64,000 nt of DNA, taken from Hypanus sabinus. Taxonomy: Eukaryota. Under the pieces are notes generated by a model that did not search any database, was not told the origin of the DNA, and saw nothing but the letters and a program-made list of their open reading frames with translations. The translations under genes were made by a program, and so were the position numbers. Positions 1 through 64,000 of this stretch are shown here, piece by piece (the stretch's first letter is position 1; every line of letters begins with the position of its first letter). The stretch covers positions 135,532,001-135,596,000 of the forward strand of contig NC_082708.1 in assembly GCF_030144855.1 (NCBI RefSeq), read 5' to 3'.

Positions 1-611
1 ATTTTTCTACTGAATAGCAACAAAATTATTGTAGATTTTAACAGAAGGACTTGGGAGTCTGAAATTGATCAAGTATAAAACTGAATAAAAGCTGATATAT
101 TTCAAAGCATAGGACAACTGCTACCAACCTCTGACTTTCTTCACATGAGGATTAGAAAGCCAATATTATTGTCAAAATAATGATGAAACCACTGGTCCTA
201 TTCAATATTTACTCCTTTGGCAGCTTCTGAGTATGGCAGTCAAGCAATTAAGAAAAAATATCAATAAGTTGTCATCTTTCTGCAAATACCTTTACAAGAA
301 TTGAGTTTACTCTCTGTCTCATCATTGAAATTCACTGAATGTTTTGAAATTATATAGTTACACGGTGGATATGATGATAAGTAATAACAAACCTAATTAT
401 CCTTCAGTGGTAACCATAGGGTACTGGGACCCAGTGAATAATACCAGTGCATGGAATGGTGTCATGTATTGTACAGTGGGGTAATTAATGGTCAGAAAAA
501 GGATGGATAATCAAATAGCTTGTACATGTTGGATCACCTTAAGAACAATTGAGATTCTATGTTTATTAAGATTATTTGAAAGGCAGTATTATGATAAGGT
601 CACTTTTCTTG

Positions 612-1118
612 GCACCAGAAATGACATTCAGTTTCTCAGGTTCAAGAACAGATACTTCCCTTCAATCATTCAGTTCTTGAACCAACTGGAACAACCATTA
701 TCACCAGGATTTAGCAACTCTATGACCACTTTCATACAAAATGCTGCAGGAACTCAAAAGGTCCCCATTTAAAATAAGCGGTCAATGCTTTGGGCCAAGA
801 TGCCTCATCAAGGCCTGCATCCTAACTTGCAGAGTTCCATTGATGTTACATGACATTCAGCATTCCTCCCGCTATTTTGTGTGTTGCTCTGAATTTTCAG
901 CATTTCCAGAATCTCTTCCGTTTATAATTATGACTGATTACTTTGCACTAAAATTGACTTTTTTTATTTTGTTCTTTATTGTAAAATTTGTGTTTATTTT
1001 CCTTGTGAATACTGTTTATAAAACATTGTGTGCCTGTGATGCTGCAAGTTTTTCATTGCACCTGCGCACATGTGTGCGTGTGCATATGATAATCAACTTG
1101 ATTTTGACTTTGTTTTGA
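612..1118 (+). mobile_element. 3' fragment of a Rex1/Babar-like LINE, interrupted by a Penelope-derived palindromic mini-element (about 733-925)
   Basis: 'aggttcaagaacagatacttccc' ORF-end motif also seen at 30331 and 60940; AT-rich 3' UTR ending in short tandem 'ttgatt/ttgact' units. Clade assignment by recognition only. Confidence 0.55.
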
Positions 1119-2484
1119 CTATGAACATATGAATTTCTGAAAATTTGACTAGTGTGCATTTCCTCTTTATCCAAACTCTGCCATTTTACCATCACTTAAT
1201 GAAATATTTTTCCCTCTCTTTCTCTCATATTCTGTACTTCATTTGACATTAACTGTGCCTTATTTTTAATTTCTCTGTTGTTGTTCTGATGATTACTTTA
1301 GAAATTTTGGATTTCTTTCTTTATGAAAATACCTGACTGGCTACGTTCTTCACACTTCTGCCTCAATCACAATTTCTCACACTGCATAATTCTCTGGACA
1401 TAGTTCCGGTAATTTACCGGCAAAATATTTGTGTATGTAGAACAGAGCTATATCAAATAAATGTTCTGTGCCACTTGATGCTCTGTTAAAGCAGAGAATG
1501 ATAATTCAAGGAATTGTTGGTATCATAACTGTTAACATTAGTTTGCTAATAATGCAAAAGTTCCACCTTGTGTTTGATTTTAGATTTGGCAAAAGGTGGA
1601 AATCCCTTTCTTCAAACAATCTTATAGAAGAGTCAGCTGCCAGCCATACTAAGTGTGGTCATTCCTAGTACAATAATTGCTTAGGAAGTGCACTTACATT
1701 GAAAGTGTTGGCTGTCATAACCATTATTCTGTTAAATCAAGATTAACTTCTGACTTGGACCCAAGTGCAGTTGGAATCGAAGGAATGATTTCAGTAACTA
1801 TCATTGAATAAGATGAGATGTTACTTTTGTTGAACATTGTGATGTTTGTGATGCATTGAATCTTGTGGATAAATGCCAACAACTGTGTAGTAAATTTTCA
1901 CTACCTTCCAACATCATTGCGAGGAAGCTTGCAATCTTAGCTTATGTGCAAACAAATATAAAAGGCAATTAAAATCCTGCAATGAAAACAGAAAATGCTT
2001 TGTTGCACACATTGGTGAGAGAGAAAGAGCTCAGTGATTTTGTTTTTCTCACTCCATAAATATTGCCTGACCTGTTGAGTGTTCCCAATATTTTCTGTTC
2101 TGATTCCAATGATGGAAATCTTAGAACTGCCAATACAGTCCAGACAACAAATTTGTCAGTTTGCACTACAACAGGACTTCACGGAGTCTGGGAAGTCTGC
2201 TGGCAAATCTTGCATCGGAAAGAAACTTCTGCAGGGTACTGCAGGTCCTTTCATTCCAATAGAGAATTTGCAGCGGATCAATGGGAAGATAGTTATATTG
2301 TTTATAATTAATGGTTGATCTAATAATTTTTGAAAATTAAAATATGCTGCTATTGTTAGGTAATTTAAAATAATAGTTTTATTTTAAATTAGTTATTTCA
2401 TTTTAATTATTTTTGATTAACTGTAAAATAATTCCAAAATTTTGATATCTTTGATGGACTACGATTTGGCTGGATACAATAAGG

Positions 2485-2640
2485 TCTTTTAAGAGCCTCA
2501 TAGATAGGTACACGGAGCTTAGAAAAATAAAGGGCTATGCACTGGGGAAATTCTAGGCACTCTCTAGAATAGGCTACATGGTCGGCACAACATTGTGGGC
2601 TGAAAGGCCTGTAATGTGCTGTAGATTTCTAAGTTATATG
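2485..2640 (+). mobile_element. CR1 LINE 3' end fragment
   Basis: 'gtcggcacaacattgtgggctgaaaggcctgtaatgtgctgtag' is the reverse complement of the CR1 tail at 27135-27180. Confidence 0.7.
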
Positions 2641-4149
2641 TATAACTTTCATATTCATTTAAGTTTTCCCAGTAGCTGTATGAATTGGTCTTGTTCTGAT
2701 GCCTTGGCATGATGAGACTCCATTCACAATGCCTTGCTCAATTGGTTCAAGACATGAAGGGCCAATAAGTTTCTGATTCTCAAGTGAAAACATTTGTTTT
2801 AACAGCAAAGAGGAATTTGAGCAGTAAGAGCAGGCAACGTGTAGTGAAAATAGTGCTGGATAACCACCCAGCTTCTCAAAAACAAATGTAAGTTTACAAA
2901 TGGAGACCCAAGAGATGGGAAATACTGCAACCTGGGCAAAAAAAAACCTACTGGAGGAACACAATACATTGGGCGGCATCTGTGGAGATGGAGGAACAGT
3001 TGATGTTTCAGGTTAATCCACAGCGTTTCTCTGATAGTTTATTTTTTACTTCATAAATGGAGAATACATTCTCTTGGAATAAGATTTGTAACCATTTTCT
3101 CTTTTTAAATTTTGCTTGATTAAGTTAGAATATTTCAGCTCTACCTTAATCAGACAGATATCTTTTTAGCTTCTGTAAAATGATCTGAATGTCAAGCTAA
3201 ACAACTGCTTTTTTATCCTCTCAAATTTCTCTGTAAGAATTTTTAACCTAACTGAAGATAATTTAATTCCATTTTTGTCAATGCATGCCTCAGATCTCTT
3301 ATTATTGATACTTAATTGTCAATCACCATATAAAAAGCATAAACCTATGTCACAAAATTTACTTAATCAATATAAGTGGATTCCTTCAAGATCAATGGGA
3401 AGGTCAGTCCATTTGTAGCTGACTTGAGAATCTGTATCATTATACTTTTTCTTGAAGCCTCACTTTCAATAGTATTCTCATTCCTGAATAGGTTTGTGAG
3501 CATAATATTTAAACTAAACACTGTGATATATTCATGAGTAGCCAGTTTAAATTTGCAAAAGTACATCTTTCTCCTTTCCTTGTGACTGTCTATAATAGTA
3601 GAAAAGCAAAATAAAAAGGACCCTGAGATGTCTCCTCAAGACGTGTCCATTGTGTATTGCTGTTAAGAATAAAAGAGAATAGAACTCATAGCCAAGCATA
3701 CTTTATTGATGGCTGCCAATTTCCAACTAACAGGAATGCCTATAAAATGTTGCTTCTGGTCAAGATGGTGCCAGCATACAATGCTCCCTCGGTCAACTTC
3801 TTCTGGATAGCTCATGAAAAATTTTTTTTTTTCACTTCTTTTACATATTTTTTTCCACTTTAAATGTGTTTCTGGGACTGTTAGAGCCTGCGATTTACAG
3901 CTCGGAGAACTTTGAGTGATCCAACGCTTTGCTGTCTCGGAGATAATTCCAGGAAACAAGTGTGTACTCAGATAGCATTGATGCAAAAAGTGTTCAAGCC
4001 AATAATTGACTCAATTTTACTGGGTAAAGCATCTATTAATCATCAAGTAAACATTGAGGAAGATTAACACATTGAGGCGAATGTGGAAGGTGAGTGAGAG
4101 TTCAGCACCAACTGCCTTCCTTTTGATCACTGCCGGAGAAAGAATCAGT

Positions 4150-4668
4150 GAGTGGCTTATCATTGTGTTGTTCAATGTGGCAGGTGGATAGGCCTCTGTG
4201 TTGCCTGGTGTCCATCTCTTTCGATGATTGTTGGTGATATCATAGGATGGTATTGCAGTTCTACTTTTAGGGATTGGACTATTGCATTTATGGATTGTGG
4301 ACTTTCGGTTTCTATATTCTGTGTTTCTATTTTGCCGTTCCCTTTCTGTTTTGTTGTGTGAGGGGAGGGTGTTTGAGGGTTGATGTTCTCTAGTGCTTTG
4401 TTAGTTTTTTTGTGTGGGAAGGGATTGTTTTTTGGGGGCCGATGTTCCTGTTCCAAGTTGTGCTGGGACAGGGGAACTTTGCAGTTGATAAACATTCTTT
4501 TTAGGATGCCATTCATTTTTGTGTGGGGAAGGTGGGTTTGAAGTCTCTCTTTGAACAACTTTCATGTACTTTCTTTGTTTTGCAGCTATCTGGAGAAGAC
4601 ACATTTCAGATTTCTATATGTATACGTCCTTTCATAATAAATGAACCTTTGAGCCTTTGAACCTTTGA
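4150..4668 (+). mobile_element. 3' part of a non-autonomous LINE-related element (related to 11320-11620 and 48438-49485)
   Basis: GT-rich body, AATAAA-like signal and 'aacctttga' tandem tail; same layout as the other two copies. Confidence 0.5.
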
Positions 4669-4773
4669 AATTCATTCCACATGCACCAGTCATATCAAAC
4701 TCAACTTCCTCCTAAAATAGCAATAAACCCATAACAGTAATAACAAACTCCATGTTTTATTATTCTACAAATT

Positions 4774-5077
4774 GAATGGTGGCATCCGTCAGTCTCGAGA
4801 GACCATGGATCTGCGCCTGGAGCTTCCAGGGCGCAAGCTTGGGCAGGGTTGTATGGGAGACCGGCAGTTGCCCAAGCTGCAGGCCTTCCCCTCTCCACGC
4901 CACCGATGTTGTCCAAGGAAAGGGCACTAGGACCCATGCAGCTTGGCCCCACAGAGCAATGTGTTGTTAAGTGCCTTGCTCAAGGACACAAACACACTGC
5001 CTCAGCTGAGGCTCAAACCAGTGACCTTCAGGTTACTAGTCTGATGCCTTATCCACTAGGCCACGCACCAACAGATA
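4774..5077 (-). mobile_element. tRNA-derived SINE with CORE-like central domain, full length
   Basis: Minus strand has A box TGGCCTAGTGG and B box GGTTTGAGCC, then CORE-like 'gtgtccttgagcaaggcacttaac'. Perfect 12-bp TSD attctacaaatt at 4762-4773 and 5078-5089. Confidence 0.85.
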
Positions 5078-5369
5078 ATTCTACAAATTACAGTTTATAT
5101 ATATTGTGATTCTTTCAGATATATTTGCTCACCATCTTATCTACACCAAATTTGTAACTTATGAAAATTCCCTGAAAACATTGGATTAAAGTTTTCCAAG
5201 AAATATTTACAATATCTTTTCAATCTACCTTGTCAAAGATTGTGGTATTAATAGACTCATGAGATTTTGTATTCCTCCAATACTACCTCCAACAGTTGAA
5301 GGGTCTATACTGGTCCTGGTCCTAATCGGAGGGAATGAAGCTCAGCAAGTAGTTGAAGGTCCATTGCCT

Positions 5370-5920
5370 AGCGTTTTTGTAACTGTGCTTTTAACTCTGG
5401 AAAGATTTTAAATCTTAGTTCATCACAAGCAAAATAATAGATGGCTGGAGCACAACAAATTTGGTAACTTTATTCAAAAATGAATGCAGAGATATGCTAT
5501 ATAATTACAGATCAGTGTGCCTAACAGCAATAGAAGACAAGCTATTAGAAAAATTCTGAAGGACAAAGGGATGAGCAGTTAAGGTCACTGTGATTTTATT
5601 GGTGGAATATCCTCTATGATGAATTTGGTTATGATATTTTAACGAAGGCAGTGTGGTTGATGAAGTCTACATGGACTTCAGTAAGGTCTTTGACAAGGCA
5701 TTACGTATCCAAGGCAAATTAGCAAATTGAATCTAAAGTTGTCTTCCTGAAAGAAGACAGATGTAAGATGGTTGCTTTGAGACCGTAATACCCTGACCAG
5801 TGGTATACCACAGGGATCGCTGTTGGAATTTTTACTGTTTGTTGTACGCATAATGACTTGCATAAGAAATGGATGAGCTATCATTGGGAAGTTAGCAAAT
5901 TATATCAAAGTTGGTGTGAC
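5370..5920 (+). mobile_element. Highly decayed CR1 ORF2 (RT) fragment
   Basis: Degenerate 'NYRSVCLT', 'VYMDFSKVFDK' and 'SGIPQGS' motifs broken by stops and frameshifts. Confidence 0.65.
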
Positions 5921-6134
5921 AGATGCTATTGTCTGGTTTATTATTTGCCAGCATCATATGTCTTAAATCCACCTTATATCTGTGGGAAAACTTCAGTAGA
6001 TTGATCTCAAACCATGATGTACAATCTTTGGAGCTCATATAATTAGTATGTATAATCATTTTCTCAGTGTAGTCACAATATCAAATGATATCATTGAGAG
6101 TAAATAGTCAGTAAGCAATTGGGAAACTTTTGCC

Positions 6135-6362
6135 ATAGAGCCATTGAGTAATACAGCACTGCGACACAGAAACAGGTACTTCAGACTATCTAATCTACAA
6201 CAACTATTATTCTTCCTAGTCCCACTGACCTGCACTTGGAAGCTGAAATGCCCTTCCCATCCATGTACCTAACAAAACTTTGCTTAAATGTTGTAATTGA
6301 ACCCACATCCACCACTTTTGCTGGCACCTTGTTCCACACATGCAGCACTCTGAGTGAAGAAG
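6135..6362 (-). mobile_element. CR1 3' end fragment
   Basis: Reverse complement resembles the CR1 3' UTR and tail; similar to the tails at 27127 and 30665. Confidence 0.6.
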
Positions 6363-6631
6363 TACCCCCCCCCCACCCCCAGGTTCAACTTATATACTGC
6401 AACATGAGGCATTTAACACTTACAGGCAGTTCTACTATGTAATGGTCATGTATCTCATTGTCTTCCTGCATTGCACTTTCTTTGTAACAACAACACTATA
6501 TTTTTCATTTTGCTATTGCCTTCCCCTTATACTACCTCAGTGTACTGATGTGAAATGATCTGTATGGATACCATGCAGAATAGTTTTTCACCTTACCTCA
6601 GCGCAGCAAACGGCACAATAACAAAGCAATT

Positions 6632-9055
6632 ATGGCGGTTGAACTGAAGAAGTATTTTGTATCAGTCTTCACTGTGGAAGAAACGAGCAGTATGGTGGAA
6701 GGCCCAGAGAGCAGGGGTCAGAAGTGTGCAAAGTTGCCATAAATAACAAGAAAGCTCTTGAGAAACTGAAAGGTTTGGTGGTAGATAAATCACCTGGACC
6801 AGATGATGTACACCCTAGGATTCTGAAAGAGATGGTTGAAGAGATTGTGGGGGCATTGATAATGATCTTTCAAGAATCTAAATGCAGGTCAATGGGACTA
6901 GGCAGAATAATGGTTGTTGTAGATTAGATAGTCTGAAGTGTCTGCTTCTGTGTTGTAGTGCTGTATTATCCAACGGTTCTATGGCAAAGGTTTCCCAGTT
7001 TCTTACCGATTACTTACTCTCAATGATATCATTTGATATTGTGGCGACACTCTGCGAAAATGATAATACATGATAATTATGAGTGCCAAAGATAAGCAAT
7101 GGCTTATAGTTCTGGAGACGTTCTGGACGACTGGAAAATGGCAACTGGTACTCCATTCTTCAAGTAGGGAGAGAAGCAGAAGAAAGGAAATTATAGGCCA
7201 GTTAGTCTGATCTGAGTGGTTGGGAAGATGTTAGAGTTGATTGTAATGGATGTCGTTTTCGGGTACTCGGAGGCACACGATGTAATAGGTCGTTGTCAGT
7301 ATGGTTTCCTTAAGGGAAAATCTTGCCTAGCAAATCTGTTGAAATTCTTTGAAGAAATAAGCATGATAGATTTTCAGAAGACCTTTGACAAGGTTCCACA
7401 CATGAGGCTGATTAACAAGTTAAGTGTTGCACAGGGGCACTGGGAGCAGACCCAAATGCAAGACACAGACAGTGAAGTAGTATGAACAGGACTATGTTTA
7501 TTAAGAATACTAGGGAAGCCAAGGAGCGAAGACAAAATATCAACCAGGACGTGAATGTAGAACAACAAATTGGAAAACCTTGACTAGGACTTACACTTGA
7601 CTGAGAACTCAGGTCTTGGCAGGAACGAAGTACCTGGGTTTTGACTTGGCTCTTGACTTAGAACTTGGGCTTGATTTGACCAGGACACAGGGCACAAATG
7701 CAACCTAGAATCCACAATACTCAGCAGCTCCAATAATGGTCCAGACTTACCACACTGGCTGAGGTTACGTGTTTCTGGTAACAAGCTTCCTGGTGTGGGT
7801 TTCTGACAGGGACAGTCCAACAAAGGAATAGCTGGACCCCTGAGCTACTTATGTTGCAAGTCCGAAATGAGGATCAGCTGCCTCAATAAAGGCACCTAAC
7901 GGAACAAGGGAAAACAGAAACAACTGGAATACAGAATCCATGGACTGGACCATGACAGTAAGAGCCCATGGTATTACAGGGAAGATACTAACATGGATAA
8001 AGCAATGGATGATTGGCAGGAGGTAAAGACTGGGAATAAAGGGAGCCTTTTCTGGTTGTCTGCCGGTGACTAGTGGTTATCCCCAGGGTTTTGTATTGAG
8101 ACCACTTCTTTTTATGTTGTATGCCAATAATTTGGATGATGGAATTGATAGCTTTGGTGCAATGTTTGTGGATGATACAAAGATAGGTGTAGAGGCAGGT
8201 AGCTTTGAAGAAGTAGAGAGACTACAGGAAGACTTCACAGGTTAGGAGAATGGGCAAAGAAGTGACAGATGGAATACAGTGTTGGGAAGATTATGGCCGT
8301 GCATTTTGGTAGAAGAAATGAAAGGATAGACTATTTTCCATATGGAGAGAAGATTCCAAAATTTGAGGTGCAAAAGGACTTAGGAACCTGTGTGCAGTAT
8401 TCCCTCAAGGTTAATTTGCAGGTTGAGTCTGTGGAGAGGAAAGCTAATGCAATGTTAGCATCATTGCAAGAGCAGGGATATAACGTTGAGGCTTTATAAA
8501 GAACAGGTGAGGCCTCACTTCAGGTATTGTGAGAATTTTTGGTCTCCTTATTTTAGAAAGGATGTGCTGAAACTAGAGAGGGTTCAAAGGAGGTTCACAA
8601 AAATGATTCCAGGATTGAACGGCTTGTCATATGAAGAGCGTTTGGCTCTGGGCCTGTATTCACCAGAATTCTGAAGAATGAGGGGTGACTTAATTGAAAC
8701 CTATCAAATGGTGAAAGGTCTTGATAAAGTGGATAGTTCCTTTGGTGGGAGAGTCTGGAACCAGAGGATACAGCTTCAGAATATAGAGTTGTCCTTTTGA
8801 AAAGGAGATGAGGAAGAATTTCTTAGCAGGAGTGGTGAACTTGTGGAACTAATTGCCACAGGCATCTGTGCAGGTCAAGCCTTTATAACTATTTCAGGCA
8901 GAAGTTGATAGATTCTTTATTCATCAAGGCATGAAGGGATATGGGAAGAAGACAAGAGATTGGAGCTGAGAGGAAAAATGTTCTGCCATGATGAAATGGC
9001 AGAGCAGACTCGATGGGTCAAAAGGCCTTTTTCTGCTCCTATATCTTATGGTCTT
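6632..9055 (+). mobile_element. CR1 LINE, 5'-truncated ORF2 pseudogene, interrupted by an inverted templated insert (6877-7093) and a solo LTR (7425-7957)
   Basis: ORF-track pieces 'KSPGPDDVHPRILKE', 'YGFLKGKSCLANLLKFFEE', 'DFQKTFDKVPH', 'LERVQRRFTKMIPG'; ends in a 'tcttatggtctt' tail. Confidence 0.9.
7425..7957 (-). mobile_element. Solo LTR (533 bp)
   Basis: TG...CA termini (tgttgc...atgaca); 5-bp TSD ttaag (7420-7424) / gtaag (7958-7962). The CR1 reading (LINKL|RAHG) resumes across it. AATAAA lies on the minus strand; internal 'gactt' tandem units. Confidence 0.85.
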
Positions 9056-9219
9056 CTCAATGAGCCCTTATTTCCTACTATTTTGAGTTCCCAATACTCT
9101 TTTATTCTTTTACTCTTATCCCATTTACTCTTTATGTTATCAGGAGTTAAAAAATGTTTATTTTTTTTTACAAGCAAGCACTTTTGGAGTAAAATTCATT
9201 CAGACCCAAGAAAGAGTTA

Positions 9220-10558
9220 GTTATCAAAGATGTGATAACAGCACATTTGGAAAGAGGTGAAATCATCGGACAAAGTCAGCATGGATTTGTGAAAGGAAAA
9301 TCATGTCTGACGAAACATAGAATTTTTTGAAGGTGTTACTAGTAGAGTGGATAGGGGAGAGCCAATGGATGTGGTATATTTAGATTTTCAAAAGGCTTTT
9401 GACAATGTCCCACACAGGAGATTAGTGTGCAAACTTAAAGCATACGGTATTGGGGGTATGGTATTGATGTGGATAGAGAATTGGTTGACAGACAGGATGC
9501 AAAGAGTGGGGGTAAATGGGACCTTTTCAGAATGGCAGGCAATGACTAGTGGGGTACCGCAAGGCTCAGTGCTGGGACCCCAGTTGTTTACAGTATATAT
9601 TAATGATTTAGACGAGGGAATTAAATGCAGCATCTCCAAGACACAAAGCTGGGTGACGGTGTTAGCTGTGAGGAGGACGCTAAGAGGATGCAGGGTAACT
9701 TGGATAGGTTAGGTGAGTGGGCAAATTCATGGCAAATGCAATTTAATGTGGATAAATGTGAGGTTATCCACTTTGGTTGCAAGAACAGGAAAATGGATTA
9801 TTATCTGAACAGTGACCAATTAGGAAAAGGGGAGATGCAATGAGACCTGGGTATTATTGTACACCAGTCGTTGAAGGTGGGCATGCAGGTACAGCAGCCG
9901 GTGAAAAAGGCAAATAGTATGTTGGTATCCATAGCAAAAGGATTTGAGTACAGGAGCAGGGAGGTTCTACTGCAGTTGTACAAGGCCTTGGTGAGACTGC
10001 ACCTAGAGTATTGTGTGCAGTTTTGGTCCCCTAATCTAAGGAAAGACATTCTTACCATAGAGGGAGTACAGAGAAGGTTCACCAGATTGATTCCTGGGAT
10101 GGTAGGACTTTCATATGAAGAAAGACTGGATCGACTAGGCTTATACTCACTGGAATTTAGAAGATTGAGGAGGGATCTTATTGAAACGTATAAAATTCTA
10201 AAGGGATTGGACAGGCTAGATGCAGGAAGATTGTTTCCGATTTTGGGGAAGTCCAGAATGAGGGGTCACAGTTTAAGGATAAAGGGAAAGCCTTTTAGGA
10301 CAGAAATGAGGAAAAACTTCTTCACAGAGAGCGGTGAATCTGTGGAATTCTCTGCCACAGGAAACAGTTGAGGCCAGCTCATTGACTATATTTAAGAGGA
10401 AGTTAGATAAGGCCCTTGTGGCTAATGGGATCGGGGGGTATGGAGAGAAAGCAGGTACAGGGTTCTGAGTTGGATGATCAGCCATAATCATACTGAATGG
10501 CGGTGCAGGCTCAAAGGGCTGAATGGCCTACTCCTGCACCTATTTTCTATGTTTCTAT
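9220..10558 (+). mobile_element. CR1 LINE, 5'-truncated, relatively well preserved RT C-terminal region
   Basis: ORFs 9347-9712, 9625-9843 and 9871-10371 carry 'VVYLDFQKAFD', '[11 protein letters not shown]', 'LVRLHLEYCVQFWSP'; 3' tail 'ttttctatgtttctat'. Confidence 0.95.
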
Positions 10559-10849
10559 AAAGAACATCATCATTAAAACGTATTTAAATACATCCACTAG
10601 TTCTGATGCAATAGAACCTGCTCATTCATGTGATTACGGCTCTATCCAGAGTTAACTACATTGTTAAGTTACTGCACACCTGAGCTATTTTTGTGTGGCT
10701 TGTTATAGGAGCAGCTCGCCAAGCAAAGATGACATAGTGGCACTAAATGTGATTAGTGAAACTTCTGTCTAACTATTTGGAATGTTAATTCTGTGTTGTG
10801 TTTTAGTTTGCATGATAGCTTGGAGGTTAAGTTGTTGGAGTAGCATCCA

Positions 10850-11022
10850 GAGCACTGGGACATTGGTCCACAGTCACATACATGCTCATATCCCAGTCTG
10901 GTGTTGGAGATTTTAAATTCAAGTAATTATATAAATTTAGGATTCAATCTAGTCTCAGTAATCGTAACCACAATTGTTGTGAATCCATCTGACTCATTGA
11001 TATCTTTCAGAGGCCCTGCCAT
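10850..11022 (+). mobile_element. Old SINE remnant
   Basis: 'ctagtctcagtaatcgtaaccac...ccatctgactcattgatatctttcag' resembles an ancient chondrichthyan SINE body; recognition only. Confidence 0.4.
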
Positions 11023-11025
11023 CCT

Positions 11026-11287
11026 TTCTGCATAATTGCTCAAAGAGTTGAACCGCATGTGCCTGTAACGAGAGCTGTGTAACATATTTCCTTCTACCTT
11101 AGGCCACAAACTTATCTATCACTCCTGCTGTGGACACTTTCTGGAGATCCAAGATCCGTATGCTCCATGACCGCTGGACTAAGAGTATAAGTGTAGGAGG
11201 GGACTATGTTGAAAAATAAATGTGCTAGGTTTTCTAAAATTGGCTCCTTCTACAATAGGCCATGAACTTATCAATCACCCTATCGTA
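11026..11287. mobile_element. Right half of a mariner-type MITE (same family as 59398-59824)
   Basis: Two copies of the TIR block 'ccttctaccttaggccacaaacttatc(a)atcac'; ends 'tcaccctatcg' followed by TA. Confidence 0.8.
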
Positions 11288-11319
11288 CGGTAGACCAGCA
11301 AGAATACCAACACTAATTG

Positions 11320-11620
11320 GCCAGGTTCAGTAGTTTTTGATTTAACTGTAGACCATGGTCTCTCTTTGGGGGCTTTTTGGTTGCTTGCTTGATGGGTGTT
11401 AGGAATGCTGATGCTTTACGTTAGAATAAGTAGGGGGAAGGGAGGGGTTGGTGCTTCTTGCTGCTGCCTGTGCGTGGGAGGGAGGAGGGACTTTGAGGTT
11501 CTTGTGTTTTTTCTGTCATTCATTCTTTGTGATTTTTCTGCTGGTTCAAGGAGATAGCAAACTTCCAGTTGTATATTGCATACAGTCTGTGACATTAAAC
11601 AGAACCATTGAACCGTTGAA
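11320..11620 (+). mobile_element. 3' part of a non-autonomous LINE-related element
   Basis: Alignable by eye to 49190-49485 ('gtcattcattcttt', 'gacattaaa'); tail 'aaccattgaaccgttgaa'. Confidence 0.6.
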
Positions 11621-12834
11621 TTGGACTCCTTCAAAGTAAGGCAGACAACAGTCGTGTTTTTTCACATAGTTTGGCAATGATTCTTCTCAGTTATATATTA
11701 GGTAACAAACTGTTTTTAATGAAATGTTGCATGCAAGAGTTATATTGTTACCAGACAGTCTTTGTGGCCCAGTAGCCAGCCTTTTTTCTACATTGCTTCA
11801 CAAATCCCATGCCAACTAGCCAGCTGACAGGTTATCAGATGACATTGACTGTCATACTGCACCTTTTATACACACACAATGGAAGCTGAGCGAACGGAGG
11901 CTTCAGCTGGTTGCCTTTGATGAGCTATGGGCATCAGGCAAATGACTGGTTTAAGCCAAATGGAACATCATCAAGATTCTAACTCTTGGCTGGCAGTGTC
12001 ACTGTGTGGAAAGTGTCCTCTACACGAGTATGCACATGCACACAATGGACCAAATCTTAGTCGCCAAATCCTAGGGAGCAATTTCCAGCAGCCCCTATAA
12101 CTTATATTTAGTGTCCTGTGACAATAGTTGAATACAGTATTTTAGGAGTATATACCTGTTTGAGGTAGATGATTGCATGCTTATTAACAATTGCCGTAAG
12201 AGAACCTAGGCAGTTAATGGGGTAGCTGTATATTTGACATCTCTTTAGATTTGTCCTGGACTGGACCTTTGATCATTTCGGCTGTTGATACTCTATAAGC
12301 ATGCACTGGGCCTTCAGCTTACTGTAGGTGTACATTTCTATTCTCCTGGGAAGGTCATTGGATGGGTTTCTTTTTAAGAAACCATAAACAAGTTTCTATG
12401 ATCCAATTTCTCTCAAAATTGAACTGTAAAAAAAAGTACTGGAATTCTCAAGTCCACCCATTACCAGCTGCTGGCTTTGACTTTCAACAATGCCATTCTC
12501 CCCAGCTTCTGCATTCCACAAGCCTTCTCCACGTCTCTGGTCCTCTTGTCTGCAATTAACTACATCTCCACACCCTGGACCAGATTGAAGTCCTGGCACA
12601 GAGAATACTGGAAAACCTTGTCCCTTGAATAAGGCTGCTTCATTTGCACATAACACCTTGTGCCTAGGGCCCCGAGTCTTTGGCTGTAGACATTGGGATT
12701 GGAATTGGTGTTTTAGAACATAGAGTACAACACCAGAAAAGGTTCACAATGTTTGTGCTGATTGATCAGGATACCGAATGAAACTAATCCTATCTGCCTG
12801 CTAATGATCATAAGATGATATTGTCTAGAAGGTT

Positions 12835-13449
12835 TGTAACGCTTACACAACAGGCTGGTGTATATCTAGGGGACAATTACAGCCACCTGCCAAACCCCAC
12901 CTCCCGTATACATGTATGCTGTGGAGTACACGCTACTGCAACATTGCACACACAATATCAAGCTCACACCAGGTAGGGGTACAGAATACACTTTATAAAT
13001 CTTACTAGAACTAAGTGATTAATAACGATACAATATATATGAAGGGAAAGAGAATAAAGAAAAGGTGCTAAAACTTATCAAATTTCAGTCAATTTGTGCA
13101 CATTGTTGGAGCTCAATCATTGAACCGTTCGACCCCTCTTCGCTCTCCTCCAACCTCCACGACCACCCGAAGTGATCAACCGAGCAGTGCCGCAAGCATC
13201 CACCTTCTTCGCCGTCTTCTCCCCGACTCCCAAAAAGACCGCACCATCCCAGCTCCCAGACCCACAAGAGAAAATAACATCCAACCCAATTGGTTAATAA
13301 ATGAATACAATTCTCATTATCAGGAACTTTAACCTAAACAAGCTTTGAGAATGCTCTGCAAGAAAACACTCCCTCACCAGTTAGCATAACAAAGAAGCAG
13401 TTTTACTTTTAACAAACAAAGAAGCCATTTTGATTACATACCTAGTACA
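12835..13449 (-). repeat. 3' LTR of element A (615 bp)
   Basis: First 197 bp align to 19289-19485 with about 22 substitutions (hand count), many at CpG; abuts the PPT. Confidence 0.92.
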
Positions 13450-13486
13450 TTCTCCCCCCATCAACAAAAGTCATGCCCTCATGACA

Positions 13487-16400
13487 TTACCAGAGTTCCC
13501 CAATGCTTCTTGCAAAACACAAAACCCAACCCAGGTGCAGAAAGCAGTGACATAACTTCCCAGGGTGGTAGAGATCACACTCAGTTCTCCCGGCGCTGCA
13601 TAGGTCAATTGCTCTGGGGGTGCCTACTTCTCTGAGACCTCTGTACCTCCTCTGCCGACTCTTCTGGCTCAGACACCATGGGGGACACCCCAGATCAACC
13701 TGTCTGATCCTTACCCTCTCCCTCACTGGGATCCCTCTTCACCTGTGAACCGTTTGTCTCGCGTTCAGGTTCCACCCTCTCTCCCCCCAATGTCAGCTGC
13801 ATCTCAGTCTGCCCATCAACACCCTCATTCCTCTCACCTAACTCAGTAGGGGAAAGGCCAGAAGCCTCTTCTTCCGGTACTGGAGCATTAGCAAATGGAA
13901 ACAGGGGCCACACATCTGAATCGTTGTCTCCTGAAGCAGTATCCCTTTCCGGGGTAAGGACCGGTCCCATATCTTCCGCAGTGGGCTCTTCCCTTGCCCC
14001 ACACCCTCGCAGAGTCCTCATACTAGGCGTAACCTCCCACTCTGGCTCTTTATCCACCTGCATCGCTTGACACAGGGGCAGCAAGTGGTCCCAATCGAGT
14101 ACCTTGACAGGCCCCTTCCCATCCTCGGGTTTCACCTGGTTAACAAGTAGATTCGGCATCTGGCTCTCTATCACATAGGGGGTGGCCATCCATTGATCTG
14201 CCAACTTGTGCTTACCAGAGAGTCCTAAATTCTGTATAAGGACCCAGTCACCCGGCAATAGTTGGGCAAACTTCACTTTCTGATCATATCTCCTCTTATT
14301 CCTCTGATTCTGCTTTGTGGCCACTGCCTCAGCCAACTCGTATGCCCTTTTCAACTCTCTCCTCATATTGGACACATACTTCAGATAGTGCTTCGAAGGT
14401 AATTCACCCACCTCAGTCCCAAAGCACAAGTCAATGGGCAACCTCGCTTCCCGCCCGAACATCAGATAATAAGGCGAGTACCCTATAGCATCATTGCGAG
14501 AACAATTGTAACAGTGAACCACATGCCTGATGTGCCGACTCCACTTACTTTTCTGACCAATCTCCAGAGTCTCGAGCATATCCAACACTGTCCGGTTAAA
14601 CCTCTTGGGCAGAGGATCACCCTGCAGGTGATAGGGTGTAGTCCTGGATTTCTCAACCCCAAACATAGTCAGTAATTCATGGAATAGCCAACTCTCAAAG
14701 TCCTGCCCCGAATACTATGGATCCACCTGGGGAGGCCATAATGAACAAAATACTTCTCCCATAACACCTTCGCCACGGTAGTCGTTTTCTGATCCTTAGT
14801 GGGGAACGCCTGAGCATATCGTGTGTAGTGATCCGTGGTGACTAAGACATTCGTGGTGTTGTTGGTGTCTGGCTCAATCGACAGGAAATCCATACACACC
14901 AGGCCCATGGGTCCCTCACTCTGCGAGTGCGACAGAGGAGCCACTGACGCCGGCAGGGTCTTCCTCCTGATGCAACGGCTTCACTTTCTACAGTATTCTT
15001 CAACCTCCCCCCTCATCCGGGGCCGGTAGAACCGGTTCCATAGGTCTTTTCCACCCCTGGAATCATCATGAAAGGCCTGGAGTACAGTCTGCCGATACTT
15101 CTCAGGCATGACCAGCTGCCAACACCGGGGGTGGTCCGGAGGCGGCGTGACCCAGTACAAGACTTGGTTCATCAACTTTAACTGAGGCCACTCCTTCACT
15201 AACAGAGGCATGGACAGTGTTTTGCCTTCTCTGCCCATGCCACATCCCCCTTCTCCACTGCTCTCCACACAGTGTCAAGGCCCGGGTCATTTTGCTGAGC
15301 AGCTGCCACTTCCCCCGGACTTAGTTCCGGCAACTGTTTAGTCTTCAGTGCAGTCAGGTCACAGTAAACATCATCAAAAGACCCCAAGGGGTCCACTGCT
15401 CACTCCGGCCTTCCCCTTCCCTCGGCCTTCACAGTGATAGCAAACTGACACATGGCTTTCACTCCAGGGCAGGAATGCTTTCCCACCCCTCGTCCATCTC
15501 CGGTTCCCCAGCCTCCCGACGTGACAAAGCATCCGCATCACCATTCTTGCTTCCTGGCCGGTACTTCAGGCTGAAATCATATACCGATAAAGCTGCCAAC
15601 CACCGATATCCTGTGGCATCCAGTTTCACCGAAGTCAGGATATAAGTGAGAGGATTGTTATCCATTCTCACCTCAAACTTGGCTCCGTATAAGTAATCGC
15701 TCAACTTGTCCACCACCGCCCATTTCAGCGCCAGGAACTCCAACTTGTGAGTGGGATAGTTCATCTCAGATGGTGACAAGCTTTGGCTGACAAACGCCAT
15801 CGGCCTCAATTCGTTGCCCTGTTCCTGGTACAGGACAGCCCCTTGATCCTCTTGGCTGGCATCAGTGGGCAGCACATACGGCTTCTGGGGATCGGCAAAA
15901 GCCAACACCCACTGGTCAGTGCCCGCTTCAGAAATTGGAACGCCTCTTCATATTTATCATCCCATCTCGACCCAAAAGGCTCCGCCGGGTTCCAGTATCC
16001 TCCTGTGTCTTGCCCCCGGTCCCTCTTCCTTTTTCTCCCCACCGGTGGATAGCCACACAACAGCTGAGTCAACGGGTGACACATTTTAGTGTATCCTTTC
16101 ACGAGATCGCCTTCTGGAGTCTCGGCCAGGTGGTCACAGCGTTTATCTTAGTCGGATCAGTAGCCACTCCCTCTCGCAAAATTATGTGGCCAACATAGCT
16201 GACCGACAACTTGCAGAAATGGCATTTGTCCAGCGAAAGTTTCAACCCTTCCTCCTTGAGCCGGCTTAACACCTTCAGCAGCCTCTCCTCAGGTTCCTCC
16301 AAAGTCGATCCAAGCACTATCAAATCGTCCAGATACACCTGCACATTGAACGGATTCATATCCCCCACAGTCCTCTCCATGAGCCTATGGAAGGTGGCTG

Positions 16401-17839
16401 GGGCTCCCGACATGCCTTGGGGCATTTGCTCGAACTGAAAGAACCCCAGCGGGCAGATAAAGTCTGTCTTCTCTTTATCACCCTCACTCATCGGGAACTG
16501 GTAATATTCACTCCTCAAATCCAGCACACTGAACCACTTCGCTCCACTCAGACAGGCCAGCGCGTCTTCGACCCTCGGGACGGTATACTCGTCAGGGACA
16601 GTTTGCCGATTCAAAGTCCTATGGTCAATGCACATACGCACCCTCCCGTTCTTCTTCCAAGCCACTACTATTGGGGACACATAGGGGCTTTGGGATTCAG
16701 CGATGATCCCAGCTTCCTTCAGCTCGCACAAGTGCTGCCGCACATTGTCCACATCTGCCAAGGCCAGTCGCCATGACCGCTCTCTAAACGGGGTGTCCTC
16801 CTTCACTCCGATGGTGTGGTGGGAGCTTTTGGAGCAGCCCACATCAAACTCACCCTGAGAAAGGACATCTTCCAACTTCAACATTTTCTCCACCAGCCTG
16901 CGTTTCCACTCCAGAGAGAATCCCCAAAGTTAAAAGCCTCAGCGGTCAGCTCCCCTCGGTTTTCCAATCCATCCCCTTTAGTGGCCCTCACCGGCGCGCC
17001 AGACATTACCGTCACCAGGAACAGATGTGCCAGCGGTATCCCTCTCTTCGCAGTGTTCCTGACACTCATGGCTATCCGCCTCGCATGTATCACTGAGGGC
17101 CTCTGCACTACGGGCCTCACCAGCACCCCAGCCGGAAATCGTGTCTCCTCCTCAAGATCGCCTGGGGTGTCTACTAACAGGGCTTCGCCTGCCGGCACTC
17201 CGGGGAATCTGGGGGTCCCCATCACTTGTGCCACCTCCCCTGGTTGGATCACCTTGGGCCTCGCCTGTGTACACCACACCGTCACTTGTTTACACTCCGG
17301 ATCCAGCCCTTGGGGGGGTCACCCCCTTCTTCAAATACCACCCGAAACACTGGATGCACTGAGAGGGTCTCCAGAAATTTCTCCCCCCCCCCCCCACTCT
17401 CCTTACAGGCTCCCAGGAGCCATCGCACAAATGGGGAGTTAGTCCCCACCAGGAGGGAAGCACCACCGGTTTCCACCAGGTCCGGACAAACCAACACCAG
17501 CGTCTCAATAGCTTCAGACACTCCCACATCGCCCTCCAAGAATTCCAATTTCACTGACAGGTACCCATCGTACGGGTAATCACCCTTGCTCACACCCCAA
17601 ATCTACAGTGCATTAAATGGGGTTACGGGCAAGTGCTTTAGATATTTGTTGTAGAAAGACCGGTACAATAAGGTCACCTGCGATCCCGTATCGAGAATGG
17701 CTTTTGTGTAAACTATTATCCATAGGCACACGCTGGAAAGGGGTCCCAGCCGAACCGGAATAAAGGCTTGGGCTTTCAGTGGTCCCCTGGCTGATTTCTG
17801 GGAACGTTTTCCTCCAGAGACTCCAGTCCATTCCCTCAC
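13487..17839 (-). pseudogene. pol: pol pseudogene of element A (protease, RT, RNase H, integrase; many frameshifts and stops)
   Basis: 'AILDTGSQVTLL' (PR, 17603-17839); 'WFSVLDLRSEYYQ...VYLDDLIV' (RT, 16099-16893); 'TDAS...LEFLALKWAV...DADALSR' (RH, 15459-15908); 'CMDFLSI', 'TTPYHLQGD...RFNRT' (INT). Confidence 0.93.
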
Positions 17840-19216
17840 TGAGTCTCTTCTAAGTGTCCCGACACCTCTTCCTTCTTAGTCGCCCGGGGGGGTTGCCATC
17901 TGTGGGATGCCTTGTCTCTCACAATCCCTCGAAAGTGTCCCTCCTCCTCACAGCTGTAGCACACCCTTGGCTGCTCACAGCTCCGCTGGAAATGCCCCTC
18001 TTTCCCACAGTTAAGGCACACGCTACCCGCCACTCCTCCACTCCCAGCCCATTGTACGGGCTGCCCCCTGGAGGGGGTACTTTCCCTATCCTTCCCTTCA
18101 AACGGGGAGTCCCTACTCCCCTGGGCCCCTTGGGTTTCTCTGTCTTCAACCTGGCCACCACTTCCTGTATCGCTGAGGATCGCTCCCGGTGGCCCGAGCC
18201 TCTTTTCCTCTCTCTTCCTCCCACACCTCTCTAATCAGCTGCCCAAATGATGGAGGGGGGCCATTCCTATAAGTCTGCCAGATACTCCATGCCACCTTGT
18301 CCTCCTCCAGGGAACCACTAAATATCTGACTCATCCTCACTCTAGCCACATCATCCGCCTTCAGTACCCCCCAGTGCCGCAACCCAGTAAGCATTCCCTT
18401 TATCCGAAATATGTACTCGGAGAGCTTTTCCCCTCTCCATTGCTCCATGTGTTGAAACTCTGCTAAAAGCAGCCAGGGATCCCCTGACAACCAAAACGCT
18501 CCCTCCAAAACTTCTATACACTCCTCCACTGAAGCCCCAGGCTTTTCAGCTTCCAACTCTCGGACTGCTATGGCTGCCGAACCCCTCAAATTTCCCACCA
18601 ATTGCTGTCTCTTCTCCTCATTCGAGCCTGGCCTCTCCTCTAACATCAGGGACGTATGCTCGATCCAGGTCTCATAGTCAACCTCCTCGTCCGGAATAGG
18701 CGTGGCTCCAGAGAACACCCCCAGCTTCAGCCGTGGTCTTTCGGCCACTCCCACCAGAGAGTTAAGGGCGGCTGCCAGCTCCGAGGGCTCCACCCTACCC
18801 GGGGGTGGGCGGGGGGGGGGGGCCTGGCCAAGCATTCCCACTCCAACCCTGCTTTACTGGTGATGGGCACCTCCTCTGGGGTCAACTGTCAACTCTAGCT
18901 GCTCCTCCGGTGTCTCCTCACCCTTGTCTTCCAAGAGGGTGTGGAGTCCCCACGGCACCGCCTACCCTGGACACTGACCGTCGCTGGCAATTCCAATATC
19001 CTGACATCAGCACTCGTGCGAACCAACACCCGACTTCTTTCCATCTCTTTACTGCACCTCCGTGCTACCAGTTCTATCGACCCCATACATTTGACCAAAT
19101 TCAATCCCTGCACTAACGCACCATCAGAAACCCGAAAATCCACCACACTCACCATACTCGCAATGCACCGGTACATCTTCTAAATCGCACCAGCTTACGA
19201 TCTTATCTCTGTCCAT
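17836..19216 (-). pseudogene. gag: gag pseudogene of element A (PNMA/Ma-like capsid plus two CCHC knuckles)
   Basis: 'LKLGVFSGATPIPDEEVDYETWIEHT' capsid motif (18146-18841); 'CLNCGKEGHFQRSC' and 'CYSCEEEGHF' (17836-18033); split across several frames. Confidence 0.88.
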
Positions 19217-19651
19217 CTCCGCACTATTGGGCATGCGCGATTCACACAGCTACTGAAAATTCAATCCCCGACACAAGCACCCCACAAATGTAATGCTTAC
19301 ATGACAGGCTGATGTATATCTAAGGGAAAATTCCAGCCACCCACCAAACCCTGCCTCCTGTATACATGTATGTTGTGGAGTACACACTACTGCAACATCA
19401 CACACACAATATCAAGCTCACACCAGGTACGGTTACAGAATACACTTTACAAATCTTAGTAGAACTAAGTAATTAATAACAATACTGTAGCGGTGTGCTA
19501 CACGCAGCGCTAAAATTACGACACGGAGTCAGCAACTGCAGTCGAAGGAAAAAACGTTATTCGAAATCCTCAGCCTCACTTTTAAGCCTCCCTCAACCTG
19601 CCCCCTGTGGCGCAGAGGCTCCAAAGCTCTGTGCTCGCAAACCCCCGTAGG

Positions 19652-22600
19652 CTATCTAATTGTGAGCCAGTTCGGATGTGCCAGGAAAAGGGTCGCCACA
19701 TAACACCCCCCCCAGAACCGGCGATACACCCCCCAATGTCCACAGTCTGGGCCAGAACCTGCTTGGGAGGTCGGCCTCTGCCGAGGTGCCGGAAACTCGG
19801 CCGGTTGCGCCAGGTCCACATGGGCCGGTTTGAGGCGGTCCACCGTGAAAACCTCCTCTTTCCCCCCAACGTCCAGCACGAACGTGGACCCGTTGTTCCG
19901 GAGCACCATAAACGGCCCCTCGTATGGCCGCTGCAGCAGTGGCTGATGCCCGCCCCTTCGTACAAACACAAACTTACAGTTCTGCAGGTCTTTGGGTACA
20001 CAGGTCAGGTTCCGCCCGTGCTGTGAAGTGGGTATGGGGGCCAGGTTACCGAGCTTCTCGCGTAGTCTGCCCAGGACTGTTGCGGGATCTTCCTCTTGCC
20101 CCCATGGGGCTGGTAGGAACTCCCCAGGGATGACCAGGGGCACGCCGTATACCAACTCGGCCGACGAGGCATGCAGGTCGTCCTTGGGCACTGTGCGGAT
20201 GCCGAGTAGGACCCAGGGAAGCTCATCCGCCCAGTTGGCTCCTCGCAGGCGGGCCATGAGGGCCAACTTCAGGTGACGGTGGAAACGCTCCACTAGCCCG
20301 TTCAACTGTGGGTGGTAGGCAGTTGTGTGGTGCAGCTGAGTCCCCAAAAGGCTGGCCATAGCTGACCACAGGCTGGAGGTGAACTGGGCACCTCTGTCGG
20401 AGGTAATGTGGGCCGGCACACCAAAGCGAGATATCCAGGTGGTGATCAGGGCTCGGGCGCAAGATTCGGAGGTGGTGTCAGTGAGCGGAACCGCCTCTGG
20501 CCATCTTGTGAACCGGTCCACGATAGTCAGGAGGTGCTGCGCTCCACGCAACACTGGCAGGGGGCCCACGATATCCACATGAATGTGGTCGAAACGCCGG
20601 TGGGCGGGATGGAACTGCTGCGGTGGGGCTTTGGTGTGCCGCTGCACCTTGGCCGTCTGGCAGTGCATGCACGTTTTGGCCCATTCACTGACCTGTTTGC
20701 GGAGTCCGTGCCAAACGAACCTGCTGGAAACCATCCGGACAGTTGTCCAGATGGAGGGATGCGCCAAGTTATGAATGGAGTCGAAAACGCGGCGCCGCCA
20801 GGCTGTCGGGACGACGGGACGGGGCTAGCCGGTGGCGACGTCACAGAGTAGGGTCCTCTCACCCGGGCCTACGGGGAGGTCCTGGAGCTGCAAACCGGAG
20901 ACTGCGGTTCTGTAACTCGGAATCTCCTCATCCGCCTGCTGCGCCTCTGCCAGTGCCTCAAAGTCTACCCCTTGGGAAAGGGCATGAACGGTAGGGCGAG
21001 AGAGCGCATCCGCCACGACATTGTCCTTACCCGAGACGTGCCAGACATCCGTCGTGTATTCAGAGATGTAGGACAGGTGGCGTTGCTGGCGGGACGACCA
21101 GAGGTCGGACGCTTTCGTAAATGCAAAGGTAAGCGGTTTGTGGTCCGTGAATGCGGTGAAGGGCCGACCTTCTAGGAAATACCTGAAATGCCGGATTGCC
21201 AGGTAGAGCGCCAACAGTTCCCGGTCGAAAGCACTGTACTTGAGCTCGGGTGGCCGCAAGTGTTTGCTGAAAAACGCCAGGGGTTGCCAGTGACCTGCGA
21301 TGAGTTGCTCCAGCACCCCACCGACTGCTGTGTTAGATGCGTCCACTGTGAGGGCGGTAGGGGCGTCCATTCTGGGATGTACTAGCATTGCGGCGTTCGC
21401 CAAAGCTTTCTTCGTTTGAACGAAAGCGGCGGCGGACTCCTCGTCCCAGGTAATGTCCTTGCTCGGACCTGACATCAGGGCGAACAGGGGGCGCATGATC
21501 CGGGCAGCTGAAGGGAGGAAGCGGTGGTAGAAATTGACCATACCTATGAATTCCTGAAGGCCTTTGATCGTGGTGGGTCTGGGGAAGTGGCGGACCGCAT
21601 CTACCTTAGCGGGCAGAGGGGTTGCCCCGTCTTTAGTAATCCTGTGGCCCAGGAAGTCAATGGTATCGAGTCTGAACTGGCATTTGGCGGGGTTGATTGT
21701 AAGACCGTACTCACTCAGTCGGGCGCAGAGTTGACGGAGTTGGGACAGATGCTCCTGACGACTGCTGCTGGCTATGAGGATGTCGTCCAAATAGATGAAC
21801 GCGAAGTCCAGGTCCCGTCCCACCACGTCCATTAACTGCTGGAACGTCTGTGCGGCATTCTTCAGGCCGAACGGTATGCGGAGGAACTCGAAAAGGCCAA
21901 ACGGGGTGATGAGAGCCGTTTTGGGGACATCATCAGGATGCATCGGGATTTGATGGTACCCTCGGACGAGGTCTACCTTGGAGAAGATCCGTGCGCCGTG
22001 CAGGTTTGCTGCAAAGTCCTGAATGTGCGGCACAGGGTAGCAGTCCGGTGTGGTAGCTTCGTTCAGCCTGCGGTAGTCGCCGCACGGTCTCCAGCCTCCC
22101 GTCGCTTTGGGCACCATGTGCAGGGGGGAGGCCCGTGGGCTGTCGGACCGCCGGATGATCCCCAATTCCTCCATCCTCTGGAACTCCTCCTTCGCCAGTC
22201 GGGGCTTGTCCGGGGGAAGCCACCGAGCGCGGGCATGGGGGGGGGTCCCTGGGTCGGGATGTGGTGCTGTACGCCGTGTCGGGGCATGGCCGCTGTGAAC
22301 TGCAGTGCCAGAACCGATGGGAAATCCGCCAGGACCCTGGTGAAGTTGTTGTCGGACAGCGTGATGGAGCCGAGGTGAGGGGCTGGCAACTGGGCTGTAC
22401 CCAGAGAGAACGTCTGAAAGGTCTCGGCGTGTACCAGTCTCTTCCTGGGCAGGTCGACCAGTAGGCTGTGAGCCCACAAAAAATCCGCACCCAGAAGCGG
22501 TTGGGCTAAGGCGGCCAGTGTAAAGTCCCACGTGAACTGGCTGGAGCTGAACTGTAGCTGCACCTGACCATAGGTCCTTACTGTGCTGCCGTTCACGGCC

Positions 22601-22752
22601 CTCAGGGGGGGACCTGGTGCCCTGCTGTGGGTGTCGTAACTCGTCGGAGGTAAAACGCTGATCTCGGCACCAGTATCGACCAAAACCTGGCGTCCCGACC
22701 GTCTATCCCACACATACAGGAGGCTATCCCGATGGCCAGCCACCGTAGCCAT
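19652..22752 (-). pseudogene. pol: pol of element B (PR-RT-RH-INT) with one frameshift near 22240 and one premature stop at 20825
   Basis: '[11 protein letters not shown]'; '[14 protein letters not shown]...IYLDDILI'; 'VDASN...RELLALY...ADALSR'; integrase 'HP...CMHCQ...HVDIVGP...SDRG...LVERFHR' and a GPY/F-like 'RPYEGPF'. ORFs 20825-22531 and 19652-20767 are in the same frame. Confidence 0.95.
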
Positions 22753-23440
22753 CAGCGGCAGCCATCAGTGGCGTTTCCCAGGAACTTGCAGGGCGGGCGA
22801 CAACAGCGAGCTTCTGCGCCCCACCACTGGTGGTAGAAGCACCAGTGTTCGTGGGCCGGGGGTTGGCGGGCTCTGCGGCCGGGCCTGGACTGGTTTGCTG
22901 CTGGGAGCGTGGCTGGGAGATCTGTGCGATGGACGCCCCGCTCACCTTTTTGGCGTTCCACAGCAAGTCCGCCCGGGCTGCCACCTTCCAGGGGTCACTG
23001 AAATCCGCATCGGACAGCAGCAGGCGTATGTCCTCATGCAGCTGCTCCAGGAATGCCTGCTCAAACATGAGGCAGGGTGTGTGTCCGTCGGCTAGAGACA
23101 ACATCTCATTCATTAAAGCCGATGGAGGTCTGTCGCTCAAGCCATCCAGGTGCAGTAAACGGGCAGCCCGCTCGCGCCGTGAGAGTCCAAAAGTCCTGAG
23201 GAGCAGGGCTTTGAATTCCGTGAACTTGCCGTCTGCCGGGGGCGACTGTACGAACTCCGCGACCTGGGCCGCTGTGTCCTGGTCGAGGGAGCTCACCACG
23301 TAGTAGTAGCAGGTGTCTTCTGAGGTGATCTGGCGAACGTGGAATTGGGCTTCGGCTTGCTGGAACCATAGGTTCGGTCGCTGTGTCCAGAAACCCGGCA
23401 GTTTCAACGAAACCGCATGAACAGAGGCGGCGTCGCTCAT
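22752..23440 (-). pseudogene. gag: gag of element B with CHCC knuckle; one frameshift near 22860
   Basis: 'VSLKLPGFWTQRPNLWFQQAEAQF' N-terminus; 'CFYHQWWGAEARCCRPPC' (Cx2Hx9Cx3C) lies in the shifted frame 22752-22961. Confidence 0.9.
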
Positions 23441-23994
23441 TTCTGGTCCAAAAATCATTTGGACCGTTGGGGTCACCAATTGTAGCGGTGTGCTACACGC
23501 AGCGCTAAAATTACGACACGGAGTCGGTAACTACAGTCGAAGGAAAAAACTTTATTCGAAATCCTCAGCCTCGCTTTTAAGCCTCCCTCAATCTGTGGTT
23601 TTTATTGTAATATTGCATATTTTGCACACCTGATCACGACTTTTGACTTCTGATCATGACTGTGTAATCTAATTCAACATTTCCACATCTTCAGCCATTC
23701 CAATTTTATACCTTACATCACCAGTATTCGGTATTTTTTTTCTCTTTTCTTATGATTTTTTGGCTTTCATTCATCTGTTGTCATGGTCGCTCCAGATACA
23801 CATACATTAAACTCAATGTTGACACCAGCAACATTTGTGTCATCTCGTGCTCTCCACCCACCTTTGGATCTTTCACTTTGGTCAAGCTTACTTCATTTCT
23901 TTTCCATTCTAGATGAAATTTTGGCATTTTGAAACATTCTCTGCTCCTCTCCCTATGAGCGCTGCTTGACAAACAGAACATTTTCTAAAACAGC

Positions 23995-24305
23995 ATGCAC
24001 AGAATGCTGGAGAAACTCAGCAGTTCAGGCAGCACTGTAGAAGTTAATAGACTGTCAACATTTCAGGCCAAGACCCTTCTTCAGGAGTGAGAATGAAGGT
24101 GGAAGTTGTCAGAATAAAAGGGTGGGGGAGGGGAAGAAGGCTAGAAGGTGATAGGTGAAGACAGGCGGATGGGAAAGATCAAGGGCTGGAGAATAAGGAA
24201 TCTTCTAGGAGAGGAGAGTGGCCCACAGGAGCAAAGGAAGTGGAAGGAGGAGGGGAAACAGGGCAAGAACAAGGTGAGCTAGAAGAGTTATGATGTAAGA
24301 GTGGG
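23995..24305 (-). mobile_element. Penelope-like element pLTR fragment with degenerate hammerhead motif
   Basis: Same family as 47590-48010 and 45375-45850; minus strand has CTGAAGA-agggtcttggcct-GAAA. Confidence 0.7.
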
Positions 24306-25270
24306 GATTTCATATTCCGAGCAGGTACAGGACTTTCCTTTTAATTGACCGCTATCTGACTGTAGAGGACTGCAGCAGTTATTTCTCCTCTGAAAGAAAT
24401 TTAATTTATAACAAAATATAAAGTCTTATTCACAATTAGAAATGAAAACAGAAGGATTGAAATGCTTCTCAGGTCAGACAGCATCTGTGGATGGAGACAA
24501 ATTTCATCCACCTGAAACATTAACTGGCCTACTCAGTTCCTCCTGCATTTTGTGTGTGTTCCTGAAGAACTCCAGCATCCGCAGAATCTCATGTTCATAA
24601 TTGTCACTTCAGATTCAATTTTGCCTGCTGTGCATTTCTAGCATTTACTGATTTTATTTGTTTCATACTTTCAACATTAAAGGTACTTGTACATTAAAGG
24701 AAAAACAATAAATATATGATAGATGAGTCTCGTACTCTGTCTCTAGAAATATCCAAGGGGACTTGATATTTATAAGTACTCAATGTCTAAATATATAACT
24801 ACTTGTTTTCTGGTTGGAGTTGCAGAGAACCTGTGGCCCACAGGCCAAGGAGGCACCGATTGTACATTCAGAAGTTTCCAAGCATGTACAGTCTGTGACT
24901 CCTTGACTTCAGCTGCCAGTTGTTCTTTAGTGTGGAAATCAGCCAAGTGTTGAAAGTCTTACTCAAAATTTTTCTCAGCCAGTGAAGCAGAAGCTATGGC
25001 AATAGGCCAAATGTGTTTTGTGGCAACCCCTGGCATGACTCACTGAATAACTCTCAAACTTTGATATTCTATTTACCAGGACCAATGCATGAGATCTCTA
25101 AGGGAGAAGGAGTAACATAACAACACAGAGAAGTGATGATTGCTTAGACTCTTTTGCAGGCTGCTCAATGCCAATATATATTTGATGTTGGGGTAGGCAC
25201 TTGCAAAAGCAACATCAAAGGGGCTGTGTTCAATGGATGACATCTCTGCCCATGCCCAGTTGGACCCACT

Positions 25271-26295
25271 CCATAAGACCATAAGACATAGAAGCAGAAT
25301 TAGGCCATTTGGCAAATTGAGTCTGCACTGCCATTTCATCATGTCTGATCCAATTTTCCTCTCAGCCCCAATCACCTGCCTTCCCCTTGTATCCTTTCAT
25401 TCCCTGACCAATCAAGAATCTATCAAACTCTGCCTTAAATATACATTAAAACTTGGCCTCCACAGCTGCCTATGGCAAAGAATTTTACATATTCACCACT
25501 CTCTAGCTGACAAAATTCCTCCTCACCTCCGTTCTAAAAGGATACCCCTCTATTCTGAAGCTGTGTCCTCTGGTCTTAGACTCTCCCACCACAGGAAACA
25601 TCTTCTCCACATCCATTCTATCAAGTTCTTTCACTATTCAATAGGTTTCAATTAGGTCACCCTAATTCTTCTGAATTTTTGTAAATACAGGCCCAGAGCA
25701 ATCAAACATTCTTCATATGACAAGCTATTCAATCTTGGAATCATTTTCCTGAACCTCCTTTTAATGGTCTCCAGTTTCAGCACATCCTTTCTAAAATAAG
25801 GAGCCCAAAACTGCACACAATACTCCAAAATGAGGCCTCAATGGTACTTTATCAGTTTCAACATTTCATCCTTGCTTTTGCATTCTAGTCCTCTTGAGAT
25901 GAATCCTAACATTGTATTTGCCTTCCTCACCATTAACTCAACCTGAAAATTAGCCTTTAGGGAATCTTGCACAAAGACTCCCAAGTCCCTTTGAGCCTTA
26001 GCTTTTTGTTTTTTCTCTCCATTTAGAAAATAGTCAATCCGTTCATTTCTTCTACCAAAGTGCATTATCTTACACTTCATGGCACTGTATTGCATTTGCC
26101 ACTTTTTTGCCCTTTCTCCTAGTCTGTCTAAATCCTTCTGTAGCCTCTCTACTTCCTCAAAACTACTTACCCCTCCACTTATCTTCATATCATCTGCAAA
26201 CTTTGCAAAAAAGCCATCAAATCCATCATTCACATATAATGTTAAAAATTTTGGACGCATCACAGGCCCCTGTGACCACTAGTCACCAGCAATCA
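25271..26295 (-). mobile_element. CR1 LINE 3' fragment
   Basis: 'FAKFADDMKI...LQKDLDRLGE' (25838-26263); tail 'ccataagaccataagac'. Confidence 0.9.
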
Positions 26296-26325
26296 TCTTG
26301 CATGCCAGGTAAATGAAATATTCCA

Positions 26326-26535
26326 CACACAAAATGCTGGAAGAACTCAGCAGGTCAGACAGCAACCATGGAAATGAACAAAGAGTCAACATTTCGGGCC
26401 CAAGGTCAAACCCTTGATCTCGGCCAGAAACATTGATTGTTTGCTCATTTCCATGGATACTGCCTATTCTGCTGTTTTCTTCCACATTGTGTATGTTGCA
26501 TTGCATTTCCAGTATCTGCTGTATTTCTTGTGTGA
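26326..26535. mobile_element. Palindromic Penelope-pLTR-derived mini-element
   Basis: 'acacacaaaatgctggaagaactcagcagg...' followed by its degenerate reverse complement; axis near 26410. Confidence 0.65.
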
Positions 26536-27126
26536 AAGAAATGTGCCATTATTTAGGAACTTCTGGTCATGTCCTGAAAGTGGAACTGCATGTTGTAAAA
26601 AAAAGTGTCCATCACTGCTCTGAGCAGAAATAGTTAAATGAAAAGAAAAAGGTCATTCATTAACTCTAATCTGCAGAATATCATATTTTAGACTGATGAA
26701 AGATCAGTAAAGCATTGACTATTTTCTCACCACAGATTCTCCAATAAACTGCTGTATTTCATGTCACCAGTACCTGAAGTTTTAAACTGTGATTTCCAAA
26801 AGGTTCACCAGGCCTTTCTCTTTCCATATGCAGGTGACCTTCTGTGTGGTTCTAGCATTTATAGGTTACAAACACTGACTTCTGCACAGCCCAAACATAG
26901 GAATATGCATTTGGGAGACTGCCAGTGTGGATGTGTCTGCTGCTGCAGGCATCTGCCACCACATAGAGACTCTGTAGGTGGCTGCAATTCCAATTTGAGA
27001 ACTGTTCAGTTTATGAACAGTTCAGAGGAGCAGAAACCCAGGGACAACCTCTGTTCCTTTCCCTAATGAATGTGGTGTCAACTTATTTTCTCTTAATAAT
27101 TCCAAATCCTTCCAACTGAAGTTTTA

Positions 27127-28910
27127 AACACAGAAACCTACAGCACAATACAGGCCCTTCGGCCCACAAAGTTGTGCCGAACATGTCCCTACCTTAGAAA
27201 TTACGTTTATCTATGACCCTCTATTTTCCTAAGCTCCATGTACCTATCTAAAAGTCTCTTAAAAGACCCTAACGTATCCACCTCCACCACCGCTGCCGGC
27301 TGCCCACTCCACGCACTCACCACTCTCTGAGTAAAAAAACTTACCCCTGACATCTCCTCCTTACCTACTCCCCAGCACCTTAAACCTGTGTCTTCTTTTT
27401 AAAGGGGAAGTTTAGGTAATAATTTTGACTAGTTACTTTATTTCAATGTATTATTTTTGGTTTGAAATAATTAACATCAGTTTTATCAGTCTCATCCTCC
27501 ATCACTCCAAGGAGAAAAGGCCAAGTTCACTCAACCTATTCTCATAAGGCATGCTCCCCAATCCAGGCAATATTCTTGTAAATCTCTTCTGCACCCTTTT
27601 TATGGCTTCCACATCCTTACTGTAGTGAGACGACCAGAACTGAGCACAGTACTCCAAGTGGGGTCTGACCAGGGTCCTATAAAGCTGCAACATTACCTCT
27701 TGGCTCCTAAGTTCAAATCCACGATTGATAAAGGCCAATACACCATATGACTTCTTAATCACAGAATCAACCTGCGCAGCTGCTTTGAGCATCCTATGGA
27801 CTCGGACCCCAAGATTCCTCTGATCTTCCACACTGCCAAGAGTCTTACCATTAATACTATATTCTGCCATCATATTTGACCTAGCAAAATGAACCACATC
27901 ACACTTATCTGGGTTGAATTCCATCTGCCACTTCTCTCCCAGCCATACGTCCTATCAATGTAGCTCTGTAACCTCCTACACCCTTCCACACTATCCACAA
28001 CACCTCCAACCTTTGTGTCATCAGCAAACTTACTATCCTATCTCTCCACTTCCTCATCCAAGTCATTTATAAAAATCAAGAAGAGTAAGGGTCCCAGAAC
28101 AGATCCCTGAGGCACACCACTTGTGACCGACCTCCATGCCGAATATGACTCGAATACAACCATTCTTTGTCTTCTGTGGGCAAGCCAGTTCTGGACCCAC
28201 AAAGCAATGTCCTATTGGATCCCATGCCTCCTTACTTTCTCAATAAGCCTTGTATGGGGCACCTTAACAAATGCCTTACTGAAATCCATATACACTACAT
28301 CTACTGCTCTTTTTTCATCAATGTGTTTAGTCACATCCTCAAAAAATTCAATCAGGCTCGTAAGGCACGATCTGCCCTTGACAAAGCCATGTTGACTGTT
28401 CCTATTCATATTATACCTCTCCAAATGTTTATAAATCCTGCCTCTCAGAATCTTCTCCATCAACTTACCAACAACTGAGTTAAGACCCACTGGACTATAA
28501 TTTCCTGGGCTATCTCTACTCCCTTTCTTAAATAAAGGAACAACATCTGCAATGTTCCAATCCTCCGTAACCTCTCCCGTCCCCATTGATAATGCAAAGA
28601 TTATTGCCAGAGACTCAGCAATCTCCTCCCTTGCCTCCCATAGTAGCCTAGGGTACATCTCATCCAGTTCTGGCGACTTATCCAACTTGATGCTTTCCAA
28701 AAGCTCCAGCACATCCTCTTTCTTAATATCTACATGCTCAAGCTTTTCAGTCTGCTGCAAGTCATCACTACAATCACCAAGATTCTTTTCCATATTGAAT
28801 ACTGAAGTAAAGTATTCATTAAGTACCTCTGCTATTTCCTCCTGTTCCATACACTCTTTCCCACTATCACACTTGATAGGTCCTATTGCTTCACATTCTA
28901 TCTTCTTGCT
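27127..28910 (-). mobile_element. CR1 LINE, 5'-truncated, with an 89-bp non-LINE insert at 27398-27486
   Basis: ORFs 28212-28850 ('QHGFVKGRSCLTSLIEFFE...VYMDFSKAF') and 27502-27924 ('LVRPHLEYCAQFWS'); CR1 tail at 27127-27200. Confidence 0.93.
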
Positions 28911-29039
28911 TTGTTATCATAACATTACCACAGCAGTGAAAAAGGTATTCAAGCCACCAAGCCTATGTTGAAAAGCATTATATTTGCCATGTCGGATATA
29001 TTATTTTCTGCTATGAGCCCTCCCTTTTTTTTAATTGTT

Positions 29040-29215
29040 TATTAGAGATACAGTACAGTAACAGCCCCTGTTCAATTACACCCAAGTAACCAATTAACCT
29101 ACTAACTCCACGTCTCCAGAATGAGGGAGGAATGCCGAGCACCTTGAGGAAATGCACAAGGTCACAAGGAGAGTGTACAAATTCCTTGCAGACAATGGCG
29201 GGACTCAAACCAAGC
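29040..29215 (-). mobile_element. V-domain SINE fragment
   Basis: 'gggaggaatgccgagcaccttgaggaaatgcac...ggagagtgtacaaattcc' is a degenerate reverse complement of the V-SINE conserved domain. Confidence 0.6.
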
Positions 29216-30134
29216 AAACACAATCCCTTGGTCATGGCAGTGAGAAAGTTGTCTTTTTTTTCATCACTTTTGGCAAACAGTTTGTGAAATAAATCCCAGA
29301 TGGGGATTGTGGGCTAAAGGTGTTGTTTTCTGTGCTATACAACTCTATAGCTCTATAAGAGCTAGAAGAGTCAAGGTTTCTACCAGTGTGAATTGTTGCT
29401 CAACACAGTGATAGATTGTTATTATGTGTTCTTCCATTTGTGTGGCCAGCCACTCAACACATCCCATCACAACTGAAGATCCTTGACTGGTGCTTCATTA
29501 ATCAATGGAACAAAAGGAATTTCTGAAGACTTCATAACATGTGGAGTAGAGCTGAATTCCCCAAATAATCAGCAAAATCTGCTGGAAACTCAATCCATTT
29601 AAAAGGAAACATGAATTGTCTAAGTATGTACAAGGTTTAGAGGCCAAGGGTTTGAGAAGTGAACATTTGTTGTTTAGAAAAATAACCCTAGACACTGCTT
29701 ACTTTATCTGAAAGGAAAGAAGGCAGTGATAGCAGGCACTGAAGGAGATCCTGAAAAAGTGTTGACAACTAGCTTATTCTCTCTACAGAGGCCTTCAGCG
29801 GGTTGTAGTTCTCTGATGGTCTTCAATAGAGAGCTCTCTTGCTATTTGTAGCCTATATCTTACTGACTTTAAATAACTCTGCTGTTTCCTGTGACATAGA
29901 CAGGGAAGTGTGAAATAATATCTGAACAAATATAGCTAGGAACCACTTGTTGTGTTAATAAATGCCTCTGAAATACAATATTCTCTTATTTTGAATGTTA
30001 CCTTTGTTGTTTTTGATCTTAAAGTTTCATTTCTGACTTCTGTCTCAATATTCTAAATTATTGCTCTTAAACTTCAATCAAATGTTGATTTGTGATAAAT
30101 CCTTCCAGCTATAAGTTCAATATTTCATATTATT

Positions 30135-30470
30135 TGAGCGGAAAATTCTACAAAAGGTTGTGGATTCAGCCCAGTACATCAAACCCTCCCAACCACTGAG
30201 CACATCTGCATGAAATGTTGCTATAGGAAAACAGCATCAGTCATCAAAGATCCTCACCACCCAGGCCACGCTCTTTTCTCATTGCTGGCATCATGTAGAA
30301 GGTACAGGTGCCTCAGGACCTGCACCACCAGGTTCAAGAACAGTTACTACCCCTAAAATATCAGGCTCTTGAATTAAAGGGGATAGCTACACTCATTTAA
30401 GGAATCTGTTATATTGTTGGATGTAATATTGATATTTCATGCTCATTATTTATTGCTAGTTATTTATACA
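30135..30470 (+). mobile_element. Rex1/Babar-like LINE 3' fragment
   Basis: 'IKDPHHPGHALFSLL...RRYRCLRTCTTRFKNSYYP' C-terminal ORF motif. Confidence 0.7.
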
Positions 30471-30664
30471 TAAATATATATTAAAACCTCCAACAGACAT
30501 GTTATGATTCAGAAGAAAACAATTACTCATGTGTTCTGTTGTTTTGTAATCCCTCAGGAGAAGGAATAATTTCTTCCACTCTGGCATTCTGAGGCCAGTG
30601 TGGGAACTGAACATTCTTTCACCTGTGGAAAAGGATATACATAACAGTTGAGCAGACAGCCAGC

Positions 30665-31235
30665 ATCATAGAAACATAGATCAATATAGCATGTATACAG
30701 ACCCTTCAGCCTAATCAATCCATGCCAACCACTGCTAGTCCCAAGTTCCTGCATATCTTTCTATGTACCTATATACCCTCTCCTCCATGTACCTATCCAA
30801 GCATCCCTTAATTGATACTGTTGTACCAGCCTCAACTACTTCCAGTAGCTGGTTATTCCATATACTCACCTTACTCTGTGTGAAAAAGTTGCCCCTTAAG
30901 TCCCTTTTACATCTTTCCCTTCTCATCTTAAACATACGTCTCCTAGTTCTGGACCATTAATATCCGTCATATCTATGCCTCTCATATTTTTAAACAATTC
31001 TGTAAGGTTACCCCTCATTTTCCTACATTCCGAGGAATTAAGATACTAAACAACCGCTCAGGTCCTCTTGTGCTGTCCTCATAAATTTTTTCTGCACCAT
31101 TTCCAGTTTAACCATGTATTTCCCCTAGCAGGGAGACCAAAACTCGTACACAGTACTTCACTGATCACCTATGCAACTGCAACAGAACGTCCCAACTCCT
31201 AGACTTAGTTCTCTAGCCGATGAATACCAGCATGC
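30665..31235 (-). mobile_element. CR1 3' fragment
   Basis: 'RDLRGNFFTQ...VSIWN...VVEAGT' (30735-30935); tail 'catagaaacatag'. Confidence 0.8.
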
Positions 31236-32999
31236 TCACTTCTGTTCTAAATGCTTATTGCTTACTTTTATTGTTTGCCACAATTTTCTTTTCTCTTTCT
31301 CTGCACGTTGGTGTTTGTCAGTCTTTGTTATGGGTACTTGTGAGTTTCTTGCTTTGTGACTGCCTGTAAGGAGACAAATCTCCAGGATGTATAATGTACA
31401 CATAATTTGATAATATATTTACTTTGTTGAATATCTTTATCATCACCTTGTTAATACGTAATGCTACTTTCAATGAGAATTCACTTATGCATGCAACCTC
31501 TATAGCTAGCCCAAAACCAAGCACAACCTCACTAATTACCTGTTCAACTGCAATATAATGTCCCAGAAGTCCTAGACTCAGTACTCTGCCAGCATACAGA
31601 ACGTTTATCGCCTGCGAAAGGAGCTGGTTAGTTTAGTTTACTTCTTGTAAAGCAGAGGATTTTTTGGAGATAGCATGGATGTTACTTCTAATGCTTTGAG
31701 ACTGCTGTAGGGAGTCTATCATACAATCTCGGTCATGTGGTATACAGTTACAAATCTGTTGTAGAAGATCATTGATAAAATACAGGCACATAAAAAAATA
31801 AAATACAGTAGATACAGAAAATCTAGAATAAAAATTGCTTTGAGAAAATAATGCTGCAATAGAATCATATGTGTAATGCCTTCTGACACACTGACAATGC
31901 AAATCTATTTTGACTGGCAATTGCAGTTGGCACAGTCCTAAACTTAGACCTGTTCATTTTTACTGCATTTGCACTGTAAAATATTTGGCAAATGATCAAA
32001 AGGAGTTTTATTGTCTGTAAATGCTACTATGGATTGTGCTTTAAAGCAGTTTCCTGATCAATCAAACACTTCCTTTGTTTTAGAAAAGTTGGAGGTTGTT
32101 CCTCTTATACATGCCTGTCATAATTGTGCTGTGCTTTCCAGAAAATAAATTGCACATTTACAACTGAATAATTGACCTGAACCTTGGCAACAGCGCTTTT
32201 GACTGAAATGTATCTGAGATGTATACTGTGATAAGATGGCCTACGTAGTTTCAGTTCAATGAAGAACACTATTTACGTGCTCATGTGAGACCTCAATTGC
32301 TTTCTTTTTAGGATTTCATGTGGCATAATAGCAGATTCATTTGGAGGCAACTATCTCTTGAAATGAAGCTGCTTGGTTCTGAGTGAGCCAAAATGCATTG
32401 AGAAATTATAGACTGCTGGAAAATCCTCCATGTTTTTGTATGCTTTAACAAATAGATTCGAGCAACTAAAGGCTAATTTGAGACTAATAGAGCACAGTGT
32501 TTTCATTATTCATATTTATTTCTCTTTAATCTTTCAACAAGACTGCAGAACAGAACAAGTCTTCAGTCAAGCATTTCCAGCAGCATCTCTGATTTTTCAT
32601 GTATACTGTATACAGCATGTAAATTCTCTTTCAAGAGTATTGCCATTTTAAATGTTGTCATCTTACATGTGTGCATTTGCGAGTAACAAATATATTATTT
32701 TTGTCATCTGCTGATGAATTTTAAGCATCATGGGCTATAGTTCTATTGTGTTAGTGATTCATTTTGAAGCAATGCTTGAGTAATTCAAAGTTCAAAATCA
32801 TTTTCAGAGAAAATATGGCAATTAGCTTGTTTCATGCTTATTGAAAATTTTGATCAAGTATGTCTTGCAGATCGATCACAGTGCATATGGGGGGCATCAA
32901 TCTTTTTTTTCAATCCCTCTGCAACTATACAATATATATATTTTGTAATTAACACATTCTGTGTGACACATAAAGTAAGATAGATCTTAATAGCAGAAG

Positions 33000-33605
33000 G
33001 TAGTTGGACTGTATTATTATAATAGAGGACCTGGAGAGAATAAACACGATATATTATGGGCAGTTTTAGTCTCCTACCTAAGAAAGGAGATATTTGTCAT
33101 AGAATGAATGCAACTAAGACTGACTCCTGAGATGGTGGGAACATCATACAAGCAGAGATTTGAGCCTACTGGAGATTAGAAGACTAAATGAGGAGATCAC
33201 ATTAAAATGCACAAATGTTTAACAGGATTTACCAAGCTGGATGTAACAAGGCTATTTCCGAAGCTGGGGTGGGGGGTGGTCATGGAGGAGAGTTCTAGAA
33301 ACAAAAATTATAGTCTCAGAAAACAGGATAATTTATTTCAGGCTGAATCCAGGATAAATATCTTCATTTGAGGTGGGTGATGGGGCGGAAGGGGGCAGTG
33401 GTGAACCTTTGGAATTCTCTACCAGAGAAAGCTGTAGAACCAAACCATTGAATATACTTAAGAAGGATGGAATGGATTTCTAGGCATAAAAGGTGTTCAG
33501 AGGTGCAGACATGGTATTAAGATAGAGAATCTGATATGATTGTGTTGACTTGCAGAGTAGACTTTAAGGGAAAATGGCTTATCTCTGCTGATGTTTTCCT
33601 ACATT
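33000..33605 (+). mobile_element. Highly decayed CR1 3' fragment
   Basis: Degenerate 'QF.SP.LRK' and 'VVNLWNSLPEKAVE' motifs plus a CR1-like tail. Confidence 0.6.
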
Positions 33606-34524
33606 TCCAAGTTTCTTTTACTAGTTGATTTCAAACAATACTTTTAATTTATCACAGACATATCTTCTGAGAGGAAAATTTGCCTTATTTGATAGTTGCT
33701 TTATTTCATTAATGTTTTATTTTATTTAAGCAAAGACTGAAGAAAATACATCCAAAGATACTTTTACTCGAAGAAAATTAAAAGTCTGCCTACACCAACC
33801 AAAACACTTGAAAATAAGTGTCTCAATTAAAGGACATTGTCATCTCTTGATTAGTCATTGCTTTTGCTGAACTGCTACTTTTATGAAGGAAAACAAGGTA
33901 AGAGGAAAATTTTGTGAAGAAGAGGTGATTTTCTACATTTTAATATTAGCATATGATATCATGAATGTGCTATTTCAGGCAGCCCTTGTAAAATCCCAAT
34001 TCTTGGAATTTTATTTGTGTAAACTGTCTGAAACTAAATTTGAATGTTCAAATGTTAATACAGAAAAATTAAGTATTGCTGATGACACAAGAGAAAAAGA
34101 CTCATGTTGAGTTGCAAATAATCAGAACTTAGATATTTATTTATTTATTTGTTTATTTATTCCACTCTACTGTTACATCCTACCTTAGTTTTCCAATTAT
34201 TTACAAAAAGTTAATTGATTCGTACATTAATTGCTCTTTAAGTTCACTGAGGAAAGTTATGTATCACAATAAAGAGTGTAAGAATACTTCAAATAATTTG
34301 TTAAAGTTTGCATAATGTGAAAAGGAACTAGTTAAGCACTTTAATGCAAAAAAAGGAATAAATTAAGCTCTTTGATGTCATCACTGCACTTGATAATGTA
34401 TTATGAATTATTTTAATAATATCAAATGTGAATGTTCTACATTTTTACATTTATTTTTCTGATTCTTTATTTCTCTCTTAACTAAATTATTTCTCTCTCC
34501 TCTGTTTTTCTCTCTCACACATAA

Positions 34525-35710
34525 AGATGATACAACGATGAGATGTCCTACTGAGAGGAAGTGAAAGAGCTCAAGGTCTGATGCCAGGCAAATAACCTCT
34601 TCCTCAGTGTCAATAAGACAAAGGAGGTGGTTATCAAATTCAGGAAAACCAGCAGCAGTCATACCCATCTTCACAGCGGTAGCACAGCAGTAGAAACAGT
34701 GAGCAGTTTCAGACTCCTGGGAGTGCACATCTCACACGATTTCCAGAACACATCCTGCGCAGGCAAGAAAGCTCACTGGCACCCCTACTTTCTGAGGAAG
34801 CTGAAGAGAGCAATACTCACAACCTTCTACAAATGCACAGTGGTGAGCACCCTAAACCGCTGTATCACTGTATGTTATGGAAATTGCACTGCAGTGCATT
34901 GGAAGACTCCGTAATGAGTAGTGAAAATTGCCCAATGCATCACCATCACCAGCACCAGCCTACCAACGATCAAGGATATTTATACCGAAAGGTGCCAGAT
35001 AAAGGCCAGCAATATCGTGAAGGATCCCACCCACCCTGCTCATGGGCTGTTTGTCCCAGTCCCATAAGGAAAAAGGCTATGCAACATCCATACCAGGACC
35101 ACTAGACTCAAAAAGAGTTATTTCCCCAAGGCTGATCAACACCTCTACCCTGTTACCCACCGCACCAAACCCCACCACCACTACATACATATTACCGAGC
35201 ATCACTTTCTATACGTACAATCAGTCTATGTATATAACAGTTACTTCCATATTGTGCTTAATAGAACTACTTTTATATTTATATTTATTGTACTGTTTTT
35301 TAATTTCTGTTCTGTATGGCTACTGTGTTTTTTTAATGCTGCATCAGATCCAGAGTAATAATCATTTTGTTCTCCTTTACATTTGTGTCTTCTCTTCTTC
35401 GGCTGTCCATCGACTTCAATGTTGACTGAGGCCTGGGCAAGGTTGTATGGAAGACCAGCAGTTACCCATGCTGCAAGTCTCCCCTCTCCACGCCACCGAT
35501 GCTGTCCAAGGGAAGGGCGCTAGGCCGATGCAGCTTGGCACCAGTATCATCACAGAGCAATGTGTGGTTAAATGCCTTCCTCAAGGACACACATGCTGCC
35601 TCAGCTGAGGCTCAAACTAGCGACCTTCAGATCACCAGACCAACACCTTAGCCACTTGACCATGCGCCAACACTCGTGTAATGTAATATGACAATAAACT
35701 ATCTTGAATC
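34525..35710 (+). mobile_element. Rex1/Babar-like LINE 3' portion, with a SINE inserted in its 3' UTR
   Basis: 'SVNKTKEVVIKFRK', 'VSSFRLLGVHIS', 'FYKCTVVSTLNRCITVCYGNC', 'KDPTHPAH'; the tail 'atgacaataaac...ttgaatc' resumes after the SINE. Confidence 0.75.
35389..35671 (-). mobile_element. tRNA-derived CORE-like SINE (same head and body as 4774-5077, different 3' tail)
   Basis: A box TGGTCAAGTGG and B-like AGTTTGAGCC; degenerate TSD acatttgtgt / acactcgtgt. Confidence 0.8.
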
Positions 35711-38310
35711 AGGGTCACAGATGGCTGAAAGTATGCTCCCAAGCATGGATCATACTTGTAGTCTTCTGATTTGTCAGATGGCTTTTTCATAGTTTCTAAA
35801 TTTATCTGACGGTATCATTTGAATGCAGATTAAAGCTTAAAAGCTGCTATATTTACTTAAAAACATAAAACTGATATTAATTATTTCAAACCAAAAATAA
35901 TACATTGAAATAAAGTAACTAGTCAAAATTATTACCTAAACTTCCCCTTTAAATTAATGTCAGTAACCTCATTCAAATACACGTAGCTCTGCATTTGAAC
36001 TCCAGTGTGTTCCTATCTCCCACACAACGCATCTATCTGGTAGTTCTTTAGTAACTCAATGGCTAATGATTAGCACATTACTGCCCAAGGAAAAGTACCT
36101 TGATCTGCATCAAACATTCCAGTACACACAACTGAATGTATTCCTTTCTAATCAGCAGAACATTTTTGTGACCCAAAGAATAAAAGCCATACTAATTAAG
36201 TGTAACTAAACCCAGAAATTCAATTTTTATCTATATAATTACCTTTCGATTGCATTCTTGTTTAAGAAATTCCTCACTCTTTTCTGCCATCAGTGCCTGC
36301 TTAAAGCAGGCGAGTAATTTTATCCATGAAAATTACACTCCACAAAACCATGGGAACAGAGCAAGAAGCACTTACAGAGAAAAATTCCAAAACAAAGCAG
36401 ATTGTGGGAGACAGATATCTGAACCAAGGATTTCAACAGAAGCAGTAACAAATCAAAGAATGTCAACAGCCTAGTTATCTTCAGTGCTCTTTTCTTAATC
36501 TATGCACAGGCTTTCCATTTGTTTAAGCAAGAATTTTGTTTGATTGTAAATCCTAAAAATCTATGACTTCTTCCAAGCTTTGGCTAATGCAAAACAAAGG
36601 CACGTCTAAATTTTCCTAACAAGATTGTTAACTCTTGCCAGCAACAAATCCAGATGAAAATGGTGTTACTATATTTAGCAGATTTTCTGGAGTTTGATTT
36701 GCTGATGAAGACAATTTTAATAGTTTGGATAATAAATGCTACCACATCAAGACAAAGGCAAAATAAGTAACTATATTTAAGAAGTTAAGTAATTATAAAA
36801 TGACAGAGTAGGTGACTCAGAAAATAAAATTTCCAATCCCTCTTTGTAAGTGACATTTTGAGCACTAACTTGTGTATTGAACTCAAATGGTTAATATGAA
36901 ATCCAACCATTAAATGAGAAAACTGTTATGCCAACATTAAACTTAAACAAACACTCCTTTTTATATTACCTTGATATCGTAATGTTCTTTCCTTCCCTGT
37001 AACCATTTATTGTGTTTTTTGATTGATTTATTTGATAATTATCCCAGATGATCTCAGACTGATACACAAACAAACTCCTGTCCAGAGTAAACACAGGGAA
37101 AACAAACAATCACTTGTTTGAGTCAAATATTAATTAACTCTTAAATAATATAGCGCCAGCGAAGAATTAACACTTCCAGCAAACAATTCCAAACTAACAC
37201 TTGAACAGGGATCTGGATTATGTTACATTTAATCAAAAGTTTACATTGACAATTTTCCCATCATGTGATGCCACAGTCTTTTATGTACATTGAGTTTTGG
37301 GGAGGTACAAGTATTTATTTGGATTGAATGACAATTTAATGCTGCTGCATTTAGTGTTCCAACTTAAAAAAGGATCTGGAGAATGAAATCAGAAGATTTT
37401 CATAGTGCTTGATTAGAGGATTCAGAATGTCTTATATGTTTTTTATAGAATTCATTAGAAATTCAGCTATGTAATGTAAGGATCCTATGTTAACTAAGGA
37501 CCTTATGCAATGTACAATAGTTTAAGCATATTAAAAAAGTCATTGCCGTGCAGGCTGGCAAAATATATCCCGGTACCCCATGCATATGGCATATGTTTCT
37601 GCTCATTTTAATGAAGAAGGCCTGGGATTTACTATATTCATGAACACATTGTGCACATTGTGTGCATAGGAAATCTGATCACTCACAAAACTGGCTCAGA
37701 TTACTGCATTCCACCACTTCCATGAAAGTTTTCAAATGCCTCATCCAGTGACTTCCTCACATGTAAAAAAATATGGTGGCCAGACACATGAATATTACAT
37801 TTCTAATATTAAAATAAACAGATGACGAGATCAGTGTTTTTACATAACTTAACATTCCCAACTCCAATACAAAGAAATCCCTATATGTGTTTGAGTAGGT
37901 ATGCAGAGAGGTTGGGTGAAAGCAGTTTGTCATGAAAAGTTATACAGGATGAGTGACAGTAAATTGGAGCTCATTTCGTACACCACCATGTTTTCTGTTC
38001 TGTTGATTTCAATGTAAAATTTTATTGGTGAGGTTCAGTTTAGCTTGTTTTGCACATGCCAGCGAGGTAAATTTTGCTCTCTCTTTTAGGCAGCAGTAGG
38101 ATGAGTGTGAAGAAAAAGCTGCTGCTTCTTTATATATGGAATAAGAAGCATAAGCTGAGGCATTTGTGTTTCCACCATGTGGAATCCATTTACTGTACAG
38201 CATTAAGGCTCAACTATACAGAATTTTCAACTGAAATTCAATATTCCCAAGGTCAGTGAGGGGAGATGAATTCACTTTTTCTTCATGGGGTGAATAAAAT
38301 TGAATCCATC

Positions 38311-38616
38311 TTATATAGCACAGTGCTGACATGTCACTGCTGCAGAAAAACAACAAGAGGCACCACGTCTGCTACGTACATCTCTCACCACAATGGTAAT
38401 CATGATGATTAAGTTAAAGTCACTACAACTGAAAGGTTTAATTAACACTCGGATCAAGTTTTCCTCGTCTTTACTTTGGGGAAAAGGAAGGAATTCCTCG
38501 AGGAGTTTCGAGTAGGAGGGAGCTGCAGTCTTCATCATTTTTAGCACTAATGGATACACCTGCCCAATGTCCAGCTTGGCAGCTCCTCGTAGCTCTCAGA
38601 ATGTTGCTATGGCAAT
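38311..38616. promoter_or_regulatory. Candidate regulatory element or alternative promoter in a repeat-free island
   Basis: TATA-like ttatatag (38311), palindrome TGACATGTCA (38327-38336), RFX X-box-like GTTGCTATGGCAAT (38603-38616), locally retained CpGs. Motif matches only. Confidence 0.3.
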
Positions 38617-39264
38617 GCTGTCAGGAGAGGGAAGGGAAAAAAAAACAAGGTTAAGGTAGAATGATGCTGTTTCAAAAAATAACACGCACATATAGATTGG
38701 TGTCAGCACATCCCCAATGCTCCTGGGTCTGAGGGTACGAGTGTAATTCAGCCCTTTACAGCTGTGCTAGAGTTTAAGTGGTCTGCAGCGTTGTGCCTCT
38801 TGTTTCAGAAAACTCTCCATCACGTTCAGTAGTCCCAATGGCCTGCAGACTAATTACCACGTAGCAAAAATTGCACTTGCCTCCACCATAGAGGAGAGAT
38901 TTGAAGGTCAGAGTTTTCTATTTACTTTGTGGACTATCAGTGTAGTAGCAACACAGTTACAATTATATTTTGTATTAATGTAATGAAAGAAAAAGCTGTC
39001 TGATGGCTTGGCATTCAATTGCCTGAAATAGCTGTCGTACTTGTCTGCCAGTCACCAGAACCAACAGGCCTCGATTTTTCCATCTCTTTTTTTTACTTCT
39101 TTCTGTATTTGTTTCTGCACAGTGGGTGGCGATCGTCTTATGGATCTTTGCCACTAAAGTATAAACATGACTATTTGATAATGGAGAGAAGGCAGCAAAA
39201 CTACTTAATTCCAAAGACTTGTGCATGCATGATTTCCAAGCATCAGTCATTGGACTTCAGTTAA

Positions 39265-41075
39265 AGATCAAGGATCAACTTTATTGGCCATATAATGTAT
39301 ATTTACATGTATTAGAAATTTGCTGTGATGTGTTGGCATGGCACACATCAAAGACAACAAAATTCTACACTTATAAAGAATAAAGAATTATGTAAATATA
39401 AAGTAGGTGACACACAGGTGCAATGAAATGTGCATAAATACATAAATACTAGCATGTATTTTTCAAGTGGTTTAAAATGTTTACAGTGCAGTACAGTGAC
39501 TGAAGTAATAGATGGAGGCAGTTGATGAGATTAACTGTTTGGGGGAAGATGCTTTTAAGATGGCATGATTTTTTTGTGTGTTTATAGCCCTATTACTCAT
39601 TCCAGAAGGGAGTTTTTGGAAAAGGCAATTTCCTGCATTGTATGGTCTGCAATGTTTTTTCATGCCCGCTTCTTTGCCCGGGAGACATACAAGTCCTGCA
39701 GTGATGGTAGACTGCAGCCAATGAACTTTTTCTGCTGTTCTGAAGTTCACTGTAGATTTTTGTATATTGTGAGGGGATGCTGTACTAAACCAGTTAGTAA
39801 TGGCTGAGGCGGGGATGCTTTCAATAATGACAATGTAGTATAGTACCAGTATGTTCTGGAAAAGTTGGAATTTTACCAGCTGCTGCAAGAAGTTCATCCT
39901 CTGTCGGGCCTTTTTGTTAACAGAGGAGATAAAATTTTCCACATGATATTTTGCAAAATAATCATGCACAGGAATCTGAATATTGATTTGAAAGATCTTT
40001 ATTGTCATTATACATAGGTACAATAAAACTCTGTTTAGCTTCCTCTTAGGCAATTAAATTAAGCGGTAGATAAAAACAAGACAGTAATTTTAAAAAAGTA
40101 TTAAGTAGAGAAGTAGCGGAAAATAAGTTGCAGCAGTTCCAGAATATCATAGTAATACACAAGGTGCTGTTAGTGCAAGTATTTGAATCCTTATGTGTGC
40201 TCACAGTTTCAGTCATTGTTCTGTGGGAGTGGTGTGATGGAGGCCACAGCTCTGGGGTAGAAGCTGTTCCTCTGTCTATTTGTTCTGGCTTTTAGTGTCC
40301 TGAGCCTTTTGCTGGACGGCTCAAACAGGGTCAAACAGGGAATGGCCGGGGTGTGTGGTGTCTCTGGTTATGCTGACTGCTTTCCTCCTGAGTCTGCTGG
40401 AATAGATGGTGTCCAGTCCTGGGAGCTCCATATTGAAATGGTGCTGACTGTAGATTTGTTGATGATGAGTGGGTGGAGAGGAAACACATTTCTCCTGAAG
40501 TTGATATGCATCTCCATGGTCTTGAGGGCATTCAGCTCCAAATTGTTGTGATTGTACCAAGCCACCAGCTTGTTTATGTCCGGTAGTACTTAGATTTGTT
40601 GCCTCTAGAGATTAATCCTATAATAGTGATGTTGTCTGCAAACTTTATCAATTAATCTGATAGATTGCTGGAGGCACAGTCTTCAGTGTGCAGAAAAAAA
40701 TAGGACAAGGGAGAGAACACTGCTAAGGCACAAGAGTGTTGACTGAGTGGGATGTGGAGGTGGGCTTGCCTAGTCTCACATACTGCCTCCTGTCAGAAAG
40801 AAGGTCTGTGATCCACCTGCCGGTGGAACCTGGTACATTAAGTTTGAAGAATTTCTCTTGCAAAAGCTCAGAAATGATGGTATTGAATGCTGAACTGAAA
40901 GTGAAGGACTATCCTGACATGTACCGGGGGAGTCAAGGTGCTGCATAATGAAGTCCAGACTGACGTCCAATCCATCATCTTTATAGGGAAACTGCACTTG
41001 ATCTAGAAAATTTTGAGTTATGGATTTAAGAAACGACATGAGCAACCTTTCAATAACAAAGAGTGCCAAACGTAG
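39265..41075 (-). mobile_element. Two adjacent Rex1/Babar-like LINE 3' fragments (about 39265-39950 and 39975-41075)
   Basis: 'KKARQRMNFLQQL...IIESI..SAITNWF' (39481-40053); 'WYNHNNLELNALKTMEMHINFR'; 'RDTTHPGHSLF'. Confidence 0.75.
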
Positions 41076-41554
41076 ATGCCAGTGCCCACTGCAGTTATGA
41101 TTACATGCAGCATCTCTGATGAACTCCTTTTGGTTAACGAGTTCTGCGCCAGTATTTTCAAACAGAGATCACTTCTACCTACTTTGAAAAGACACCAAAT
41201 AAAATAGGAATCGATTGTTTGGAAGTTAAATTTGAGCTAATCCCAACCTGAAATTAATTATTTGTTTTCAGATGTCTTGTTTGGATGACCATCCTTGACT
41301 GGTTATATAAAATTATGTGTTCTGATTTTGAAGGTAGAGATGGAAAAATCCCGATGCTTGTAATGTTGCTGCTTCCTTCACTTTAGAACTGAAAAGAACA
41401 CATAAAAATAGGAAAATTATTTTAAACAAAGCCTTCAATCAATTTACCTGAGATTATGAAAAGCCCAGTGGTTTAGACTCAGATTTGGTCAGTGAATTAC
41501 ATCACTGTTTTTGTTTGTAACCAATGCATCAAGGAAACCACAAGAGACAGCAAG

Positions 41555-43560
41555 GGTAGAAACTTGCATTTTATAGCTCCAGTACGAAAATGTACCACAG
41601 TGTTCCACGGATGTGTCCTCAAATGAAATTGGATGTCAATACAAAGAATAGTGATTTAAGCATTGATTAAGTACTAATCTCAGTGATCCAGGAAAGCTTT
41701 TTCACCTCTGTCATCAGATTTTGGAACAATCCTTGAACCCATGAATGCTGTCTTATTCCATTTTCTTGCATTATTTATTTATTTTGTAGCTTGTAATAAT
41801 TTTATATCTTTGCACTGTACTACTGCCACAAAACAACAAAGTTTATGTAATATACATCAATGATAATACAGTGTGATTCTAATTCCAGATTCTGATCCTA
41901 AGGAAGAATACGGAGATGAAGAGATAAAGGGGATGTTTCAGCTAATTCCAGAGTGCAGAATCTTCACAAATAATCATTGACCCTTGGAGCTGGGAGAGGA
42001 GGCAGAGACACATTGTTTGAGCAATAGGGTTTTGAAGAAGGAGAGGATGCATGGCTAAAGACGGTTTCATGGTCTTAATGCCATGAAAAGAATAAACATG
42101 AGCAGAACGTTTTGAAACTGAACACACTAGTGGACAAATAGCCAGCACTGGTCAGAAGGACAGTACAGGAAAAAGTCAGCAATATTTTTGTCAAGGTGAC
42201 CTTTATGCAGAATATTGGAATAAACTTGCAATGTCATTGAAATGAACATAGTAGCTCAAGACAGAGAGAGATGAGTTCATCTCATGGCTAAACAAGATTC
42301 CAATGTTTCTAACTGCCTCATGTGGAATTTGACCTATCTGTTGATAATGTAGTTAATGACAGTCTGTGGAGAGTTAAGTGGACATTACAGCCTAAGAGCA
42401 ATCAATAAGGAGCTGACAACTGCTGCAATGAATGTCTAAAGGAATTTAAAGGAACTAATATATTGGTCACACCAGGGTAAATAATCGTAGTGGAAGAAAG
42501 TAGATAGTTCGCCAGTTACCTGAGTTTCAAAGGTGGCTGAAGAAACAAAAAGCAACTATTGTTTGATTTCAGCCGTAGTCTTGTTGCAAGTGATATAAAA
42601 GTGAAGTTGTAATAAAGAGAGCCCTATTAGTGATCAAGGTAATGAGATCATGACATTTGTTGTATGGTGATAAAGGAATGATGGAAAGATGGGGGCGGTA
42701 TGGAACGGGCTTCAGTAGATCAAGGACAGATTATACAAAAGGTAGAGGCTCGAGGAGGATGAATGGTCATTAATTGAGAGAAAGAAGAACTGGATAACTG
42801 TTAAGAACTTTGAATGATAGAATTACTCAGAAATTAAAGAGAGAGAGTATAGATCATTGAGAAAATACTGTGAACGCAGGGCAGAAGTAGCATAATTAGG
42901 CCTGTGGAGTCCTCCTGTCATTCAATACTTCTATTTTTAGCCTTCATACACCTAATCAAATCGAGTTATTGATAATCAACCAAAGTAAAGTGATGGATAC
43001 AAAGAATTCTTAGACAGCAATTATACTCCCTCCACCCCCAAGTAACATCAGAATGGGAAAAGTGTTTGATGAGGTTAATGACTAACAGGTATGCCAAGCA
43101 AAATTAGCACAAAAATGTATGGGAGTACTGGTTTATCTCATTATATTGGAAGCACACCAAAAGCACAACAGAAGACAAAGAGGGTGGCTCTGGAGTAAAT
43201 CAAAAGATTTTAAGCCTGGCTCAACAGAAGGACAAAAAGAAGAGAGTGAAACAGCACACAATTAAAGGGATATGGGTAAGCAAGTTCTTCAAAATAGTTA
43301 GAAAAATAGAATTAATGAGAGACAAGAAAGGTAGGAATCAGAATAGAGTGTATCACAGATAAAAATACAGTATAAAGTGAAGGAAACAGGAATAGCGTGC
43401 GTGCAGGGAGAATGGCAATGAAATGGTTGTGTAAATAGAAAAAGAGGTAATTGTATTGCTCGTTGAGACTGGAAGAGATATAGGATCCTATGCTTAGTCT
43501 AGATGGTCTCTATTGAATAGATTAAAAGAAATGCGGTTCAGCAAGGTACAGAAATGCCAG
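41555..43560 (-). mobile_element. Possible very old L2-like LINE remnant
   Basis: 'aacttgcattttatagc' resembles an L2 3' end in reverse; strong purine bias on the plus strand; no readable ORF. Confidence 0.3.
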
Positions 43561-44809
43561 CAACACCAGGAAAATATTAATGCTTGGTATTGTAAGGCCT
43601 GTGTATGCAGGATCCTCTCAGTCTACAGCCAGCTAACAGGAGTCAGCTGCCACTTGTTTCCAACTCATCACCTGTAGCCTATTTATACTCAGCTTTCATC
43701 CGCAGTTCTTGTTCATTCATATGAACCAGCCAGCCTGAACAGTTGCTGTAAGCCTTCAGTTACCTTGTTGCTTTCTAGTGTTAAGTACCTGTTCTCTCTT
43801 GTTTTGTGTCCCCTTGTGACTTGTTATTTTGCTGTTTATTATTAAAGTTATCACTCACTACTAAATCATCTTTGCTGATCTGCATTTTGGTCAAACTTCT
43901 TCTACATTTCCTGGTGGGATTGTTGAACCTGTGATTAACCTAGCAGAGTGCGACTAAAGGAAGTCATCTATTGACACGAGTCAGCAATCCAGCAGCAACA
44001 GGAAATTATTGGCCATCTGCTCACTGCTCTCAACCAAGTCTCTGTCTTGTTACAACAACCTTAGACCAGTCAACCTGCTCCCGCAGAGCCCCTGATTCTG
44101 GTGCCAGAATATTTCAATGGAACTCCAACCTGATGCTGCAACTCCCTGTCCGAGAGTGGCTTGTACTTCGAGCTCCAATCATCTCTGTATTCTACAGACT
44201 GAGCCAAGACTGTCTTCATTATCTCTCTCTTGACTGAATGAGCTCTGACATGGGTTGCCATTAACTGGGACAATGATACCACCATCTACAATAAATATGC
44301 AGATTACACCCCTGAGATCTGCTGGATTTTCAATCATCTGGGAAATGGAAGAGAGGCAGTGGACTGAATACTTTGCTTGTGTCAACACTCACGCTCAGTG
44401 CTAGATTACACCATAGAATTCAGGACCCTCTCGATGGAATGCACCTGGAGTGCAGAAGTAGATGTTGTCCCATTACCATCACAGCCTCTTAGAGCTCTTG
44501 AAAGATGAGCTAACTACCAAGGAGCTGCCCACTGACCTCGAAATTCTCATCAATTTGGCCCTCCGTGTTGACGAGCATCTTATGGAATGACCCAGATCTG
44601 CAATTCCATTCCCAGAACCTTTGCAGCCTGCAGAACCAACATCAACAATGCATACAGAGCCTATGCAGTTAGCGAGTTCTCCATTAACTCCCCAAGAGCA
44701 TGAATGTCATTGGAGAAACAACTTGTGTGGTTACTGCGGAGTAGCTGATCAGCCACGCATTAAATGCCCACCATGTTTGGGAAAACAGCATCACCAGGTC
44801 AAGAAAGAA

Positions 44810-45230
44810 TACTTACTTATGCCCATTACACCAATGTATTTAGGGCAGAATGAAGGTCCTCCATCTCTGGTGGTATTCAGGGCTTCTTTCATCATGTCAG
44901 TAGCTACCTCTTGGTTTTCACTACTGTTAGTCATGCAAGTTGTGCGTAGAGACTCAGGAATACCATTGCACTCCGTAATAGCAGGATCCTTCATTACTGA
45001 TTCCATAACAATTCTGTTTTACTAGTCAGGGTTGTTAGCCTTGAACTGAACCCCTGAATGTAGACAACCAGTGGATCACTCTTAGTCTTGCCTCTACCCT
45101 TTGACAGGTTTGGCATGGATGACGCTACCAAGAGCCGTAAAGCCCCGACTCCAGCCAACATACTGTAGCTTTTTGGTTCAAGGTGGAACACGAGCCTCCA
45201 AACCATGATAAACATGCAGTCCCCTGAAGG
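44810..45230 (-). mobile_element. Non-autonomous RTE-derived retroelement inserted in the Sushi-like element
   Basis: Minus strand has the RTE-like 5' motif 'ggctaacaaccctgactagtaaaac' and a 'taagtaagta' tail; flanked by aggtcaag direct repeats at 44796 and 45231. Confidence 0.6.
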
Positions 45231-45374
45231 AGGTCAAGCAGAGGAACCTTCCATTTGATAGGCTCCTCCTGGTCCCTCATTCCAGCACCATAGCCTGACT
45301 CACCACCTATCCTCCTCCACAGATTGATAGCTACATGTACAGTAGATTCTGGTGCAGCAGGTAACTTTCAGGGT

Positions 45375-45850
45375 GGAACTCTGTCTTTGTCTGGATAGCT
45401 TCCAACCTGATGGCAGGAACATAGATTTCTCAAACTGCTGGTAATGCCCCTCCTCACCATTTCCCATTACCCTCTCTCTCCTTTCCTCCTCACCTGCCTA
45501 TCACCTCCCTCTGGTCTCCCCCCCTTCCCTTTCTTCCATGGAATTCTGCCTCTCCTATTAGATTCTCCCTTTTCCAGCCCTTTATCTCTTTCACCAATCA
45601 AGTTCCCAGCGGTTTACTTTACCTCTTGCCCTCTTCCAGATTCAGCTATCACCTACTAACTTGTATTTGTTCCTCCCCTCTCCCCACTTTCTTACTCTGA
45701 CTTCTCATCTTTTTTTCTCTCCAGTTCTGATAAGGGTCTTGGCCCAAAACATCAGCTGCTTACTCTTTTCCATAGATGCTGCCGGGCCTGCTGAGTTCCG
45801 CCAGCATTTTATGTGTTCTGGCTTTCCAGCATCTGCAGGATTGCTTTTGT
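45375..45850 (+). mobile_element. Penelope-like element 3' end (ORF C-terminus plus pLTR)
   Basis: 'LDSFQPDGRNIDFSN' C-terminus, pyrimidine-rich tract, degenerate hammerhead at 45722-45757. Confidence 0.75.
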
Positions 45851-48437
45851 CTCTAATTGGACTCTGTGTGTGCAGCATGAACTCCCTAATGAGCTGATCT
45901 CTCACTCCTTCTGCATCACGGCCATTGATGGACATCCATTGAGGTTTGAGGTGGTCAGAACGTGCACAGGGCCTGTGCCCATGAGCACAGGAGAGCACCG
46001 CGAGTCCACTCAATTCTGTTATATAGCTTCACCCAACACTCCTCACATCTTGGGTTACCGAGAGCCCTCCAATCACTTGGTTATCCAGTGCACTGCTAAG
46101 ACGGAACCCACTGACTGTCCACCTGTCTGCATCCTCAGCTGACTTTACCCGGTAAATAGAGGAGTCAGAGGAAACCCTCAGCCTCACAAAACTCACACAG
46201 GAATATCATGACTTAGCCATTACCTTCAGTAAAAGGAAACCCAGCACTCTGTCACCTCACAGACCCAGATTACATGATCAAGCTCCTCCCAGGCACCACT
46301 CCTCCCTGAGGTCCTCTATTCTCCCTCTTTCCTCCTGAGACCCAAGCCATGAATGTCTACATCACTAAAGCACTACAGCTACCATGCTTCATTCATACAT
46401 ACAAATCCACAGCTGGTGTAGGATTCTTCTTTGCCAAAAAGAAAGATGAAGGGTCTCCAAAACTACATCATCTACTGTGGAGTCAATTAAATCACAGTAA
46501 GAACCACTACCCTCCCTGCTTGATGGATTCTGCATTCAGAACATTCTGTGGATCCATATCTGCACCAAACAGGCTCTGGAGGCATACAACCTGAGCCGCA
46601 TCGACCAGGGGAATGAGTGGAAGACACGTCCATACCAACCACCGGCCACTGACAAACACTTGGTGATGCCTTTGACTCACCCAAAATCCTGCCAGTTTCA
46701 AAGCCTACGTTCATGAAATCTTCCAAGACATCCTACATTCCATCTGCCCAGATCCTCACCACCTGTGAGGATCTGTGACCTTGATAACCAGATCCTCCTG
46801 GCTCTGCAGCATAGCCTGTTCCAGCTGAGACACCCGGTAACTGCATGTACATGCTAGTGGTCCTGCGCTCTGAAGCACTCCAGTGGGCACATTCCTCACT
46901 CCTCTCTGGCCATCTAGGTGCACGACGGACTCTGGATTTTCCATGACACAGGTTCTGGTGGCCTGCCCATGATTGCAGAATGATATCTGTACATTGCCGC
47001 TTGACCTCAACCTGCCCAGTTCATTTCCTCCAAGCAGCAGTTTTCTGGGCTCCTGCATTCCCTGCTGATCTCCCACACCACTGTAAATTTCATCACAGAT
47101 TTACCAACTTCCAGTGGGGCCATGGTGATCACAACAATGGTGCACCAATTCTCCAAGGTGATATTCTTCATTGATCTCCCCAAACTTCTGCCAGCTGCTA
47201 AGATGGTGGAGCTGGTTCTGCAATATGTAGTTTAGTTGCACACCTTCCTCCAGGACATTGTGGTGGAATAGTGCTCAGAATTCATCTCCCGTTTTCAGTG
47301 GGTCTTCTGCTCCCTCCTCTGCACCTCAGTGAGTTTGTTCTCTGGCTATCATCTGCCGACCAATGGACAGCTAGAAAGAGCCAATCAACAAGTGGAAAAA
47401 GTTTCTGTAATGTTAAGCTGCCTTTCTTCCCTCCACATGGAAGAAGGATCTGCGCTGGGCCAAGCTATCCCACAGTGTACAAATTCACAGCAGGTCCAGC
47501 AGCATCAATGAAAAGAGCTACTTCCTCTGGACAACCATTTCAAGAGCCTGCACTGCAGTAACAGGTGTGTAATTGATACCCTGAATTAAAAGAAACTGAA
47601 CACAAGAAAATCTGCTGATGCTGGAAATCCAAGCAACACACACAAAATGCTGGAGGATATCAGCAGACCAAGCCCCATCTGTGGACAAAGAGTAAACAGC
47701 CAATGTGTCAGGCTGAGAACCTTCATCAGGGCTGGATAAAGAGATGAGAAGGCAGGGTAAGAAGGTGGGGGGAGGAGAAGAAGTACAAGATGGTAGGTGA
47801 TAGATTAAACTGGGAAAGGGGGAGGGATGAAGTAAAGAGCCTGGAAGTTGATTGGTGAAAGAGGTAAGGGGCTGGAGAAAGGGGAATCTGTCAGGTGGGG
47901 GGGAAGAGCACCAGAGGAAGATAGTGGGTAGCTGAGAGAGGGAACTGGAAATGGGGAATGGTGAAAGAGCAGGGGGAGGGGATCGATTACCTGAAGTCCA
48001 AGAAATTGATCTGGCTGAAGAATTGGAGCTGGGGGCAGGGATTCAGGATTCTGGATAATCGTGACCTCTTCTGGGGTAGGTGGGACTTACATGAAAGAGA
48101 TGGGTTGAATTTGAACTTGAGGGAAACCAATATTCTTGCAGGCAGGTTTACCAGAACTGTTGAGAGTGGTTTAAACTAATATGACAGGGGGATGCCAACC
48201 AGTATGATAGAGCTGAAGATGAGCCAGCAGGTTTACAAGTAGATGATGGATGTAACATGACTGTAAGGAAGGACAAGACAATGACTGGATACAAATGCAG
48301 ACAGAACAAAGAGTTAAATTCTAACACAAAAACAAAATTCAAAAGGGTGAAGAATGCAGAACTGAAGATGCTGTATTTAAATGCACACAGCGTTCAGAAT
48401 AAGATGGAGGAACTCATGGTGCAATCAGAGATTGGTC

Positions 48438-49485
48438 TCTAAGTAGGATGGAGCAAAGCCAAGAAGGCGCTAAACGGTGACTCCTTTGTTTGCATGTTTG
48501 GAAACAGCTCTATTTCAATCTTTGATATCTCTTTTTTTCTTCTTTTCAAGGTTTGTTTGTGAACCCTGACCTGAAGTTACATTCCGACTTTGGTTCTTTA
48601 CGGGAATGGGACCTGCTTACAGGTCCTCACAATCGGCAACTTTTTGATATCCCAAGGACGAGGCCTACACCGGCTGGTGGCGTAGCGGCATCAGCCCCGG
48701 ACTTCGGAGTGAAAGCTCCTGAATTCGACTCCAGGCAGCTCCCTTGCGTGCTGGTTTGAGTGTCGAGCTAGCAACTCGGCCTCGTAAAAAAAAGGAGGCC
48801 TGCTAAGAAGACACAGCGTCCCGACGGCTCCACTCGGAGTTAAAGGCTTTTAAAATAAAGGACGCGGCCTGGAAGACCAGTGTGCTTCCAGGGTGCTGAA
48901 TTTTTTTAGCTTTGGAGACAGGCTGATTCAAGGCCAGTGCCCGGAACTAAGGCATTGCGGGGGAACACGGAACATTGGAAGCAACGGGTTAGCCGTTGGT
49001 TGTGTGACCAGAGACCTGAACCTTTCTGGGGCCAATTCACTGGGCCCAGAGCTCAGAAAAAATGACACAACAGACTTTTAACATCATAAATCAACAAGTT
49101 GTTGGTTATGTCTCCCCTCTCACTGTGAAACGGGGACACCTCTTTTTCCTTTATTAGGAAGAGAGTGTCGGTGGTATGTTGAATTGCCACATAAATGAAT
49201 AGACTTTGGGGTATTGCAAATCTGTGTCTTTAGTAATGCTTTGCTGCATGCTTGAGTGCTCAATGGAGGGCACCAATAATTTTTTGCTGCTGGGGGAGGG
49301 CGGGTCATTACTTTGCTGCTGCCAGTGCATGGGAAGGAGGAGCTGGGGGGTGGTTTGGGGTTCTAGCTTTTAACTGTCATTCATTCTTTTGGGCACTCCT
49401 GTTTTTGCGGATGTTTGCAAGGAAAAAGAATATCAGGTCATATATTGTATACATTTCTCTGACATTGAATGTATCTACTAAACCT
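48438..49485 (+). mobile_element. Full-length non-autonomous retroelement inserted in CR1
   Basis: Perfect 7-bp TSD attggtc (48431-48437, 49486-49492); 5' 'aagaaggcgc' (YY1-like); 3' part homologous to 11320-11620; no coding capacity. Confidence 0.75.
48667..48857 (+). mobile_element. Young tRNA-derived SINE with an RTE-like segment
   Basis: A box TGGCGTAGCGG, B-like ATTCGACTCC, 'gctagcaactcggcctcgtaaaaa'; 13-bp TSD aaggacgaggcct / aaggacgcggcct; CpG-rich. Confidence 0.85.
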
Positions 49486-51683
49486 ATTGGTCAGTACGGC
49501 ATTGGCATTGTGGGAATCAATGAGTCATGGCAGGAAGGGGCATAGTCGGCAGCTTAACATCAATGGATGTACTTGGTATCAGAAGGGCAGGCAGGAAGGC
49601 ATAGGCCTTGGTGTGCTTCTCTTGGTCAGAGATGGAATTACATCTTTAGAAAAAGGTGATATAGAGTCAGAGAATGTTGAATCTTTGAGGCGAGAGTTAA
49701 GAAATTACAAGGGTAAAAAGAACATGATGGTAATCATATATAGGTCACTAAATAGTAGCCAAGATGCGGGGTTGAAGTTGCGAAGGGGCCTGAAAAAGGC
49801 ATGTAATAAGGGTAATGACACAATTGTAATAGGAGCTTCAATATGCAAGGGGATTGGGAAAATCAAGTTGGTGTTGGATCGTAAGATAGGGAACTAGTTG
49901 AATGCCTACGAGATGGCTTTTTTAGAGCAGCTTGTGATTGAGCCTACTCAGGAAAAGGCTATCTTAGATTGGGTGTTGTGTAATAACCCAGATCTTATAA
50001 AGAAGTTTAACGTACAGGAATCCTTATGAGACTGTGATCATAAGATGATTGAATTCATACTGCAATTTGAGAGGGAGAAGCGCAAGCCATATGTATCAGC
50101 ATTGGAATAGAATAACGGTAATTACAGAGGGATGAGAGAGGAGCTTGCCCAGATGAATTGCAAGAGGATACTTGTGGGGATGACAGCAGAACAGAGATGG
50201 CTGAAGTTTCTGGTAATAATTCAAATGGCACAGGACAGATATGCCCCACAGAAGAAGTTCTCAAATGGCAAGGGTAGGCTGATAGAGGAAGCTAAGGATT
50301 GCATAAAAGCCAAGGAAAGGGCATATAAGGTAGCAAAATTAAGTGGGAAGCTGTATGATTGGGAAGCTTTTAAAATCCAACAAAAGATAACTAAAAAAAA
50401 AGCTATAAGAATGGAATTGATGAACTATGAGGGCAAACTAGCCAATAATATAAAGCAGGATACTAATAGTTTTTTTTCAGTTATATAAAGAGCAAAAGAG
50501 AATTGAGAGTTGATATTGGTCCACTGGAAAATGATTCTGATGAGGTAGTAATAGGGGACAAAGAAATGGCAGATAAACTTAAGGGTACTTTGAACTTATC
50601 TTCATTGCGGAAGACATTAGCAGTGTACCAGAGGTCCAAGAGTGTCAGGGAGCAGGAGTGAGTGCCATTGCGATTACAAAGCAGGCTATCCAGATGGAAT
50701 ATAAGGTGTTGCTCCTCCAAACTGTGTGTGGAATCATCATGGCAGAAGAGGAGGCCATGGGCTCACATGTTGGAAAGGGAATGAGAAGTAAAATTGAAAT
50801 GGGTGGCTACTGGGTGAGTCCGCTTTTTCTGACAGACAAAGCATGTCTCCCAGTCTATGTTGGGACTCCGCTATACAGGAGGCCATACTGGGAGCATTGG
50901 ATACAGTGGATAATCCCCAACAGACTCACAGGTGAATTATCATCTCGCCTGAAAGGACTATTTGGGGCTATGAATGATAGTGATGGAGGAGTTGTTGGGG
51001 AAGGTGTGGCTCGAGTTCTGCTTGCAAGGATAAGCACCAGGAAAGAGATTAGTGGGCAGGGACAAATGGACAAGGGAGTCCCCGATCTCTGTGGAAAGCA
51101 GGAAAATGGCGGAGAGGGAAAGGTATCCTTGGTGGTGGAACCTCGTTGCAGATGGCAGAAGTTATGGAGAATTATGTTCTGGATGAGGAGAGGTGGGAGT
51201 TGAGGGCAAGATGATGCCTGTTCCTGGTGAGGAGGAGGCCTTGAGAGAAATTGATGTGCATGCCATCAGTTTGGAGGTCATAATGCTGCTCATCTGAAAT
51301 CCAATGTAAAGAGGGGATTTTTTTCAACCATCACTACATGATTCAGAAAATTTCCAGGTACTCTCAGCAGATGTATTATAAATAAATCCTATCCATTAAT
51401 ATGTAATGAAGCCCATGGGAGTAATCATTATTTATGACAATGCCTTCATGAGTTATGCCTTTCAGATGCTTTGCTTTCAGTTGTGACTGTTTCAGAAATC
51501 CTAGGGATGCTATATACATTATGTAAAACTTGTAATTTCTGAAGAGTCATTACAATTATGTGATTACTGTACATTAATATGTAGCCCACCTCTATTGAAC
51601 AGGCTTTAATCAACCCACAAAAGCTAGTGGAGAAGATCAACAACCTGAGCTTAACTTCCTGATCCTCTCACATTATTGCTATT

Positions 51684-52150
51684 AAGACCATATGAGCAAA
51701 GTTATGCTATTCGGTTCATTGAGACTGATCCACCATTTCAACATGGCTGATCCATTTCTCTCTTGTCCATTCTCCTGCCTTCTCCCCATAACCTTTCACA
51801 CCCTGACTAACCCAGAACATATCGACCTGCACTTCAGACACACCCAATGACCTGGCCTTCATAGCCACCTGTAGCAACAAATTCCACAGATTTACCACCT
51901 TCTGCCTAAAGAGGTTGCTCCTCATCTTGGTTCTAAATGGGCATCACTGTACTCTGAGGCTGTGCCCTCTGGACCTAGACTACCTCACTTTAGGAAACAT
52001 CCTCTCCACATCAACTTTATCTAGGGCTTTCAACATTAGAAAGATTTCAATGAGAACCACCCACACCTATTCTTCTAAATTTCAGCAAGAACAGGCCCAG
52101 AGCCATCAAATGTTCTTCATATGGTAACCCTTTCATTTCCAGAATTATTG
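51684..52150 (-). mobile_element. CR1 3' fragment
   Basis: 'RSNLFRQKVVNLWNLL' (51716-51925); tail 'aagaccata'. Confidence 0.8.
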
Positions 52151-52310
52151 AGCCCAAACGTTTCCTGTCTCTTAGCTCCTGTCAATGGATCCAAATCTAT
52201 GTACTACAAGATAAAAAACCATCAACATTTATATTTTTAATATCAAACATACTGATGTTTGTAAACTGATTAAAATAAAGACGTTTACAAATAACGATGT
52301 TGAACTGTAT

Positions 52311-52470
52311 TTGAATTTTCCTGCTTCCATCTCTTTTTTTGAAAGGAACTGAGAATTGAACAGGTATTTCAATTTTTCTTTGCTTATATTTCAAAATAAT
52401 AAAGAAAAACTGAATTACCTGTTCAATTCTTGTTTTCTTTCAAAAAAGAGATGGAAGCAGGAAAATTCAA
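52311..52470. repeat. 160-bp fold-back palindrome
   Basis: 52311-52381 pairs with 52401-52470 (ttgaattttcctgcttccatctc...gagatggaagcaggaaaattcaa) with few mismatches and a short AT-rich loop. Confidence 0.9.
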
Positions 52471-53837
52471 GTGCTGAAATAATAGAGTGCACATTTTGTT
52501 TTTGTGTTAGCTTTGTCCTCAATGCCAGATTCAGCTTTGTCTGAATTTCCAAAAAGTATGTTTTTCTTTTTATGGAAATAATTGTTTCCTGTCAGAAACA
52601 TTTATAGAAAATCACGGTATGAATGTCTGATTACATCATTCTCCATGGCATGTAGTTTAATTTCTACTGAGGAGTCATTGTACTTCAGGACCACAAAGAA
52701 AACCGTATTCAACTAAAAATTTCTTTAAATATATAGTAACATTACTTATGGGTAACATACCACAGTTACTCAATATTTTTTAATTTAAAAAATAACTGGC
52801 AGAAACAAACTATAATCTTTGAAGAATCCTGACAGGTTAACATTAAAATGGGCAGCATGGAAAACAAGTATTAAAAGACCACCAACATTGTGAAAGCATA
52901 CAGCTTTATAGTTGAGTTTCTGCTGATTGCAGTGTTTACTTTTGAATTAAAGCAGTAACTGAATATCCCAGAGAGCTTGGTGTGAACAACTCACAATTAT
53001 GTAATGTTGTATTTTCTTTTAACAAGGTTTCACAGTAATTCACAGTAAATTTGATGCTACAGAACAGTCACAATTGTTATGTCCCAGTTCAGTTCTTTAT
53101 CTGAGCTGAATTAGCTAAAAACACAATGTTAGCAGCAATTGAGGCAATGAGTGTAGGAAGCAGAAAATGAATTAAATAGGGTTATGCCTTCTGTCACTGT
53201 CTAACTGTCTGATGTCCTTGGACTCCAGGCTGAGGTATAAAGATGGTCTATTTGAGTAAGACCTACAGGACCTAGCTTTGTCAGTAGTTATACAGTTTAG
53301 ATCAGAAAGTATGGTGAAGAAGTAGCTGGTAATTTTGGTAAGGGGAGAGTGGTTACTAAGCAGTGTAGAAACAAGAAGTTAAGTTAAATCAAAAAGCCAA
53401 GAGAAATGGCTTAACTCCACAAATGGATTTGGAGGATGCTGGTGTTGCTGGCACAGGCCTCATATATGGATATTTAAAGTAAGACGTTTCAAACAATTTC
53501 AATTGGATCATAAGTCTGCAAAGGGACCGTTTTAACTATGAATATGCCCTGCCAAGTTGAGAAAATTTTGTAAATATATCAGAGAGGTTTTGGGGAACAT
53601 GGGGAATGGGAAGGACTGCTGAGAATGAAGAATTTAACTCATCTGTAGATACCAATCTACAAAGTAAGTGGGTGCTGCTAATTGATGCTGCATCTTGGAA
53701 TAACGTGGACAGTGTGAAAAAAGAAATACTTCGAAGGGCAGAATATGGCTTTATTGTCATGCTGAATAGTTAGTAGAAATAGCTTGTTAGGAATTGTAAA
53801 CAACACACACAAAATGCTGGAGGAGCTCAGCAGGAAT

Positions 53838-56380
53838 TATATCTTTAGAAAGAGATGACATAGGGTCAGAGAATGTTGAATCTTTGTGGGTGGAGTTAAA
53901 AAATTGCAGGGGTAAAAGAAAAGCATTATGGGAATCATATATAGGCCTCTAAATAGTAGCCAAGATGTGAGGTTAAGATTGCAAAGGGAGCTGGAAAAGG
54001 CATGTAAAAAGAGTAATGACACAATTGTAAATGGGGGACTTCAATATGCAAGGGGATTGGGAAAATCAGGTTGGTGTCAGATTGCAAGAGAGGGAATTTG
54101 ATGAATGCCTACAAGATGTCTTTTTAGAGCAGCTCGTGATTGAGCCTACTTGGGGAAAGACTATCTTAGGTTGGGTATTGTGTAAAAACCCAGATCTTTT
54201 AAGGGAGCTTAATGTAAAGGAACCCTTAGGAGCCAGTGATCATATCATGATTAGATTCATACTGCAACTTGAGAGTGAAAATCATGAGTCAGATGTATCA
54301 GTATTGCAATGGAATAAAGGTAATTACAGAGGGATGAGAAAGGAGCTAGCTCTGGCGGATTGGAGGAGAATATTGGTGGAGATGATGGCAGAGCAGAGAT
54401 GGCTGAAGTTTTTGGAAATAGGTCACAAGGAGCAGGATAGATATGTCCCATAGAGGAAAAAGTTCTAAAATTTCAAGGGGTAGGCAACCGTGGAAGACAA
54501 AACAAGTTAAGGACTGCTTAAAAGCCAAGGAAAGGGCATATAAGGTAGCAAAAGTGAGTGGGAAGTTGGATGATTAGGAAGCTTTTAAAATCCAACAAAA
54601 GGCAACTAAAAATGTTTTAAGTAGGGGAAAGATGAAATATGAGGGCAGACTAGCCAATTATATAAAGCAGGATACCAAAACTTTTTCAGTTATATAAAGA
54701 GAAAAAGGGACGCAAGAGTTGATATTGGACCACCGGACGAGATGGGGGACAAAGAAATGGTAGATGAACTTAATGGGTAATTTGCATCTGTCTTCACTGT
54801 GGAAGACACTAGTAGTGTGCCAGAGGTCCGTGATTGTCGGGAGCAGGGGTGAGTGCCATTGCTATTACAAAGAAAAAAGTGCTAGGCAAACTTAAAGGTT
54901 TTAAGGCAGATAAGACAACTGGGCCAGATAGCCTACATCTCAGAGTCTGGGGAGTGTTGCTGAAGAGTTAACAGATTCATTTGTCATGATCTTTCAAGAA
55001 TCACTTGATTCTGCTGTGGTCCCAGAGGACTGGTAAATTGCAAATGTCACTCCACTCTTTAAAAAGGGAGGAAGGCTAAAGAAAGGAATTTCTAGGCCAG
55101 TTAGTCTAACCCCAATGGTTGGGAAAGTGTTGGAATCTATTATTAAGGATGAGGTTTCGAGGTACTTAGAGAATAAAGATAAAGTAAGTCAAAGTCAGCA
55201 TAGTTTCTGTAAAGGGAAATCATGCCTGACAAATCTGTTTCTGTTCTTCTAGGAAATAACATGCTGGGTGGATAAAGGAGAGGCAGTGAATGTCATTTAT
55301 TTGAATTTTCAGGCAGCCTTTGATAAGGTGCCACACATGAAGCTGCTTAACTAGATAAAATCCTGTGGTGTTACAGGAAAGATACTGGCATGGTTAGAGG
55401 AATGGCTGACAGGCAGGAGGCAGCAAGTGGGAAGAAAAGGGGCCTTTACTGGTTGGCTGCCAGTGACTAGCAGTGTTCTTCAGGGGTCAGTATCAGGACC
55501 TCTACTTTTCATATTGTTTGTCTATGATTTAGATAATGGAATGGATGGCTTTGTGGCAAAGTTTTCAGATGATACGAAGATAGGTGGAGGGGTAGGAAAT
55601 GCTGAAGAAGCAGTGCATTATCTAAATGGGGAAAAGGTTCAAACATTGGAAATGCAGAGGGACTTACAAGCCCTCATGCAAGACTCCCAGAAGGTTAATT
55701 TACAGGTTGAGTCTGTTTTAAAGAAGGGAATTGCAATGTTGGCTTTTATTTCAAGGGGAATAGAATATAAAAACCAGGAGATAATAGTAGCCTTTATAAG
55801 ACACTAGTCAGACCGCACTTAGAGTACTGTACTGTCAACAGTTTTGGGCCCCATATCTCAGAAAAGATGTGTTGCCATTGGAGAAAGTCCAGAGGAGGTC
55901 CATGAGGATGATTCCGGGAATGAAGGGATTAGCATAGGAGTATTTGGCAGCTTTGGGCCTGTAATCACTAGAATCTAGAAGGAAGTGTGGGGATCTCAAA
56001 TCTCTACTAAATTTTGAAAGGACTAGATAGGGTGGATGCGGAGAGAATATTTGCTATGGTGGGGGTGTCCAGAACTAGAGGGCACATCCTCAAAACCGAG
56101 GTGTGTCCGTTTAGAACAGAGATAAGGAGGAATTTTTTTAAACCAGAGAGTAGTAAATCTGTAGTACGCTCTGCCACAAAGTGCAGTGGAGGCCAAGTCC
56201 TAGTGTATATTTAAGGTGGAAGTTTATCATTTCCTGATTGGGTAGGGCATCAAAGGATATGGCAAGAAGGCCAGCTTATGGGGTTGAATGGGATCCAGGA
56301 TCAGACATGATGGAATGCTGGAGCAGACTTGATGTGCTGAATGGCCTATTTCTGTACCTATGCCTTATGGTCTTATGGTC
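53838..56380 (+). mobile_element. CR1 LINE ORF2 pseudogene (APE to 3' tail), same subfamily as 48011-50681
   Basis: 'MGDFN', 'PLGASDH', 'FVAKFSDDTKIGG'; tail 'cttatggtcttatggtc'. Confidence 0.92.
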
Positions 56381-56694
56381 AAGTGTTTGTTAGAAATTAT
56401 TTTCTTCTAGCAAGAATAGAAAAAAACATGAGAGTAAGAAAAAAGGCGGGTGAAGTTTTACCATCTTTGCATAGCAAGAATGGAACAATGGATGGATTAA
56501 AATCTGAAAATACTGTCTTATTGTAAGATCTTGCCGGTGTGCTGTGATTGAAGAGATAGCATAGAGACAGCAGGCAGTGTTGCTGGCCCAAAGCTCTAAG
56601 TCCAGCAACCAGTGTCCGATCCTGACCACAAGTATTATCTACGGTGCCTATAAAACTTATTCAACCCCCCTGGAAGTTTTTATGTTTTATTGTT

Positions 56695-57725
56695 CAAAGT
56701 TATCTCTTCACCCTTGAAATAGTCCTCTACAGATCATACCTGGTTTTCTGGTACAGGCCTGGATCACCAGAGTTGAATGCCACAGTTCTAGCCTTAAGCA
56801 GATAACGTACCTCCTGGTTCATCCACGGCTTTCAGTTTGGGAATGTACAGTAAGTCTTTGTAGACACACACTCATCCACACAGGTTTTAATGAAGTTGGT
56901 AACAACTGCAGCATACTCATCCAGGTTCGAAGATGAATCCCTGAATACAGTCTGGTCCATTGATTCAAAGCAGTTGTGTAGGTGCTCCTGTGCTTCCCTT
57001 GTCCATACTTCCTTGATCCTCACTATTGGTGCTGCAGCCTTCAGTCTCTGCCTATACTCAGGGAGTAGAAGTACAGCCGGGTGATCAGACTTCCCGAAGT
57101 GAGGGCACGGAATCACATGGTAGGCAATCTTGATGGAAGTGTAGCAAAGGTCCAGTGTGTTGTTTCCTCTAATATTGCAAGTGGTCTGTTATTGGTAATA
57201 GGTCAGTGAGTTTTTTCAGACTGGCCTGGCTAAAATCTCCCAAAACGATGGTGAAGGTGTTAGGATGCGTTGTTTCGTGCATGTTGATCCCATTGCTCAG
57301 ATCATCTAAAGTCTGGTTAACATTGGCCTGAGGTAGAATGTAAATTGCTACTGAAATGACCCCAGAGAACTCCAGTGATGGGTAAAAATGATGGCTCTTA
57401 ACTGCTAGATATTCCAGGTCTAGTGAGCAGAATTGTGACAGCTCTGATATATTTGTGCACAAAGAAGGGTTGATCATGAGGCATACTCCTCCACCTCTGC
57501 TTTTGAGAGACTCTATAGATCTATCCTGATAGTGTATAGTAAACCTAGCGATCTGAATTGTTGCATCCGGTACAGAAGGGGTTAAACAGGATTCTGTGAA
57601 TGCCCCTTTGATTCAGTACCCTAACTCTGAGATCATCGATTTTATCCACCAGAGACTGCATGTTTGCCAGTAAAGTAATTGGTATTGGGAGTTTAAAACC
57701 CCGTTTCCTTGAACACACTTGTAAC
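56695..57725 (-). mobile_element. Rex1/Babar-like LINE endonuclease-region fragment
   Basis: 'ANMQSLVDKIDDLR', 'CSLDLEYLAVK', 'VLGDFSQA', 'PHFGKSDH'. Confidence 0.75.
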
Positions 57726-57729
57726 CCTG

Positions 57730-58032
57730 ATCACCTATCAGTGGAAGAAACTTGCCTGCCTCTCTCTTATCTGTCCCTTTCATAATTTTATACGTTTCTA
57801 TAAGATTTCCTCTCATCCTTCTGAATTCCAGTGAGTAGAGTCCTAGGCGACTCAATCTCTCCTCATGGTCTAACTCTCTCATCGTGGAATCAACCTGGTG
57901 AACCTCCTCTGCACTGCCTTGAAAGCTAGTATATCCTTCCTGAAGTAACAAGACCAGAACTCCAGTTAAGGCCTCACCAGTGCCCTGTAGGGTTGCAGCA
58001 TAACCTCCCTGCTCTTAACTTCAGTCCATCTA
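57730..58032 (-). mobile_element. CR1 fragment
   Basis: 'EERLSRLGLYSLEFRRMRGNLIETYKIMKG'. Confidence 0.85.
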
Positions 58033-58094
58033 ACAATCTCTGCAGATTTTCCAAATTTTCTGCATAGGGTCAGTACCCTGGCGAAAACTATACC

Positions 58095-58711
58095 ATGATA
58101 ACTAAAGAACACTCCAATCAACTCTGTGAAAAAGGTTATTAAAAAGCACAAGTCAAGAGATGGATACAAGAAAATTTCCAAGTCACTGAATATCCCTTGT
58201 CAATCATCAAGGTATGGAAAGAATATGACATAGGTATAAATCTGCCTAGAGCAGGCTATCCTCAAAAACTGAGTGACCGTGCAAGAAGGGGACTAGTGAG
58301 GGAGACCACCAAGAGACCTATGACAACTTTGGAGGTGTGACTAGCTTCACTGGCTGCAACGGGAGAGACTGAGCTTGCAACTTTTGCCTGGGTGCTTCAC
58401 CAATCGCAGCTTTATGGGAGAGAAAACCACTGTTAAAAAAAAAGCTGACATGAAATCTAGGCTGGAATTTGCCAGATGGCATGTGGGAGACTCTGAAGTC
58501 ATCTGGAAGAAGATTCTTTGGTCTGATGAATCAAAAATTGAGGTTTTTGGCTATCAGACTAAATGCTCTGTTTGGCATAAGCCAAACACCACACCCCATC
58601 AAAAACAAACCATCCCTACCATGAAGCATGGTGCTGGCTGCATCGTGCAGTGGGGATGCGTCAATGCACGAGGCTGTAATTGCGGCCAATGGTGCATCTA
58701 CTAAATACTGA
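58095..58711 (+). pseudogene. Tc1 transposase pseudogene, internally deleted (lacks the D34E part)
   Basis: 'MITKEHS', 'GYKKISKSLNIP', 'WKKILWSDESKIE', 'PTMKHGAGCIVQWGC'; C-terminus 'GASTKY*'. Confidence 0.9.
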
Positions 58712-59397
58712 CTTGGGGGAGGGAGATGTGAGTAATTATGCAATCAATTATTTTGTGTTTAATAATTGCAATAAATTTAGACCATCCTGTAGAAGTTTGT
58801 TTTCAGTTTGACACAAAAGAGATTTTTTTCCTTGTTGATCAGTGTCAAACATGCCAAATTAAATCCACTGTGATGCAATGTTTTAAAACAATAAAACATG
58901 AAAATTTCCAAGGTGGGGGGGGGGGGGGTGTGTGAATACTTCTATAGCCACTGTATGTCATGCTTACATATTCTCCCTGCAACAGCTAGGTTTTCCAGTT
59001 GCTCCCAATTCTTCACATATCCCATAGGTACAGGTTGTAAGTTGATTTCTCTTCTGTAAATTATCCCTGGAGCAATTGAATGTTAGGAGAATCACTGGGG
59101 ATTTTATGGATACGTGCTCCCCATTCTGGTTTCCTCCTCATCCCTTCTCTTCTCTTCACCTGTCCATCATGTATTTCTGCTGACCGTGCTTCCCTTTCTG
59201 TCATGGTCCACTGTCCTCTCCCATCAGATTCTTTATTTTTCAGCCCTTTACCTCTTCTACCTATCACCTCTCAATTCATTGGCCCTCCCACGCCCACCCA
59301 TGTTCCTCTTCATCTGGGTTCACCTATAACCTGACACCTTTCCCTCACCACATCTTCTTATTCTGGTTTGTACTACAGAATAAGATTTTGGGAAATA

Positions 59398-59824
59398 TGA
59401 GTGGTGATTGATAAATTCATGGCCTAAGGTAGAAGGAGACAATTTTAGAAAACCTAGCACATTTATTTTTCAATATAGTCCCCTTATATATTTACACACT
59501 TAATCCAGCGGTCGTGGAGCATACGGATCTTGGACCTCCAGAAAGTGTCCACAGCGTGAGTGATTGATAAGTTCATGGCCTAAGGTAGAAGGAGATGAGT
59601 TATTAATTTCAAACTTTCTGCATAACCACTCAAAGAGCTGAACTGCACGTGCATGTAATGAGAGCTGTATAACTCATCTCCTTCTACATTTACACACGAC
59701 CACTGTACTAAGTGTGTAAGTGGACTAAGTGGACTAAGGGGACGATGTTGAAAAAATAAATGTGCGAGGTTTTCTAAAATTGACTCCTTCTACCTTAGGC
59801 CACAAACTTATCAATCACCCCTCG
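59398..59824. mobile_element. Compound mariner-type MITE
   Basis: TIR '(c/t)gag(g/t)ggtgattgataa...ggcctaaggtagaaggag' at both ends and repeated internally at about 59548; TA on the left, CA on the right. Confidence 0.85.
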
Positions 59825-59984
59825 CAAGTTGGAAAAGGGTATATAAATTGGTTTGTTTGACTGAATGGCCTCCATGTCAGAAGAGCACATAAGAAATATA
59901 AGAAATTGTATCATCAATGGGGCTTTCATTAAAGTCACACTTAAAGTCATTGAGCATTCAGTTATACAGCACCGAAGCAGATTT

Positions 59985-60600
59985 TTCGGTCCATCTGACC
60001 ATACCTATCTTCAAATACCTAACAAAATCAGTCCCAGCACATTCAGGATTGCCAGTAATGCCATTGCCAGTACACAAGGAGAACAAAATAATTGGTACTC
60101 TGGAAATAATGCAGCACAAAAATTGTAAAGAATACAATGATAAAAAAACTATAAATATAAAAACATGAGATAGCCTATATAAATTAATTATTTGTAGTGT
60201 CAAAAGTGACTCTAGGCACAGGAGTGTCTATACATAAGTTAACACTACAGGAAATGATGAAATACTGGTGGTGCAGGGATGTAGAGGGGTGGGTTAGTGG
60301 GTGGAAGTGTTAATCAGCCTTACTGCTTGGGGAAAGTAATCGTTTTTGAGTCTGGGTGGTGCTGGTGTGAATGCTACATAGCCTCCTCCCTGATGGGAGT
60401 GGGACAAATGGTCCATGAGCTGGGTGTGTGGGATTCTTCATGATGTTACTGGCCCTTTTCTGTATATATATATATCCTTGATGACAGGTAGGCTGATGCA
60501 TCAGGTCATTTTTATTACCTATTTTAGAGCCTCCCGGTCTACGGCAGTGCAATTTTTATACCATACAGAGATACAGCATGGTTAGGATGCTCTCATGGTC
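59985..60600 (-). mobile_element. Rex1/Babar-like LINE 3' fragment
   Basis: 'RASNIMKNPTHPAHGPFVPLPSGRRLCSI'. Confidence 0.7.
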
Positions 60601-60829
60601 CATAAGCCTTAGTGACTCAAGTTCTTGGCCAGGTTCTTCTTAATTGTTATGCCTCCACCAACTTTGACAGTACAAATGCAGCTTGGCTTTAAAACTGTTT
60701 CTTCAGATCACTTTAAACCTATACCTACTAGTTGATACATAATTGCCAGGGGAAAGGTTTCTTACTATCTTCCCTAACTATGTTTCATCATTTTGTATAG
60801 CTCTATCAAGGAAAACAAGCTCAGATATT

Positions 60830-61150
60830 CAGTAATTAAGGACCACCCCCCCCCCCCCAATCACCCAGGACATGCCTCCTCCCTTCTCACTTTTACCATC
60901 AAGGAGAAAAAGTACAGGAGCGTGAATACACATACTCAACATTCCAGGGACAGCTTCTTCCCCTCTGCCATCTGATTTCTGTATGGACAAAGAACCTATG
61001 AACGCTACCTCACCATCTTTCTTTTGCACTACTTAACATATATATTCCTTATTGTAATTCATTTTTTTTATTATTATGTATTACAGTGTACTGTGGTTGC
61101 ACAACAACATATTTCACAGTAAATGCCAATCATATTACACCTGATCCTGA
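60830..61150 (+). mobile_element. Rex1/Babar-like LINE 3' end
   Basis: 'IKD...HPGHA...YRSVNTHTQHSRDSFFPSAI'; 'ctgatcctga' tail. Confidence 0.65.
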
Positions 61151-61885
61151 TGTCTTGTATTCTTTCTTTATTACCATCTTTTGGAATCTTTGAACTTGTA
61201 CACTAATTCCACTTGCTTCATCAGTAATCACTCGGGTCTTACTCTATATGTCTATCCTTCTTAAACCCCCAAAATGCAATACCTCATGGTTGTCAGAATT
61301 ACATTCCATTGGCACCACCACGTATGAATAACTTCAACTGAAATAGATTTCTAGGCTAACCACAGTCTGACAGTGGATTCGTGGTTGAAGAAACTGGATG
61401 GACAGAAGAACCCAGGACAAATTGAAGAAATTTGTTTCTGTTGAAGTCCCTATGGGCCAAATGCACAGGAATTGCCACTCTCCAAATATTCACTTCACGA
61501 CCGAGCTTCCACACTACACCCTCTCCCTGAATATGCCGGGACTTCTAATTTCCAGTTGACCCACAATCATTTTATACCTGATTTCAGGATCATCAGATGG
61601 ATCACTGCCTTCTTGAGAGAAGTTGCATTTAAATGGAGCCCTGTAGAAGTTTTACATCCCTAAACATTTTCAATGGGTGCTTCACCAATTGCTGGTCTTA
61701 TTAATATCATTTCTAACCCCAGTATAAACTGTTGTCTGTGCACAATGGATAAAATAAACAGAATGTGTTAGATACGTGGGTTAGGACCAAAAAAACATGG
61801 TTGGAATCACTCAGGAAGTTTATTCACTGTGTAGAAAATCAAACTTGCAAAAATGAGTGAAAATAGTGAAAAGAAGAATGCCAAT

Positions 61886-62892
61886 ATTTACAAAATGATA
61901 TCTACTAGTTAACACAAGAATACCTTTTACTTATTCTTGTCCAGTGTGAACTCTTCACAGCCCCCATCTGTCTCTCATACTGAGAGTGAAAAGCCCCCCC
62001 CCCTTTTTTAGACACTAAGATATACCATTTCTAAGTACTAACAAAGTTAACCTAAAACTACACATGAATTACTATATAATGCATGGCATGGTGCAATTAC
62101 AATCAGACATTAAAATAAGTATACAAGCAACATACCGTATATATATATTTACATATCCCCATTACTAAAGATACAGATTATTCTGCCATGTGTGGCAGAA
62201 AAGGCACCATAAAGTCAACCCAAGTGCATTAATTCAGTTTAGAATTAAACTAAACTTTGATGTTTGACTCTGAATGTATGTAGCAATGCGGAGGAAAAAC
62301 GGGGTTAATTATGAGGCTGTACTGGGAAAGACATTGAAGTGTGTACACACGATGCAACAACAGCAGAATGACAAGGCAATATTTGTGTGTGAATGAATGC
62401 AAGAGTGTAATGAGTGTGGCTACTGAGTGCTCCTCATCATAGAATGAATAAAATGATAAGTTTCTCTGCCGAGAAAGCAATTATGAGAAAAACGTAGCTA
62501 GACTTGATTGAAGAAATGGATATACATTTTAACTGCGCAAAATAAGTTTTTAGTTTTATGGTTGTTTCCACATAATTTGAAAATTTCTCAGTAAAGATTA
62601 CTTATTAGAGAAGAATAACATGTGTGATACATTGGCAATGAGTAGCAGTATATACATAGCAAACATAGTAAATAGAGGTAATTAAACCTCTATGCCATGC
62701 ATCATATACTAATTCATGTGTAGTTTTAGGTTAACTTTGTTAGTACTTAGAAATGGTATATCTTAGTGCCTAAAAAAACGGGGGCTTTTCACTTTCAGTA
62801 TGAGAGAGAGATAGGGGCTGTGAGGAGTTCACACTGGACAAGAATAAGTAAAAGGTATTCTTGTGTTAACTAGTAGATATCATTTTGTAAAT
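61886..62892. repeat. Long inverted repeat: arms 61886-62089 and 62692-62892, spacer about 600 bp
   Basis: Arms align over about 200 bp with about 7 substitutions plus a homopolymer length difference (hand count); no TSD. Confidence 0.95.
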
Positions 62893-62959
62893 CCTTGAAA
62901 CAACCATTCCTAAAATAAATTATGTGGGCTTGTTGATGTAGGAATCAACAAATAGGCAC

Positions 62960-63625
62960 AGAATCAGAATCAGATTTATTGTCACTGACATATGTTGTGA
63001 ACTTTGTTGTTTTGTGGTAGCAGTACAGTGCAATACCAAAAAATTACTACAAGAAACAATAAAAAAAATTAAATTATTAAACAATGTGACAGATAAATAG
63101 GTGGATAAATGGATGGAGAAATAGATAGTGCCAAAAGAGAGCAATATAGTGATGTTCTGTTCATGGAGATTTCAAAAATCTGTTGACAGAGAAGAAGCTA
63201 AGTGTTGAATGTGGGCTTTCAAGTTCCTGTACTTTCTCTTTGACAGTAGTAATGAGAAGACAGTGTGGATGATGAGGGTTCTTTGTGATAAATGTTGTTT
63301 TTTACGCATTGCCTTTTGAAGGTGTCCTCAGTGGTGGGAAGGCTAATGCCCATAATGGAGCTGGCTGAGTTTATAACCATCTACAGTTCTCTCCAATCTT
63401 GTGCAATGTTGCCTCAATACCAGATGTTGAAGCAACCAGTAAGAACCCACTCCACGGTACAACTGTATAAACTTGCCAGAATCTTTAGTGACATACCAAA
63501 CCCCCTCAAACTCCTAATACAAACGTTTGTAAAATATAGCCTTCTTTGTAATTGCATCAATATGTAGGACCCAGGATAGATCTTCAGACATGTTGACACC
63601 CAGGAGTTTGAAGCTGCTCACCCTC
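62960..63625 (-). mobile_element. Rex1/Babar-like LINE 3' fragment
   Basis: 'QRRLYF...LRGFGMSLKILASLYSCTVEWVLTGCFNIWY'; tail 'agaatcagaatcag'. Confidence 0.75.
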
Positions 63626-64000
63626 AATATGACTTTGTTAGTGAAATCCGACTAATTGATTGATAACACAAAGGAAGATCTTCATAAAAATTAAAATTAT
63701 GTTAAATTAGACTTCCATCAGTCAGAATTTTATGGGAAGTTCAAGAGTTTATTGAATGGTGGAATGATACTGAGTTTTTGTAAAGGACGATTATTTATAA
63801 CACATGTTGAATCGGCAAATTTCCAAAGGACACGTAACCAACGGTTTCCTGGAGTTGATAAACCAGCTGAAGAAGAGAGAAGAGAAATCCAGAAAAGGAC
63901 GAAAATTTTCAGGGACAATTTTGGAACTCTGTCACTTTGGCGCTGTATGTTCCAATCTAATGAGTAATTTTAACAGCAATCCTCACAAATCTGCTTGCTT

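Follow-up and report, generated by a model that had tools for sequence, protein, structure and literature searches.

Inverted Pairs in the Window

The window analyzed here, a 64-kb stretch of the Hypanus sabinus genome, is a mosaic of mobile elements. Among its inverted structures, the pair at 59399-59823 is a member of a repeat family, a further copy of which lies at 11024-11280. An extremely abundant motif, whose bin depth reaches the millions in ray contigs, is common to the palindrome at 26325-26496 and the pair 45560/47889. Four further inverted pairs had been reported in an earlier note, and all of them were recovered at the same coordinates by two independent self-comparisons. The arms of pair 1 (6024-6240/6877-7093) are 217 nt long, 85.4% identical with gaps and 87.0% over aligned bases, and are separated by 636 nt. 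Pair 2 (27398-27486/35865-35953) consists of 89-nt arms identical at 88 of 89 positions (98.9%) with 8378 nt between them. Pair 3 (52311-52470) is a 160-nt palindrome of two 71-nt arms (91% over aligned bases) around an 18-19-nt loop, and pair 4 (61886-62100/62678-62892) has 215-nt arms, 92% identical gapped and 94.8% ungapped, that lie 577 nt apart. The K2P divergences between the arms are 0.146, 0.011, 0.092, and 0.054 for pairs 1 to 4, respectively.

In these pairs the copied tract reads as the reverse complement of chromosomal sequence close by, with 87-99% identity over 71-217 nt. The donor distances are 18 nt, 0.58 kb, 0.64 kb, and 8.4 kb, the last of which exceeds the range of published searches. 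Junction microhomologies are short, at 0-6 nt, and in part ambiguous, since they depend on inferred CR1 sequence from before the insertion; CR1 relatives and the CR1 family consensus, both of which lack the tract, served as the proxy for the ancestral state of pairs 1 and 2. For pair 2, none of the contigs listed for four related rays bridges the acceptor site, and no orthologous empty site was seen. Fourteen local inverted 14-mers were seen vs ~0.1 per window in block-shuffled sequence, and the inverted pairs are therefore not due to chance. Exact matches of at least 14 nt within 1 kb comprised 14 inverted and 2 direct seeds, and every local direct duplicate in the window was part of a CR1 or an LTR.

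The arms might instead be dispersed repeats: pair 4 would be a non-autonomous transposon of 1 kb, bounded by terminal inverted repeats of 215 nt, pair 3 a MITE or the stub of a fold-back retroelement, and pair 1 two 5'-truncated CR1 copies lying 0.6 kb apart in opposite orientation, derived from a subfamily or from a source with a 109-nt 3' transduced tail. We consider this explanation unlikely. It draws on the mobile-element make-up of the window, on the family copy of 59399-59823, on the high-depth motif of 26325-26496 and 45560/47889, and on the similar geometry of pairs 1 and 4 (~215-nt arms, ~0.6-kb spacer). Against it, no third copy of any arm of pairs 1-4 was found within the 64-kb window, although abundant families are each represented here by many fragments in one window; nor did the comparison with Rfam match a hammerhead or any other family. 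The evidence particular to each pair is considered below.

Pair 1: a CR1 End and Its Flank Within Another CR1

The donor arm of pair 1 (6024-6240, plus strand) is composed of a 109-nt flank (6024-6132) and the terminal 108 nt of a CR1 on the minus strand (6133-6240). The CR1 alignment indicated that this element continues to ~6400, with colinearity unbroken across 6240/6241, and that it terminates at the CTATGG motif as other CR1 copies do. The acceptor arm (6877-7093, minus strand) is the reverse complement of 6024-6240 and interrupts the ORF2 of a second CR1 after ...IFQES; according to the ORF translation, it divides ORF2 immediately upstream of the RT domain. This insert is missing from the uninterrupted CR1 at 54925-55080 and from another CR1 at 28480-28640, in both of which ORF2 is intact at this place. 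The arm crosses the CR1 3' terminus (CTATGG, where the alignability of the other copies aligned there ends) and runs on through the 109-nt flank, which has no other occurrence within the 64-kb window. Since the right arm reproduces the junction of the other CR1's 3' end with its flank, the sequence points to a copy of that donor locus, placed inside a second CR1.

The left junction has a 2-nt TC overlap, and the inserted arm is bracketed by a degenerate 7-nt direct repeat (AAGAATC/AAGCAAT). This flanking repeat and the shared outer end of the arms are also compatible with a 5'-truncated retro-copy. The common outer end, the flanking repeat, and the stop of the shorter arm where a 5' truncation would fall also speak for the dispersed-repeat explanation at this pair. 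The spacer and arms are, however, interleaved with two CR1 copies and are therefore not one inserted unit, and CR1 copies stop at their 3' terminal repeat, which the 109-nt tail overshoots. Both the CR1 alignment and the loose-end consensus before 27134 gave this terminus as ...CTATGG/(TTTCTATG)n. Neither the 3' terminal octamer repeat expected at the end of a CR1 retro-copy nor the inverted upstream LINE sequence expected of twin priming was seen in pairs 1, 2, and 4: the pair 1 insert runs 109 nt past the CR1 end, to ...CCAAAGAT, and the tracts of pairs 2 and 4 are not CR1.

Pair 2: a Patch Replacing CR1 Coding Sequence

Pair 2 is the best case of the four. Its acceptor (27398-27486, minus strand) is an 89-nt AT-rich patch in the C-terminal coding part of ORF2 of a minus-strand CR1 (27131-28850), the upstream ORF of which encodes an RVT_1 domain. 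An alignment of eight CR1 3' regions revealed that the patch takes the place of ~90-97 nt of ORF2, and that the displaced segment codes for ...LIEVYK...TRGH; before 27490, the CR1 family consensus carries on as CR1 (GDLIEVYKMM) and not as the patch. The donor (35865-35953, plus strand) lies 8378 nt downstream and has flanks without CR1 similarity. The junction microhomology is 0-3 nt. The earlier statement that two of the copies sit within CR1 coding sequence was thus borne out, by the right arm of pair 1 in ORF2 and by the pair 2 copy at 27398 in the minus-strand CR1.

The copy number of this tract was assessed from depth in the contigs of four related rays. At 27437, within the patch, the depths were 15.1, 26.8, 9.06, and 16.1 vs single-copy values of 16.2, 9.87, 4-5, and 16.6, which amounts to 1-3 times single-copy depth, against a summed depth of 1-4 million in the surrounding CR1 bins. 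The 89-mer is therefore not a dispersed repeat, and for pair 2 the dispersed-repeat explanation is refuted. The patch at 27437 is covered by one contig in run X5, and ~500-730 CR1 family contigs per run leave the window sequence exactly at 27490, continuing as the CR1 consensus. The earlier description of the duplicated segments as unique local DNA accordingly holds for pair 2 in four rays; for pairs 1, 3, and 4 it holds within the 64 kb alone, as the lack of a third copy.

It is extremely improbable that some of the pairs are assembly artefacts produced by fold-back chimeric long reads or mis-joined repeats. Pair 2 gives this possibility what weight it has: this pair, the youngest, has arms of 99% identity and lies within a very high-copy CR1, which is hard for assemblers, and none of the contigs listed for the related rays spans its acceptor junctions. 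Artefactual fold-backs, however, have identical arms and no spacer, whereas in three of the pairs the arms differ by 5-15% and show indels, the spacers measuring 18-640 nt, and the pair 2 89-mer itself is present in the contigs of four other rays, at ~2 times single-copy depth in two of them.

Another candidate origin is reverse transcription, in which a CR1 or Penelope reverse transcriptase engaged in target-primed reverse transcription would take up a local transcript as a new template, or nicks would be repaired on nascent RNA from the neighborhood. Both acceptors with a fixed direction sit within CR1 elements, and the pair 1 insert begins in CR1 3' sequence, in the CR1 sense, with a TSD-like repeat. 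In the family hosting pair 2, ~14,000 of ~200,000 contigs per run are at least 99% alike, and with so many near-identical copies the 1.1% diverged patch could date from the CR1 insertion itself. The location in CR1 is nevertheless an ascertainment effect, because acceptors are recognizable solely inside known repeats. Retro-copies land anywhere in a several-Gb genome, and donors only 0.6 and 8.4 kb away favor neighboring DNA as the template. In addition, the pair 1 insert does not end in the terminal CR1 repeat that primes CR1 reverse transcription, pair 2 would require the enzyme to leave an RNA and later re-enter that very molecule, and pair 4 is devoid of any LINE sequence. Reverse transcription is thus very unlikely to have made the patches, and we infer that the template was DNA rather than RNA.

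Pair 3: a Hairpin

The palindrome of pair 3 (52311-52470) is predicted to form a DNA hairpin of -58.9 kcal/mol (z = -14.8), and its comparison with Rfam yielded just sub-threshold, generic miRNA-hairpin matches. Direct repeats of at least 5 nt abutting both ends of 52311-52470 were not found. The TSD expected around a TIR DNA transposon or MITE was thus missing from pairs 3 and 4 alike, none of at least 5 nt occurring at the ends of 52311-52470 or 61886-62892, and this lack of TSDs around the whole units counts against dispersed repeats as well. Penelope-like fold-backs do not match pairs 1-4 either, the arms of which have no Penelope motif, no similarity to the motif at 26325-26364, no hammerhead, and no long TSD; hammerheads were absent from the whole window at E values up to 1. 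Pair 3 is probably a snap-back of the template-switch kind with an 18-19-nt turn, in which donor and acceptor are not fixed by any feature.

Pair 4: a Junction of Several Templates

The donor arm of pair 4 was placed at 61886-62100 (plus strand) by arm alignment. A second template, a contiguous 21-nt segment of the spacer (62558-62578, plus strand), recurs in reverse-complemented halves past the right arm. The inserted block (62674-62927, minus strand) consists, in order, of an agag filler, the arm copy (62678-62892), cctt, a first snippet GAAACAACCAT (62897-62907), tcctaaaat, and a second snippet AAATTATGTGG (62917-62927). The two snippets are perfect 11-mers that copy the adjoining halves of 62558-62578 in reverse and with their order swapped; at least two such 11-mer matches were obtained in 0.14% of shuffles and in 0.8% of real control windows. 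GTAAAT at 62668-62673 precedes the block, an identical hexamer closes the arm (62887-62892) with a 4-nt offset, and the inner junction contains a 7-nt mini-hairpin (ATAGAGG..CCTCTAT).

Because the snippets adjoin the right arm, it is the right arm that was newly made, and the swapped snippets and fillers indicate several successive switches in a single event. As far as its sequence can tell, the junction is a multi-step template-switch signature, typical of serial switching. The snippets, the flanking repeat, and the mini-hairpin together argue against a TIR transposon, a model that leaves the swapped 11-nt snippets unexplained; direct repeats of at least 5 nt abutting both ends of 61886-62892 are absent, so that there is no TSD for insertion of a whole element. 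The earlier note had held that the copies lack TSDs altogether, which is correct for pair 3 but does not extend to the inserted arms of pair 1 (AAGAATC/AAGCAAT) and pair 4 (GTAAAT/GTAAAT).

Comparison With Known Systems

Templated insertions with the MMBIR signature (MMB-TI), which use an inverted nearby template with microhomology and include "insertion with replacement" and multi-template events, were described among human germ-line variants (Osia et al., 2021; PMC8421209). The stingray pairs are similar in being reverse complements of a nearby template with short, partly ambiguous junction homologies; pair 2 corresponds to the replacement class and pair 4 to the multi-template events. Published MMB-TI calls range from 10 nt to the read length, with templates within 100 bp (PMC8421209), whereas the tracts here measure 89-215 nt and their donors are 0.58, 0.64, and 8.4 kb off. 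Unlike MMB-TI variants, for which the ancestral allele is known, the stingray events are fixed and old (1-15% arm divergence) and come from one assembly.

Short-range template-switch mutations were also formulated as a four-point model (Loytynoja and Goldman, 2017, PMC5453318; Walker et al., 2021, PMC7954356). In apes a copy of ~10 nt is expected, taken from a template at most tens to hundreds of nt away, and the model is explicitly not used for long-range or multiple switches (PMC5453318; PMC7954356). Such switches can give rise to hairpins and to inverted repeats with unlike flanks, comparable to pair 3 and to the replacement in pair 2, but the stingray arms are 7 to 20 times longer, with tracts of 70-215 nt and a donor up to 8.4 kb away. 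Penelope-like fold-backs and LINE twin priming likewise produce local inverted structures, and Penelope-type fold-backs do occur in the window (26325-26496 and 45560/47889). Twin priming, however, inverts the LINE's own upstream sequence, whereas the pairs here invert flank or unrelated DNA.

Inserts made by Pol theta are mostly shorter than ~30 nt, and the tracts of 89-215 nt therefore need more processive synthesis. The 11-nt inverted snippets, the 4-9-nt fillers, and the 7-nt mini-hairpin of pair 4 do resemble Pol theta-mediated end joining with snap-back insertions (PMC7165422).

Proposed Mechanism and Implications

Taken together, the four pairs are probably separate mutational scars rather than one element or system, and at least three of them would have arisen when a polymerase copied a nearby template in reverse and then returned. 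The polymerase would leave its template, copy a neighboring stretch of the same chromosome as the reverse complement, and go back, which would result in an inverted local copy. For pair 1, a template lying 0.64 kb upstream would have supplied the 217 nt inserted into CR1 ORF2; for pair 2, an 89-nt copy of DNA situated 8.4 kb downstream would have been substituted for ~90-97 nt of CR1; and for pair 4, the inserted 215 nt would stem from a template 0.58 kb upstream and be followed by two 11-nt reverse copies of the spacer and short fillers. The most likely mechanism is template switching of the MMBIR/FoSTeS type, primed by microhomology when a fork stalls or a break is repaired; the short snippets may instead be due to Pol theta-like synthesis. 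The inverted orientation, the nearby template, and the short if partly ambiguous homologies at the junctions agree with what has been published for templated insertion and template switching (PMC8421209; PMC5453318). The attribution to templated insertion in the earlier note thus fits pairs 1, 2, and 4 as single events, with Pol theta and MMBIR/FoSTeS indistinguishable on these data; it fits less well for pair 3, which has no feature marking donor or acceptor.

The four pairs are long examples of a type of mutation already described, and it is their length that is unusual; an unusually high frequency, like the persistent germ-line process suggested in the earlier note, is conjectural. For great apes, ~2750 template-switch events per pairwise comparison were reported, mostly of ~10 nt (PMC7954356). 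Rough scaling of that figure to 64 kb and to the ages seen here predicts ~0.3 events, whatever their size, vs the 4 long ones observed, in a window chosen for this look and with a low copy number demonstrated for pair 2 alone. It is quite unlikely, though conceivable, that the stingray, perhaps elasmobranch, germ line runs an unusually processive pathway of long-tract inverted template switching, with copies of 70-250 nt from up to several kb away and tens of events per Mb. The products are DNA able to form hairpins, to which no function is attributed; if such a pathway does exist, it would steadily seed hairpin-forming DNA.

Local Inverted Duplications and Their Surroundings

Four local inverted duplications, which the earlier note had picked out from the sequence alone, were recovered at its coordinates both by a seed-and-extend scan and by a blastn self-comparison of the 64-kb window. 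Pair 1 (6024-6240 and 6877-7093) has 217-nt arms with 85.4% identity including gaps and 636 nt between them, and pair 2 (27398-27486 and 35865-35953) has 89-nt arms that agree at 88 of 89 positions across an interval of 8378 nt. Pair 3 (52311-52470) is a palindrome of 160 nt with an 18-19-nt loop and 91% identity over the aligned bases. The arms of pair 4 (61886-62100 and 62678-62892), the outer ends of which, 61886 and 62892, had been placed correctly, are 215 nt long, 92% identical including gaps and 577 nt apart. The K2P divergence between arms is 0.146, 0.011, 0.092, and 0.054 for pairs 1 to 4, respectively. Pairs 1 and 3 probably predate the separation from related dasyatid rays that are about 2-4% and about 10% diverged. 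Among 14-nt seeds at most 1 kb apart in the window, 14 were inverted vs. 2 direct, and block-shuffled sequence gave about 0.1 local inverted 14-mers per window. A chance origin of the pairs was ruled out by the shuffles, both of inverted 14-mers and of the 11-mer snippets at pair 4.

The window itself is a patchwork of mobile elements. On the minus strand, a Gypsy-type LTR retrotransposon lies at about 12.8-23.6 kb (12835-23595), with minus-strand ORFs for RT/RNase H (20825-22531, 568 aa) and integrase (19652-20767, 371 aa). Its direct repeats are oddly split: 12835-13031 resembles 19289-19485 (89%), and 19486-19600, which follows directly, pairs with 23481-23595 (95%); this looks as if two elements had a common LTR or a solo LTR lay inside. 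CR1-type LINE fragments number at least eight, and their aligned 3' regions finish in ...CTATGG. Every local direct duplication in the window belongs to either CR1 or the LTR element.

Copy number was approached with Logan contigs from four runs (X15, X16, X17, and X5), placed on 26200-29199 at 80% likeness; depth was taken from contigs, not raw reads, and is a proxy for copy number. Each of the public runs found holds at most 36% of the sampled words, and long unique contigs are 2-4% diverged from the window in three organisms and about 10% in one. Therefore, all four organisms are relatives and not the source animal. About 200,000 contigs per run match the minus-strand CR1 at 27131-28850 at 80% or more, some 14,000 of them at 99% or more; its family is hugely abundant and partly very young in the related rays. 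Past the 3' end of this CR1 (27131-27134), their contigs read (CATAGAAA)n, the other-strand reading of the CR1 terminal repeat (TTTCTATG)n. An exact 14-nt direct repeat, CTGAAGTTTTAAAC, occurs at 26774-26787 and 27116-27129, the second copy at most 1-2 bases from the CR1 3' end at about 27131. The 328 nt that separate the copies may be an insertion with this repeat as its TSD, or the match may be due to chance.

Three further local inverted structures in the window are members of dispersed families. The structure at 59399-59823, with a relative at 11024-11280, is a local case of a repeat-made inverted pair. Its short dispersed family has three partial copies in the window, two of them oppositely oriented at 59.4-59.8 kb, where the left copy is 89% identical to the 11-kb copy vs. 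81% to its neighbor. The fold-back structures at 26325-26496 and 45560-45850/47600-47889 have one motif in common, which we take to be Penelope-like. The summed contig depth of bin 26300-26399 runs into millions, and positions 26324 and 26364 are break points for thousands of contigs. Both structures are probably decayed Penelope-like fold-back stubs, and Rfam found no hammerhead at either. Since hairpin-shaped transposon insertions occur in the window, every pair has to be judged separately.

Pair 2: A Replacement Patch in CR1

One copy of pair 2 (27398-27486) lies inside the CR1 at 27131-28850, the upstream ORF of which has RVT_1. In the alignment of CR1 3' regions, these 89 nt occupy the place of about 90-97 nt coding for ...LIE.YK...TRGH in other copies, and the event was therefore a replacement rather than a pure insertion. 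The CR1 bins reach depths of 1-4 million in every run. At position 27437, within the patch, the depth is 15.1 in X15, 26.8 in X16, 9.06 in X17, and 16.1 (one contig) in X5, where single-copy depths are about 16, 10, 5, and 17, respectively. Furthermore, about 500-730 family contigs per run part from the window exactly at 27490 and continue ...CTCTATCAGGTCACC, which is GDLIEVYKMM in antisense. Thus, the 89-mer has one to three copies, unlike a dispersed repeat, and of its two sites the one in CR1 is probably derived. Membership in a weak AT-rich family was also rejected, given that neither of the partial matches (33688 and 924) extends further and that contig depth corresponds to one to three copies.

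Gene conversion between inverted CR1 copies is excluded, because neither the donor (35865-35953) nor its flanks have CR1 similarity. The junction overlaps measure 0-3 nt. Among the contigs listed for the four relatives, none bridges the acceptor, because contigs break at high-copy CR1.

Pair 4: A Junction with Several Templates

No direct repeat flanks the whole 1-kb unit of pair 4. The right arm is followed at once by cctt, GAAACAACCAT, tcctaaaat, and AAATTATGTGG. Read in reverse complement, the 11-mers GAAACAACCAT and AAATTATGTGG match 62558-62568 and 62568-62578 without a mismatch; together these intervals make up a single uninterrupted 21-nt stretch of the spacer, the halves of which have changed order. 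For two or more 11-mer matches in the 68-nt flank, the frequency is 0.14% among shuffles and 0.8% among real control windows, computed without requiring a single source for both matches. At pairs 1, 2, and 3, extra templated snippets are single 9-10-mers only, at chance level. The inserted arm of pair 4 has GTAAAT and agag in front and GTAAAT at its end, a pattern that re-annealing of a nascent end at the hexamer would give. Its inner junction, ATAGAGG-taattaaa-CCTCTAT, is a 7-nt snap-back, part of which is missing from the left arm.

This is the pattern of several successive template switches within one event, and it identifies the right arm as the one newly made. Such a junction is not predicted for a TIR transposon. 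On the template-switch reading, the locus before the event would have contained the left arm and spacer, with ...CATAGTAAAT running straight into sequence at or beyond 62928.

Pairs 1 and 3

The right arm of pair 1 breaks a CR1 ORF2 after ...IVGALIMIFQES, where two other CR1 copies are uninterrupted. The left arm takes in the final 108 nt of a different CR1 copy on the minus strand, which is colinear to about 6400 and ends in CTATGG as other copies do, together with 109 nt past the CR1 end; this 109-nt flank has no further occurrence in the window. The right arm thus repeats a junction specific to one locus, an indication that this locus was copied. A transposon unit was rejected, as CR1 sequence flanks the right arm on either side and also runs on out of the left arm into the spacer; so was twin priming, since what is inverted is a CR1 3' end with its flank and not upstream CR1. 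Pair 1 had been described as lacking a TSD, which needs correction: a degenerate 7-nt AAGAATC duplication flanks the insert. The site reads CR1 ...TTTCAAGAATC, then the insert, then AAGCAATGGCTT... in place of CR1 ACTTGATT, and the left junction has a TC overlap of 2 nt. The flanking repeat is consistent with re-annealing at microhomology. A target-primed retro-copy of a read-through transcript would fit it equally well; this reading must explain both the landing 0.64 kb from the source and an end that lacks the CR1 terminal repeat.

A 63-aa ORF spans the CR1-flank junction; a family search gave no candidate, and such ORFs are seemingly absent from the protein collection. In the spacer, a stretch at 6440-6630 ending ...gtttttcaccttacctcagcgcagcaaacggcacaataacaaagcaatt lies right against the CR1 whose 5' end is at 6632 and resembles a common elasmobranch repeat tail.

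Pair 3 is predicted to form a DNA hairpin of -58.9 kcal/mol (z = -14.8). It has no TSD and no other copy within the window, and no feature fixes donor or acceptor; it could about equally well be a snap-back copy or a MITE-like element. Rfam gave only sub-threshold generic miRNA-hairpin models on it (e.g., mir-576, 35.7 bits vs. a cut-off of 99) and no match in the window, and a Penelope fold-back or hammerhead origin of the pairs was accordingly rejected.

Mechanism and Implications

Insertions that are inverted relative to a nearby template and flanked by microhomology are the signature of MMBIR; their classes include some with replacement and some with up to five templates, and they are present in the human germ line (PMC8421209). 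In the four-point template-switch model, a fragment is replaced by the reverse complement of its neighbor, and hairpins can arise (PMC5453318). In apes, 4017 events were called, with an expected copied length of about 10 nt (PMC7954356). The four pairs are alike in kind to these events but 7 to 20 times longer, with one donor 8.4 kb away, and are therefore classed as long representatives of a known type of mutation. They most likely reflect MMBIR/FoSTeS-type switching; Pol theta-like synthesis possibly made the short snippets. DNA- and RNA-templated copying look alike in these data.

The earlier note proposed a persistent germ-line process. A rough scaling of the ape figures predicts about 0.3 events per 64 kb, whatever their size, for the span of ages here vs. 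four long ones observed, in a comparison where the window was chosen for its looks, low copy number is shown for pair 2 only and the ape counts are conservative.

Read as template switches, the pairs are clear natural cases of long templated insertion in inverted orientation: pair 2 shows deletion and patching from a donor 8.4 kb away, and pair 4 keeps a record of several template switches in a single junction. Both are far longer than the events behind the training of current template-switch models. Such insertions can pass for TIR transposons and MITEs in repeat annotation. They also make hairpin-capable DNA de novo, which bears on the birth of miRNA-like hairpins, fragile sites, and dsRNA formation. 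A lineage-specific and persistently high rate, if true, would bear on the evolution of DNA repair in slow-evolving, large-genome vertebrates.
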